Shown here: in pieces, positions 1 to 32,057 of the stretch | How positions within the stretch are numbered: the first letter of the stretch is position 1 | Layout: each line of letters starts with the position of its first letter | Assembly (NCBI GenBank): GCA_919902485.1 | Contig: CAKKRB010000240.1 | Span: forward strand, 1-32,057 | Direction: 5' to 3' | Length of the DNA: 32,057 nt | Source of the DNA: Omnitrophica bacterium GWA2_41_15 | GTDB taxonomy: Bacteria > Omnitrophota > Gorgyraeia > Gorgyraeales > Gorgyraeaceae | Notes under the pieces: generated by a model | What the model saw: only the letters and a program-made list of their open reading frames with translations | Databases searched by the model: none | Told to the model about the DNA's origin: nothing | Made by a program: the position numbers and the translations under genes

Positions 1-378
1 GGCTGGGGCCATTCGGCACAGAGAGTGTTTCGCCGTGCGCTACGGTTTACGGCTCCCCCACACCCAGACAATACTCTGGGTACATAGATACCATCTCTGG
101 GTGTGGGGTTCGCCGTAATTCCTTGCGCATCTATATTCAAAAGAATCTATTATGCCGAAACCTCTCAAATGTGCCTCAGACCCCAGCCTGCACAGGGCGA
201 GCGACCCTTCGACAAGTGGTTCGACAGGGCTCACCACCTTGAACCATCCTGAGCGAAGTCGAAGGGGCTCAGGGTTCTTAGAGTCCCGAGCGAAGCCGAG
301 GGACGAGAATCGGCGCGGAGCGAAGGACGCCACGCTGGGACGTCCGAGCGTCTTTTCGTAGGCCTGCCTTAGCCCTGC
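1..378 (+). repeat. Copy A (5'-truncated by the window edge) of a ~380-nt GC-rich interspersed structured element. It carries an extra 45-nt module (306-350) and a degenerate right end.
   Basis: 3-54 aligns to 26971-27022 with 6 mismatches by eye. 109-305 aligns to 27063-27259 with 4 mismatches, and 149-305 is identical to 27103-27259. GC-rich against an AT-rich background. Confidence 0.9.
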
Positions 379-389
379 TTAAATTTGTC

Positions 390-1856
390 ATGGGTTACAA
401 AGAAGCTGTTGACTACATCAACTCCTTTATAAATTTCGAAAAGATCCCTAAATATCAATATACAGCTTCATTCAGGCTGGAGCGGATGGAAGCTATTTTA
501 GAGGAATTGGGCAATCCGCATAAAGGGCTTAACGCGATACACGTTGCAGGGTCTAAGGGCAAGGGTTCTACCTGTGCTATTACAGCTTATATTTTAAAGG
601 AGGCAGGATATAAGGTAGGATTGTATACTTCCCCGCATCTTTTAGATTTTAAGGAGAGAATTAGGATATTGTATAACCATCCTAATTGTGTAGGGAACGG
701 TTTTAAACCGTTCCCTACGGCTTTTGAAGGGATGATAAGCGAAGAAGAATTTATTGAACTCGTAGAAGAGATAATGCCTGTGGTGGAAAAATTCAGAGAA
801 CATAAAATTTTCGGCAAGGCGTCTTTTTTTGAAATAGTTACCGCATGCGCTTTTTTATATTTTAAGAAACAAAGAGTTGACGCAGTGGTTTTAGAAACAG
901 GGCTTGGCGGCAGGCTTGATGCGACAAATGCAGTAAAGCCTTTAGCGTGCGGAATAACAAACATAAGCCTTGAGCATACTGATAAATTAGGGGATACTCT
1001 TGAAAAGATTGCGTATGAGAAGGCGGGAATAATAAAAGGTGCCCCTCGACTTCGCTCGGGACGAGAAGGGTGGAGGGTGAAGGGTGGAGGGACGGTGGTT
1101 AGCGCAAGACAGGAAAAAGAGGCTGCTGAAACCATAAGAAAGGTTTGCAAAGAAAAGAACGCAGGATTATATGAAGTGGGCAAAGATATACAATATTCTA
1201 TTGTAAGCTCAGATGAGAATAGCCAGGTTTTTGATTTAGAAGGGCCAGGGTATTCATATAAAAACCTGGAGTTAAATTTGATAGGCATGCATCAGGTTGA
1301 AAATGCGGCTATTAGCATTGGTATAATAGAATCTCTGGGTGATAAATTTAAAATTAAGGAGTCGGACATAAGAAAAGGTTTAAAAAATGCAATATGGCCT
1401 GGAAGGCTGCAGGCGATCAGTAGAAATCCTTACATAATATTAGACGGCGCGCATAATTCTGCCAGTATTTCTGCATTGATTAGTTCTATAAAGAAACTGT
1501 TCAAATATAGAAAATTGATAAGCGTGTTCGGGATATCAAGCGACAAGGATGTAAAAGGAGTCAGCAGCATGCTGGGGGCTGTAAGCGATATAATGATATT
1601 AACCAGGGCAAAGGATAATCCCAGAGCCAAGGATACAGCAACACTAAAAGCTAATTTTAAAAAGCCAGAACTCATGCTTGAAGAAAGCAGTAATGCGGAT
1701 GAGGCTATAGAAAAGGCATTGAAACTTGCGGATAAAGAAGATTTAATACTGGTTACTGGCTCGCTGTTTCTGGTAGGCGATGCCATGAGCTATTTTAAAA
1801 ATGCAAAAGTTGAAACGTTAATTCACAAAACAAGTCATACTCGTTTTGTGAATTAA
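390..1856 (+). CDS. folC: Folylpolyglutamate synthase / dihydrofolate synthase (FolC, Mur-ligase family), lengthened by in-frame inserts
   Basis: P-loop HVAGSKGKGST, TSPHL, EKAGIIK and ILDGAHN motifs typical of FolC. 488 aa is longer than I recall for the family. Confidence 0.9.
   Translation: MGYKEAVDYINSFINFEKIPKYQYTASFRLERMEAILEELGNPHKGLNAIHVAGSKGKGSTCAITAYILKEAGYKVGLYTSPHLLDFKERIRILYNHPNCVGNGFKPFPTAFEGMISEEEFIELVEEIMPVVEKFREHKIFGKASFFEIVTACAFLYFKKQRVDAVVLETGLGGRLDATNAVKPLACGITNISLEHTDKLGDTLEKIAYEKAGIIKGAPRLRSGREGWRVKGGGTVVSARQEKEAAETIRKVCKEKNAGLYEVGKDIQYSIVSSDENSQVFDLEGPGYSYKNLELNLIGMHQVENAAISIGIIESLGDKFKIKESDIRKGLKNAIWPGRLQAISRNPYIILDGAHNSASISALISSIKKLFKYRKLISVFGISSDKDVKGVSSMLGAVSDIMILTRAKDNPRAKDTATLKANFKKPELMLEESSNADEAIEKALKLADKEDLILVTGSLFLVGDAMSYFKNAKVETLIHKTSHTRFVN
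690..718. repeat. 29-nt palindromic insert inside folC (gtagggaacgg-ttttaaa-ccgttccctac)
   Basis: Perfect 11-bp arms around TTTTAAA. Both strands translate to VGNG(F/L)KPFPT (compare the shadow ORF 587-1288). Confidence 0.85.
1041..1092 (-). repeat. GC-rich in-frame insert in folC. It holds a reverse-oriented copy of a hairpin module of the large element plus a tandem 14-nt direct repeat.
   Basis: The reverse complement of 1041-1062 is gtcccgagcgaagtcgaggggc, versus gtcccgagcgaagccgagggac at 283-304 and 27237-27258. 1065-1078 and 1079-1092 are gaagggtggaggg(t/a) twice. Confidence 0.8.
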
Positions 1857-1858
1857 CG
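1816..1858 (+). repeat. 43-nt AT-rich hairpin repeat, copy 1 (16-bp perfect stem, 11-nt loop), overlapping the folC 3' end and stop codon
   Basis: cgttaattcacaaaac / aagtcatactc / gttttgtgaattaacg, identical to 3328-3370. The folC TAA (1854-1856) lies in the 3' arm. Confidence 0.9.
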
Positions 1859-1864
1859 GGATAC

Positions 1865-3298
1865 ATGGTGTCTATTGTGAATAATATTTACTTAGATGAT
1901 ACGATTGCAGCGGTTTCAACTCCCATAGGCGAAGGCGGGATAGGGATTGTCAGGCTTAGCGGCAAGGACAGCCTGAAGATAGCGGACAAGGTATTCCAGT
2001 CTAAAGACGGCAAAAAATCTTCCAAATTCAAAACTTATACAGTTCACTATGGACACATTATACAAAAAGAGCACCAGAGCACCAGAGCACCAGAGCACCA
2101 GAAAGTTGTTGATGAAGTGATTTTAACAGTGATGAGGGGCCCGAGAAGTTATACCAAGGAGGATGTGGTTGAAATAAATTGTCATAGCGGGATAGCTCCT
2201 TTAAAAAAAATATTAGACCTTTGCCTTATAAACGGGGCAAGGCTTGCGGAACCAGGTGAATTCACGAGGAGGGCGTTTCTAAATGGAAGAATTGATGTTC
2301 TGCAGGCAGAAGCAGTGCTGGATATTATAAAGGCAAAGACAGAGCTTTCCCTGAGGTCTGCTTTGAATAACCTTGAAGGCCTTTTTTCAAAAAAGATAAA
2401 TGAGATCAGGGAGAGTTTGATTGAAATATATGCTTACATGGAGGCTTGTATAGATTTTTCAGAAGAGGATCTTAAGGGATTAAGGCAGGCTGATCTATTT
2501 AAAAGGTTAGATAAAATAAAAAGTGAAATAGAAAAGTTAATTTCAGGCTCAAATCAGGGCAGGATCTTGCGGCAGGGTATAAAAACAGTCATATGCGGCA
2601 GCCCTAATGTGGGCAAGTCCAGCCTTATGAACGCTATATTAAAGGAGTCCAGGTCTATTGTAACCCATATTCCAGGCACCACAAGGGATACAATAGAAGA
2701 GGTTGTGAATATTAAAGGCATACCTGTCACGCTTATTGATACAGCAGGCATAACAGACACAGACCATCCTGTGGAAAAGGAAGGCATAAGAAGAAGTCAT
2801 ATTTATTTAGGAAACGCAGATCTGGTTTTGCTGGTTTTAGACGGATCCAGAAGGCTTAATAAAGATGACCTGGATATAATAAGGAAAATAAGGGATAATA
2901 AGGAGATAATAGTTGTTATAAACAAAATAGACCTGAAAGTTAAATTGGATATAAAAAGGCTTAAGAAATTTTTTCCTAAAAGCTCTTTTATCCGCGTATC
3001 TGCTTTGAATTTAAAAGGCGTAAATAAGCTGGAGAATGAAATATGGGATACGGTATGGAAGGGCAAGGCTCCTGCTGGGGATTTCATAGGTGTTTCAAAT
3101 GAAAGGCAGCTTGAAATATTAAGAAGATGTATTTTAGATATAAATGAGGCAGTAAAGGCGCATAAAAGCAGCGTATCCATAGATTGCATAAGTGTTTATG
3201 TGCGCTCTAGCATAGAATCTCTGAGTGAGATAACAGGACATACGATAACTGAACAGGCGCTTGATAAGATATTTTCGAAATTTTGCATTGGCAAATAG
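1865..3298 (+). CDS. mnmE: tRNA modification GTPase MnmE (TrmE)
   Basis: G1 GSPNVGKSS, G3 DTAG, G4 NKID, and the C-terminal CIGK tetrapeptide characteristic of MnmE. Confidence 0.93.
   Translation: MVSIVNNIYLDDTIAAVSTPIGEGGIGIVRLSGKDSLKIADKVFQSKDGKKSSKFKTYTVHYGHIIQKEHQSTRAPEHQKVVDEVILTVMRGPRSYTKEDVVEINCHSGIAPLKKILDLCLINGARLAEPGEFTRRAFLNGRIDVLQAEAVLDIIKAKTELSLRSALNNLEGLFSKKINEIRESLIEIYAYMEACIDFSEEDLKGLRQADLFKRLDKIKSEIEKLISGSNQGRILRQGIKTVICGSPNVGKSSLMNAILKESRSIVTHIPGTTRDTIEEVVNIKGIPVTLIDTAGITDTDHPVEKEGIRRSHIYLGNADLVLLVLDGSRRLNKDDLDIIRKIRDNKEIIVVINKIDLKVKLDIKRLKKFFPKSSFIRVSALNLKGVNKLENEIWDTVWKGKAPAGDFIGVSNERQLEILRRCILDINEAVKAHKSSVSIDCISVYVRSSIESLSEITGHTITEQALDKIFSKFCIGK
2068..2102 (+). repeat. 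Octanucleotide tandem repeat (GCACCAGA x4, preceded by a partial unit AGA) inside mnmE
   Basis: Units at 2071-2078, 2079-2086, 2087-2094 and 2095-2102, read directly. Encodes KEHQSTRAPEHQK. Confidence 0.95.
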
Positions 3299-3327
3299 AT
3301 AGACAGGTTTTACAATGTTGTCCTAAT

Positions 3328-3380
3328 CGTTAATTCACAAAACAAGTCATACTCGTTTTGTGAATTAACGGGATTTTTTT
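3328..3380 (+). terminator. Copy 2 of the 43-nt hairpin repeat followed by a T7 run; intrinsic-terminator-like element after mnmE
   Basis: The same 16-bp stem (3328-3343 / 3355-3370), then gga + ttttttt (3374-3380), then an A8 run. Confidence 0.6.
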
Positions 3381-3404
3381 AAAAAAAATGGAGAGGGGGA
3401 AGAG

Positions 3405-3962
3405 ATGGACAAGGGTAAAATAAAGAAGGCAGTAAGGATGATTTTGGAAGCAGTTGGCGAAAACCCAAACAGGGAAGACCTTAAAAAAACGCCTGAAAGG
3501 GTAGCGGATATGTATGAGGAGATATTCAGCGGCATATCAAAGGATCCTGCAAGAGAATTAGAAGTGCTTCTGGCTGAAAAACACGATGAAATAGTGCTTT
3601 TAAAAGACATACCTTTATATTCTATATGCGAACACCATCTTTTGCCTTTCACAGGCAAAGCCCATATTGCTTATATACCTAAAAATAACAAGGTTACAGG
3701 CTTAAGCAAGATAACAAGAGTTCTAGAGATTCTTTCAAAGAGACTCCAGGTGCAGGAAAGACTTACAACTGAAGTAGCTGAAATACTCATGAAAAAACTA
3801 AAACCAATGGGCGTGATGGTTATTATAGAGGCAGAGCACCTTTGCATGAGCATGAGAGGGGTTAAAAAATCAGGTGTTTTAACAGTTACAAGCGCTGTGA
3901 GAGGTGTTTTTAAGGAAAATCAAAAAACAAGGGCAGAGACACTAGCCCTTATAAAGAGTTAA
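3405..3962 (+). CDS. folE: GTP cyclohydrolase I (FolE)
   Basis: 185 aa, CEHHLLPF active-site motif, strong GGAGAGGGGG Shine-Dalgarno region upstream. Confidence 0.92.
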   Translation: MDKGKIKKAVRMILEAVGENPNREDLKKTPERVADMYEEIFSGISKDPARELEVLLAEKHDEIVLLKDIPLYSICEHHLLPFTGKAHIAYIPKNNKVTGLSKITRVLEILSKRLQVQERLTTEVAEILMKKLKPMGVMVIIEAEHLCMSMRGVKKSGVLTVTSAVRGVFKENQKTRAETLALIKS

Positions 3963-4000
3963 AATCATACAATATAGTTTAAAAAAAGATAAAAAAAGTG

Positions 4001-4029
4001 TTGACAAATTATTTAATATAGGGTATACT
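4001..4029 (+). promoter_or_regulatory. Near-consensus sigma70-type promoter for the polysaccharide locus
   Basis: TTGACA (4001-4006), 17-nt spacer, TATACT (4024-4029), in an AT-rich intergenic region upstream of the first locus gene. Confidence 0.55.
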
Positions 4030-4091
4030 CTTCTCAAGGTTTGTATCCCTCGCAACTCCATGAAAAACATTATAGACGCTCGGAGGCAATA

Positions 4092-5261
4092 ATGAGAAAA
4101 GTATACCCCATATTTATTTTTATAATTTTTGTAAGTCTTTTATGCGCGCCATTTTTATATGCCATGGAACAGGAACCCAGGCCTGAAAAACCTAAGTTAT
4201 CCCCATGGGGCGAGATAAAACTCCAGTATGATGACAATGTTTTTCTGGACAGGGAAAACAAAAAGTCTGATTTTATAGTAACCTTGACCCCTGGAGTAAC
4301 TGCGTATCTTCCTTTTAGCGACAATCTTCTTAAGCTTGATTACCATGTAGATTTCAACAGGTTTGCGGACAATACATCGCAGAATGCTACAAATCATTAT
4401 CTTTCAGGAAATCTTGAACTAGACTGGAGGAACCTTACCTTTAATATATACGATAAATTCAGCCGCGCATTTGAAAGGCCAAGTACTGAAGATGCTACAA
4501 GGGTGAAGAGGCAGGATAACAGGGCAGGCATTACTGTAAATTTTCAAAAGGACAGGCTTGGCATACAGCTTGGTTTTGAGAATTTCAAGAGGGATTATAT
4601 AACACCTGCTTATGACCAGTATGACAGGACAGAATATATATATTCTTTAATGGCCACGCATCAGACATTCTCAAAAACAAAACTTCTCATGGAATACGAT
4701 TTTGGAGACATAAAGTATGATCATAGCACTACCAATTCTGATTCAAATTACCATCAATTGCTGGTTGGCGCTATAGGCGAACTTACGCCAAAGACAACAG
4801 CCGCTATAAAAGTTGGTACTCAGTTCAGAAATTACAAGGACTCAGGAATTCCTGAGTTCAATACGCTGGTAATTTACTCAGATATGATACATAAATTTTC
4901 AGACAAAGATGCTCTGAAGCTTTTATTTACCAGGACAGCCAATGAATCCACCTATCAAAATAACAGTTATTATGAATTAAACAACGTCAATGGAATCTAT
5001 GACCATTTCTTCACACCTAAATTACTCGGTTTTGTTACAGGCGTATATGAAGAGCATACTTATCCGCGCGAAAGCACAGAAGGGGCTGAAACCAAAAAGA
5101 GAGATGATAAATATTACTCAGCAGGCGCAGGCCTTAAGTATTATCTCCAGAAGTGGCTCACTCTTACTTTACAGGCAGAACACATTATAAGGAATTCAAA
5201 CTTCGGTGTGTTTGACTATCGCGATAATCTTATTACACTCAGCGCAAAAGCAGTATTGTAA
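4092..5261 (+). CDS. Putative outer-membrane beta-barrel protein of the polysaccharide export locus (the ATG at 4092 is preferred over the ORF-track start at 4041)
   Basis: N-terminal signal peptide MRKVYPIFIFIIFVSLLCAPFLYA. Alternating, aromatic-rich strands throughout. Located directly upstream of the Wza-like gene. Confidence 0.5.
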   Translation: MRKVYPIFIFIIFVSLLCAPFLYAMEQEPRPEKPKLSPWGEIKLQYDDNVFLDRENKKSDFIVTLTPGVTAYLPFSDNLLKLDYHVDFNRFADNTSQNATNHYLSGNLELDWRNLTFNIYDKFSRAFERPSTEDATRVKRQDNRAGITVNFQKDRLGIQLGFENFKRDYITPAYDQYDRTEYIYSLMATHQTFSKTKLLMEYDFGDIKYDHSTTNSDSNYHQLLVGAIGELTPKTTAAIKVGTQFRNYKDSGIPEFNTLVIYSDMIHKFSDKDALKLLFTRTANESTYQNNSYYELNNVNGIYDHFFTPKLLGFVTGVYEEHTYPRESTEGAETKKRDDKYYSAGAGLKYYLQKWLTLTLQAEHIIRNSNFGVFDYRDNLITLSAKAVL

Positions 5262-5276
5262 AAAAGGATCAATGTT

Positions 5277-5843
5277 ATGAAATTTTATATTTGTTTTTTT
5301 TGTTTCTTCATTATGTTTAACTTTTCAAATGTATTTTGTGAAGAGTATAAGATTGATACAGGCGATGTTCTTACAATAACCGTATACGAGCAGCAAGATC
5401 TTACAACAAAAGCAAGAGTTAACTCAAGAGGCGAGATTACTTTTCCTTTATTGGGCAATGTGCATGTAAGCGGGCTTACTATAGACGAGGTGGGTAAGAT
5501 TATAACAACTCTCTTGGAAAAAGATTATTTAGTTAATCCTCAAGTAAATGTTTTTATAGATACATATCATCCTGAAAAGGTATTTGTAATGGGTTTTGTG
5601 AACAGACCCGGGGAATATGAGCTTTCCAAAGACAGGCCAACCACATTTCTGGAAGCAATAACAATGGCAGGCGGCTTTAAACAGGGAGCAGCCCAGAACG
5701 GAACCAAGGTTATACGCGCAGAAGACGGGAAGGAAGTTACTATTCCTATAAGGGTTACAGATATAACGGAAAAAGGCGATAAGGAAAAAGATATTCCGCT
5801 TAAACCAGGCGATATTATTGTAGTGCCTGAAAGTTTCTTCTAA
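5277..5843 (+). CDS. Polysaccharide export protein, Wza/EpsE-like (Poly_export + SLBB)
   Basis: Signal peptide plus YKIDTGDVLTI, FPLLGNVHVSGLT and NRPGEY motifs typical of the family. Confidence 0.85.
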   Translation: MKFYICFFCFFIMFNFSNVFCEEYKIDTGDVLTITVYEQQDLTTKARVNSRGEITFPLLGNVHVSGLTIDEVGKIITTLLEKDYLVNPQVNVFIDTYHPEKVFVMGFVNRPGEYELSKDRPTTFLEAITMAGGFKQGAAQNGTKVIRAEDGKEVTIPIRVTDITEKGDKEKDIPLKPGDIIVVPESFF

Positions 5844-5856
5844 GGAGCAAGTAAGC

Positions 5857-7932
5857 ATGCAGATCAGCGATTTCAATAAGGATATACATATAAGGGATTA
5901 TCTGTCGATATTGATACGCAGGAAATGGATAGTCATAAGCTTCTTATTTATAACAGTCACTACCATTACAGCACTAACCTTTATGCAGAAGAATGTATAC
6001 AGGGCCACAGCTACTGTAATTGTGGATGCGGAAAGCCCTGACGTGTTGTCTGTAAAGGATATTGTTAAGCTGGGCGAGGCCAATTATTTTGCTTATAAGG
6101 ATTATATTGAAACTCAACAGGAGATAATAAGGTCAAGGCGCATGGCGCATAGCGTAATGAAAAACCTGAAACTGAAAGATAGAACTGAATTCCAGGAAGC
6201 AAAAGACCCGCTGGAAACCCTGCTTAAAAAACTGCGCGTTGAACTTGTGAGGGGCACCAGAATCCTTAAGATAAACATAGATGATAATGACCCTGTTCAA
6301 GCAGCCCGCCTGGCCAATGAATTTGCCAATGTTTATGCAAATTCTAACATTTCATTAAAAATGAAAACTTCCAACGATGCAGAGGATTGGCTTAAGAAAG
6401 AGGTTGATAAGCAAAAAATGAAGGTCAGGGATTCCGAATATAAATTACAGGCCTATAAAGAAAAAAATGACATAATCTCCATAGAAAATAAAGAAAATAT
6501 TATAAACGACAGTCTTGTAAGTATTAACGGGAGCTATCTGGCTGCGCAGAAGAAAAGGGTTGAGGCAGAGACTACTTATAAGAGTTTAGTGGACAGAGAG
6601 GGCAATCTGCAGTTAGAAAAACTTCCGACTCTTTTTGCTGACAATGATATTTTAAAGGAATTAAAAAAGGAATATCTGAAACAGGAAACGATTTTAGTTG
6701 AGTATAGAAAAGTTTATAAGGATAAGCACCCTAAAATGATAAGGCTTTTTGAAAATATAGATTATATAAAATCCCGCATAAAAACTGAAGTAGAAAACGA
6801 ATATAATTATGCAAAAGAAGATGAGGCCAAGTTCAAAAAGATGCTGGATGACCAGAAAAATGAATCCCTGGCCCTGGAACGCAGAATTATAGACTATAAT
6901 GCCTTGAAAAGGGAGGTAGAAACAAATGAGCGTGTGCTGGATATTGTCCTGAACAGATTAAAAGAGACCTCAATATCAAGCCAGGTGCAGACAAACAATG
7001 TACGCGTTCAGGATCTGGCAGAGGCCCCTAAAAAACCTATTAAACCCAGGAAAAGACTGAATGTAGCGCTGGCTGTAATAATGGGCCTGGCAGGAGGTAT
7101 AGGCCTTGCATTTTTCAGAGAATACATGGATAACACATTGAAGGATCCAGCTGAAATAGCAGGTTTACTGCAGATACCGGTTCTGGGTTCTGTGCCAAGG
7201 GTTAAAATTGACGGAAAATATATAAAGAACAAATCAGATATAGACAAAATTGTAGAAAAGGATTCAGCCTCTCTGGCTTCTGAGGCATATCGTTCAATAA
7301 GAACGAGTTTATTGTTTTCTTTAGATCAATCAGGTTCTGCGAAAAGCATTGTAATCACAAGTTCAGTTCCCAGGGAAGGCAAAACCCTTACGGCTGTAAA
7401 TCTTGCCATGATGATAGCCAATAGCGGAGAGAAAGTCCTTCTTGTAGATGCTGACATGAGGAAATCCAGGGTTCATACAGTATTCAACATGGAAAATAAA
7501 TCAGGACTTTCACAGTTTCTGACAGGAGACACAGATCTGATAGAAATAGTTAATATTTCAGGGGTAGACAACCTGTATATTGTTTCAGCAGGCAAAAGCA
7601 CTCATAAGCCTGCAGAGCTTTTATCTTCTAATAATATGAAGATTTTCCTTGAGAAGGCAGGGAAAGAATTTTCAAAGATAATCTTTGACACGCCTCCAGT
7701 AGGGCTTGTCACAGATGCAGCCATACTCTCAAGCATCTGCACTGGAACAGTCTTAATAGCCGAAGGCTCAAGGACTAGCAGGGAGTTATTGAAAAGATCA
7801 AAAGAGCTCCTGGATAAGGTAAACGCAAGGATTTTGGGCGTAATAGTTAATAATGTCTCTATCTCAAGAGATAATTATTATTATCCGCATTACTATTACG
7901 GAAGGTACTATAAGACTTCATCTAAAAAATAA
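5857..7932 (+). CDS. Wzc/GumC-like chain-length determinant fused to a bacterial tyrosine autokinase (BY-kinase)
   Basis: N-terminal TM segment and long coiled-coil periplasmic region. Second TM segment. Walker A SVPREGKT, A' LLVDADMRKS, B IIFDTPP. C-terminal Tyr cluster YYYPHYYYGRYY. Confidence 0.9.
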   Translation: MQISDFNKDIHIRDYLSILIRRKWIVISFLFITVTTITALTFMQKNVYRATATVIVDAESPDVLSVKDIVKLGEANYFAYKDYIETQQEIIRSRRMAHSVMKNLKLKDRTEFQEAKDPLETLLKKLRVELVRGTRILKINIDDNDPVQAARLANEFANVYANSNISLKMKTSNDAEDWLKKEVDKQKMKVRDSEYKLQAYKEKNDIISIENKENIINDSLVSINGSYLAAQKKRVEAETTYKSLVDREGNLQLEKLPTLFADNDILKELKKEYLKQETILVEYRKVYKDKHPKMIRLFENIDYIKSRIKTEVENEYNYAKEDEAKFKKMLDDQKNESLALERRIIDYNALKREVETNERVLDIVLNRLKETSISSQVQTNNVRVQDLAEAPKKPIKPRKRLNVALAVIMGLAGGIGLAFFREYMDNTLKDPAEIAGLLQIPVLGSVPRVKIDGKYIKNKSDIDKIVEKDSASLASEAYRSIRTSLLFSLDQSGSAKSIVITSSVPREGKTLTAVNLAMMIANSGEKVLLVDADMRKSRVHTVFNMENKSGLSQFLTGDTDLIEIVNISGVDNLYIVSAGKSTHKPAELLSSNNMKIFLEKAGKEFSKIIFDTPPVGLVTDAAILSSICTGTVLIAEGSRTSRELLKRSKELLDKVNARILGVIVNNVSISRDNYYYPHYYYGRYYKTSSKK

Positions 7933-7979
7933 ACAGGTCTAATATTTTTATTTTTTATCAGGAAATAACAGGTGGATTC

Positions 7980-8008
7980 TTGCTATAAAGTAGTTAAAAA
8001 AATATAAA
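7980..8008 (+). promoter_or_regulatory. Possible sigma70-type promoter upstream of the HD-GYP gene
   Basis: TTGCTA (7980-7985), 17-nt spacer, TATAAA (8003-8008). AAGGAG Shine-Dalgarno at 8027-8032. The AT-rich context makes chance matches likely. Confidence 0.3.
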
Positions 8009-8038
8009 ATCGGATAATATCATTACAAGGAGAAAAAA

Positions 8039-8812
8039 ATGAGAGAAAAGACTGACGCAGAGGTTTATTTTACACCAAAGCAGGCTGCAGAATGTTTTAA
8101 CCTCAGCCTTTCTACAATCAAAAATTATATATATGCAGGTAAATTAAAGACGCTGATCACGCCTGGTGGGCATCATAGGATATCCAAGGCTGAGCTCTTA
8201 TCTGTGCTGGAGGCTAAGGTTACTGTGGCTTCTGTTTCAGAAACCAGCGATATACAGCTTGCGCAGGTTTTGTGCAGCGCTTTATTTAATGTATTTAAAA
8301 CCCTGGGCAAGCCAGGGGATTCATTTATTATTCACGGGAGAAAGGTTTCAAAGATTGCCTCTGATCTTTCAAAAGCGCTTGCCCTGAGCGCTAAAGAGTC
8401 AAAATACATAGAGATGGCAGCCTTGGTGCATGACATAGGAAATATCGGCATAGACAGGCGGGTTATATTAAAGGCAGGTTTATTGACCTCTCAGGAGTAT
8501 GAGTTTATAAAAAAACATCCTGGGATCGGGAAAGAACTGTTGAATTCCATGAATCAGATGCAGGAGATAGCTGATATAGTCAGCCAGCATCATGAGAGAA
8601 TGGACGGCAAAGGTTATCCTGAAGGTTTGTCAGGCAGTATTATTACAAAAGGGGCCCGTATTATTTCAATAGCAGAAGCCTATGATTCAATGGTTTCAGA
8701 ATATTCTTATAAGTCCCCTGTTTCAAAAGATATGGCTATAGCTGAGCTTATCCAGCATAAAGGCACGCAGTTTGATGCAGACATGGTGGAGGTATTTGTA
8801 AAAATAATATGA
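8039..8812 (+). CDS. Excisionase/MerR-type HTH domain fused to an HD-GYP domain (putative c-di-GMP phosphodiesterase/regulator)
   Basis: N-terminus FTPKQAAECFNLSLSTIKNYIYAGKL...GGHHRISKAEL (HTH_17-like). HDIGNIG and HHERMDGKGYP motifs. Confidence 0.8.
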   Translation: MREKTDAEVYFTPKQAAECFNLSLSTIKNYIYAGKLKTLITPGGHHRISKAELLSVLEAKVTVASVSETSDIQLAQVLCSALFNVFKTLGKPGDSFIIHGRKVSKIASDLSKALALSAKESKYIEMAALVHDIGNIGIDRRVILKAGLLTSQEYEFIKKHPGIGKELLNSMNQMQEIADIVSQHHERMDGKGYPEGLSGSIITKGARIISIAEAYDSMVSEYSYKSPVSKDMAIAELIQHKGTQFDADMVEVFVKII

Positions 8813-11370
8813 TACATTTTTTATTGAGCATAATAGTTATATTTGGTCCGATAGCCAGAGGCTCAGTAAGGCCATGGGCATTTTTGATCTTATATGCGCT
8901 TACAGCTATTGCATTGCTTATAGGCATAAACAAGCTTTTTTATGCAAAGGAAATAATCATAAGAAGAACCCCGCTCGATATGCCAATACTGGTTCTCCTT
9001 GGTGTTTATGTTATAGGAATTTTTCATTCACATTACATATATGGCTCTATTATGGAATGCACCAGGCTTTTCATACTGGCTGCAATATTTTATCTGGTTA
9101 TAAATTTTGTAAGAGAGGAACAGGATATTAAAAAGATATTGAATATAATTCTTATGTCTGGAGCAGCCATAGCTGTATTTGGCATACTTCAGTATATGGG
9201 AGCATTAAATAAAGAATGGTGGGATAACCCGGGATTTCTTTCAGCTACATATGTCAATCATAATCATTTCGCAGGGCTTATGGAATTGCTTGCGCCGCTT
9301 TCAATAGGCATGATTTTAATAGAAAAGCAGATGGCCAAAAAGGTATTTTATGTCTACATATTTCTTATACTGGCTGCGGCATTTATACTATCCATGTCCA
9401 GAGGAGGATGGATTTCCCTGTCAATCTCAATGCTTTTCATGGCCTGTGTAATATCTAGAAAAGGCAGGGCAAGATTTGTAATGTTAATAATCGGGTTATT
9501 TCTGGTCACCTTTTTTATTTTTGTTTTGAATACTGTGGATACAGGCTTATTGTTTAAAAGGGTTTCCAGTTACAGGGAACTTGATTTTTCAGGCAGGGTG
9601 GAGATATGGAAAGGCACTCTTGGGATTATAAAAGACAATCTTTTTTCAGGCACAGGCCCAGGGACTTTTATATATAATTTCCAGAAATACAGGCCTCAGG
9701 GCCTTAATATGCTGGTGAATTATGCGCACAATGACTATTTGCAGGTTGCTTCGGAAACAGGGATTTTCGGCCTCCTCGCAATGATATTCATTATATTTAA
9801 GATAATAGCAAAGGGCCTGAATACTCACAGGATAGCGACCAGCTCTTTCAAGGTATGGATGCCCCTTGCTCTGGTAACAGGGGTTTTGGGCATGGCTATT
9901 CATGGCGTGGGCGATTTTAATTTTTATATACCAGCCAATGTGATTTTGTTTACTGTATTTTCAGCTATCATATTCAACATAAATTCCATGAAAGAAAAAG
10001 GCACAAAGGTTATTATAGCAAGGACTGCGCTTTCAGCGTACAGGATTTTGAAAACAATTTTAATATCAGGTATTTTAGTGTTTATTATATTTACAGGCGC
10101 GTGCCTGACAGCTGAAATTTACTATAATGCCTCAGAAAAGGCTGTCATGAGGGATGATTTGAACAGTGCAGAGCTATGTTTGAAAAAATCAATAATATTC
10201 TATCCTTTGAATTACCAGTTTTATTATAAACTGGCAGCCCTGTACGGCGAAGAATCCAGTGCGGCATCTGATACAGCGCTATGCTTAAAGAAGGCGGAGA
10301 TGGAATATAAAAAGGCGCTTAGGTTTAACGATACTGACAGCTGGGTATGGCTTGGGCTTGCAAACGTGTATTACAGGTTATATCAGATATCCCCTCTTGA
10401 GTATAAATTCAGGGATATGGCAGGGACAAGCTACAGGATGGCTTTGAAACTGGATCCGGCAAATTCACATTATATGAAAATGTTCGGCAGGTTTTTGCTT
10501 AATTCAGGAGAACCTGATTTATCAGGCAATGTATATCAAAAGGCCAGCGATTTGATGTCCAAATCTAAAACACTGGCAGCTTTTTCCAAGCGCTTAACCG
10601 ACGCGGATAAGTATTTGAAAGCAGCTGATATGGCGTACAGCAGCCAGAACATAAAAAAGGCAATGATGTTTTACAAAATGGCTGAGCAATTTGGTAAAAA
10701 GGAAGCTACGCTGGGAGAGATCAGGTGTTATATGAAAATCTCTAATATGATGAAGGCTATGGAGAAATACAGAGGCCTTGAAAATTCCAATAAGAATAAG
10801 GCAGTATTGTTTACAGCTATAGCAGATTACTGTTTAAGCATGGGTTTGCATGAATCCGCTGAGAGATTTTCAGAATATGCGATAAATGCCGATCCTTTTA
10901 ACCCAGAAGGGTATCAATTGAAGTACAGGTTAATCAGGATAATTTCCGGCGGGTATACTTACCCGGAAAAAGAGATTAATAAAATACTGAGTTTTAATAA
11001 AGTTCCAATCAGGCAAATTGACACAGGGCCTGGAGGATTTGATGTAAGATTTAGCGTAAAAGAGAATCTTTATAAAGATGGGACCTTTACAAAAGAAATG
11101 ATTTTGCCAGCAGGTATTTATGAAGTTCGGATTAACGCAAAAGGCCAAAAAGCAGGCGGCATGTGGCCGCACATGATCATAAGGTTTAACGGGGTTGATA
11201 TTATGGACGCATATATAGATAAGGGCAGCTATGATATTTATTCAGGCATAGCTATCGTGGATTACCCTGTTAATGAATTGGATATATTATATGACAATGA
11301 TTATTATGACCCTGAGACAAAAGAAGACAGAAATCTATACATAGATGGGATTGGACTGAAGTCTTTATAA
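8809..11370 (+). CDS. Wzy/O-antigen-ligase-like polytopic membrane protein with TPR-like repeats and a C-terminal carbohydrate-binding-like beta-sandwich domain
   Basis: SMSRGGWISL and NYAHNDYLQVASETGIFGL (Wzy_C-type motifs) and many TM segments. TPR-like helical repeats around aa 450-700. The C-terminus ...ILYDNDYYDPETKEDRNLYIDGIGL resembles Ca-dependent CBM-like modules, from memory. Confidence 0.7.
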   Translation: MIHFLLSIIVIFGPIARGSVRPWAFLILYALTAIALLIGINKLFYAKEIIIRRTPLDMPILVLLGVYVIGIFHSHYIYGSIMECTRLFILAAIFYLVINFVREEQDIKKILNIILMSGAAIAVFGILQYMGALNKEWWDNPGFLSATYVNHNHFAGLMELLAPLSIGMILIEKQMAKKVFYVYIFLILAAAFILSMSRGGWISLSISMLFMACVISRKGRARFVMLIIGLFLVTFFIFVLNTVDTGLLFKRVSSYRELDFSGRVEIWKGTLGIIKDNLFSGTGPGTFIYNFQKYRPQGLNMLVNYAHNDYLQVASETGIFGLLAMIFIIFKIIAKGLNTHRIATSSFKVWMPLALVTGVLGMAIHGVGDFNFYIPANVILFTVFSAIIFNINSMKEKGTKVIIARTALSAYRILKTILISGILVFIIFTGACLTAEIYYNASEKAVMRDDLNSAELCLKKSIIFYPLNYQFYYKLAALYGEESSAASDTALCLKKAEMEYKKALRFNDTDSWVWLGLANVYYRLYQISPLEYKFRDMAGTSYRMALKLDPANSHYMKMFGRFLLNSGEPDLSGNVYQKASDLMSKSKTLAAFSKRLTDADKYLKAADMAYSSQNIKKAMMFYKMAEQFGKKEATLGEIRCYMKISNMMKAMEKYRGLENSNKNKAVLFTAIADYCLSMGLHESAERFSEYAINADPFNPEGYQLKYRLIRIISGGYTYPEKEINKILSFNKVPIRQIDTGPGGFDVRFSVKENLYKDGTFTKEMILPAGIYEVRINAKGQKAGGMWPHMIIRFNGVDIMDAYIDKGSYDIYSGIAIVDYPVNELDILYDNDYYDPETKEDRNLYIDGIGLKSL

Positions 11371-11383
11371 AAGCGGAGCTTAT

Positions 11384-12766
11384 GTGAATTTTGAAAAGCT
11401 ATTTAATCCAGAGGTTTTGTTATTAGCTGGGTTTTTATTTATAAGCGGCGTGTTTTTATTCTTTCTAATAAACAAAAATCTCATAGCAGGAATATACGTA
11501 TGGCTTTTATCAGTATTATTTTTTAAATACAAGCAGCCTTTCAGAATAGAAGGCTTGCCATTGCCTGATTTTTCAATAGACAGGATATTGTTTATATTGC
11601 TCGCAGTTATATTCATAATAGGGATTTTTACCAAGAGATACAGGCTTTTTTCTTTCACATGGGTTGAGTATTCTATGTTTTTATTCTGCATGTTTGCGGT
11701 TATATCTATGATATGGACAGGCTTTATTTTTAAAGAAGATGGGAGGATCAGGATAAAGGAGCTTCTGACAGGTTACATACTGCCGTTTTTTATATTTTTT
11801 ATAAGCCAGAATTCCTACGAAACCCATGAAAAAAGAGAAGGATTTATCAAATTGATAATATTGGCAGGCCTGTATTTGAGTTTCACAGCTATATTTGAAC
11901 ATTTTAGCATAAATCAACTGGTCTTTCCTAAATTTATACTTGATCCTGATTTTGGGATACACATAGGGAGGGCAAGAGGGCCTTTTGGCCAGGCTGCCGT
12001 CAATGGCACTGTCCTGGGTTTTGTATTAGCGGCATCAGCATATTTTTTATTCAATTTTAAGAAGACCGGGTTATGGGGGTTATGTTCTTTGATATTGTTA
12101 ATAGTAACTCCTGTTGCGATATTTTTTACATATACACGCGCAGCCTGGATAGCTAGCCTGCTAAGTTTTACGATAATTATAGCTTTTAATTTAAGACAAA
12201 AACAAAAGATAGCTACATTAGCGCTCATTATACTATGTACAACCGCGGTTCTTGGAACTTCATTTTTTTTAGAAGAAAAAACAACCGGATTCGCGCTAAA
12301 CAGGGCCAGGGATGAAAGTCCCATCTATGACAGATTGAATCTGTACATAGCCTCGGTAAATATGTTCATAAGAAACCCTGTATTCGGTGTAGGGTTTGGA
12401 AAATTTTCAGACAATTCGCCTGATTATTTTGAAAATGTAAGCGGGATACCGTATCAGGACAGCGAGCTTAAAGAACATGATACATTTATGGTTGTAATGG
12501 CAGAAATGGGCCTGGTTGGAATTTTGTTGATACTGTGCGTATATATTTTGATTTTATGGAGAAGCATAAGGCTTTATCAAAGGCTTGGGCCGAATAATTT
12601 AAGAGAGCGCAGTTTTGTGATTTTATTCTGGGGTTTTTTGGCGGTGTATATAGTTAATTCTTTATTTATAGAGATGAGGTATTTTGAATTCGTGAACAGC
12701 ATATTTTTTATATCCGCTGGTTTTATATGCAGGATGGGAAGGGAATATAATGCCGAGATCTGTTGA
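11384..12766 (+). CDS. Second Wzy/O-antigen-ligase-family membrane protein (GTG start)
   Basis: About 10-12 hydrophobic segments, YTRAAWIASLLS and EHDTFMVVMAEMGLVGI motifs. GGAG lies 6 nt upstream of the GTG. Confidence 0.7.
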   Translation: MNFEKLFNPEVLLLAGFLFISGVFLFFLINKNLIAGIYVWLLSVLFFKYKQPFRIEGLPLPDFSIDRILFILLAVIFIIGIFTKRYRLFSFTWVEYSMFLFCMFAVISMIWTGFIFKEDGRIRIKELLTGYILPFFIFFISQNSYETHEKREGFIKLIILAGLYLSFTAIFEHFSINQLVFPKFILDPDFGIHIGRARGPFGQAAVNGTVLGFVLAASAYFLFNFKKTGLWGLCSLILLIVTPVAIFFTYTRAAWIASLLSFTIIIAFNLRQKQKIATLALIILCTTAVLGTSFFLEEKTTGFALNRARDESPIYDRLNLYIASVNMFIRNPVFGVGFGKFSDNSPDYFENVSGIPYQDSELKEHDTFMVVMAEMGLVGILLILCVYILILWRSIRLYQRLGPNNLRERSFVILFWGFLAVYIVNSLFIEMRYFEFVNSIFFISAGFICRMGREYNAEIC

Positions 12767-14234
12767 TAAAAAAGACATACTCAAAGACGCATCTTTCTTT
12801 TCGGGGAGTGTTTATATTTCCCAGGCAATGTTTTTTATAAGAGGGTTCCTGAATGCCAGAATATTGGGACCAGGGCTTTATGGTTTATGGTCAGCCCTTA
12901 ATATTATATTAAGCTACAGCCTATATGTTCATATGGGAAGCCTTAACGCAATGAATAGAGAGATCCCGTATCAGAAGGGCAGAGATGCGCTTGAAGATAT
13001 GGATAAAACCAGGAATGCCGCATTTACCGTTAATCTTGTAATGAGCGGTATGTTTTCTGCGATACTGGTAGTTGTCGCGCTTTTTTTATCCGGGAAAATA
13101 TCAAAGGCAGAGTCGATCGGCCTTATTACTGTTGCTTTGCTTGCTTTTATTTCAGCTATATATGAATTCTGCCAGACATCTCTGATTTCATTTAAGAGAT
13201 TTATGGTTGTATCAAGGGGGAATGTAATATTTGCTATATTAAGCGTTATTCTGACGCTATGGCTTCTCCCGTTATTGAGTATATACGGGGTATATATAGT
13301 AGCGGTGTCTATACCTTTATTTAATCTAGCATATCTCTGGTTCAAGGAAAGATATAATCCCCGGCTGGATTTCGATTTCAAGGAAATGCATAGATTGATA
13401 AAAATCGGGTTTCCAATGATGTCCATAGATTTTCTAGAGACCACCATTACAAATATAATAGGAATAATTGTACTTGGCATGCTGGGGAATGTGAATTTTG
13501 CGTATTATTCCGTATCGATGCTTGCAGCCAGATTTATGATGTATTTTCCCAAGAGCGTTAACAGGGCATTTGAGCCTCACATGTATCAGAGATACGGGGA
13601 AACAGGCCGGATAATTGATTTGAAAAAATATTTAATTAAACCCATACAGGTTATGACCTTGATTTTTCCTGTATTGATAGCAGGGTGTTATATTCTGGTG
13701 GAATTTTTTATAAGGCATTTTCTTCCTAAATACAGTCTGGCAATGTACCCTCTTTTTATAATACTGGTTTCCAGATTTTTTGTTTCGTTTTCCCCTACAT
13801 CAATCGCATTTATAACAGCTCTGAATAAACAGAAATTTCTTATTCCAGTTTATGTATTCGGGATAGCTATTGGAGCTGGATGCAGCTTTGTTTTTATTAA
13901 AATTGGTTTTGGCACAGTAGGCGCAGCTATGGGGCTTTTATTATCTTGTTTTTTTATAGGTTCTGTTATGTTTCTTTATGCAATAAATGAATATACCAGG
14001 GATTTCATAAAAACAATAGGGTATCTGGCCGTATCCTGCATCCCCTTATTATACATAATGTCAGTCGTTGTGTTTAATGAAGTAATTATAAAAAACAGCC
14101 AGGATTTACCATCAGATATTTTCATAGTAATATTAAAATTAGGGTCTTTATTAATCTTAAGCTTTCCGCTGATATACATAGCAAATAAAAAAACAGGTAT
14201 ACTGACGGACATATTTAAGAGGTTAAGCGCATGA
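12750..14234 (+). CDS. Wzx-type polysaccharide flippase (MOP superfamily)
   Basis: 494 aa, about 12-14 TM segments. N-terminal pattern ...FFIRGFLNARILGPGLYGLW typical of polysaccharide biosynthesis (Wzx) proteins. Confidence 0.7.
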   Translation: MPRSVDKKDILKDASFFSGSVYISQAMFFIRGFLNARILGPGLYGLWSALNIILSYSLYVHMGSLNAMNREIPYQKGRDALEDMDKTRNAAFTVNLVMSGMFSAILVVVALFLSGKISKAESIGLITVALLAFISAIYEFCQTSLISFKRFMVVSRGNVIFAILSVILTLWLLPLLSIYGVYIVAVSIPLFNLAYLWFKERYNPRLDFDFKEMHRLIKIGFPMMSIDFLETTITNIIGIIVLGMLGNVNFAYYSVSMLAARFMMYFPKSVNRAFEPHMYQRYGETGRIIDLKKYLIKPIQVMTLIFPVLIAGCYILVEFFIRHFLPKYSLAMYPLFIILVSRFFVSFSPTSIAFITALNKQKFLIPVYVFGIAIGAGCSFVFIKIGFGTVGAAMGLLLSCFFIGSVMFLYAINEYTRDFIKTIGYLAVSCIPLLYIMSVVVFNEVIIKNSQDLPSDIFIVILKLGSLLILSFPLIYIANKKTGILTDIFKRLSA

Positions 14235-15379
14235 GAATAGCAATATTAGGGCCATATCCTATAGATGGAGAGATTAATAATATATACGGCGGAGTTCAGG
14301 CTGTGGTGGTAAATATGATCAAGGGCTTGTCCAGGTTTCAGGGATTGGAGATCCATGTCATAGCAGCCAGCGGGAGCATAAAAAAGAATAAAGACTTTAT
14401 TTTAAAAGGGATACACATACACGGCATACCCATTGATAGAAAATTCGGGAATATAACATTTTACGCAAGGACCAGGAAGATGATATGCAAAAAAATTACG
14501 GGAGTCAATCCTGACTTAATCCATTCCCATATGTTCGGGTATTATACGCTGGCAGGCCTGGATTCAGGCCATAAGAATATTGTTGTGAGCACGCATGGTC
14601 TTTCAAATGCCGCATGGAATAAAAAGGCAGGGTTTTTAGAAAAGATAAGATACGATTTGCAGGACCGGATTTATATGAAGTGTTTCAGGGGTTCGGATAA
14701 AATAATAGTAAACAGCCCTTATACAGTAGAGTCTCTGTCAGGGGTTAAAAAATTTAAAATATATGAACTTAATAACCCTGTTTCGGATATATTTTTCACT
14801 TCTAACAATGCGCCTGAAGAGGAAAAAAGAATTTTATTTGTAGGTAATATATGCCAGGCAAAGGGAATAATGGTTATCCTGGAATCTTTGAATGTGCTTA
14901 GAAATACGGTCGAAGGCATAAGCGTAAAACTTGCCGGGCCGATCGTGGACAAAAATTTTTACATAAAAACAGTTAATTATATAAAGGAAAACGGCCTGGG
15001 TGAATATGTCACTTTTCTGGGCAGTTTGAATGACTATGAATTAAAAAAGGAGTATGAAAAAGCATCTATATTTGCATTTCCTTCGTATCAGGATGTAGCC
15101 CCAGTTGCGCTTTTGCAGGCAATGGCGGCAGGAAAGGCAATAGTGGCTTCCAGTATAGGGGGCATACCGTATATAATAGACGATTCTGTAAATGGATTTT
15201 TAATAAAACCAGGCGATGCTGATTCTCTGGCAGAAAAGATAATCCTATTTATTAAAGATGCCGGGCTTCGCAGGGAATTAGGGGCTAATGCCCATAAAAA
15301 GGTTTCTGAAAACAACAGGATAGATATTGTGACTGATAATCTCTATAGAATATATCAAGAGGTAGCAGGCATATGCTGA
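14231..15379 (+). CDS. GT4-family glycosyltransferase
   Basis: GT-B architecture. C-terminal ...ALLQAMAAGKAIVASSIGGIPYIIDDSVNGFL motif region. ATGA overlap with the upstream gene. Confidence 0.8.
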   Translation: MRIAILGPYPIDGEINNIYGGVQAVVVNMIKGLSRFQGLEIHVIAASGSIKKNKDFILKGIHIHGIPIDRKFGNITFYARTRKMICKKITGVNPDLIHSHMFGYYTLAGLDSGHKNIVVSTHGLSNAAWNKKAGFLEKIRYDLQDRIYMKCFRGSDKIIVNSPYTVESLSGVKKFKIYELNNPVSDIFFTSNNAPEEEKRILFVGNICQAKGIMVILESLNVLRNTVEGISVKLAGPIVDKNFYIKTVNYIKENGLGEYVTFLGSLNDYELKKEYEKASIFAFPSYQDVAPVALLQAMAAGKAIVASSIGGIPYIIDDSVNGFLIKPGDADSLAEKIILFIKDAGLRRELGANAHKKVSENNRIDIVTDNLYRIYQEVAGIC

Positions 15380-16509
15380 AGTTAAAAAAAGTTTCTAATT
15401 ATGAAGAATTCAAGGCTTATAAATATGCATGGCAGAAGCTTTTGTCTGAAAGCAATGAAAGCAATGTATTTTTGACATACGACTGGATTGACATCTGCAT
15501 AAAAAATTTCTGCAAGTTTGAGGATTTATTAATATTGAATATCTTCGAAGATGAAAATCTAACAGGCATAGCCCCGCTGGTGATAAAAAAATATAAATAT
15601 TTCGGGCTTCCAGTGAGATCTGTGCGCTTTATAGGGACATCTATCTCGGATAGGATGGATTTTATTATATGCGGCAATAAAGATGAATGCTTGAGCATGA
15701 TATTAGATTATCTAGTGAGCGTAAAAGAAAAATGGGATTTTATAGACCTTCAGGAGATAGCAGGATATACAGGCACCATGGACGCAATGGGCAGATGCGT
15801 TAAGAAAACAGGCCTTTTGAATATTACAGGCCCTTCAAAAAAATCTTTTTTTATAGAATTCAACAAAAACAAGGATGAGATTTATAATAAATTTTCTAAA
15901 AAATATTGCGCAAAATTAAGAAAAATAGATGCAGGAAAACCTGGTTTGAATTTTGAAATGGAAAGGCATATGGGTTCCTGCGCGGATAAAGAGAAAATAT
16001 TCACAGTTATTTCTGAGATTGAGAAAAATAGCTGGAAAGGCAATAAAGCAGGAAGCCTGTTTTCAGAACAGAATCATATAAATTTTCACAAGGATATATT
16101 TGAAAGATTTTCAAATAATAACTGGCTGGACGTTTCCATGCTGATCCTGAACAAGGAACCCGTCGCTTATATGTATAACTATTTTTACGAGGGCAGGTCC
16201 TATAACTACAGTATTGCTTATGACGAAAGATTTGCAGATATATCTCCCGGCACAGTCTTAATGTTCTGGGTATTAAAGGATTCTGTCTTCAGAGATATAA
16301 TCGAGTTTGATTTCGCGAGAGGCGAGGGGTCGTGGAAAAGCAGATTCACGGAAATGTCCAGGGAGCATAACCGCGTAAGGATTTTTAAGCCAGGGGCGTA
16401 TTCGGGGATTTTATATATTTTGCAGTCAAAGGTTATGCCTTATATGAAAAATCAGGATATATTTTATAATGCCTGGATGAGAACAAAGGGAGCGTTCAAG
16501 TGGGATTAA
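15373..16509 (+). CDS. GNAT-fold acyltransferase of the CelD/BioF2/FemAB-like type
   Basis: About 378 aa. Pattern ...SWKGNKAGSLF...YNYSIAYDERFADISPGTVL... typical of Acetyltransf_6 (CelD-like) proteins. Confidence 0.6.
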   Translation: MLKLKKVSNYEEFKAYKYAWQKLLSESNESNVFLTYDWIDICIKNFCKFEDLLILNIFEDENLTGIAPLVIKKYKYFGLPVRSVRFIGTSISDRMDFIICGNKDECLSMILDYLVSVKEKWDFIDLQEIAGYTGTMDAMGRCVKKTGLLNITGPSKKSFFIEFNKNKDEIYNKFSKKYCAKLRKIDAGKPGLNFEMERHMGSCADKEKIFTVISEIEKNSWKGNKAGSLFSEQNHINFHKDIFERFSNNNWLDVSMLILNKEPVAYMYNYFYEGRSYNYSIAYDERFADISPGTVLMFWVLKDSVFRDIIEFDFARGEGSWKSRFTEMSREHNRVRIFKPGAYSGILYILQSKVMPYMKNQDIFYNAWMRTKGAFKWD

Positions 16510-17474
16510 AGAAAACAGACTTTAAAGATCTGGCGAAGGATGTGTTTTATTATTCAGGGATAGCAGGTTTATTTCTGCAGGTTGCAAAATTTTACAGGCA
16601 TCCGGCACTGTTAATACTTACCTATCACAGGGTATACGATTCTTTGGCTGATTATGAGTATCTGGGGGTTTCCAGAGATGTCTTTGAGAGCCATATAAAA
16701 TTTATAAAGGATAATTTTAAAGTTGTATCCATGCAGGAGGGAATAGGCGCTCTTTGCGAAATAAAATCAAAAGAGATCTATGCGGCAATTAACTTAGATG
16801 ACGGATATATGGATAATTATATCAATGCATTTCCTGTGTTAAAAAAATACAACATACCTGCCACAATTTTTCTTACAACTGATTTTATAGGTAAAAGCCA
16901 TATTTTCTGGTGGGACAGGGTTTTTAATATAATGTCTTTTGTCGGATCTAGCCGGCTGGAGAGCGGCATAGAAACTGACCGCATAGACAAGATTCTTGTA
17001 AATAAAAACGAAGATGAGATAGAAGGTTTTATCAGAGATATGGAGAAAAGATACGGATATAAAGAAAATCATGTACCATGTCCTATGCTTGGGTGGGCTG
17101 AGATAAAAGAGATGAGCAATTCTGGCATAAGTTTTGAGGCCCATACAAAAACCCATAAGAATCTATGCCTGCTGAAAGATAGGAAAGTCCTGGAAGAGCT
17201 TACAGGTTCAAAAAATGCGATAGAAGCTGGCTTGGGAAAAGAGGTGTTCGGTTTCAGTTATCCGTTTGGCATATTCGACCAGAGGATAAAGGGCCTGGTA
17301 AAGCAAGCTGGTTTTAAATATGCAAGGACTAGTTTCAAGGCATTTAATTATAAAGAAATAGACCCATTTTTATTATCCTGTATAGGAGCAGGGGCTGTAT
17401 CAAAGCCTAGTTTTCTTGCAGCAAGGCTTTCTTCAAGCTTGTTTAATACTGGCGGGAGGCAGCATGGATATTAA
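16500..17474 (+). CDS. Polysaccharide deacetylase (NodB/CE4-like)
   Basis: LTYHRV, NLDDGYMDNY and ATIFLTTDFIG motifs. Confidence 0.75.
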   Translation: MGLKKTDFKDLAKDVFYYSGIAGLFLQVAKFYRHPALLILTYHRVYDSLADYEYLGVSRDVFESHIKFIKDNFKVVSMQEGIGALCEIKSKEIYAAINLDDGYMDNYINAFPVLKKYNIPATIFLTTDFIGKSHIFWWDRVFNIMSFVGSSRLESGIETDRIDKILVNKNEDEIEGFIRDMEKRYGYKENHVPCPMLGWAEIKEMSNSGISFEAHTKTHKNLCLLKDRKVLEELTGSKNAIEAGLGKEVFGFSYPFGIFDQRIKGLVKQAGFKYARTSFKAFNYKEIDPFLLSCIGAGAVSKPSFLAARLSSSLFNTGGRQHGY

Positions 17475-18885
17475 AAATATAGGTATATACAGACAGGAAA
17501 GGCCGTCTTATTCAGAGAAAAAGCCGTATTTTCCTCCAGCTATTTTTGAAGAATACCCTTTTAATGACCGAAGTACAGATCAAAACAACTACGCATACAG
17601 CTCTATTAGAAATCTTCTTAAATTGCTAGAGCTTGATTCAGAAAATTTTGGGAAAAAATCCTGGAATCCTTTTGGATCTTTTATGAAACCAGGAGATACA
17701 GTATTGTTAAAGCCTAATCTTGTAAGGCATTTTTGCGAAAATGGAGATACAAAAGGACTTATGACCCATGGTTCTTTAATCAGGGCGGCGGCTGATTATG
17801 CTTATATAGCTTTGCAGGGAAAGGGCAGGATAATAATTGCTGATGGCCCTATGGATGACGCAGATTTTGAAAAAATAGCATCTATGTCAGGCATCTACGA
17901 AATCAGGGAATTCTACAAAGGCGAGACAGGTTTTGATATAGAGATATATGATTTGAGGCAGGAGATGGTTGTAAAAAAGCATGAAAAGATAGAGGAGAGA
18001 GTAAAGCTTGCAGGCGATCCTCTTGGATATAGCGCGGTAAATCTGGGGCCCATGAGCGCCTTTAAAAAAGGAGACCTGGATTATGCCTCTTTCAGAGGCT
18101 CTGAATGCAGGCCTGATATCATGTCCCTTCACCACAATAAAGAAAAGGACGAGTATTTAATCTCAAATACTTTTTTAAATGCAGACGTGGTTATAAATAT
18201 ACCTAAGATGAAGACTCACAAGAGGGCAGGCGTAACTCTTTCTCTTAAGAACCTGGTAGGTATTACAGGGGACAGGAATTGGCTGCCGCATTATAGTGAG
18301 AATGTGAGTTGTTCTAAAGTTCCACCCCGTAGGTGGCCAATTGGCCACCTACGGGGTGGAATTGAGGTTGTAAAGAATGCGATTGGGTTTATAAAACCTT
18401 TAAGAGACAGTTTAAGGCAGTTTACAGGTGTTACTGTATCTACAATGCGTTCAGGAAACTGGCATGGGAATGATATTATATGGCGCACTATCCTGGATCT
18501 CTGGAGAATAGCGTTATATGCAGATAAAAATGGAATAATGAGAAATGAAGAACAGAGAAAAACATTTGTAATAGTGGATGGCATTATTGGAGGAGAAGCA
18601 GACGGGCCTACAAACCCGACTGCTAAAAGATGCGGAGTCCTGGTAGCAGGATTCCACTGGCCTTCTGTGGATATTGCAGTAAGCCGCATCATGGGATTTG
18701 ATCCGATAAAGATCCCAAAATTTAAAGGATTTTCACATCTCGCGGACATACCCTGCGTGTCAAATATAAGAGAATGGGATAATAAAATTTCAGGATTTAA
18801 GGGCATGTGCCTGAATTTCAAACCGCATTATGGATGGAAAAAACATATAGAGGCTGACACAGATGTTAAAAAGCAAGATTTATAA
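17464..18885 (+). CDS. DUF362-domain protein (the ATG at 17464, with GGAGG 4 nt upstream, is preferred over the TTG at 17416)
   Basis: VLLKPNLV and INIPKMKTHKRAGVTLSLKNLVG motifs typical of DUF362. Contains an in-frame palindrome. Confidence 0.7.
   Translation: MDIKNIGIYRQERPSYSEKKPYFPPAIFEEYPFNDRSTDQNNYAYSSIRNLLKLLELDSENFGKKSWNPFGSFMKPGDTVLLKPNLVRHFCENGDTKGLMTHGSLIRAAADYAYIALQGKGRIIIADGPMDDADFEKIASMSGIYEIREFYKGETGFDIEIYDLRQEMVVKKHEKIEERVKLAGDPLGYSAVNLGPMSAFKKGDLDYASFRGSECRPDIMSLHHNKEKDEYLISNTFLNADVVINIPKMKTHKRAGVTLSLKNLVGITGDRNWLPHYSENVSCSKVPPRRWPIGHLRGGIEVVKNAIGFIKPLRDSLRQFTGVTVSTMRSGNWHGNDIIWRTILDLWRIALYADKNGIMRNEEQRKTFVIVDGIIGGEADGPTNPTAKRCGVLVAGFHWPSVDIAVSRIMGFDPIKIPKFKGFSHLADIPCVSNIREWDNKISGFKGMCLNFKPHYGWKKHIEADTDVKKQDL
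18320..18361. repeat. Perfect 42-nt palindrome inside the DUF362 CDS
   Basis: ttccaccccgtaggtggccaa|ttggccacctacggggtggaa, checked base by base. Both strands translate to PPRRWPIGHLRGG. Confidence 0.95.
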
Positions 18886-20245
18886 AAATAGTCCGGTGTT
18901 TATTCAAAATAGCCTTTTAACAGCAAGGGGCTTTATGTATAAGGTTTTACGCGAGTCCGGCGCATTCAGAAGCATGCTGTCTGAACTGGAACAGACTCAG
19001 CATTATACTGATTCCGAGATGCAGGAATGGCAGAATGAAAGACTTGTCCGTTTAGTGCGCCATGCTTATGAAAATGTGCCTTATTATAACAGGCTGTTCA
19101 AAAAAATGAAACTTTTGCCAGGCGATATCAAAAATGCAGAGGATTTGAAGAAACTGCCTTTTCTTACAAAGGAAGATGTAAGGGTAAATATAAACGATAT
19201 TACCGCTAAGAATATAAAAAAAGCTTTTGTAGAAAAAACATCTACCAGCGGAAGTTCTGGAAAGCCGCTTACCCTTTACAGGGATATTTATTCAGTAGTT
19301 TTTGAAAATGCGCTCCTGTGGAGACAGCGGCGCTGGATAGGCGTAGATATGACTGACAGGATAGCTGTATTAAGGTCAGAGCAGATTGTGCCCTTTGAGG
19401 CGGAGAAGCCTCCTTTTTGGCGGTATTCTGTTTCAGAAAAGAGGCTGCTTCTTTCTTCTTATCACCTCAGGAGGAATAATGCGGAATATTATATCGAGGC
19501 CCTGAACCGCTTCAAGCCGGCTGCGATATTTGCAATACCCGGAGTCATTTATGCCCTTGCAAAACTTGCTGAAGAAGAAGGATTATTGCCTTTTATATTC
19601 TCGGTAAAAGCAGTTTTCACCTCATCAGATATGATCAGACCTGGATATAAAGAAACCATAGAGAGAACATTTGGCGGGGCTATTTATGATTTATACGGCT
19701 CTACAGAAAGGGCAGCAGCAATAGGTATGTGTGAATACAAAACTTATCATGTGTTTCCGGAAAATGGAATCATAGAATTTGTGCCTGTAAGCAATGGCTC
19801 AGGAGCCATGGAAATCGTTGGAACCAATCTTCATAATTACGTAATGCCTCTTTTACGTTATCGCACCGGAGATCTTGCTGAGATTTCCAGCACGCCGTGC
19901 AGGTGCGGGAGGTGTTTTACTGCAGTCAAGAAAATGCAAGGCAGGATAGCTGATTTCATGGTATCCAGGAGCGGTGTTATCCTTATGGAGGGAAGCTACC
20001 TTCTTCTCAAAGGCGTTGAGAATATTGTGGAGTCTCAGATAATACAGGAAGATATTGAGAGGATAAAAGTGAAATTTATCCCAGCTGATAATTTTTCCGA
20101 GAGAGACAGGAATAAGATTATCGAAAATGCAAAGTTCTACCTTGGCCCGGGAGTCCATGTAGTGTTTGAAGAGGTAGAAGACATTCGGAAACAGGGCTTC
20201 TGCAAGTTCAGGCCGTTTATTTCGCATATAAATAATATCAGGTGA
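18863..20245 (+). CDS. Adenylate-forming enzyme of the PaaK / coenzyme F390 synthetase / CapK family
   Basis: TSTSGSSGKPL AMP-binding motif, YGSTE, and overall PaaK-like length and layout. Confidence 0.75.
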   Translation: MLKSKIYKNSPVFIQNSLLTARGFMYKVLRESGAFRSMLSELEQTQHYTDSEMQEWQNERLVRLVRHAYENVPYYNRLFKKMKLLPGDIKNAEDLKKLPFLTKEDVRVNINDITAKNIKKAFVEKTSTSGSSGKPLTLYRDIYSVVFENALLWRQRRWIGVDMTDRIAVLRSEQIVPFEAEKPPFWRYSVSEKRLLLSSYHLRRNNAEYYIEALNRFKPAAIFAIPGVIYALAKLAEEEGLLPFIFSVKAVFTSSDMIRPGYKETIERTFGGAIYDLYGSTERAAAIGMCEYKTYHVFPENGIIEFVPVSNGSGAMEIVGTNLHNYVMPLLRYRTGDLAEISSTPCRCGRCFTAVKKMQGRIADFMVSRSGVILMEGSYLLLKGVENIVESQIIQEDIERIKVKFIPADNFSERDRNKIIENAKFYLGPGVHVVFEEVEDIRKQGFCKFRPFISHINNIR

Positions 20246-20249
20246 CAGT

Positions 20250-21335
20250 ATGACAAAAGTTGTTCTTGTGATTTCAAAGATGGATATCGGAGGCGCAGAA
20301 AAGGTCTTTTATGATCTTGCCGAAAGATTAAGCCTGGATACCGGATACAGGGTTACTGTAGTATGTCTCTATGCGCAAGGCAGGCTTGGAGACAGTCTTG
20401 CGGCAAAAGGGGTGGAGATACATGAAAATATCTTAAAAGATAAATTTGACGCAGCAGGAATTTTCAGGTTAGCTGATATGCTCAGAGACAAAGCTCCAGA
20501 CATTCTTTATATCGCAGGCCAGGCTGTAACTCAAGCTGTTTGTCTGATAGCCGGTATATTTGTAAAGATACCTTTAAAAGTCATAGGTTTTCATTCTCAT
20601 AATCTGGTCCGGAGATCCTGGATAAAATCATTGACAGACAAGCTAAGCATATCCTCTGCAGGTTATATAACGTGTGTATCGGAATCCCAGAAGAAACATC
20701 TTGTTTCCGATAAGAGAGCGCAGTCTGAAAAAATAAAGGTTATCTACAATGGGGTAGATACCAAAATTTTTAAGCCATGCGCAAAAAAGGCTGATAATTC
20801 TATTGTTATAGGCGCAGTAGGTTCAATGAGAATGGAAAAAGGTTTTGATATTTTGATAAAGGCTATTCCCTGGGTTTTGAATAAATGCCCAAATGCTTTT
20901 TTTATGATGATAGGGGAAGGCAAAGAAAAAAATAACCTTGAGAAACTGGCATCTAATCTAAAGGTGGATTCAAGTGTCAGATTTCTTGGCCAGAGAGAGG
21001 ATATCTCTGAGATCATACCAGCGTTTGATATTGCCTGCTCAAGTTCCAGGATAGAAAATTTCCCTCTTTCTATACTTGAATACATGGCGTGCGCTAAACC
21101 GGTAGTGGCTACAAAAATAGGGGGAGTGCCTGAGATGGTTAAGGATGGATTTAACGGAGTTGCGGTTGATGCAGAATCTCCTGAAGCTTTAGCAAAAGCC
21201 ATAGTATGTCTGATAAATGATAAAGAATTGAGAAAAACCATGGGCATTAACGCCAGAAAGACTGTAGAGGAAAATTTTACAGTTGAAAAGATGGTGCAAA
21301 ACTATAAGGATTTTTTTAGAGATATACAAAAATGA
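20250..21335 (+). CDS. GT4-family glycosyltransferase
   Basis: ENFPLSILEYMACAKPVVATKIGGVPEMVKDGFNG (E-x7-E region). Confidence 0.85.
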   Translation: MTKVVLVISKMDIGGAEKVFYDLAERLSLDTGYRVTVVCLYAQGRLGDSLAAKGVEIHENILKDKFDAAGIFRLADMLRDKAPDILYIAGQAVTQAVCLIAGIFVKIPLKVIGFHSHNLVRRSWIKSLTDKLSISSAGYITCVSESQKKHLVSDKRAQSEKIKVIYNGVDTKIFKPCAKKADNSIVIGAVGSMRMEKGFDILIKAIPWVLNKCPNAFFMMIGEGKEKNNLEKLASNLKVDSSVRFLGQREDISEIIPAFDIACSSSRIENFPLSILEYMACAKPVVATKIGGVPEMVKDGFNGVAVDAESPEALAKAIVCLINDKELRKTMGINARKTVEENFTVEKMVQNYKDFFRDIQK

Positions 21336-24300
21336 GAATTTTGATTACTACAACCTTAAATAAAAATATGACAGAGGCAAAGATAAAGCCGCTCTTGATG
21401 CTGCCTGAAGTGGAACAGGTATTCTATGTGTCTGACATGCCAGGCCCGTATTTTGAAAAAGTCAGATATTATTGCATGCCTGGCTGGATATTGAGATCCT
21501 GCAGGAATAATTCATTGGTAAGATGGACATATAAATTTTTTACAGCCGGATATCTGGCTTTATCCAAAAGACCAGATATGATTATGGGTTATGCATTGAT
21601 ACCTCACGGTATAAATGCGGTTTTAATAGGTAAATTGCTGAATATCCCTGTATGCGTAAATTTTATGGGCGGGAGTTTTTTAATAGAGAGCATAAATCCA
21701 TTATTGAGAAAGCTGGTTTTAAGAATAGCTGATATGGCAGACATAATCACTGTCACAGGCTCGCGCACCAGGGATTTACTTGTATCAAAAGGTATCAAAG
21801 CAGGCAAGATAAAAATAATATCCAGCACTATAGATACAAAAAGGTTTTTCCCGCAGCATCTGGATAAGCAATACGACATTATCGCAGTGGCTCAGTTGAA
21901 TCACGGCAAAAGAATAAGCATGTTTCTTGATATCATTTCCAGGCTTAAAAAATCCGGCATCAATTTGAAAGCTGTGATAGCAGGGGACGGCTGTTTAAAA
22001 AAAGACCTTGAGGAGTTATCAGAAAAAATAGGACTTCTGGAAAATGTATATTTTGCCGGATTCCAGCCTGATATTGAAAAATTTCTTAATGAGTCGAGGG
22101 TATTTTTGCTGCCTACGGCTCATGAAGGCTTGTCGCTTGCAATGCTTGAGGCAATGGCATGCGGGGTTGTGCCTGTTGTTTCAAACGTGGACAACCTTTC
22201 TGATGCGGTAAAAGACAGGTTTAGCGGAAGATTGATAGACAGGGATGATACAGAAGGGTTTGTTTCAGCTGTTTCTGAGTTATTAAAGGATAAAAGTATA
22301 TATGAAACTTATGCGAAAAATTCAGTTAATACTATAAATGAACTTTATACAATTAATAATGCGGCTCAAAAATGGACAGAGATTTTAAAACCCTCACCCC
22401 AACCCTCTCCCATAAATGGGAGAGGGAGATTGTATCATTGGTATTTTAAAAGGTTAATGGCTATGAGCGCCGAGGAGGTTATTTACAAGGCAATAGGGAT
22501 TTTAAGAAAGAAGATTTTATATTTTAAAGCAATCTCATTGGATAAGAAAATATTTTCATCTTCAATCAACAATAGAAAACCTGTATTTTTCATAGATAAA
22601 CAAGATCTGGATTTTATAAGAGAGAATATTAAAAGATCTGATTCTGTTACGCATCCCCTCACCCCTGCCCTCTCCCATAAATGGGAGAGGGGGGTTACTC
22701 TTTTAGATGACATAAAACGCAGGGCAGGCTTTTCTGATTTTGAAATCAGGGCAATATGGGAACCTAACAGGTTTCAGTGGTTTGTGAGTTATGCCCAGAT
22801 ATATGCCCTGGATAGAGATGAAAAAATAGCAAAAGATATAGTTGGTGTATTAAATGATTGGATATCAAGAAACCCATTTATGAAGACCTTGAACTGGATG
22901 GACAGTCTGGAGGTTTCTTTGCGGCTTTTATCCTGGTCATGGATATATTTTTTGATAAAAGATTCAAAATCTATGGATGTTGATTTTGAAAGAGTATTTT
23001 TGAAAAGCATATATCTGCATGCGGAGTTTATAAAAAACAACCTGTCTGGTTATTCATCTGCTAATAATCATCTGATAGGGGAAGCAGCAGGCCTGTTTGC
23101 GGCGGGTATCCTGTTTCCAGTATTCAAGGCGTCTTCTGCATGGACAAAGAAAGGCAAGTTTATACTTGAGAGGGAGATGATAAGACAGGTATATCCTGAC
23201 GGCGTGGATAAAGAGCAATCGAGCCATTATCATGAGTTTGTAATGGACTTGTATCTGATAGCGGTTATTCTGGCAAGAAAGAACAGCATTGTATTTTCAG
23301 AAGAAATGCTTTTAAGGCTGAACCGCATGGGTGAATTTTTGATAAGCATAATGGGCCAAAAAGGTAAAACCCTGTCCATAGGAGACAGCGATGACGGGGT
23401 TGCTTTAAAATTCGGGGTATCAGAAGAAGCGCAGAACGCCGTTTCTCTTATAAATACAGCCTGCATCCTGTTTAACAGGCCTGATTTTAAAATATGCGGA
23501 GATTATCTGGATGAAAAAAGCCTATGGTTAATGGGTTATGAAGGTTATGCCAAGTATTCTGCAATGGAAAAAGCTGATTCTAAGCAGGGATCAAAATGTT
23601 TTTCAGAAAGCGGTTATTATATCATGAGAAACAGGGAATTATGCATTAGCTTTGATTGCGGGGGTTTGGGTTATTTATCTCTTGCCAGCCATGGCCATGC
23701 AGACAGCCTGAGCATAAACCTGAACGTCTGGGAAATGCCTGTTTTTATAGATCCGGGCACGTACCTGTATCATTCATGCGGCAAGTGGAGGGATTATTTC
23801 CGCGGCACTTCAGCTCATAATACAATTAAGATTGACAAGCTGGATCAATCAGAGATAGAAGGGCCTTTCTTATGGGGTTATAAAGCCAGGTCTTTTCTCA
23901 AATACTGGTCCCAGAATTGCAGGATTGACAGGGTGTGCGGTTATCACACAGGCTATACGAGATTAAGCGACCCGGTTTCGCATGCCAGAGGTATTACATT
24001 CGATAAATATAATAATGAAATAGTGATAACAGACAGCATTTTTTCTAAAAAAAGACATCTTGTGGAGCAATTCTTTCATCTGCATCCGGATTGTTCTGTG
24101 GAACAATTAGATAGTCATTCATTCGAGATTATCAATGCAGCAGGGAACAGGCATGCCTGTTCCCTGCATATGGAAATAGACAAGGGCCTTGATTCGCATA
24201 TTTTAAAAGGCTCTGAGTCGCCTATTGCAGGGTGGTATTCTGATAAGTTTGGAGAAAAACAAAAAACAATCACAATTTGCAATAGCTCTTATTCAAAAGG

Positions 24301-24406
24301 CCAAAGAAATTTTATTACAAAGATAAAAATCTCTAACAATGTTATTGCGAGGAGCGGAGCGACGAAGCAATCTGAAAAGGAGATTGCTTCGCTTCGCTCG
24401 CAATGA
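21332..24406 (+). CDS. Fusion protein: N-terminal GT4 glycosyltransferase (about aa 1-350) and C-terminal heparinase II/III-like polysaccharide lyase (about aa 370-1005)
   Basis: GT part: HEGLSLAMLEAMACGVVPVVSNV. Lyase part: NNHLIGEAAGL and SHGHADSLSINL motifs. The junction and the 3' end are formed by palindromic elements. Confidence 0.8.
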   Translation: MRILITTTLNKNMTEAKIKPLLMLPEVEQVFYVSDMPGPYFEKVRYYCMPGWILRSCRNNSLVRWTYKFFTAGYLALSKRPDMIMGYALIPHGINAVLIGKLLNIPVCVNFMGGSFLIESINPLLRKLVLRIADMADIITVTGSRTRDLLVSKGIKAGKIKIISSTIDTKRFFPQHLDKQYDIIAVAQLNHGKRISMFLDIISRLKKSGINLKAVIAGDGCLKKDLEELSEKIGLLENVYFAGFQPDIEKFLNESRVFLLPTAHEGLSLAMLEAMACGVVPVVSNVDNLSDAVKDRFSGRLIDRDDTEGFVSAVSELLKDKSIYETYAKNSVNTINELYTINNAAQKWTEILKPSPQPSPINGRGRLYHWYFKRLMAMSAEEVIYKAIGILRKKILYFKAISLDKKIFSSSINNRKPVFFIDKQDLDFIRENIKRSDSVTHPLTPALSHKWERGVTLLDDIKRRAGFSDFEIRAIWEPNRFQWFVSYAQIYALDRDEKIAKDIVGVLNDWISRNPFMKTLNWMDSLEVSLRLLSWSWIYFLIKDSKSMDVDFERVFLKSIYLHAEFIKNNLSGYSSANNHLIGEAAGLFAAGILFPVFKASSAWTKKGKFILEREMIRQVYPDGVDKEQSSHYHEFVMDLYLIAVILARKNSIVFSEEMLLRLNRMGEFLISIMGQKGKTLSIGDSDDGVALKFGVSEEAQNAVSLINTACILFNRPDFKICGDYLDEKSLWLMGYEGYAKYSAMEKADSKQGSKCFSESGYYIMRNRELCISFDCGGLGYLSLASHGHADSLSINLNVWEMPVFIDPGTYLYHSCGKWRDYFRGTSAHNTIKIDKLDQSEIEGPFLWGYKARSFLKYWSQNCRIDRVCGYHTGYTRLSDPVSHARGITFDKYNNEIVITDSIFSKKRHLVEQFFHLHPDCSVEQLDSHSFEIINAAGNRHACSLHMEIDKGLDSHILKGSESPIAGWYSDKFGEKQKTITICNSSYSKGQRNFITKIKISNNVIARSGATKQSEKEIASLRSQ
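22391..22428 (+). repeat. GC-rich hairpin element, copy 1 (ccctcacccc aa ccctctccca-taaa-tgggagaggg), at the GT/lyase junction
   Basis: 10-bp stem 22403-22412 / 22417-22426. Encodes PSPQPSPINGRGR. Confidence 0.9.
22655..22693 (+). repeat. GC-rich hairpin element, copy 2, inside the lyase N-terminal region
   Basis: cccctcacccctg ccctctccca-taaa-tgggagaggg gg. The stem is identical to copy 1. Encodes PLTPALSHKWERG. Confidence 0.9.
24344..24404. repeat. Imperfect 61-nt GC-rich hairpin element spanning the 3' end and stop codon of the GT-lyase gene
   Basis: Outer 8 bp attgcgag/ctcgcaat, inner 10 bp gaagcaatct/agattgcttc, asymmetric internal loop, apical loop gaaaagg. Translates to ...ARSGATKQS... 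and LRFARNDK in two frames. Confidence 0.85.
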
Positions 24407-24425
24407 CAAGGGATGGAAAGGTAAT

Positions 24426-25685
24426 ATGAGAATAGCTATATTCGGGCTTGGTTATGTTGGGACAGTTACAGGAGCCTGTTTTGCCATGCAGGGCCATAAG
24501 GTAGTAGGGGTTGATATAAATAGTGAAAAGGTTAAAGCTATTAATCAGGGAAAGAGCCCTATTATTGAAAGAGAATTGGATGATGTGATTGCTTCTGGCG
24601 TTAAGGCTGGTAATTTTTCAGGAGCCAGCTCTACAAAAGAGGCTATTGCAAAAACAGATATGGCAATGATATGCGTAGGGACTCCATCCATGGAGTCAGG
24701 AGCTATCAATGTAGGGCATCTTAAGTCAGTGGCAGAGGACATAGGCAAGGCCTTGAAGAACATGGGCAGATTTTATACTATTGTAATACGCAGCACAGTT
24801 CTACCAGGAACCACAGAAGATGTTTTAATCCCAGCGATAGAACAGGCTTCAGGCAAGAAACTGGATAAGGGCTTTGCTGTATGCGTGAATCCGGAATTTA
24901 TGAGAGAGGGGAATTCCCTGGAGGATTTCTATAAGCCCGCTAAGACTATTATAGGCGCGGCCAGCGAGAGAGAAGCTGATCTTTTAAAGCGATTGTATAG
25001 TTTTACGCAAGCCCCGATCATTGTTAGCGACATAAAAACAGCGGAATTTTCTAAATACCTGGATAATGTTTTCCACGGCCTAAAGATATCCTTTGCAAAC
25101 GAGATAGGCAATATTGCAAAAAAATCAGGATTGGATCCTGTAAAAGCCATGGAGATTTTCTGCAAAGACACAGTTTCAAACATATCTCCAAGATACCTGA
25201 AGCCTGGATTTGCGTTTGGCGGTTCCTGCCTGCCAAAAGATATTAAGGCGCTGCTTTATAAAGCAAAGACGCAGGATCTGGATATACCTCTCATCAATTC
25301 CATATTGAGAAGCAATGACATGCAGGTAGATATTGTTGCCAGAGACATACTCAGAACAGGAAAGAAGAAAATAGGCATGCTGGGCCTGAGCTTCAAGCCA
25401 GGCACGGATGATCTCAGGGAGAGCCAGCTTGTAAGGCTCGCTGAGATTTTAATAGGCAAAGGTTTAAAATTAAAAATATACGATAAGAATATAGCTATGG
25501 CAAAACTGGTAGGCGCAAATAGGAAATATATAAATAAAGAGATCCCTCATATCTCATCGCTTTTATGTAAGCGCATAAATGAGGCAATAAGAGATTCAGA
25601 GCTGATTATATTAGGCCATGATACAAAAGAATTCAAAGAAGCAGTGAAAAAGCTCAAAAAACCCCAAATTTTAATGAAGTTATGA
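24426..25685 (+). CDS. Nucleotide-sugar 6-dehydrogenase, most like GDP-mannose 6-dehydrogenase (AlgD-type). The ATG at 24426 is preferred over the start at 24339.
   Basis: MRIAIFGLGYVG Rossmann start, KPGFAFGGSCLPKD catalytic-Cys motif, LGLSFKPGTDDLRES. Extended similarity to my recollection of P. aeruginosa AlgD. The family call is secure; the substrate call is tentative. Confidence 0.85.
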   Translation: MRIAIFGLGYVGTVTGACFAMQGHKVVGVDINSEKVKAINQGKSPIIERELDDVIASGVKAGNFSGASSTKEAIAKTDMAMICVGTPSMESGAINVGHLKSVAEDIGKALKNMGRFYTIVIRSTVLPGTTEDVLIPAIEQASGKKLDKGFAVCVNPEFMREGNSLEDFYKPAKTIIGAASEREADLLKRLYSFTQAPIIVSDIKTAEFSKYLDNVFHGLKISFANEIGNIAKKSGLDPVKAMEIFCKDTVSNISPRYLKPGFAFGGSCLPKDIKALLYKAKTQDLDIPLINSILRSNDMQVDIVARDILRTGKKKIGMLGLSFKPGTDDLRESQLVRLAEILIGKGLKLKIYDKNIAMAKLVGANRKYINKEIPHISSLLCKRINEAIRDSELIILGHDTKEFKEAVKKLKKPQILMKL

Positions 25686-26890
25686 AGAAAAAAAATAAAG
25701 TTTTAATATTAGTAGAGAATTTATCAGTGCCGTTTGACAGGCGCGTATGGTTAGAGGCCAGGGCCTTTAAAGAGAAAGGTTTCGGGGTAAGTGTTATTTG
25801 CCCGCGCTTCAAAGCTGAAAGGGCTTTTGAAATACTGGAAGGCGTAAATATATACAGGTATAGCGCCCCGCTTTCTACCAGAGGCTTATTAAGCTATATA
25901 ATGGAATTTTCATATTGTTTCATAATGACTTTTTTATTAAGCATGCGGGCGCTTTTAACGCATGGTTTTGATTATGTGCATGCGTGCAATCCGCCAGACA
26001 CATTTTTTATTATAGGTATGTTTTACAGGGTTTTCGGAAAAAGATTCGTATTCGACCAGCATGACCTATGTCCAGAGGTATATCTTGCAAAATACGGAGA
26101 GCATAAAAAAGATTTTTTTTACACAGCGCTTTTATTACTGGAATACCTGACCTATAAAACAGCATACAGGGTTATCGTAACGAATAAATCATATGAAGCA
26201 ATTGCGATATCCAGAGGCAGGCTGGATCCAGGGAAGGTTTTCGTTGTAAGAACCGGCCCTGATCTAAACAGGTTAAGGCAGGCAGTTTCTGTTCCTGAGC
26301 TAAAAGCAGGAAAAAGATTTCTTGTCTCATATCTGGGAGTCATGGCTTTGCAGGACGGCGTAGATTATTTTATACGAGCCATAGACATTATTGTGAATAA
26401 GCATAAGCGCAGCGATATCTTATTCAGTTTAATAGGAAGCGGAGATACTATAGAGGATTTGAAAAAGATGAAAGATGACCTGGGTCTTGGCAGATCAGTG
26501 GTATTTACAGACAGGGTTTCGGACGATAAACTTGTAAATTATCTTTCAGGTTCGGATGTCTGCATAGCGCCTGATCCTAAAAATGCCCTGAATGATAAAT
26601 CAACCATGAACAAGATCCTGGAATATATGGCAATGGCAAAACCCATAGTTTCTTTTGACTTAAAAGAGGCCAGGTATTCTGCGGGAGATGCGGCGTTGTA
26701 CGCAGAACCTAATAACGTACAGGATTTTGCAGATAAAATACTGGAGCTCCTGGCTGATCCGGAAAAGAGAAGAATAATGGGCGGCATCGGTTACGAAAGG
26801 TTAAAAGGCGAATTATCCTGGGAATATAACAAAAAGAGGCTGATAGATGTTTATACAGTTAAAGAATGTCATACTTTCAATGTTAGGTAA
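25682..26890 (+). CDS. GT4-family glycosyltransferase (WbuB-like)
   Basis: N-terminus KVLILVENLSVPFDRRVW and C-terminal ...KILEYMAMAKPIVSFDL... typical of this GT4 subgroup. Confidence 0.8.
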   Translation: MKKKNKVLILVENLSVPFDRRVWLEARAFKEKGFGVSVICPRFKAERAFEILEGVNIYRYSAPLSTRGLLSYIMEFSYCFIMTFLLSMRALLTHGFDYVHACNPPDTFFIIGMFYRVFGKRFVFDQHDLCPEVYLAKYGEHKKDFFYTALLLLEYLTYKTAYRVIVTNKSYEAIAISRGRLDPGKVFVVRTGPDLNRLRQAVSVPELKAGKRFLVSYLGVMALQDGVDYFIRAIDIIVNKHKRSDILFSLIGSGDTIEDLKKMKDDLGLGRSVVFTDRVSDDKLVNYLSGSDVCIAPDPKNALNDKSTMNKILEYMAMAKPIVSFDLKEARYSAGDAALYAEPNNVQDFADKILELLADPEKRRIMGGIGYERLKGELSWEYNKKRLIDVYTVKECHTFNVR

Positions 26891-26904
26891 CACTAATTAT
26901 TCTC

Positions 26905-27286
26905 GCCAGCCCTGGCAGGTTTTGAGAAAGGCCTCGCCGATTCAAGCGGGCACGGTGCCCTGCCTCCAGCCTGGGGCCGTTCGGCACAGAGATGCTTTCG
27001 GCGTGCGCTACGGTTTACAGCTAGTTTTTTATACTGAAGGTAGTCTTGACAGTATAAAAAACTTCGCCGTAATCCCTTGCGCACTTATATTCAAAAGAAT
27101 CAATTATGCCGAAACCTCTCAAATGTGCCTCAGACCCCAGCCTGCACAGGGCGAGCGACCCTTCGACAAGTGGTTCGACAGGGCTCACCACCTTGAACCA
27201 TCCTGAGCGAAGTCGAAGGGGCTCAGGGTTCTTAGAGTCCCGAGCGAAGCCGAGGGACGTCTTTTCGAAAACCTGCCAGGGCTGGC
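26905..27286 (+). repeat. Copy B (complete) of the ~380-nt GC-rich structured element with perfect 19-bp terminal inverted repeats; MITE-like element or structured ncRNA gene
   Basis: gccagccctggcaggtttt (26905-26923) is the exact reverse complement of aaaacctgccagggctggc (27268-27286). The interior aligns to copy A. No plausible coding capacity. Confidence 0.9.
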
Positions 27287-27288
27287 TA

Positions 27289-29352
27289 ATGCGATATGTG
27301 TTCGTCTTTATGCTTTTATGTTCATTTGCACTTTTACCTGTCAGCCTATTTGCTGAAAAAGAGGAAAAGGGATGGTCCCCTTTTTATATCCCATGGAACT
27401 ATTGCCCAGGTTCTAAAGTGGATATGAGTTTTATGCTTGATGCGCCTGCTGGAAAGCACGGCTTTGTAACTGTAAAAGACGGCCATTTTTATTTTAAAGA
27501 CGGCAAGAGGGTAAAGTTCTGGGGTTTAAACCTGCATTCGAATACCGCGTGTTTTCCTAGCCGCAGCCAGGCCCAGGATGTTGCGAAGAGACTGGCGCAG
27601 CTTGGCTGCAATATTGTCAGAATGCATCTTTTGGATAATGAAGACCCGGGCGGAATTATTGACGCGTATTATAAGGACTCGCAGCATCTTTCAACTAATC
27701 AGATGGATAAATTAGATTATTTTATAGCTGAATTAAAAAAGAACGGCATATATGTATGTTTTGATGTGCTCGGGCTTGGCGCAAGAAAATTCAAATCAGG
27801 CGATAATTTACCCCAGGCTGATGTCCTCAGGCGCGGCGCAGACGGCATCTCATTTTTTGATGAACGGATAAAAGAACTAAGCAAGAAATTTGCGCTGGAT
27901 TTTTTATCCCATGTTAATCCCTATACCGGTAACTCTTATCTGAATGAACCATGCGTTGCTTTTGTAGAAATGACCAATGAAAACACGCTGTTTCTGGGAA
28001 AATCCCACAAAGACTTTCCTTCTTATTATGAAGAGGAAATTCAGGGGATATGGAAGAAATGGCATAGTGATAAAAATATAAAAAGCAGTTATAGGGATTG
28101 GTATGAGGACAGGCAGTTCTTATACGAATTACAGGATGGCTATCAAAGAGATATGCATAAGTATCTTCGCTCGATAGGCGTAAAGGTTCCAATAGGGGCT
28201 TCTAATCTGCCTTATGATAACCTTGGCCTTCTTGCTGACAGCCATATGGATTTCACAGATATTCATGTCTATTGGGATCTTTCCGACGAGCTTGTAAAGA
28301 TACATAACAGGCCGCTTATAAAACAGGATCATGCTAACCCTCGTACCATGGTGAATACCATGTCTATTGCAAAGGTAAAGAACAAGCCTCTTATTATTAC
28401 AGAATGGGGGAGTGTGTGGCCGAATGACTGGAGGGCTGTAGATGTTATTAAAATAGCATCATACGCGGCCTTAAACAACTGGGATGGGTTGTTTATGTAT
28501 TCTTATAACGGCGGCTGGGGAATGTCGTGGGATGGCCTTGAAAACAGGCTTTATTATGGGACAGTGGTGTTCAATGATCCCGCAAAAATGGGGTTATTTC
28601 CTGCAGCAGGGCTTATATTTTTAAGAGGGGATATCAAAGAAGCTAAAAATACTTATAAAATTTCTTATGATATAGGAAAACTTTTTAAAACATACGATAT
28701 GTATGAAGACAGGACCAGGCTGGCAGGCATTCCTTATGTATCAAAACTGGAGAAGGATTTTAATGAGGCAGGGAATTCAATGTCCAAAGATCAGGCTTAT
28801 CCTTATATAAAGGAGTTACGGCCGCAGGGCATTGTTAAGTCTGATACAGGCGAAATTTTAAGGGATTTTAAAAAAGGGATTTTTATGCTGAACGCGAGAA
28901 ATGCATTTTCTTTCTCTGGTTTTATAGGTGGCCAGGATACAATTCCTGCATCAGATAATGTTAGTTTTTTCACAGAAAAAGACTTTGCGGCCTTTACCAT
29001 AGTTTCCTTAGATGGCAAAAATATTATAGATTCAAAAGATCTTTTGCTTACAGTTGCAGGACGGGTAAGGAATAGAGATCAGAGTTTTGCGCCGCATATA
29101 ACAAAAAAAATAAATGATCTGAATAAAGATGTGTATATTTTAAATAAAGGGTCTGAACCCATAACAGTGGAACCCATAGAAGGCGTGGTTACGATAAAGA
29201 AGTCTGATGACAGAGAACGCATAAGGGTTTTTTGTCTAAATGAAAATGGCCTTATAAAATCAGAGATTCAGGCGGACAGCCGTAAAGATTATTATTCTTT
29301 CAGGGTATCAGGGGCCAATAGGACCATATATTATAAAATAGTAAAGGAGTGA
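27289..29352 (+). CDS. Secreted clan GH-A (GH5-like, TIM-barrel) glycoside hydrolase. The ATG at 27289 is preferred; the ORF-track start at 27106 lies inside the repeat.
   Basis: Signal peptide MRYVFVFMLLCSFALLPVSLFA. CNIVRMH, MTNENT (acid/base NE) and IITEWG (nucleophile E) motifs. Confidence 0.6.
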   Translation: MRYVFVFMLLCSFALLPVSLFAEKEEKGWSPFYIPWNYCPGSKVDMSFMLDAPAGKHGFVTVKDGHFYFKDGKRVKFWGLNLHSNTACFPSRSQAQDVAKRLAQLGCNIVRMHLLDNEDPGGIIDAYYKDSQHLSTNQMDKLDYFIAELKKNGIYVCFDVLGLGARKFKSGDNLPQADVLRRGADGISFFDERIKELSKKFALDFLSHVNPYTGNSYLNEPCVAFVEMTNENTLFLGKSHKDFPSYYEEEIQGIWKKWHSDKNIKSSYRDWYEDRQFLYELQDGYQRDMHKYLRSIGVKVPIGASNLPYDNLGLLADSHMDFTDIHVYWDLSDELVKIHNRPLIKQDHANPRTMVNTMSIAKVKNKPLIITEWGSVWPNDWRAVDVIKIASYAALNNWDGLFMYSYNGGWGMSWDGLENRLYYGTVVFNDPAKMGLFPAAGLIFLRGDIKEAKNTYKISYDIGKLFKTYDMYEDRTRLAGIPYVSKLEKDFNEAGNSMSKDQAYPYIKELRPQGIVKSDTGEILRDFKKGIFMLNARNAFSFSGFIGGQDTIPASDNVSFFTEKDFAAFTIVSLDGKNIIDSKDLLLTVAGRVRNRDQSFAPHITKKINDLNKDVYILNKGSEPITVEPIEGVVTIKKSDDRERIRVFCLNENGLIKSEIQADSRKDYYSFRVSGANRTIYYKIVKE

Positions 29353-29356
29353 TAAT

Positions 29357-30808
29357 ATGATAAAAGAAAAAGAGCAGCTTTTTAGAAAATTATTGATGGC
29401 AATAGACATTTTTGTGGTAGCTATCTCTTTTCTGCTTTCCTATATCTTAAGACAGCATATCCATTTATTCTACAAGATTGACATCTTTCCGGGGAAGCAA
29501 TTAATAGGGGATATGTATGTCTCTGTGAGATATTTCAATATCCTGCCTGTTGTGCTTTTCAGCTGGTGGGCTAGCCTTATGTCATCCGGGTTATATGAAT
29601 CCTTCCGTAGAAAAAGCTTTTTCGAGATAATATGGGGAATAATAAAGAGCGCTTTTTTTGTAATAATAATTCTTTCTACCATAGAGTTTATATTTAAACT
29701 GGAGTTTCTAAGCAGAAGTTTCATATTGTTATTTTTCTTGATAACCTGTGTTTTGCTGATCATAGAACGTTTTTCAATAGTGTCTTTTTTACGGCACCTG
29801 AGAAGACAGGGTTATAACTTCAGAAGCATCTTACTGGTTGGCACAGGCCGAAGGGCAGAGAATTTTATCAAACTTGTGCATAAACACAGCGAATGGGGCC
29901 TGAAGATAATCGGGCTTATAGACGCTGATAAAGATATGGCAGGCAGGACAATCTGCGGGGAAACCGTGATAGGAGTCCTGGACGATATACCCGATATATT
30001 GAATCAAAAGGCTGTGGATGAGGTTATATTTATAGTCCCAAGGTCGTGGCTCTCTATTATTGAAAAAAGCCTTCTAGCGTGTGAATTGCGAGGGGTAAGG
30101 ACAAACATAGCCGCTGACTTTTTCAATCTAAATATAGCGCGGTCTGTATCAAGCGACATTGAGGGAATGCCTCTGCTCAGCTTCCAGACAACAATAGGGG
30201 AAGAATGGCAATTGTTATTAAAGAGGATATTTGATATAATAGCATCATTGCTGGGCATTGTCATATCCGCGCCTGTTTTTATAGTGCTGATCGCGCTTAT
30301 CAAGTTTTTGTCGCCTGGCGGCCCTGCCATATTTAAGCAGGTAAGAAGCGGTCTTAACGGCAGGAAGTTTGTGATGTATAAATTCAGGACAATGGTTAAC
30401 GGCGCAGAAAAAGACAAAGACAGGTTGAATGCCTTCAATGAAATGGACGGCCCTGTATTTAAGATGAAGAAGGATCCCCGGGTTACAAAATTCGGAATTT
30501 TCTTAAGAAGTTCCAGTCTGGATGAGCTGCCGCAGTTATTTAATATCCTGAAAGGCGATATGTCTATTGTAGGGCCGAGGCCTCCTATTCCAGTGGAAGT
30601 TGAGAAATATGAAATATGGCAAAGGCGCAGGCTTAGCATGAAACCAGGCCTAACATGCCTGTGGCAGGCCAACGGCAGAAACAATGTGGATTTTGAAAAA
30701 TGGATGAGACTGGATCTGGAATACATAGATAACTGGTCGATAGGCTTAGATTTCAAAGTCATATTAAAAACAATACCGGCTGTCCTGTTTTCAATAGGGG
30801 CCAGGTAA
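29357..30808 (+). CDS. Polyprenyl-phosphate sugar-1-phosphate transferase (priming glycosyltransferase, WbaP/EpsB-type)
   Basis: N-terminal TM segments, central CoA-binding-like domain, C-terminal bacterial sugar transferase domain with DELPQLFNILKGDMSIVGPRPP. Confidence 0.92.
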   Translation: MIKEKEQLFRKLLMAIDIFVVAISFLLSYILRQHIHLFYKIDIFPGKQLIGDMYVSVRYFNILPVVLFSWWASLMSSGLYESFRRKSFFEIIWGIIKSAFFVIIILSTIEFIFKLEFLSRSFILLFFLITCVLLIIERFSIVSFLRHLRRQGYNFRSILLVGTGRRAENFIKLVHKHSEWGLKIIGLIDADKDMAGRTICGETVIGVLDDIPDILNQKAVDEVIFIVPRSWLSIIEKSLLACELRGVRTNIAADFFNLNIARSVSSDIEGMPLLSFQTTIGEEWQLLLKRIFDIIASLLGIVISAPVFIVLIALIKFLSPGGPAIFKQVRSGLNGRKFVMYKFRTMVNGAEKDKDRLNAFNEMDGPVFKMKKDPRVTKFGIFLRSSSLDELPQLFNILKGDMSIVGPRPPIPVEVEKYEIWQRRRLSMKPGLTCLWQANGRNNVDFEKWMRLDLEYIDNWSIGLDFKVILKTIPAVLFSIGAR

Positions 30809-30826
30809 AAATAAAGGCAATGGCTG

Positions 30827-30857
30827 TGCAGGGGAGGGTTTTAAACCCTCCCCTGCA
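30827..30857. repeat. GC-rich palindromic hairpin (tgcaggggaggg-ttttaaa-ccctcccctgca) after the priming transferase gene; terminator-like or a member of the small-palindrome family
   Basis: 12-bp perfect stem 30827-30838 / 30846-30857. Shares the GGTTTTAAACC core with 690-718. No T-run follows. Confidence 0.8.
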
Positions 30858-30885
30858 ATGCGCCAAAATTAGCCATGGAGGATTT

Positions 30886-31440
30886 ATGAAGAAAATATTT
30901 TTGTGTATTTTGTTATTTTCTTTTCTTGCAGGATGTTCAGCTGGTAGCAGTCAGGACAAGAAGGTTGTTGCGCAGATAAATAAGTATAAGATGACGATAG
31001 AAGACCTGAAGTATGAGTTTAAAAATGCGCCTTATGATGAAATAATGTTTCTTAAAACAGAAAACGGGAAGAAAAAATATCTTGAGGGTATTATAGAAAA
31101 AGAAGTGCTTTTGCAGGAAGCCCAGCGTCATGGCATAGACAGGGAAAAGGATTTCATGAAAAGCATTGAAAACTACTGGGAGCAGGCGCTTTTAAGGATA
31201 CTGCTTGAAAGAAAGAGCAGGGAAATATCAAATCTTATAACTGTGTATGATAATGAAATAGAAGAGTATTACAAGGATTCAGGGGAAGACCTGCCTCTTT
31301 CAAAGGTGAAAAACGAAATAAGAGACATTATAAAACAAAAAAAACAAACAGAGGCAATGGATAATTGGATTGAAGAATTAAGAAAGAGGTCTTATATAAA
31401 AGTGGATGAAAGCATATTAAAAGAAGTGGAGGGATTATGA
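30886..31440 (+). CDS. Lipoprotein with a SurA-N-terminal-like chaperone domain (EpsD-like position; no rotamase domain seen)
   Basis: Lipobox LLFSFLAGC, GGAGG Shine-Dalgarno at 30877-30881, helical Lys/Glu-rich body. The ORF-track start at 30820 lies in the hairpin. Confidence 0.55.
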   Translation: MKKIFLCILLFSFLAGCSAGSSQDKKVVAQINKYKMTIEDLKYEFKNAPYDEIMFLKTENGKKKYLEGIIEKEVLLQEAQRHGIDREKDFMKSIENYWEQALLRILLERKSREISNLITVYDNEIEEYYKDSGEDLPLSKVKNEIRDIIKQKKQTEAMDNWIEELRKRSYIKVDESILKEVEGL

Positions 31441-32033
31441 AGCACAAAAGAAGGCGTTATTTTATAAACAAGGCTTTTCAGGCAGAATTTATATTAAAAT
31501 TTTGCGGACTCGTAATACTGGGCTCAGCCCTATTTGGGATATTATTGTATCTGTTCTCCAAAAATGCGCTGACAACTTCCTTTGAAAATTCCAGGCTTGT
31601 GATTAAAAGCACAGCTGACTATATTTTCCCAGGGCTTATATCCGGCGGCCTGCTAGTGGCTGTAATCACAGCGCTTTCAGCCACCATAGTAGTTGTCCTG
31701 ATGACGCACAGGATAGCCGGACCCATGTACAGATTTGAGAAGTACATAAGGGAAGTTGGCTCAGGAAAGCTTTATTCAGATTTAAAGATACGGAAGAAGG
31801 ATCAGTTTCAGAACATGGTTGAGGCATTGAACAAAATGACAGACGACCTTAAATTAGGCCTCGTGGAGGTTAATGATGTATCCGGGAAGCTGGATAAGTT
31901 AATAGGAGAGCTTTCTGACAGTTCAAGCAGGGAGATCCTTTTAAGGGAAGACATAAAAAGAATAGTCAGCGAGCTGAAAAAAGACAAGCAGAACCTGACA
32001 AGGGCCCTGGAGTATTTTAAAATTAAATATTGA
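31437..32033 (+). CDS. Small membrane protein with two TM segments and a HAMP-like linker followed by a coiled coil
   Basis: TM1 around aa 20-40, TM2 around aa 68-88, then HRIAGPMYRFEKYIREVGSGKL...FQNMVEALNKMTDDL (HAMP-like). Confidence 0.6.
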   Translation: MKHKRRRYFINKAFQAEFILKFCGLVILGSALFGILLYLFSKNALTTSFENSRLVIKSTADYIFPGLISGGLLVAVITALSATIVVVLMTHRIAGPMYRFEKYIREVGSGKLYSDLKIRKKDQFQNMVEALNKMTDDLKLGLVEVNDVSGKLDKLIGELSDSSSREILLREDIKRIVSELKKDKQNLTRALEYFKIKY

Positions 32034-32046
32034 TACTCATTTGTTT

Positions 32047-32057
32047 AGCCAGCCCTG
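32047..32057 (+). repeat. Probable start of a third copy (C) of the large element, cut by the window edge
   Basis: gccagccctg matches the first 10 nt of the left terminal repeat at 26905-26914. Only 10-11 nt are visible. Confidence 0.4.

What the first reader, a model, noticed from the sequence alone, without database searches (positions are those of the whole stretch)
690..24406. Small palindromic or repeat elements repeatedly inserted in-frame in protein-coding genes (analogous to Rickettsia palindromic elements)
At least seven GC-rich or palindromic tracts lie inside intact ORFs without breaking the frame. They are folC 690-718 and 1041-1092, mnmE 2068-2102, DUF362 18320-18361, and GT-lyase 22391-22428, 22655-22693 and 24344-24404. 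The hairpin 1816-1858 additionally supplies the folC C-terminus. Essential housekeeping genes are affected, not only accessory ones. In-frame palindromic element insertion into genes is established for Rickettsia (RPEs) and occurs sporadically elsewhere. This density, in one 32-kb window and involving several unrelated element families, is striking.
Basis: partly seen in the sequence, partly recalled or inferred. Interest (0 to 1): 0.72.

Follow-up and report, generated by a model that had tools for sequence, protein, structure and literature searches.

The report
In-frame mini-repeats in Omnitrophota genes
A groundwater Omnitrophota bacterium carries tiny DNA hairpins and 7- or 8-base tandem repeats inside intact genes, read as extra floppy protein loops; this extends a habit known from Rickettsia, with an unusual heptamer-repeat twist.

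Summary
Every listed tract exists at its coordinates, inside or at the 3' end of an intact, conserved gene of a Candidatus Omnitrophota contig. I found one more internal tract, at 24140-24167.

Orthologue alignments show each tract lies where close relatives lack it or carry unrelated sequence. A strain 96% identical has a different insert at folC site 1. It lacks exactly 24 nt at folC site 2.

There are two kinds of tract:
- REP-like perfect palindromes. They belong to families with copies in other genes, in intergenic spacers and in other Omnitrophota genomes, and their arms show compensatory changes.
- Tandem 7-mer or 8-mer arrays in in-frame lengths. They occupy the same three FolC and MnmE loops in most of the 17 lineages compared. 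A 20-24 nt element is nested in some of them.

AlphaFold models put four of the five modelled tracts in low-confidence loops, linkers or tails. The fifth lies in a beta-hairpin turn.

My best reading is that these are selfish or neutral small repeats, kept only where they stay in frame in permissive loops, and translated.

The Rickettsia analogy holds for function but not for family membership. Intragenic REPs are already described, including in the PVC bacterium Opitutus. In-frame heptamer arrays in housekeeping genes with nested mini-elements look unreported. Interest is moderate.

The parts
690..718 (+). Perfect palindrome GTAGGGAACGGTTT-T-AAACCGTTCCCTAC in folC (site 1), read as VGNGFKPFPT. 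It belongs to the GYAGG...TTTAAA...CCTRC family.
   Evidence: It lies in an 18-aa segment absent from T. maritima FolC. Strain L001 (96% identical) has (GGGTGRA)n there instead.
1040..1063 (+). Small GC-rich element (core CCCTCGACTTCGCTCGGGAC) in folC site 2, nested in a heptamer array.
   Evidence: A net 24-nt presence/absence difference against strain L001. The same element is in frame in L004 purH and in L014 mnmE. The core occurs in at least 120 metagenome stretches with 31-70% GC among the 80 read.
1064..1092 (+). Tandem heptamer array (AAGGGTG/GAGGGTG, four G3 tracts) in folC site 2, read as GWRVKGGG.
   Evidence: TRF period 7/14. Related AAGGNTN arrays occupy the same site in 8 of the 16 related loci.
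1816..1858 (+). AT-rich 20-bp-stem hairpin at the folC 3' end. It encodes the last 13 residues and the stop.
   Evidence: Relatives end at about YFKN. L003 has a different hairpin doing the same.
3328..3370 (+). Second copy (98% over 50 nt) of the same hairpin, intergenic after mnmE.
   Evidence: D5, I1.
2068..2102 (+). Tandem octamer array (AGAGCACC)x4.4 in mnmE, read as EHQSTRAPEHQ.
   Evidence: It lies in a loop 8-10 aa longer than in solved MnmE structures. The same site holds 7- or 8-mer arrays in 9 of the 14 more distant loci (L004, L006, L007, L003, L013, L010, L014; L017, L024) and also in L012.
18320..18361 (+). 42-nt perfect palindrome (CGTAGGT type) in the DUF362 gene, read as VPPRRWPIGHLRGG.
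   Evidence: The region is hypervariable in 28 homologues, and the 88%-identical P0002 has unrelated sequence. It falls in the only long pLDDT<50 segment of the model.
22391..22428 (+). Hairpin element CCCTCACCCCAACCCTCTCCC-ATAAAT-GGGAGAGGG, copy A, in the GT/heparinase linker. Read as PSPQPSPINGRGR.
   Evidence: Absent from the 85%-identical P0121. Present at the same site in L206, where the tract is at least 90% identical against 68% for the gene, and read in a different frame. pLDDT<50 at residues 354-370.
22655..22693 (+). Copy B of the same element (90% identical to A), read in another frame as HPLTPALSHKWERG.
   Evidence: pLDDT<50 at residues 436-476. It replaces a native ..IDWxxD.. segment seen in 15 homologues.
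24140..24167 (+). 28-nt perfect palindrome GCAGGGAACAGGCATGCCTGTTCCCTGC in the heparinase C-terminal domain. Adds 5 aa (AGNRHAC).
   Evidence: Absent from P0121 and 15 other homologues, present in P0122/L206. It lies in a turn between two predicted strands.
24344..24404 (+). Hairpin element TTGCGAGGAGCGGAGCGACGAAGCAATC...GATTGCTTCGCTTCGCTCGCAA at the gene's 3' end. Supplies an 18-aa tail and the stop.
   Evidence: Relatives lack the tail. L206 has a GTAGGGCAG palindrome in that spacer instead. Related copies are in L005 and L206.
30827..30857 (+). Intergenic member of the palindrome family (TGCAGGGGAGGGTTT-T-AAACCCTCCCCTGCA), between the sugar-transferase gene and the SurA-like gene.
   Evidence: The orthologous spacer in L206 holds GTAGGGGAGGTTTAAACCTCCCCTAC, which differs by a compensatory change.
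26905..27288 (+). GC-rich composite repeat of about 384 nt with 31-nt terminal inverted repeats. It contains two copies of the small element core.
   Evidence: (D1, D6, I3).
1..345 (+). Partial second copy of the same composite repeat at the contig end, upstream of folC.
   Evidence: (D1 98% over 197 nt).

Best explanation
The window is a complete 32-kb contig of a groundwater Candidatus Omnitrophota bacterium. It carries folC, mnmE and an exopolysaccharide locus. Its genome, like those of its relatives, holds two kinds of very small repeats.

1. REP-like hairpins and perfect palindromes of 24-61 nt, in several families. One family carries a GTAG/GYAG tag.
2. Tandem arrays of 7-nt (sometimes 8-nt) units.

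Both kinds arise and turn over quickly. The palindromes spread by some copying or transposition process, or by template switching. The arrays change by slippage, unequal exchange and occasional conversion between arrays. Small elements land preferentially inside arrays.

Most copies lie in spacers and at gene 3' ends. Copies inside genes persist only when their net length keeps the frame, they contain no stop, and they fall in a surface loop, an inter-domain linker or a terminus. There they are transcribed and translated as short, mostly hydrophilic or Pro/Gly/Arg-rich, disordered peptides that the enzyme tolerates.

Selection therefore acts as a filter. The same few permissive loops (two in FolC, one in MnmE, one in DUF362, the GT-heparinase linker) become hot spots that are occupied again and again.

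Shown:
- The tracts exist.
- They are non-native.
- They differ between strains.
- They belong to repeat families.
- They sit in frame.
- They fall in loops or other low-confidence regions.

Inferred: that they are translated, that they are neutral, and how they move.
For: Identity and hosts:
- The organism is Omnitrophota, and folC-mnmE synteny is conserved.
- Pfam domains continue in frame after every tract.

Non-native:
- Solved FolC and MnmE structures lack the segments.
- In the alignment of 17 Omnitrophota FolC and 18 MnmE sequences the three sites vary in length and sequence between strongly conserved flanks.
- The DUF362 and GT-lyase tracts are absent from 88%- and 85%-identical homologues.

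Strain level:
- Every indel in 3.6 kb against a 96%-identical strain falls in the tracts or in the upstream GC-rich repeat. One indel is a clean 24-nt element difference.

Families:
- The GYAGG palindrome has 7 members in 5 genomes. Some are genic and some intergenic. The outer 9 bp show no mismatch, with compensatory changes at four positions.
- The 20-nt core sits in three different genes of three genomes, each time inside a 7/8-mer array.
- An identical 34-nt heptamer block occurs in both folC and mnmE of L004.

Enrichment:
- Perfect palindromes: 6 in the window against 0.06 expected.
- Strong period-7 arrays: 33 per 372 kb in Omnitrophota loci against 3 per 515 kb in Bacillaceae loci. Of the 7/8-family arrays, 34 of 40 lie inside long ORFs.

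Permissive sites:
- pLDDT is below 50 at the DUF362 tract, at GT-lyase sites A and B, and at the C-terminal tail. Site C lies in a hairpin turn.

The peptide is not what is conserved:
- The same hairpin element is read in two different frames in four copies. The third frame has a stop.

Precedent:
- Intragenic REPs, suggested to lie in flexible linkers or loops, are described for Opitutus terrae (PVC) and R. conorii (PMC3733652).
Against: - No mobilising enzyme (RAYT/Y1 transposase, reverse transcriptase) is in the window. The rest of the genome could not be searched.
- There are no target-site duplications, so no mobility mechanism is demonstrated.
- The site-A element is at least 90% identical between genomes whose host gene is 68% identical. 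Orthologous spacer palindromes keep perfect pairing through compensatory change. A purely neutral insert should decay, so this points to homogenisation, re-insertion or function at the nucleic-acid level.
- folC site-2 arrays in different lineages look related (AAGGNTN). That fits an old array evolving in place rather than repeated insertion.
- Translation is inferred only from frame preservation. There are no proteomic data.
- The enrichment figures come from loci chosen around folC-mnmE, so the three hot spots are sampled repeatedly.
Confidence: 0.7

Rival explanations
1. The hairpins are functional nucleic-acid signals kept by selection, and the encoded peptide is only a by-product. Possible roles are mRNA-stabilising or pausing structures, intra-operon attenuators, binding sites for a nucleoid or REP-binding protein, or recombination sites. 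This is compatible with a selfish origin but differs on why they persist.
For: - The site-A element is at least 90% identical against 68% for the gene.
- The same element is conserved although read in different frames.
- Palindromes at orthologous spacers keep perfect pairing through compensatory changes.
- Hairpins sit directly after folC, mnmE and the GT-lyase gene, where REPs typically act (PMC3733652).
Against: - Close relatives and a 96%-identical strain do without individual copies.
- Different, unrelated elements occupy the same position in different genomes.
- There is no Rfam match.
- The hairpins after folC and mnmE have no T-run of a terminator.
Confidence: 0.2
2. The 7-mer and 8-mer arrays are contingency loci. 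Gain or loss of one unit shifts the frame and switches folC, mnmE or other genes on and off (phase variation).
For: - Unit sizes are not multiples of three.
- Arrays have 3-8 copies and lie inside ORFs.
- Arrays are the most variable sites between lineages.
Against: - Every array examined at the three FolC/MnmE sites is in frame.
- The mnmE array is identical in three assemblies.
- The strain difference at folC site 2 is 24 nt, not 7.
- The hosts are single-copy housekeeping genes, where switching off would be costly.
Confidence: 0.06
3. The tracts are ordinary native variable loops. Their palindromic or repetitive look is coincidental or produced locally, and nothing is mobile.
For: - Most of the Omnitrophota loci compared have some variable sequence at these sites.
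- folC site-2 arrays may descend from one ancestral array.
- There are no target-site duplications.
Against: - Palindromes are about 100-fold over expectation.
- The same sequences occur in unrelated genes, in spacers and in other genomes.
- The element shows a clean presence/absence difference between strains.
Confidence: 0.03
4. The tracts are not translated. They are spliced out or bypassed, as with byp elements or GC clusters of yeast mitochondria. Alternatively they are assembly artefacts.
For: They are GC-rich structured inserts in AT-rich genes, which superficially resembles byp elements.
Against: - All seven internal tracts in the window, and every insert variant seen in relatives, keep the frame and lack stops. 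This would be unnecessary if they were removed.
- Identical sequence is found in independent assemblies.
Confidence: 0.01

Closest known systems
Rickettsia palindromic elements (RPEs; Ogata et al. 2000, cited in PMC3733652)
   Same: - Both are palindromic repeats inserted in frame in many unrelated genes, including housekeeping ones.
- The genes stay intact.
- The extra peptide sits in loops.
- Several families coexist.
   Different: - The elements here are 24-61 nt. RPE-1 is about 100-150 nt by my recollection.
- The phylum is different (Omnitrophota, free-living or host-associated in groundwater).
- No sequence relationship was tested.
- Heptamer and octamer arrays are part of the picture here.
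GTAG-tagged REPs, thought to be mobilised by RAYT tyrosine transposases, including intragenic REPs of Opitutus terrae (Di Nocera et al. 2013, PMC3733652)
   Same: - Both are small GC-rich stem-loops carrying a GTAG/GYAG motif.
- Families show complementary stem changes.
- Most copies lie after genes, and a minority lie inside genes in frame.
- They are known from the PVC superphylum.
   Different: - Here the tag is present on both arms and is base-paired, because the palindromes are perfect. In REPs it is a single unpaired tag.
- Arms are 13-21 bp, against stems of 6-13 bp.
- Copy number and the presence of a RAYT gene are unknown.
Small dispersed repeats (SDR, 21-27 nt) of Nostocaceae (Elhai et al. 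2008). The paper was not held, so its content is from my memory. One search confirms only that SDR5 inserts in HIP1.
   Same: - Both are very small elements (here 20-24 nt).
- Both are found embedded in tandem heptamer arrays and nested in larger repeats.
   Different: - Those are cyanobacterial and mostly intergenic. Here the elements sit in frame in conserved genes of another phylum.
- A common fold for the 20-nt core was not established.
- No HIP1-like octamer exists here.
Heptamer direct repeats of cyanobacteria, Xanthomonas, Beggiatoaceae and Bacteroidetes (PMC4692102; PMC4679880)
   Same: - Both are tandem 7-nt units, often G-rich. The window's GGGTGRA array has four G3 tracts and so fits a G-quadruplex motif.
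- Units are lineage-specific.
- Copy number is variable.
   Different: Those repeats are over-represented in spacers and under-represented on the coding strand. Here 34 of 40 strong 7/8-family arrays lie inside long ORFs, in frame, in housekeeping genes.

Membership tests
Rickettsia palindromic elements (RPE) | Palindromic repeat inserted in frame in intact ORFs | tested here: met
   Five internal palindromic or element tracts (four palindrome/hairpin copies and one small non-palindromic element) plus two 7/8-mer arrays, seven sites in all, keep the frame, and domains continue after them.
Rickettsia palindromic elements (RPE) | Insert lies at the protein surface or in a loop | tested here: met
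   AF2 gives pLDDT<50 at the DUF362 tract, GT-lyase sites A and B, and the tail. Site C is in a hairpin turn. FolC and MnmE sites align to gaps in solved structures.
Rickettsia palindromic elements (RPE) | Element length of about 100-150 nt and sequence homology to RPE-1..8 of Rickettsia | tested here: not met
   The tracts are 24-61 nt and the organism is Omnitrophota. Direct comparison with RPE sequences was not possible. The RPE length figure is from memory.
GTAG-type REP (RAYT-associated) | Short stem-loop with a terminal GTAG (or GYAG) tetranucleotide | tested here: inconclusive
   The GYAGG...CCTRC family and the CGTAGGT palindromes carry the motif. It is on both arms and paired, not a single unpaired tag as defined in PMC3733652.
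GTAG-type REP (RAYT-associated) | Family members differ by complementary stem changes | tested here: met
   Seven members show no mismatch in the outer 9 bp. Both-sided changes occur at positions 2, 6, 7 and 9.
GTAG-type REP (RAYT-associated) | High copy number in the genome and a RAYT gene present | not testable with these tools
   Only a 32-kb contig is available, holding 3 copies of the family. No transposase is in the window.
Cyanobacterial SDR elements | 21-27 nt dispersed element embedded in tandem heptamers | tested here: met
   The core element lies inside 7/8-mer arrays in window folC, L004 purH and L014 mnmE. In metagenome contigs below 50% GC, 4 of 22 copies exceed the random 95th percentile at lag 7, which is only a modest enrichment.
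Cyanobacterial SDR elements | Confined to Nostocaceae, with a shared fold supported by covariation | tested here: not met
   The host is Omnitrophota. The core occurs in contigs of 31-70% GC. I found no consistent hairpin for the 20-nt core by inspection.
Heptamer SSRs (STRR, GGGNATC, TAACTGA types) | Tandem 7-nt units, several copies | tested here: met
   TRF finds period 7/14/21 arrays at 8.9 per 100 kb in Omnitrophota loci, against 0.58 in Bacillaceae loci.
Heptamer SSRs (STRR, GGGNATC, TAACTGA types) | Predominantly intergenic and avoided on the coding strand | tested here: not met
   34 of 40 strong 7/8-family arrays lie inside ORFs of at least 150 aa, in contrast with PMC4692102.

The most novel reading that the evidence does not exclude
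Omnitrophota, and perhaps many other phyla, may host a class of ultra-small mobile elements of about 20-40 nt. The evidence for wider spread is that the 20-nt core CCYTCGACTTCGCTCRRGAY occurs in metagenome contigs from 31 to 70% GC. These elements would use tandem heptamer arrays and hairpins as landing pads, and would be kept uniform by copying from master copies, not by descent. Their in-frame colonisation of the same loops of essential enzymes would be an ongoing, semi-targeted process that builds fast-evolving protein loops. This would be more than passive survival of random insertions.
Probability: 0.15. Interest if true: 0.8.

Novelty: new variant of a known kind. Interest (0 to 1): 0.55.

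Why it matters
If it holds, in-frame colonisation of genes by mini-repeats is not a Rickettsia oddity. It would be a regular feature of a large, uncultured, small-celled phylum.

It also provides natural maps of where FolC, MnmE and other enzymes tolerate insertions.

Practical consequences:
- These tracts inflate apparent protein divergence.
- They break assemblies. This contig ends in a repeat.
- They create spurious ORF extensions in MAG annotation.

The link between heptamer arrays and nested 20-nt elements, previously reported (as I recall it) only for Nostoc spacers, may point to a shared and still unknown mechanism for making and moving very small repeats.

Tried and rejected
- Target-site duplications: flanks of 11 elements were compared with random positions. 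Only the DUF362 palindrome reached p~0.02, which is not significant after multiple testing.
- HIP1-like hyper-abundant octamer as an insertion site: GTTTAAAC was found 15 times against 10.6 expected, so it is not enriched.
- Known RNAs or tRNAs: no Rfam hit at gathering threshold and no tRNA.
- Heptamer periodicity next to the cosmopolitan 20-mer in 80 metagenome contigs: my first strict test found nothing. A percentile test gave a modest signal only in contigs below 50% GC (4 of 22 at lag 7, 3 of 22 at lag 8) and none in high-GC contigs. The visual impression was therefore toned down.
- Nucleotide-level empty sites for the DUF362 and GT-lyase tracts: the closest homologues (P0002, P0121; sample ERZ1426815) have no DNA on file.
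- BLAST of the GC-rich repeat against plasmids: no match.
- Elhai et al. 2008 could not be read. Two full-text searches for descriptions of it returned noise.
- GC-richness as a detector of inserts: rejected, because several GC-rich stretches are conserved native codons.
- L097 (a VLSEVEG segment in what looks, by eye only, like a P-type ATPase): it may be native sequence, so I did not count it as an insertion.


Full report
**What the window is.** The 32,057-nt window is a whole metagenome contig. The longest contig carrying its DUF362 protein is 32,057 nt. It has 38-40% GC, and all long ORFs that match protein families lie on the + strand. Proteins identical to its MnmE occur on contigs from Hainich groundwater assemblies. 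The closest genomes are Candidatus Omnitrophota MAGs, with MnmE 78-81% identical and folC-mnmE synteny conserved. Pfam identifies folC, mnmE, folE and a long exopolysaccharide locus. That locus includes Wza-like, Wzc-like and Wzy-like genes, a flippase, several GT4 genes, a deacetylase, DUF362, a GT1-heparinase II/III fusion, UDP-glucose dehydrogenase and a priming sugar transferase. No transposase is present.

**Check of the observation.** The window has six perfect palindromes with arms of at least 11 nt, against 0.06 in dinucleotide shuffles. It has 22 near-perfect hairpins against 7.9. Contig L002, from another assembly, is 100% identical over 3,609 nt including the folC and mnmE tracts, so these tracts are not assembly noise. 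Three corrections apply:
- The mnmE tract is a tandem octamer, (AGAGCACC)x4.4.
- The 1041-1092 tract is composite, a roughly 24-nt element followed by (GGGTGRA)x4.
- A further internal palindrome lies at 24140-24167.

The palindrome at 30827-30857 looks genic in a mechanical ORF list. It is in fact intergenic, because the SurA-like lipoprotein starts at 30886.

**Are the tracts native? FolC and MnmE.** No. Against solved structures, FolC has an extra 18 aa and an extra 15 or so aa exactly at the two tracts, and MnmE has 8-10 extra aa. I aligned FolC and MnmE from the window, strain L001 and 15-16 further Omnitrophota loci. In that alignment the three sites are the only places where length and sequence vary freely between almost invariant flanks. 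Strain L001 is 95.9% identical over 3.6 kb, and every indel falls in the tracts or in the upstream GC-rich repeat. At folC site 1 the palindrome is replaced by (GGGTGRA)n. At site 2 exactly 24 nt, the small element, are missing. The hairpin at 1816-1858 does encode the last 13 FolC residues. Relatives stop at about YFKN.

**Are the tracts native? DUF362 and GT-lyase.** In DUF362, the stretch after the invariant NWLPH is hypervariable in all 28 homologues. The 88%-identical P0002 has unrelated sequence where the window has VPPRRWPIGHLRGG. The GT1-heparinase fusion itself is conserved in all 18 aligned sequences, at roughly 1,000 aa each. Its four sites behave as follows:
- Site A is empty in the 85%-identical P0121.
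- Site B holds a variant of the element in P0121 and 1.5 copies in P0122. The other 15 homologues have a native ..IDWxxD.. segment of similar length, so this is a replacement.
- Site C adds 5 aa, seen only in the window and P0122.
- The 3' hairpin adds an 18-aa tail seen nowhere else.

**Two kinds of tract: arrays.** Reading the DNA at the FolC and MnmE sites in all lineages shows that about half of the 48 site-lineage instances are tandem 7-mers, sometimes 8-mers, in in-frame lengths. Examples:
- (CAGCTGT)x4 in L026 folC.
- (GACAGAG)x8 in L013 mnmE.
- (AAAAGKC)x5-6 in L004.
- (AAGACAC-A/G)x4 in L010.

In a TRF comparison, strong period-7 arrays number 33 in 372 kb of Omnitrophota loci and 3 in 515 kb of Bacillaceae loci fetched by the same query. 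Of the strong 7/8-family arrays, 34 of 40 lie inside ORFs of at least 150 aa. A caveat is that the three hot sites are sampled in many loci. The folC site-2 arrays of different lineages share a degenerate AAGGNTN unit, which fits an old array evolving in place. L004, however, has an identical 34-nt block (AAAAGTCAAAAGTCAAAAGGCAAAAGGCAAAAGT) in both folC and mnmE, 980 nt apart. Arrays are therefore also copied between sites.

**Two kinds of tract: palindromes and the small core.** The palindromes fall into families:
- GYAGG-N-(G)GTTTAAAC(C)-N-CCTRC has seven members in five genomes. They lie in window folC, L015 folC, and spacers in the window, L011 (two copies), L033 and L206. The outer nine base pairs show no mismatch, with both-sided changes at four positions.
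- A CGTAGGT type links the DUF362 palindrome to spacer palindromes in L011, L083 and L085.

The 20-nt core CCYTCGACTTCGCTCRRGAC occurs in frame in window folC, in the L004 purH linker and in L014 mnmE. Each time it sits inside a 7/8-mer array. In the first two cases it is followed by the same GAAGGGTGGAGGGTGAA.

**Where the inserts sit in the proteins.** The DUF362 model has mean pLDDT 85. Its only long segment below 50 is residues 280-305, which contains the palindrome-encoded residues 286-299. The GT-lyase model has mean pLDDT 73. It has segments below 50 at 354-370 (site A), 436-476 (site B) and 1004-1024 (the tail). Site C lies in the turn between two strands. This is the pattern suggested for intragenic REPs and recalled for RPEs.

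**What is conserved is DNA, not peptide.** L206 is a relative whose GT-lyase gene is 68% identical at the DNA level. It carries the same hairpin element at sites A and B. The site-A element is at least 90% identical while its flanks are clearly less conserved than the element. A 1-nt indel makes it read in a different frame. Across four copies, two of the three frames are used, and the third contains TAA. The orthologous spacer between the sugar-transferase and SurA-like genes holds the same palindrome family in both genomes, differing by a compensatory C-G to T-A change. After the GT-lyase gene, each genome has a different hairpin family. So some copies are old or are kept uniform, and a role for the hairpins at the DNA or RNA level cannot be dismissed. 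The block 24119-24338 is at least 90% identical as a whole. Site C is therefore shared by descent or recombination and is not an independent event.

**Explanation.** The best-supported reading is a filter model. Small repeats arise and move all over these genomes. Inside genes, only in-frame, stop-free copies in permissive loops, linkers or termini survive, and they are translated as disordered peptides. Frame preservation in all seven internal tracts, and in every variant seen in relatives, argues for translation and against splicing or bypass. The mechanism of spread is not shown: there are no target-site duplications, no transposase in the window, and no HIP1-like target. Phase variation by the 7/8-mers is possible in principle but has no support, since all arrays are in frame and the mnmE array is identical in three assemblies.

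**Comparison with what is known.**
- Di Nocera et al. (PMC3733652) define GTAG/GYAG-tagged REPs and note complementary stem variants. They report intragenic REPs in several species, most in Opitutus terrae (PVC superphylum) and R. conorii, and propose that these lie in flexible linkers or loops. The palindromes here work like those, but their tag is paired and present on both arms. Copy number and a RAYT gene could not be tested, so I do not file them as members.
- They are not RPEs by size or lineage.
- Heptamer repeats are known from Nostoc, Xanthomonas, Beggiatoaceae and Bacteroidetes, but as spacer features under-represented on the coding strand (PMC4692102, PMC4679880). In-frame arrays in housekeeping genes are the unusual part.
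- Small elements embedded in heptamer arrays recall the SDR elements of Nostoc (Elhai et al. 2008). I could not read that paper and cite its content from memory. One search confirms only that SDR5 inserts in HIP1.
- My full-text searches found no description of this in Omnitrophota.

**The cosmopolitan core.** The 80 contigs I read range from 31 to 70% GC, and the core is often present as inverted pairs or tandem copies. In a 35% GC contig (L151) it lies, together with heptamers, in frame in what looks like a GT2 gene, judged by eye without a domain search. Enrichment of heptamer periodicity beside it is modest and confined to low-GC contigs. What this element is remains open.

**Verdict.** The palindromic part is a new member of a known kind, intragenic REPs. 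The in-frame heptamer and octamer arrays with nested mini-elements, at loops that are hot spots in most of the lineages compared, are a new variant. Interest is 0.55.

Noticed in passing
window 26905-27288 and 1-345: A GC-rich composite repeat of about 384 nt with 31-nt terminal inverted repeats lies between two EPS genes. It looks like a MITE and contains nested small elements. A second, partial copy (98% over 197 nt) forms the contig end upstream of folC, so the assembly probably broke in this repeat.
   Followed up: partly
window 27106-29352, 24339-25685, 30820-31440: Mechanical ORFs run upstream into repeat elements. From signal peptides, RBS and domain positions, the likely true starts are about 27310 (GH5-like protein), 24427 (UDP-glucose dehydrogenase) and 30886 (SurA-like lipoprotein). 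Repeats create spurious N-terminal extensions.
   Followed up: partly
metagenome loci L086-L165: The 20-nt core CCYTCGACTTCGCTCRRGAY occurs in at least 120 metagenome stretches. Among the 80 read, GC ranges from 31 to 70%, and the core often appears as inverted pairs around a variable loop or in tandem (27- or 37-nt period). It resembles the window's 3' hairpin (GTCATTGCGAGCGAAGCGAAGCAATC). I could not put a name to it.
   Followed up: partly
L004 5190-5223 and 6170-6203: An identical 34-nt heptamer block sits in two different genes (folC, mnmE) of one genome, 980 nt apart. This implies copying between arrays.
   Followed up: yes
window 1064-1092; L001 about 438-470: The GGGTGRA arrays carry four or five G3 tracts on the coding strand. 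That matches a canonical G-quadruplex motif in both DNA and mRNA, inside folC.
   Followed up: no
L001 3708-9725 versus window 3962-4041: The 96%-identical strain has five extra polysaccharide genes (flippase, Wzy, GT and others) between folE and the porin gene. The EPS locus therefore differs in gene content between strains.
   Followed up: no
window 24119-24338 versus L206: A block of about 220 nt at the 3' end of the GT-lyase gene is at least 90% identical to a genome that is 68% identical over the gene. In that block the window's protein is closer to the 65%-identical homologue than to the 85%-identical one, which suggests recombination.
   Followed up: partly
window 4838-4859: A near-perfect (one mismatch) 22-nt palindrome, GGACTCAGGAATTCCTGAGTTC, lies inside the beta-barrel porin gene. 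It lies within the stretch that aligns without gaps to strain L001. I did not test whether it is an insert.
   Followed up: no
L011 4589-5926 (folC site 1): A tandem duplication of a 36-nt GC-rich unit containing a hairpin (CCCGTACC..GGGTACGGG) adds about 25 aa in frame to FolC of another Omnitrophota MAG.
   Followed up: no

Follow-up and report, generated by a model that had tools for sequence, protein, structure and literature searches.

Why does the gene for a core enzyme carry repeat DNA close to its catalytic lysine, and how did that DNA come to be there? Within folC, in the 32,057-nt stretch of DNA analysed here (the window), the 52-nt tract at 1041-1092 has a G+C content of 67%, against 39% in the remainder of the gene. 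The case matters because the enzyme is single-copy in a small genome, has two nested repeat layers 7 residues from the catalytic lysine, and still looks functional. Inserts of this type also lengthen proteins, split HMM matches and make GC-rich islands, and the annotation and binning of uncultured lineages should anticipate them. The features concerned are these:

390-1856, plus strand: folC (folylpolyglutamate/dihydrofolate synthase), an ORF of 488 aa; host of the insert and present once in the genome.
1034-1040, plus strand: AAAAGGT, a heptamer-like unit 5' of the module, encoding the native Lys216-Gly217 (DNA comparison).
1041-1064, minus strand: the 24-nt GC-rich module, TCGTCCCGAGCGAAGTCGAGGGGC on the minus strand and GCCCCTCGACTTCGCTCGGGACGA on the plus strand, read as APRLRSGR (residues 218-225); its core was found by motif matches.
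1065-1092, plus strand: the four-unit heptanucleotide array GAAGGGT GGAGGGT GAAGGGT GGAGGGA, read as EGWRVKGGG(T); TRF periods 7 and 14.
1058-1091, sense (plus) strand: a canonical G-quadruplex motif, GGGACGAGAAGGGTGGAGGGTGAAGGGTGGAGGG, made of the module end and the array (regex scan).
283-304, plus strand: a copy of the module core in the large GC-rich element at the window start, the copy used in the first comparison (repeat and motif searches).
27237-27258, plus strand: a copy of the module core in the second copy of the large element, which spans 26905-27286 (repeat and motif searches).

The host is a genuine folC into which GC-rich repeat DNA has been inserted in frame, as the initial annotation had held. 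Its product scores 376 bits on TIGR01499 (cut-off 162.65), a full-length profile match made of two stretches that break at the gene's first insert, and it matches FolC/FPGS sequences in the PDB with E values down to 3.7e-67. The marks of the Mur-ligase fold are present: a P-loop, the equivalent of the carbamylated Lys (Lys211, aligned with K185 of L. casei) and the DGAHN motif. All columns without variation in 50 homologues are retained, G54, K56, G57, K58, G59, S60, K211 and D352-G353-A354 among them, and there are no signs of decay. The search for an insert-free paralog that had been suggested for this locus was made with TIGR01499 and revealed no second folC in the 90%-complete assembly, the sole other match being a MurE-like gene on contig C8 (30 bits). 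The AF2 model has a pLDDT of 87.6 and TM-scores of 0.89-0.92 to FolC/FPGS crystal structures; its pLDDT falls below 50 solely at residues 99-108, 222-231 and 477-488. The model thus suggests a normal FolC fold, with disorder confined to the inserts and the C-terminal tail. The tract had been described as proximal to the active site, and along the sequence this is correct, since the insert begins 7 residues after Lys211, but in the model it connects helix 204-214 to strand 235-238 as a disordered loop.

What is the insert made of? The segment 1041-1062 reads gcccctcgacttcgctcgggac, and its reverse complement, GTCCCGAGCGAAGTCGAGGGGC, shows 2 mismatches over 22 positions with GTCCCGAGCGAAGCCGAGGGAC, the sequence of the large-element copies at 283-304 and 27237-27258; the 20 of 22 match reported at the outset is therefore confirmed. 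Searched as a degenerate 22-mer, the core is matched 3 times in the window, where 100 shuffles predict 0.00, and the repeat search returned the same pairs (I5, I18). The tandem repeat that follows is also present, with halves reading gaagggtggagggt (1065-1078) and gaagggtggaggga (1079-1092). It had been taken for a 14-nt direct repeat, and TRF does find period 14 at 1065-1091, but the more basic period is 7 (1067-1091, 3.6 copies), so that the unit is a heptamer present four times, with the formula (GGGTGRA)4.

The reading frame of folC is kept across the insert (...EKAGIIKGAPRLRSGREGWRVKGGGTVVS...). Set against 120 homologues, the protein is longer here by 15 residues (45 nt), slightly fewer than the roughly 16 in-frame residues first estimated; compared with orthologues that lack it, the array accounts for a net 21 nt (+7 aa). 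Module and array together are predicted to form a 15-residue surface loop in the translated protein. In a scan at 24-nt spacing, the two heptamers that flank the module, CACCCTT and CACCTTT, agree at 6 of 7 positions. The in-frame heptamer unit has TGG (TGC in the closest homologue, P0001), and a GGGTGAA variant at that place would give a TGA stop; TGG or TGC in place of TGA is a footprint of selection. The G-quadruplex motif at 1058-1091 has no second in folC; the regex scan gives totals of 3 for the window and 41 for the genome. A gathering-threshold scan of the whole window against Rfam matched no family.

The module is an independent 24-nt unit, and the large element (~380 nt), of which the insert had been called a fragment, merely contains copies of it. 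Its core occurs in this genome in 30 copies at up to 1 mismatch and 38 at up to 2, in at least four sequence contexts, and 40 relatives have 0-25 copies each (control pattern, 0). About 20 copies lie within long ORFs, where several reading frames are used, the module having no stop codon in any of the six. Pfam-confirmed hosts include RibF, CysS, DapF, HypF, PurH and CarA; the copies often sit at domain linkers, and the Pfam domains are kept. The copy closest in sequence to that of folC is in hypF on contig C50; the two share the 22-nt core GTCCCGAGCGAAGTCGAGGGGC and belong to one heptamer family.

The length of 24 nt rests on three comparisons of states with and without the module (folC with P0001, TrpE of L145 with this genome, and PurQ of L125), in each of which the net gain is exactly 24 nt with no extra duplicated unit. 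Twelve of the 38 core copies have the same heptamer (at least 6 of 7 positions) on both sides at exactly 24-nt spacing, an arrangement found at 0.5% of 5000 random positions. It is tempting to read these heptamers as a 7-bp target-site duplication. We rejected this inference, because any insertion into a period-7 array automatically gives such flanks, which are thus uninformative on duplication, and the three comparisons yield a net 24 nt. The notion of a strong hairpin was likewise rejected: alone, the module folds weakly, and shuffled sequence does at least as well (MFE -0.9 to -2.1 kcal/mol; z 0.1-1.2). Therefore, "hairpin element" is a loose label for it, and the "3' hairpin module" of the initial annotation is, by itself, a weak hairpin.

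Arrays of heptamers are equally dispersed. Period 7 yields 5 perfect arrays of at least 3 copies where 0 are expected; periods 9-15 yield none. TRF detects 34 GC-rich heptamer arrays in the genome, about 30 within ORFs of at least 100 aa and four intergenic; 14 of the 34 have 4.0-4.6 units, and 4.6 is the maximum. The FolC, PurQ and TrpE arrays of relatives have about four units as well, with a net gain of 7 aa. Heptamer families are genome-specific, the folC of genome G030, for example, having AGCTGTC at two sites, and TrpE, PurQ and a radical-SAM gene, three genes unrelated to each other, have identical, perfect (GGCTCAA)4GG arrays. In the present genome, the intragenic GGGTGRA arrays are nearly all G-rich on the sense strand, and the C-rich orientation is likewise stop-free. 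The arrays may have grown in place or been imported: the native sequence at array sites is often already heptamer-like, as with AAGGCTCAAGG for K-A-Q-G, which fits local expansion, and yet identical, perfect arrays stand in unrelated genes.

The alignment with FolC orthologues that had been proposed as a check places the insert in a wider setting, since it is missing from most of them. Among 121 Omnitrophota FolC sequences (the 120 homologues and this one), 81 have no excess after EKAGIIK, 19 have +7 and 5 have +8 residues, and four have both array and module at that codon. All 121 are in frame at this point, with length differences that are multiples of three. This one loop codon has been struck repeatedly, at least 21 state changes (gains or losses) being required on the FolC tree. 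The closest homologue, P0001 (85-87% identical), has the +7-residue array and no module, a comparison made at the protein level that does not itself give the direction of gain or loss. After removal of 24 nt, folC becomes IIKGEGWRVKGGGTVVS, to be set beside IIKSEGCRVKGGGAVV in P0001 and IIKGGGWRVKGGGAVI in P0010 (L116), whose array is of the same type, at the same codon and again without the module. In other lineages, represented by P0005, P0113 and P0017, the module does occur at this codon. Close relatives have unrelated heptamers here or nothing, and the insert sequence is not conserved. The initial annotation had named two findings that would speak against it, an AT-rich version of the segment shared by relatives and a second intact folC beside a decaying copy, and neither was encountered. 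The folC allele is known from one metagenome assembly, and a scan of metagenome contigs with an exact-flank pattern (spacer 25-55 nt) gave no match to other folC alleles.

TrpE repeats the arrangement: array and module occur together in genome G003, the module is missing beside the array in this genome and in G011, and subtracting 24 nt brings them to equal length. In PurQ of G005 the module stands alone. The codon after EKAGIIK is thus a hot spot for the repeated gain, loss and replacement of arrays, and PurQ and TrpE behave likewise at their own loops. The folC insert is one case of a habit that is genome-wide and phylum-wide and not specific to folC. FolC, PurQ and TrpE together offer a natural record of the turnover rate and step sizes (+21 nt, +24 nt) of the repeats.

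We propose that the insert is probably tolerated selfish or neutral repeat DNA, present as two layers in a surface loop that is permissive, within an essential enzyme that is normal in other respects. The first layer is the (GGGTGRA)4 array, which adds a net 21 nt (+7 residues) at the codon after EKAGIIK. The second is the stop-free, GC-rich 24-nt module, placed between GGT and GAA of the array and contributing 8 residues (APRLRSGR); most probably, it was inserted after the array had formed. Both layers would survive because their lengths are multiples of three, the frame used contains no stop, and the Gly/Arg-rich stretch can loop out flexibly. The gene is expected to be essential, and the enzyme is expected to work despite the layers and not because of them.

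Is slippage followed by selection enough to account for the arrays? Inserts return to one codon, array size stays at about four units in intergenic DNA too, and the heptamers are genome-specific, all of which hints at a directed process instead. One can imagine a dedicated, lineage-specific process that writes cassettes of fixed size, either about four heptamers or the 24-nt module, with elements that carry PF05635 genes as the autonomous source; the in-frame lengths and the one-codon recurrence would then be properties of the mechanism and not of selection only. The clustering at about four units, seen in the four intergenic arrays too, agrees with such a process, as do the identical (GGCTCAA)4GG arrays in three unrelated genes, the genome-specific families and the doubled AGCTGTC of G030 folC. 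Heptamer arrays flank 8 of 10 PF05635 genes, five of them on both sides and inverted, including the one in this genome (C207:1072-1374), and in G008 the arms of the PF05635 element and the folC array (AAAAGTC/AAAAGGC) are of one family. However, we know of no catalytic activity of PF05635 proteins, nor of any function in mobility. This genome has one PF05635 gene and 9 of the 15 genomes searched have none, yet arrays are widespread; one native plus three added units would give four in coding DNA by selection alone, and the size rule is judged on the four intergenic arrays only; and the heptamer-like native sites fit local expansion. A four-unit preference has, on the other side, been reported in Xanthomonas and Nostoc (PMC4692102) and in Geobacter (PMC2700814). 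On balance, such writing is an unlikely origin for the folC insert. The wider idea is that an undescribed Omnitrophota process acting on DNA, possibly tied to the PF05635-carrying elements, repeatedly and independently writes or copies fixed-size cassettes into identical loop codons in many essential enzymes; the folC insert would then come from this machinery and not from slippage and selection. We judge this doubtful. If the process is in fact directed, bacteria would have a novel type of mobile or templated element, in frame by construction, and a natural source of diversity in protein loops.

Three other explanations are weaker. That the tract is a broken piece of the ~380-nt element in reverse orientation, left by an aborted insertion or by recombination, is suggested by the 20 of 22 match to the element's 3' module and by the two copies of the element in the same window. 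The similarity, however, ends at the 22-nt core, with the rest of the element absent at folC; at least 12 heptamer-flanked 24-nt copies, and copies in further contexts, have the core without the element; the nearest copy is the hypF one, not that of the element; and other lineages have the 24-nt unit in folC, trpE and purQ, all of which makes this origin highly improbable. A functional insert, whether as an Arg/Gly-rich loop that binds nucleic acid or a partner protein, as a sense-strand G-quadruplex that tunes translation, or as a phase-variable tract, seems very unlikely. The canonical quadruplex motif, the sense-strand bias of the intragenic arrays and the closeness to Lys211 along the sequence would fit it, but the sequence is not conserved, the same repeats lie in dozens of unrelated enzymes, and the predicted loop is disordered. 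All 121 homologues are moreover in frame, with steps that are multiples of three, and on/off switching would be harmful because folC is single-copy and expected to be essential. Could the repeat have been threaded into folC from another locus, such as the hypF copy, during assembly? The genome is metagenome-assembled, in 297 contigs, and about 50 nt are nearly identical in folC and at the C50 locus, which adjoins a contig end. Against this, both borders of the repeat lie inside folC on the contig and the frame is unbroken, which would need two graph switches in 50 nt, and independent assemblies share the array (P0001, P0010) or have the module at the same codon (P0005, P0113, P0017); we consider an artefact highly improbable.

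Tolerated repeats within genes have precedents. Rickettsia palindromic elements (RPE), which Ogata et al. are said to have described in 2000, are reportedly about 100-150 bp long, clearly palindromic and alpha-proteobacterial, and are thought to be tolerated selfish DNA. The insert is like them in being a dispersed short repeat that lies in frame in a housekeeping gene of a small genome and is translated in a surface region. As with RPE, the host domains are kept, here in spite of about 20 module copies and about 30 arrays inside long ORFs. Unlike the stable hairpin of an RPE, it combines a weakly self-complementary 24-nt module with a 7-nt tandem array. It is not a member of an RPE family and is likened to them by description, not by sequence relatedness; the general theme is reviewed in PMC10969869.

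The array itself recalls other heptamer repeats. In Geobacter metallireducens, GGGACCG is repeated four times at 49 inter- and intragenic sites (PMC2700814), and GGGNATC repeats of Xanthomonas and Nostoc prefer four units and show under-representation within coding DNA (PMC4692102). With these and the cyanobacterial STRR our arrays share the 7-nt unit, the number of about four units, the many loci, the G-richness and the quadruplex potential, and with the Geobacter heptamers also intragenic locations. The excess of 7-nt repeats at many loci and the four-unit preference typical of LSSR/STRR are therefore both seen here, and the mainly intergenic distribution is not: unlike in Xanthomonas and Nostoc, about 30 of 34 arrays are in-frame parts of ORFs for core enzymes. 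In addition, the heptamer here differs between genomes and loci, and the arrays serve as landing places for the 24-nt module.

Cassettes with PF05635 (Avd-like four-helix-bundle) genes, a class that includes the intervening sequences of 23S rRNA, are a further comparison: in the genomes studied here, inverted heptamer arrays of the same kind as the intragenic ones bracket PF05635 genes. The folC insert, in contrast, is a single array with no inverted partner and no ORF. The array may be the solo arm of a PF05635-carrying element, and the link is one of association only. The insert differs from a MITE as well, since neither terminal inverted repeats at 1041-1092 nor a target-site duplication at its ends were detected.

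REP and REPIN elements, finally, are palindromes tagged with GTAG that are mobilised by RAYT (Y1 HUH) transposases (PMC3733652). The module resembles them as a short (20-40 nt), GC-rich, multi-copy repeat in genomes where Y1 genes are present: PF01797 matches five genes here and is found in 23 of 25 genomes searched. Unlike REP/REPIN, it has no GTAG (or CGTC) tag, starting instead with (T/C)(C/T)(G/T)GTCCC, is weakly palindromic, lies within genes and does not flank Y1 genes. GTAGGG palindromes, a family separate from the module, flank or interrupt the Y1 genes on C161, C278 and C248, and the module core flanks none; mobilisation of the module by RAYT/Y1 is accordingly unsupported. The other insert of folC, at 690-718, is a member of the GTAGGG palindrome family.

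The assembly that contains the window as its contig C240 (1.37 Mb, 297 contigs, 40.7% G+C) carries folC as ORF 390-1856, whose product scores 376 bits against TIGR01499 (cut-off 163), matches the sequences of FolC/FPGS crystal structures and keeps all family-invariant columns. The insert tract at 1041-1092 has 67% G+C versus 39% for the gene. The initial annotation gave the insert's coordinates and letters correctly, and its observations are confirmed: the reverse complement of 1041-1062 is identical at 20 of 22 positions to 283-304 and 27237-27258, in the two window copies of a GC-rich large element, and a degenerate 22-mer of the module has three window matches versus zero expected. The tandem repeat reported at 1065-1092 is present as well; its unit, given as 14 nt, is really two alternating variants of a 7-nt unit, GGGTGGA and GGGTGAA, and the addition to the protein, put at about 16 residues, is 15 when measured against homologues. 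A search for a second, insert-free folC found no second folC in the genome assembly. The interpretation offered at that stage is partly supported.

On its minus strand the tract runs ACCCTCC ACCCTTC ACCCTCC ACCCTTC, then TCGTCCCGAGCGAAGTCGAGGGGC, then ACCTTTT. Its parts are thus an array of four heptamers, the 24-nt module and a native unit that resembles the heptamer. The alternation of GGGTGGA and GGGTGAA makes sense because a single array unit has TGR in frame, where it is TGG (Trp; TGC in the homologue P0001) and where TGA would be a stop. Without 24 nt, folC reads IIKGEGWRVKGGGTVVS; at the same site P0001, the closest homologue (85-87% identical), reads IIKSEGCRVKGGGAVV, and the homologue P0010 reads IIKGGGWRVKGGGAVI (DNA ataaa gggtgga gggtgga gggtgaa gggtgga gg). 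Therefore, all three share the array, and the module accounts for the 24 nt that the window gene has in addition. To judge from these alignments, the folC insert is composed of two layers, array and module. In TrpE, the relative G003 has LAQG-FPRLRSGQ-ARLKAQG versus LAQGSRLKAQG in this genome and in G011, and removal of 24 nt makes the lengths equal. PurQ carries the module without heptamers in G005 and heptamers plus module in G004. The module also occurs at the same folC codon, in the same frame, in P0005, P0113 and P0017, which belong to other FolC lineages, with different heptamers around it (CAAGGCT, AAGGTCA and GGGACAA, respectively).

The module had been taken for a reverse-oriented fragment of the large element. 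It is instead an independent family with at least four contexts. Each large element holds two copies, two further types of element contain it, and heptamer arrays harbour it as a free-standing 24-nt unit. Its 17-nt core, CCGAGCGAAGTCGAGGG, has 38 genome copies at up to two mismatches and 51 at up to three; a 19-nt core has 30 copies here versus 0-25 per genome in 40 relatives and is found in 29 of the 41 genomes, the reversed control pattern giving zero. Matching heptamers (at least 6/7) stand on each side at exactly 24-nt spacing in 12 of the 38 copies (0.5% at random positions), and they vary by locus (AGCCTTG, ACCCTYC, TGTCCCT). The copy closest to that of folC, in hypF on contig C50, agrees with it in the whole 22-nt core and in the family of its heptamers. 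"Hairpin", the earlier label, is too strong a word, since shuffled sequence folds at least as well as the isolated module. All six frames of the core are free of stop codons, and about 20 copies lie within long ORFs, translated as PRLRSG, SLGFARD, PSTSLGT, PERSRG or SRAKSR. Pfam-confirmed hosts include RibF, CysS, DapF, HypF, PurH and CarA, and the site is often a domain linker. Separately, ribF on contig C8 (~20560-20680) holds a ~110-nt GC-rich element with a variant module core, inserted in frame in the linker from the FAD-synthetase to the riboflavin-kinase domain.

Among perfect tandem repeats of at least three copies, period 7 accounts for five in the genome versus zero expected, periods 6 and 8 for one each, and periods 9-15 for none. 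TRF finds 34 GC-rich heptamer arrays, the longest with at most 4.6 units; about 30 are within long ORFs, the dominant families are GGCTCAA and GGGTGRA, and the hosts include TrpE, PurQ, PurL, ValS, NadC and a radical-SAM enzyme. At C157:5505-5567, C295:14192-14256 and C245:1106-1223, a GGCTCAA-type array is followed after a short spacer by a reverse-complement array; two of these inverted pairs are translated in frame within genes and one is intergenic, and they would therefore form long hairpins. The genome's single perfect period-8 array with at least three copies lies in mnmE, the gene after folC, at window 2068-2102: (AGAGCACC)x4.4, whose in-frame translation is EHQSTRAPEHQ.

The folC codon after EKAGIIK is a hot spot. 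In the window gene and 120 Omnitrophota FolC homologues, length excess there is 0 in 81, +7 in 19, +8 in 5, +15 to +24 in nine, and -1, +1, +3 or +9 in six others; four sequences, the window gene included, carry the module. Where nucleotide sequence is available, the +7 inserts turn out to be arrays with a 7-nt period and differing sequences. When a FolC tree is built with the insert columns left out, it requires at least 21 switches between presence and absence (25-32 in the first five shuffled-label runs). PurQ and TrpE show like turnover at their own loops, with arrays of about four units whose heptamer differs in nearly every genus member. Two ENA homologues, P0002 and P0003, share their first ~215 residues and most of the C-terminal part without a single difference and diverge mid-protein, including the hot-spot array (EQRAESKEP versus RQKAQGKRQKLK), a pattern that suggests strain recombination or assembly mosaics.

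An AlphaFold2 model from an alignment of 50 sequences (pLDDT 87.6, pTM 0.88) has a TM-score of 0.89-0.92 to FolC/FPGS crystal structures. The insert lies within a coil, residues 215-234, linking helix 204-214 to strand 235-238. Only three segments fall below pLDDT 50: 222-231, the module/array insert; 99-108, the gene's other insert; and 477-488, the C-terminal tail. Lys211 precedes the insert by seven residues and corresponds in alignment to L. casei Lys185, the active-site lysine that is carbamylated in the Mur-ligase family. The best reading of the insert is a two-layered stretch of tolerated repeat DNA. Rickettsia palindromic elements (RPE) are in-frame selfish repeats in housekeeping genes; the folC insert works alike, but falls outside the RPE class in size and palindromy. 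Dispersed four-unit heptamer repeats are reported in Geobacter metallireducens, some within genes (PMC2700814); those reported in Xanthomonas and Nostoc avoid coding DNA (PMC4692102). Our search of a literature collection found no description of such repeats for Omnitrophota.

The process generating the insert is a question of real interest. Module gains are precisely 24 nt and TSD-free, array gains come in 21-nt steps with rapid turnover, and the module is strongly associated with heptamer arrays. Y1/HUH transposases, with five genes here and presence in 23 of 25 genomes searched, were considered as module movers and are not supported in that role: their genes are bracketed by GTAGGG palindromes and not by the module. 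These palindromes flank or interrupt Y1 genes on contigs C161, C278 and C248, in the classical REP-RAYT layout; the difference here is that REPs also stand inside genes. The genome holds 555 GTAGGG/CCCTAC hexamers. The only PF05635 gene of the genome (23S rRNA intervening-sequence/Avd-like family), at C207:1072-1374, lies between inverted heptamer arrays at 1011-1041 and 1406-1441:

C207:1011-1441 with arms (locus L175): PF05635-matching ORF, 122 aa; arms AAGGCAA x4.4 and ACTTTTG x5.1

In this genome and its relatives, heptamer arrays flank 8 of 10 PF05635 genes, five on both sides and inverted; the relatives show a like layout with other heptamers, and in G008 the PF05635 arms and the folC array are one heptamer family. 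What these arms show is an association rather than a mechanism.

Other repeats were noted in the window. folC has a second in-frame insert at 687-720, a perfect palindrome with a GTAGGG tag (GTAGGGAACGGTTTTAAACCGTTCCCTAC); it is translated as VGNGFKPFPT and is disordered in the model (residues 99-108). A 50-nt AT-rich hairpin has 98% identical copies after folC (1813-1862) and after mnmE (3325-3374), the former encoding the last FolC residues, also disordered (477-488). A C-rich hairpin element, CCCTCTCCCATAAATGGGAGAGGG, is present twice, at 22391-22431 and 22656-22696, and on the minus strand both copies fit the canonical quadruplex/i-motif pattern.

Follow-up and report, generated by a model that had tools for sequence, protein, structure and literature searches.

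A probable composite MITE family of nested hairpin modules in a Candidatus Omnitrophota lineage

The window analysed here is a 32,057-nucleotide (nt) stretch of DNA from Omnitrophica bacterium GWA2_41_15, and the feature at its positions 26905–27286 is probably the body of a decayed copy of a new composite, non-autonomous MITE family that is specific to a Candidatus Omnitrophota lineage. The family is undescribed in earlier work and is found in several uncultured Omnitrophota, a group known almost only from metagenomes; literature searches on Omnitrophota repeats, ncRNA and GAGCGAAG strings returned nothing relevant. It thereby becomes the first described repeat family for an Omnitrophota lineage, it explains why assemblies of these genomes fragment at specific places, and it points to IS1202/ISTde1-type transposition in Omnitrophota.

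An earlier note, made from the sequence alone, had described this 382-nt stretch as a multi-copy, GC-rich and hairpin-rich element bounded by perfect 19-bp inverted repeats and devoid of coding capacity, and the observed properties bear this out. The inverted repeat is exact, with GCCAGCCCTGGCAGGTTTT occurring once per strand (26905–26923, +, and 27268–27286, −) where shuffles expect 0.04 occurrences, and its arms pair beyond 19 nt, a repeat finder reaching 31 nt at 84% complementarity. The GC fraction is 0.552 in the element and 0.582 in the second copy, against 0.387 in the remaining window. Both strands fold comparably and far better than their shuffles (z = −9.6 for the + strand and −10.7 for the − strand), and a read-through transcript of the element from either strand would be predicted to form a very stable rod. 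The sole ORF across the element (26847–27206, 119 aa) matches other element copies only, and a search of its translation against 5.8 billion proteins returned only 17 clusters, all unnamed and mostly on very short contigs, which indicates a narrow family that disrupts assembly. Indels among the copies are not multiples of three, as expected of non-coding DNA. In public assemblies, the spurious 119-aa ‘gene’ is annotated on the element.

Our alignments show that the element is layered like an onion, with outer terminal inverted repeats (TIRs) enclosing a shell, the shell enclosing a core, and GAGCGAAG mini-hairpins in addition. The outer layer is a 27-nt TGT...ACA inverted repeat with the termini TGTRATACTTTCAATG...CTATTCAAATAGTACA, whose left arm (TGTAATACTTTCAATGTTAGGTAACAC) and right arm (GTGTTACCTAnCTATTCAAATAGTACA) occur as a pair in more than ten copies and in which GGTAAC, at TIR positions 20–25, is conserved among copies. 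The shell is a branched structure of roughly 190 nt, closed by the 19-bp helix P1 and further composed of helices P2 (GAAAAG/CTTTTC) and P3 (CGCCGATTC/GAATCGGCG), the junctions GAGCGGGCAYGGTG, CGAGCGA and CGGAGCGAAG, and arm B, a hairpin whose loop WCGCTGG is conserved. Shell arm A bears the core, a long hairpin of roughly 190 nt, at its tip. Further 3′ modules, built on GAGCGAAG(Y)CGARGG, are found in some copies, and in some a mini-hairpin, CCCGCCCTTT..AAAGGGCGGG, flanked by 5-nt repeats. This mini-hairpin (26–31 nt, with variable loops; L159 6091–6121, L160 2088–2113 and 2152–2177, L156 4964–4989 and 5028–5053) lies inside element copies between 5-nt direct repeats, CGTGC once and CGAAG several times, and looks like an extremely small insertion with target duplication.

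This anatomy changes the reading of the 19-bp repeats, for which MITE-type TIRs and the closing helix of a large structured RNA had both been proposed. The TIRs that bear target-site duplications (TSDs) are the other, 27-bp TGT...ACA pair, which lies about 38 bp further out; positions 26905 and 27286 are not the element ends, as the outer repeat is present at 26867–26893 and its truncated right counterpart runs from 27287 to about 27306. The proposal of mobile DNA was therefore right as to mobility, given the 27-bp TIRs and the 15-bp TSDs of intact copies, and wrong as to the ends. The proposal of a closing helix was right as to the helix, the outer half of which swaps between copies with complementarity kept, and wrong as to one large dedicated RNA gene, since the helix closes the shell module only.

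In the copy at hand (hereafter copy B), the left outer TIR of the composite MITE, TGTCATACTTTCAATGTTAGGTAACAC, occupies 26867–26893 (+), with one mismatch to the consensus left arm, and aligns with the left ends of TSD-bearing intact copies; the upstream glycosyltransferase ORF (25682–26890) ends within it, stop codon and final codons included. On the same strand follow the P1 5′ strand (26905–26923), the exact reverse complement of 27268–27286 in a helix that co-varies, and the shell 5′ half (26924–26957), with one strand each of P2 (GAGAAAGGCC) and P3 (TCGCCGATTC) and the conserved junction AAGCGGGCACGGTG; both helices form pairs that co-vary, and alignment A3 shows no change in the junction GAGCGGGC. 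The core (26958–27151, +) is a long imperfect hairpin with a closing stem from CCCTGCCTCCAGCCTGGGGCC to GACCCCAGCCTGCACAGGG, the invariant blocks TTCGGCAC, CGCTACGGTTTAC, CCTTGCGCAC and AATGTGCC, a tip hairpin at 27023–27063 and a variable linker at 27085–27107. The variable 3′ module block (27152–27258, +) contains the junction CGAGCGA, an inverted CTTCGAC...GCTCA module (27159–27201), the 18-mer CCTGAGCGAAGTCGAAGG (27202–27219) and the GTCCCGAGCGAAGCCGAGGGAC mini-hairpin (27237–27258); the P3 3′ strand and arm B, present in most other copies, are missing from copy B. The shell 3′ end (27259–27286, +) consists of the P2 3′ strand GTCTTTTCGAAAACC and the P1 3′ strand (27268–27286). The right outer TIR remnant, TAATGCGATATGTGTT... 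(27287–27306, +), is truncated, as placed by alignment A4 and the gene call in the source contig, and holds the ATG (27289) of the downstream 687-aa gene. Its terminal ...CTATTCAAATAGTACA is missing, so copy B is one-ended, with no TSD visible. Because the outer parts overlap the stop codon of the ORF at 25682–26890 and the start codon at 27289, the element is not strictly intergenic, contrary to what had been supposed.

Two further copies lie at the window edges, as the earlier note had recognised. Copy A (1–378, +) is cut by the window edge at about core position 6. Its positions 109–305 are 98% identical to 27063–27259 of copy B, fully so from about 134 on, and its tip hairpin (55–108) is wholly different from that of copy B (27023–27063). 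Copy A retains the P3 3′ strand and arm B (305–345), has a different P1 3′ strand (GTAGGCCTGCCTTAGCCCTGC, 358–378) and has no right outer TIR before folC (ATG at 390). The third copy starts at 32032 (32032–32057, +) with GATACTCATTTGTTTA, a shortened form of the left outer repeat, and then the first 10 nt of P1 (32048–32057, gccagccctg), where the contig breaks; its homologue is fully assembled in locus L159, after the orthologous gene. The window copies are probably decayed members of the composite MITE: copy B kept its left end and lost its right, and copy A and the third copy lie at contig breaks.

About 40 related copies were found, in four Candidatus Omnitrophota MAGs and in groundwater and lake metagenomes. 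An exact 22-mer from the element has 19 occurrences in the four MAGs, which come from unrelated projects, and a gapped pattern gave 25 further matches in JGI and ENA metagenome contigs; each MAG holds at least 3–7 copies, the MAGs being incomplete. Elements of the family are about 400–520 bp long, TIR-bounded copies measure 281–518 bp, and none contains a transposase gene. The sole part common to all copies, at roughly 90% identity by BLAST and alignment, is element positions 62–254, that is, the core (about 26958–27151 in the window); the outer parts, including the 19-bp repeat, occur in some copies only. All 22 scored copies sit between genes, and their orientation to these genes is mixed, so that the shared orientation of copies and genes seen in the window does not extend across the family. 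Searches of plasmid and phage collections with blastn gave no match, and the outer-TIR pattern had 0 matches in viral contigs; a core 16-mer had 15 matches in viral contigs, but BLAST showed the seed alone to be in common.

Since the window contig and its sister contigs all stop within the element, the repeat might be thought chimeric or collapsed. In the Hainich groundwater metagenome, the source of the window, independent ENA assemblies of the same population break at it as well, which speaks for a real, multi-copy repeat. Two independent assemblies span copy B together with its unique flanks, L159 spans the homologue of the third copy, and dozens of copies have different flanks in MAGs and metagenomes of unrelated projects; an assembly or binning artefact is thus extremely improbable.

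The evidence for transposition comes from the intact copies. The 15 bases abutting the TGT/ACA ends match at 14 of 15 positions in L126, L129, L145 and L147, with a duplicated sequence that is specific to each locus, and L125 has a 15–16-bp duplication in which 15 of 16 positions match; the duplicated targets are AT-rich and unrelated among loci. Beside a tRNA-Ala(CGC), the flanks of L125 are contiguous in the syntenic locus L120, which lacks about 440 bp and one of the duplicates. The 27-bp TIRs, the 15-bp TSDs and this orthologous empty site together indicate that the whole unit was inserted as double-stranded DNA at cuts staggered by 15 bp. A recognisable TSD is missing from about half of the copies bounded by TIRs, and the window copies have none, which counts against the MITE reading; a survey of the IS1202 family ascribes TSD loss to recombination between copies, or to drift (bioRxiv 10.1101/2022.12.17.520857). 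The five TSDs (for example L126 4852–4866/5319–5333 and L129 3539–3553/4011–4025) each have exactly one mismatch between left and right copy, and all of these are transitions, four G/A and one T/C, a regularity that may reflect the age of the insertions.

We propose that a trans-acting DDE transposase would move the element, the best fit being the ISTde1 subgroup of the IS1202 family. In the survey (Siguier, Rousseau and Chandler; bioRxiv 10.1101/2022.12.17.520857), the inverted repeats of this subgroup begin with 5′-TGT and have a second conserved block near position 20, published as a logo, the direct repeats are 15–17 bp, and the elements, which occur in many environmental phyla, are 1.3–1.7 kb long and encode a 400–500-aa DDE transposase with a subgroup indel. 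The TGT ends and the 15-bp TSD of the Omnitrophota element agree with this signature, whereas the subgroup’s elements encode a transposase and the Omnitrophota element does not, so that the link is one of signature; Omnitrophota are also absent from the phyla listed in the survey’s passage on the subgroup. About 300 kb of retrieved loci contained no autonomous element or transposase with these TIRs, and no ORF family recurs there at non-syntenic positions; the assignment to IS1202/ISTde1 therefore goes only by the signatures of ends and duplications. In the search for an autonomous partner, a solo TIR-like site turned up in L141, where it is flanked by ordinary genes.

Inside the outer repeats, the layers are separable units, because they occur alone or flipped. 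Three loci have shells only (L151, L136 and L153) and five have cores only (L120, L121, L130, L132 and L133); L145 has its entire interior inverted relative to the outer repeats, and in L138 and L129 it is the core that is flipped within the shell. Among the copies, many have been truncated or have gained further hairpins by insertion. Inspection by eye revealed no TSDs at solo cores, which counts against the MITE reading as an account of the inner layers. In L137 (5249–5645), L138 (4449–4866), L151 (3213–3605) and L140, the gap upstream of one conserved gene holds type-1 and type-2 cores and shells in combinations and orientations that differ by genome, pointing to a hot spot of insertion or to the later rearrangement of an old insertion.

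Like the prokaryotic MITEs Correia/NEMIS, ERIC and QMITE2 of Coxiella, the Omnitrophota element is small, non-coding, multi-copy and located between genes, with TIRs, TSDs and very stable predicted stem-loops on either strand, although MITEs are typically AT-rich (PMC10969869). The interior of the Omnitrophota element has 55% GC in a genome of 39% GC, which also speaks against the MITE reading; in addition, its 15-bp TSD is unusually long, and its interior differs in being a nest of hairpin modules in three separable layers, whose stems co-vary and whose loops are conserved.

Palindromic units that form intergenic mosaics, occur in both orientations and vary in composition by locus also recall the bacterial interspersed mosaic elements (BIMEs), which consist of REP units. 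An origin of the REP/BIME-like or IS200/IS605-type (PATE) kind, in which a Y1 HUH transposase (RAYT or TnpA) moves the hairpins as single-stranded DNA and a BIME-like cluster results, would account for the alternating orientations, for the solo cores without TSD and for stems conserved in structure but not in sequence, as for structure-specific recognition. Yet the composite has true TIRs and 15-bp TSDs, and Y1 transposition produces neither. The units are about 190 nt, where REP units have 20–40 nt, and they are nested rather than placed side by side, in a mosaic that has TIRs and TSDs at its borders. By eye, the hairpins show no conserved 5′ tetranucleotide such as GTAG beside them, no Y1 transposase or TnpB gene was noticed beside a copy, and no repeated ORF family turned up in the loci; such an origin is quite unlikely.

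A stronger challenge to a plain MITE comes from the conservation of the interior, since a DDE transposon does not require its stems to co-vary or its loops and junctions to be invariant. Both shell and core stems co-vary strongly in the aligned copies. In a core-excised alignment of 13 shells, assessed against slid controls and 500 shuffles, 98.5% of the cells in the four helices are paired (34–52% in the slid controls) and 30 of the 42 pairs have changed on both sides, with none of the 500 shuffles as good. In P1, 14 of the 19 pairs have changed on both sides, and its outer half is wholly different between copies and still complementary. The most conserved columns of the shell are mostly unpaired (GAGCGGGC, GAGCGA, CGGAGC and the arm-B loop WCGCTGG), and the GAGCG motifs are all on one strand. 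In the core, compensatory changes are found in 20 of the 49 predicted pairs; they separate two core subfamilies that are about 70% identical to each other and coexist in one genome. Core identity across the four Omnitrophota MAGs and the metagenome contigs is 88–98%, and type-1 cores share 90–96% identity between MAGs that reach only 50–66% in their syntenic orthologous proteins; the sequence must then either have spread horizontally in recent times or be under selection.

Selection on a folded single strand would account both for the covariation of the stems and for the conservation of loops and junctions, and it is conceivable, though clearly less probable than the MITE reading, that the shell, the core or both are the gene for a new structured ncRNA or a functional single-stranded DNA hairpin, with the transposon only the vehicle. 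The paired and doubly changed shell helices, the unpaired conserved columns with their one-stranded GAGCG motifs, the compensatory split between core subfamilies within one genome and the near-identity of cores between distant hosts all favour this reading, as does an excess of G–U over A–C among the mismatch cells of the shell (13 to 4), but that excess stems from only about 5 versus 4 events and is a weak bias. In the core, by contrast, the mismatch cells are strand-symmetric (29 G–U versus 33 A–C), which fits neutrally decaying DNA copies. Orientation to genes is mixed, the core occurs both ways in the shell and the shell both ways in the TIRs, and the many truncated or interrupted copies likewise speak against a dedicated RNA gene. 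The element matches no Rfam family: Rfam 15 gave 0 matches in the window at the gathering threshold and only chance-level matches at E ≤ 10 in the element and in shell-only copies. A scan for sigma-70 promoters and intrinsic terminators found nothing in or beside the element, and the longest guide-like match between linker and flank is 7.8 nt on average, hardly different from the 7.5 nt obtained with shuffled linkers.

Several specific candidates were also considered. A TTGACA-N18-TAATCC string in the core, noticed by eye, fails the criteria of the promoter scan. A guide-RNA element of the IS110 bridge RNA or TnpB/IscB omega RNA kind was rejected, as there is no linker match and no recombinase or nuclease gene adjoins any copy. 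Hand checks had raised a cobalamin riboswitch B12 box, group II intron domain V and 6S RNA, but their Rfam models gave no match.

Returning to the composite MITE as the preferred reading, we suppose that insertion into hairpin tips and recombination between inverted arms probably brought its layers together, and that most copies would decay neutrally, with hairpin structure having mattered for the propagation of the master copies of the inner modules. A bolder version, which we hold only tentatively, is that shell and core represent new classes of structured single-stranded RNA or DNA modules that are selected for their fold and ride a DDE transposon, or that they reflect a hairpin-based mobility mechanism. 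If so, these modules would nest in hairpin tips, flip, and spread almost unchanged between distant Omnitrophota, as a cargo or by a mechanism that is undescribed. The RNA-like conservation and near-identity across hosts at 50–66% protein identity make the family a reasonable candidate for transcriptome work.

Small palindromic modules also occur in frame in genes of the window. Compared with the solved Thermotoga maritima enzyme (1o5z), the FolC protein encoded next to copy A (folC, 390–1856) has two in-frame insertions. The first (687–716; about 18 aa, NHPNCVGNGFKPFPTAF) and the second (1041–1087; about 14 aa, RLRSGREGWRVKGGG) each coincide with a GC-rich palindromic module, and the second is the reverse complement of the element’s GTCCCGAGCGAAG(Y)CGAGGG mini-hairpin. 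Small palindromic modules that sit in frame in housekeeping genes, and that nest, are a feature shared with Rickettsia palindromic elements (RPEs) and with the very small mobile repeats of cyanobacteria reportedly described by Elhai et al. in 2008. The folC insertions resemble those of RPEs, which insert in frame into genes (PMC10969869), although the likeness covers the mini-modules (30–55 nt, GC-rich) and not the whole 382-nt feature. For annotation, the family carries a threefold warning: it is called as a spurious 119-aa ‘gene’, its ends supply the stop and start codons of real genes, and related mini-hairpins lie in frame in folC.

Other palindromes in the window behave similarly. A perfect 42-nt palindrome (18320–18361) reads through in frame within the ORF at 17416–18885, and CCCTCACCCC..CCCTCTCCCATAAATGGGAGAGGG occurs twice (22391–22431 and 22656–22696), also in frame, in the 1024-aa ORF at 21332–24406; one example of such a read-through is PSPQPSPINGRGRL. 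Because they read through in frame, all three are probably in-frame hairpin insertions. A hairpin family of the form TGTG[TC]AGGG..GGTTTTAAACC..CCCT is present between genes at 30825–30854 and in frame in folC at 687–716, with compensatory stem changes between the two (GGGAACGG/CCGTTCCC versus GGGGAGGG/CCCTCCCC).

The 18-mer of the 3′ module block, CCTGAGCGAAGTCGAAGG, contains a GCGAAG(Y) stretch like that of the GCGAAGC mini-hairpin, which is very stable. It occurs in 101 unrelated IMG/VR contigs (loci L019–L119), compared with 15 for the element 16-mer, and in 94 of 99 cases the flanking bases lengthen its CCT/AGG stem by one pair or more, whereas a shifted control gives 32 of 99; the string was not found in the literature. 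Finally, a 50-nt hairpin, CGTTAATTCACAAAACAAGT...ACTCGTTTTGTGAATTAACG, is present at 1813–1862 and 3325–3374 in copies that are 98% identical. The first overlaps the last codons and stop codon of folC and the second lies just after mnmE (1865–3298), and the pair may be a shared terminator-like repeat.

Follow-up and report, generated by a model that had tools for sequence, protein, structure and literature searches.

Bacterial interspersed mosaic elements (BIMEs) and BOX, ERIC, and Correia elements are intergenic mosaics of separable modules that occur in either orientation and are co-transcribed with their neighbors; fungal mitochondria harbor mobile GC clusters and double-hairpin elements, and intervening sequences occupy helices of rRNA. 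REPINs, which are also palindromic, are about 100 nt in length. REP and REPIN elements are mobilized by RAYT transposases (Bertels and Rainey 2011, PMC3116915; PMC3337134); compensatory changes across the REPIN hairpin are common, and its middle is constrained mainly by the ability to pair (PMC3116915). REPINs are reported to persist over long times and to pass on mostly by vertical inheritance (10.1101/2022.05.22.493013). Rickettsia palindromic elements (RPEs) are small palindromes that enter intergenic DNA, RNA genes, and, in frame, genes for proteins; in R. felis, 728 RPEs are recorded, 85 of them in ORFs and three in RNA genes (PMC1166351).

The window, that is, the whole 32,057-nt stretch of DNA analyzed here, contains two copies of a repeat (copies A and B) that carry unrelated hairpins at one and the same position. 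Both loci probably belong to a palindromic, non-autonomous repeat interspersed in Omnitrophota genomes; its functional form would be a long single-stranded hairpin, and the genomes contain several palindromic families of this kind, nested within one another. We accordingly read the locus as selfish DNA made of nested palindromes, akin to REPINs, BIMEs, or RPEs, in which the AT-rich hairpin of copy B is the native tip of the repeat and the GC-rich hairpin of copy A a foreign palindrome that replaced such a tip. The features concerned are as follows; no strand is assigned to any of them.

1–198: copy A, the core palindromic repeat (nhmmer match at 2–198; aligned to copy B and L111), its 5′ end cut by the window start.
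56–108: GC-rich hairpin that forms the copy A tip (stems 56–68 and 96–108, 27-nt loop), read as a foreign mini-palindrome replacing the usual tip.
199–385: right arm of the outer palindromic element around copy A (from sequence and alignment), stopping 4 nt before the folC start codon (390).
26872–26893: outermost inverted-repeat arm, TACTTTCAATGTTAGGTAACAC, which recurs upstream of many copies, with its complement downstream.
26905–27286: copy B, the complete composite of the outer palindromic element around the core (from its 31-nt inverted repeat and its fold).
26965–27153: copy B core, a rod-like imperfect palindrome of about 190 nt (nhmmer, 185 bits; covariation counts).
27003–27021: left strands of the inner helices, GTGCGC (27003–27008) and GGTTTACAGC (27012–27021), from folding and covariation.
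27023–27063: AT-rich hairpin with a 14-bp stem and a 13-nt loop, the standard tip in the largest subfamily of cores.
27066–27084: right strands of the inner helices, GCCGTAATCC (27066–27075) and GCGCAC (27079–27084), from folding and covariation.
27159–27258: GC-rich insert nested within the outer element's right arm (CCCTTCGACAAG...GAGCGAAGTCGAAGG...GAGGGAC), missing at the same position in L022, L027, and L035.
32048–32057: first 10 nt (GCCAGCCCTG) of the left arm of the outer element, from a further copy cut by the window end (by comparison with L111).

Direct reading bears out the original prediction that perfect hairpins occupy the same position in two repeat copies. In copy B, gttttttatactg (27024–27036) pairs with cagtataaaaaac (27050–27062) across a 13-nt loop, and an additional A27023–T27063 pair lengthens the stem to 14 bp; in copy A, ccccacacccaga (56–68) and tctgggtgtgggg (96–108) form a perfect 13-bp stem around a 27-nt loop. 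The flanks, predicted to be about 90–98% identical, are indeed repeats, with 88% identity over 52 nt on the left and 98% over 197 nt on the right, and the swapped segment has the same borders to the nucleotide in both copies: GGCT(C/A) / hairpin / TTCGCCGTAAT. Perfect hairpins with stems of at least 10 bp number 13 in the window, as compared with 0.8 in shuffles, and the two hairpins fold better than shuffled sequence both as RNA (z of −5.2 and −4.0) and as DNA (z of −6.2 and −4.3). L111, an independent contig from the same series of samples, has a full-length copy with this GC hairpin in the matching position; the hairpin of copy A is therefore not an assembly artifact.

The core is present in many copies. 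A scan of one genome per species with the exact 21-mer to the left of the hairpin recovered 53 loci in 21 MAGs, with up to 15 loci in a single genome; nearly all of these MAGs are labeled Candidatus Omnitrophota, and a few are labeled Planctomycetales, Planctomycetia, or just bacterium. A search with an nhmmer profile built from 43 cores identified more divergent copies, also in genomes with a single exact 21-mer match, and several of these are inverted pairs 100–250 nt apart. A single-copy housekeeping RNA (6S-like or SRP-like) was considered and rejected, given the several divergent copies even in genomes with one exact match and the existence of short variants lacking the central bubble. 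The closing stem of the core (xxCAGGCTGGGGCC / GGCCCCAGCCTGxx) is followed inward by GGCAC/GTGCC, GAGA/TCTC, and GGTTTCG/CGAAACC; inside the last of these is a 23-nt loop on the 3′ side only, and innermost are GTGCGC/GCGCAC, then GGTTTACRGC/GCYGTAATCC, and then the tip.

Over 43 distinct cores, 81.6% of cells are paired, as compared with 37–46% when partners are slid; two-sided changes occur at 47 of the 74 core pairs, the covariation score is 0.227 (at most 0.134 in slid versions), and none of 500 shuffles reached the observed values. The predicted conservation of structure around the hairpin thus holds, in that the scaffold is paired and is kept so by compensatory change. One of the two enclosing helices originally proposed, gtgcgc/gcgcac, stands as drawn, and a divergent copy in L054 lends it support with the doubly compensated variant GTCTGC/GCAGAC, as seen directly in the sequence. 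The other, tacgg/ccgta, is present in the sequence, but a different register is preferred, in which GGTTTACRGC (27012–27021) pairs with GCYGTAATCC (27066–27075); this register is favored by folding and by the only two-sided change, with R27019 facing Y27068 as G-C in 35 cores, A-U in five, G-U in one, and other combinations in two. TACGG is found twice on the left arm, so that the tacgg/ccgta pairing may still form.

Covariation of this strength also speaks for a rival reading, which we regard as unlikely, in which the core is a functional structured RNA (a cis stabilizer, processing site, or attenuator on mRNAs, or a multi-copy small RNA) and the tip is a peripheral, fast-evolving stem that would tolerate any stable hairpin. 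Sequence conservation points in the same direction: one pair of cores from different species is 99% identical, while FolC is 67–69% identical between species, and the high conservation of cores across species includes unpaired positions. Cores are far better conserved than would be expected of neutral DNA, which counts against a mobile element. Core subfamilies cross species boundaries, and copies with the same neighbors can differ in subfamily. Neighboring genes are themselves shared by copies in several species, again in favor of an RNA and against mobility. In the window, L025, and L045, folC has a core immediately before it (intergenic position checked); L012, L016, L043, and L051 have two neighbor ORFs in common, which we take from their sequences to be IMP-dehydrogenase-like and DnaE-like, and L018, L019, and L029 share another two, presumably ScpA-like and IF-2-like, likewise named from sequence. 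For these shared neighbors, selection for a host function fits as well as REPIN-like persistence does.

The two strands differ consistently in folding energy, the reverse-complement RNA being about 7 kcal/mol more stable on average (39 of 43 copies); this difference would suit a structured RNA and could be a pointer to a functional strand. Against an RNA stand the orientation of copies relative to neighboring genes, which is without bias (same/same 15, opposite/opposite 13), and the absence of asymmetry between G·T (G·U in RNA) and A·C mismatches (96 vs 75). Because the wobble count and the folding energy disagree on strand, none was assigned above. A promoter and terminator scan of the element found neither, and there is no conserved sequence beyond the minimal copies. 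Rfam also offers no family for the element: no covariance model of Rfam 15 matched the window at its gathering score, and a search of copy B with E up to 10 returned only chance-level matches, with E of at least 0.44 (e.g., PreQ1 at the AT stem, E = 0.44). The mosaic nesting of the repeats and their direct-repeat-flanked inserts, described below, are DNA-level events and likewise weigh against an RNA.

The core has several likenesses to REPINs. As in REPINs, it is a short, non-coding, extragenic palindrome with many copies per genome, a long-hairpin fold, and compensatory changes, and inverted core doublets in L052, L054, and L055 resemble REP doublets. It differs from REPINs in its length (roughly twice that given above), in its large asymmetric internal loops and distinct tip domain, and in occurring in another phylum. 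In addition, neither a RAYT gene nor another HUH gene turned up beside the core copies, and no cognate single-copy RAYT gene flanked by repeats was seen at the loci, though a distant RAYT gene is possible. ORF clustering across 53 loci in 21 genomes identified no transposase or recurrent gene beside the copies, only shared housekeeping neighbors, and tblastn with an IS200 TnpA query returned nothing significant in 786 kb of retrieved DNA. The combination of long persistence, strong conservation, and no adjacent transposase is closest to the pattern reported for REPINs (PMC3116915). A 172-aa ORF (L019, 358–876, minus strand) lies between inverted cores at 101–256 and 1084–1231; it matched no Pfam family.

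With its conserved bulges and variable tip, the imperfect palindrome also recalls the folded recombination sites of integrons, and cores might on that account be sites of the attC type with a variable terminal structure. We consider this highly improbable: copies do not occur one per cassette and are instead scattered among housekeeping genes in both orientations, adjacent copies are often mutually inverted, and no recurrent neighbor gene family provides a candidate integrase beside them.

The core is a unit of its own, occurring with or without the outer element, which in turn occurs without the core. Among the 56 copies with the exact 21-mer, the outer element flanks both sides in 12 and neither side in 25; it is found alone, with no core, in L023 and L051. 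The composite of copy B fills the intergenic gap, and the whole region folds at z = −8.45. It has a 31-nt terminal inverted repeat (26905–26935 with 27256–27286, 84% complementary). Classical MITEs, which derive from DDE transposons, combine such repeats with a target-site duplication of fixed length; no clear duplication was found around either the composite element or the GC hairpin, and 5-bp direct repeats flank two small nested hairpins described below. Farther out, the arm at 26872–26893 gives the upstream gene its last codons and stop codon. The outer arm of copy A contains a nested GC-rich insert at about 205–304, as that of copy B does at 27159–27258. Both inserts are built of GAGCGAAG(T/C)CGA(A/G)GG-type motifs, and a reverse-complement fragment of these sits in frame within folC; similar motifs appear as spurious “…LSEVEG…/…FDKLRANG…” ORFs in many uncultured phyla.

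Individual copies also contain private perfect hairpins at other positions, two of which have 5-bp direct repeats on either side: CGTGC / CCCGCCCTTTTGACAAAGTCAAAAGGGCGGGA / CGTGC in L111, and a hairpin between CGAGC repeats in L010. Like BIMEs and BOX, ERIC, and Correia elements, then, the core repeats are intergenic, modular mosaics found in either orientation. They differ from these in that the modules are concentric, palindrome within palindrome, rather than side by side, and in that one module is also found in an RNA gene. Both ends of the window (position 1 and 32048–32057) fall inside copies of the composite repeat. In L111, the full element with the GC hairpin follows a gene homologous to the last gene of the window; copy A may continue the 3′ end, if the assembly was looped or circular or if it broke at the repeat.

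Within the family, no other part varies as much as the tip. The most abundant core subfamily ordinarily ends in the AT hairpin of copy B, which is present in 29 of the 56 exact-21-mer copies; other tip types account for 7, 4, 3, 3, and 2 copies, seven tips are singular, and the GC hairpin occurs in one. Variants of the AT stem are compensated (ACTG/CAGT, ACCG/CGGT, ACTA/TAGT) and its loop is conserved, and no AT hairpin was seen outside cores in the 786 kb of retrieved DNA. Of 13 tip types, only three (the AT and GC hairpins and a single further type) folded better than shuffles, the remaining ten giving z between −0.8 and +0.9. In most other subfamilies, the tip is about 40 nt long and folds no better than shuffled sequence; a conserved 13-bp helix is therefore not a feature of the family, and the proposal of a conserved helix with replaced sequence fails for ten of the 13 tip types.

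The non-AT tips do share a motif, GACT(A/T)(A/T)CG, located 13–15 nt into the tip. It is present in 11 distinct tip sequences, with near-variants in others, and was noted in core tips of L009, L012, L019, L020, L022, L031, L035, L038–L040, L042, and L053; it is found in 4.6% of shuffled tips on either strand. The AT loop contains GACTACC on the opposite strand (a post hoc observation), and copy A and L111 are without the motif. Where the hairpin ends, the motif might serve as a site for recognition or nicking; its retention in most subfamily tips would also suit a structured RNA. Tip type follows scaffold subfamily, with all type-2 tips found on the GAAAC/GTTTC scaffold, with R = A and CTCGCTGTAAA. 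Given the shared motif, the weak folding, and this tracking of scaffold by tip, the diversity of tips among subfamilies seems to reflect ordinary divergence in a terminal domain that is only loosely structured, and the non-AT tips look, from their sequences, like diverged homologs rather than swapped modules. The only clear swap within one scaffold subfamily is the GC hairpin.

This census bears directly on the suggestion that the tip is a programmable, specificity-determining arm, for guide or target recognition, on a constant scaffold. The suggestion drew on the constant scaffold and very different tips of the two window copies, and the subfamilies do differ in tip type. It fails because there is no family-wide helix (the majority of tips are not stable helices), because within a subfamily the tip stays the same at many loci and in many species, and because no target-like matches were found: the longest matches of the loops and hairpin stems to the rest of the window are 10–11 nt, no better than those of shuffled queries. 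No effector gene recurs near the copies. Scaffolds of known guide RNAs (the omega RNA of IscB/TnpB and the IS110 bridge RNA) provide no closer parallel, as there is no recurrent neighbor ORF here, and the tips lack the variability and the matches within the window expected of guides. A programmable arm is thus already largely refuted, and we give it very little credence.

The identity of the GC stem in 61 unrelated places is a further argument against such an arm. A metagenome scan for the 12-nt arms of the stem (CCCACACCCAGA-N10-40-TCTGGGTGTGGG) identified it in 61 contigs with 59 distinct interiors; among cores, it is present only in copy A and L111. Upstream of folC, the orthologous position in two further species (L025 and L045) is occupied by a core with the AT tip. 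Neither the AT nor the GC hairpin was found in viral contigs. In about 50 of the 61 contigs, the stem is central in a second palindromic scaffold, …TAAGTGAGG(hairpin)CGAAyTTAC(GC hairpin)GTaAgTTCG(hairpin)GCTCATTTAA; L055 has this second scaffold and two core copies on one contig. Elsewhere, the stem stands alone (L062) or beside TTATCCACA (L078, L087, and L094). The GC hairpin is therefore a member of a different and far more widespread palindrome family, whose usual home is the center of a second repeat. The original prediction had named nested insertion as its alternative, to be indicated by an independent small palindrome found elsewhere on its own; the 61 other contigs, with their unrelated contexts, are just such a finding, and they argue for replacement by an independent palindrome over a specificity arm.

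The second repeat family (L055–L115; e.g., L055 4150–4345, L105, and L114) comprises three hairpins and an outer stem, TAAGTGAG/CTCATTTA. It stops directly before the GGAGG-ATG of the downstream gene, always immediately upstream of GGAGG-N-ATG and in a single, fixed orientation, and its outer stem has G·U-type pairs on the sense strand. The family may be a 5′-UTR or intercistronic RNA element. A hammerhead-like reading of the scaffold (…TGAG(stem)CGAA…) was rejected by eye, as the CUGA core is missing.

The GC stem also lies inside two RNase P RNA genes. In L079 (1077–1465, minus strand; RF00010, 196 bits), the CCCCACACCCAG stem forms P3, P9, and P12; in a related gene in L077 (1745–2239; 137 bits), it forms P9 only, P3 being ordinary and P12 missing. 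The helix names are our own assignment from the Rfam alignment. The two homologous genes thus differ in presence and absence of the stem. Here, the GC hairpin is certainly transcribed, and it is tolerated within RNase P RNA, a point that would favor a structured-RNA reading of the core as well. We know of no report of one identical stem in three helices of a single ribozyme, and the literature searched had nothing relevant on palindromic repeats of Omnitrophota or on RNase P RNAs with palindromic inserts.

Placement of small palindromes in intergenic DNA, in frame in FolC, and in RNase P RNA resembles the distribution of RPEs. The resemblance is behavioral only, and membership in an RPE family is unlikely: there is no visible sequence relationship, the phylum is a different one, and the GC hairpin is much shorter (about 45–55 nt) and replaces whole helices rather than adding a domain. 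The mobile GC clusters of fungal mitochondria are similar in being GC-rich palindromes of an AT-rich genome (the window is 39% GC) that occupy intergenic DNA and variable RNA helices; they and the rRNA intervening sequences differ in their organellar or rRNA setting, and their sequences are unrelated.

What remains new as compared with these systems is the exact replacement of helices at their base, with no duplication or remnant, in the core tip and in P3, P9, and P12 of RNase P RNA. It is conceivable, though doubtful, that the GC palindrome (stem CCCCACACCCAGA) acts as a “helix cassette” that replaces whole hairpins at the base in unrelated structured scaffolds, namely the Omnitrophota core tip, the center of the second repeat, and P3, P9, and P12 of one RNase P RNA. 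If true, this would imply structure-directed insertion or exchange aimed at hairpin tips, which to our knowledge is undescribed for bacterial mobile DNA; an alternative implication would be a shared RNA-level function of the GC stem, such as a common binding protein.

For the core itself, the preferred reading of nested mobile DNA would involve spread at the DNA level by a hairpin-recognizing enzyme acting in trans, and the tip of an extruded hairpin would be free of constraint as well as favored for landing or exchange. In this view, the GC palindrome would have replaced the core tip exactly at the helix base in the lineage of the window. The GC hairpin lacks a target-site duplication, and nothing is left of the AT hairpin; simple insertion does not account for so precise a replacement. 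The old perfect palindrome may first have been excised and the new one then inserted, or gene conversion may have brought about the swap.

Other palindromes are found throughout the window. Within the folC ORF (390–1856), positions 690–718 and 1034–1062 contain a perfect palindrome of 13 bp (GTAGGGAACGGTT tta AACCGTTCCCTAC) and a repeat motif rich in GC. In-frame inserts of 8 and 15 aa in FolC match the 690–718 and 1034–1062 repeats and are absent from the orthologs in L025 and L045; in-frame palindromes of this kind are a further likeness to RPEs. Another hairpin (1816–1858) encodes the final 17 residues of FolC and is identical to one at 3328–3370 (16-bp stem, CGTTAATTCACAAAAC…GTTTTGTGAATTAACG). 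The first of these ends 6 nt before a start codon at 1865, and the second 34 nt before the start of an ORF at 3405; the position of the former recalls that of the second repeat family, whose end abuts ribosome-binding sites. Six further perfect GC-rich hairpins (18320–18361, 22403–22426, 22668–22691, 24140–24167, 24363–24391, and 30827–30857) have stems of 10–19 bp, several within long ORFs, and some have a GYAGGG…TTTAAA…CCCTRC pattern in common.

The swapped tip looks like mobile-DNA nesting rather than a programmable RNA arm, and it carries a caution: the same structure with different sequence in two copies does not amount to a programmable module, and a family-wide census is needed first. 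These repeat families come from Omnitrophota, a poorly known phylum without cultured models, and were not found described in Rfam or in the literature searched. Assemblies break at such repeats, and gene calls are extended or interrupted by them; in the present case, stop codons, C-terminal tails, and in-frame inserts come from the repeats. The locus is also a clear natural example of palindromes nested in palindromes, and one mini-palindrome is tolerated in three helices of an essential ribozyme. Together, this nesting and the RNase P case are useful for understanding how structured RNAs gain peripheral helices.
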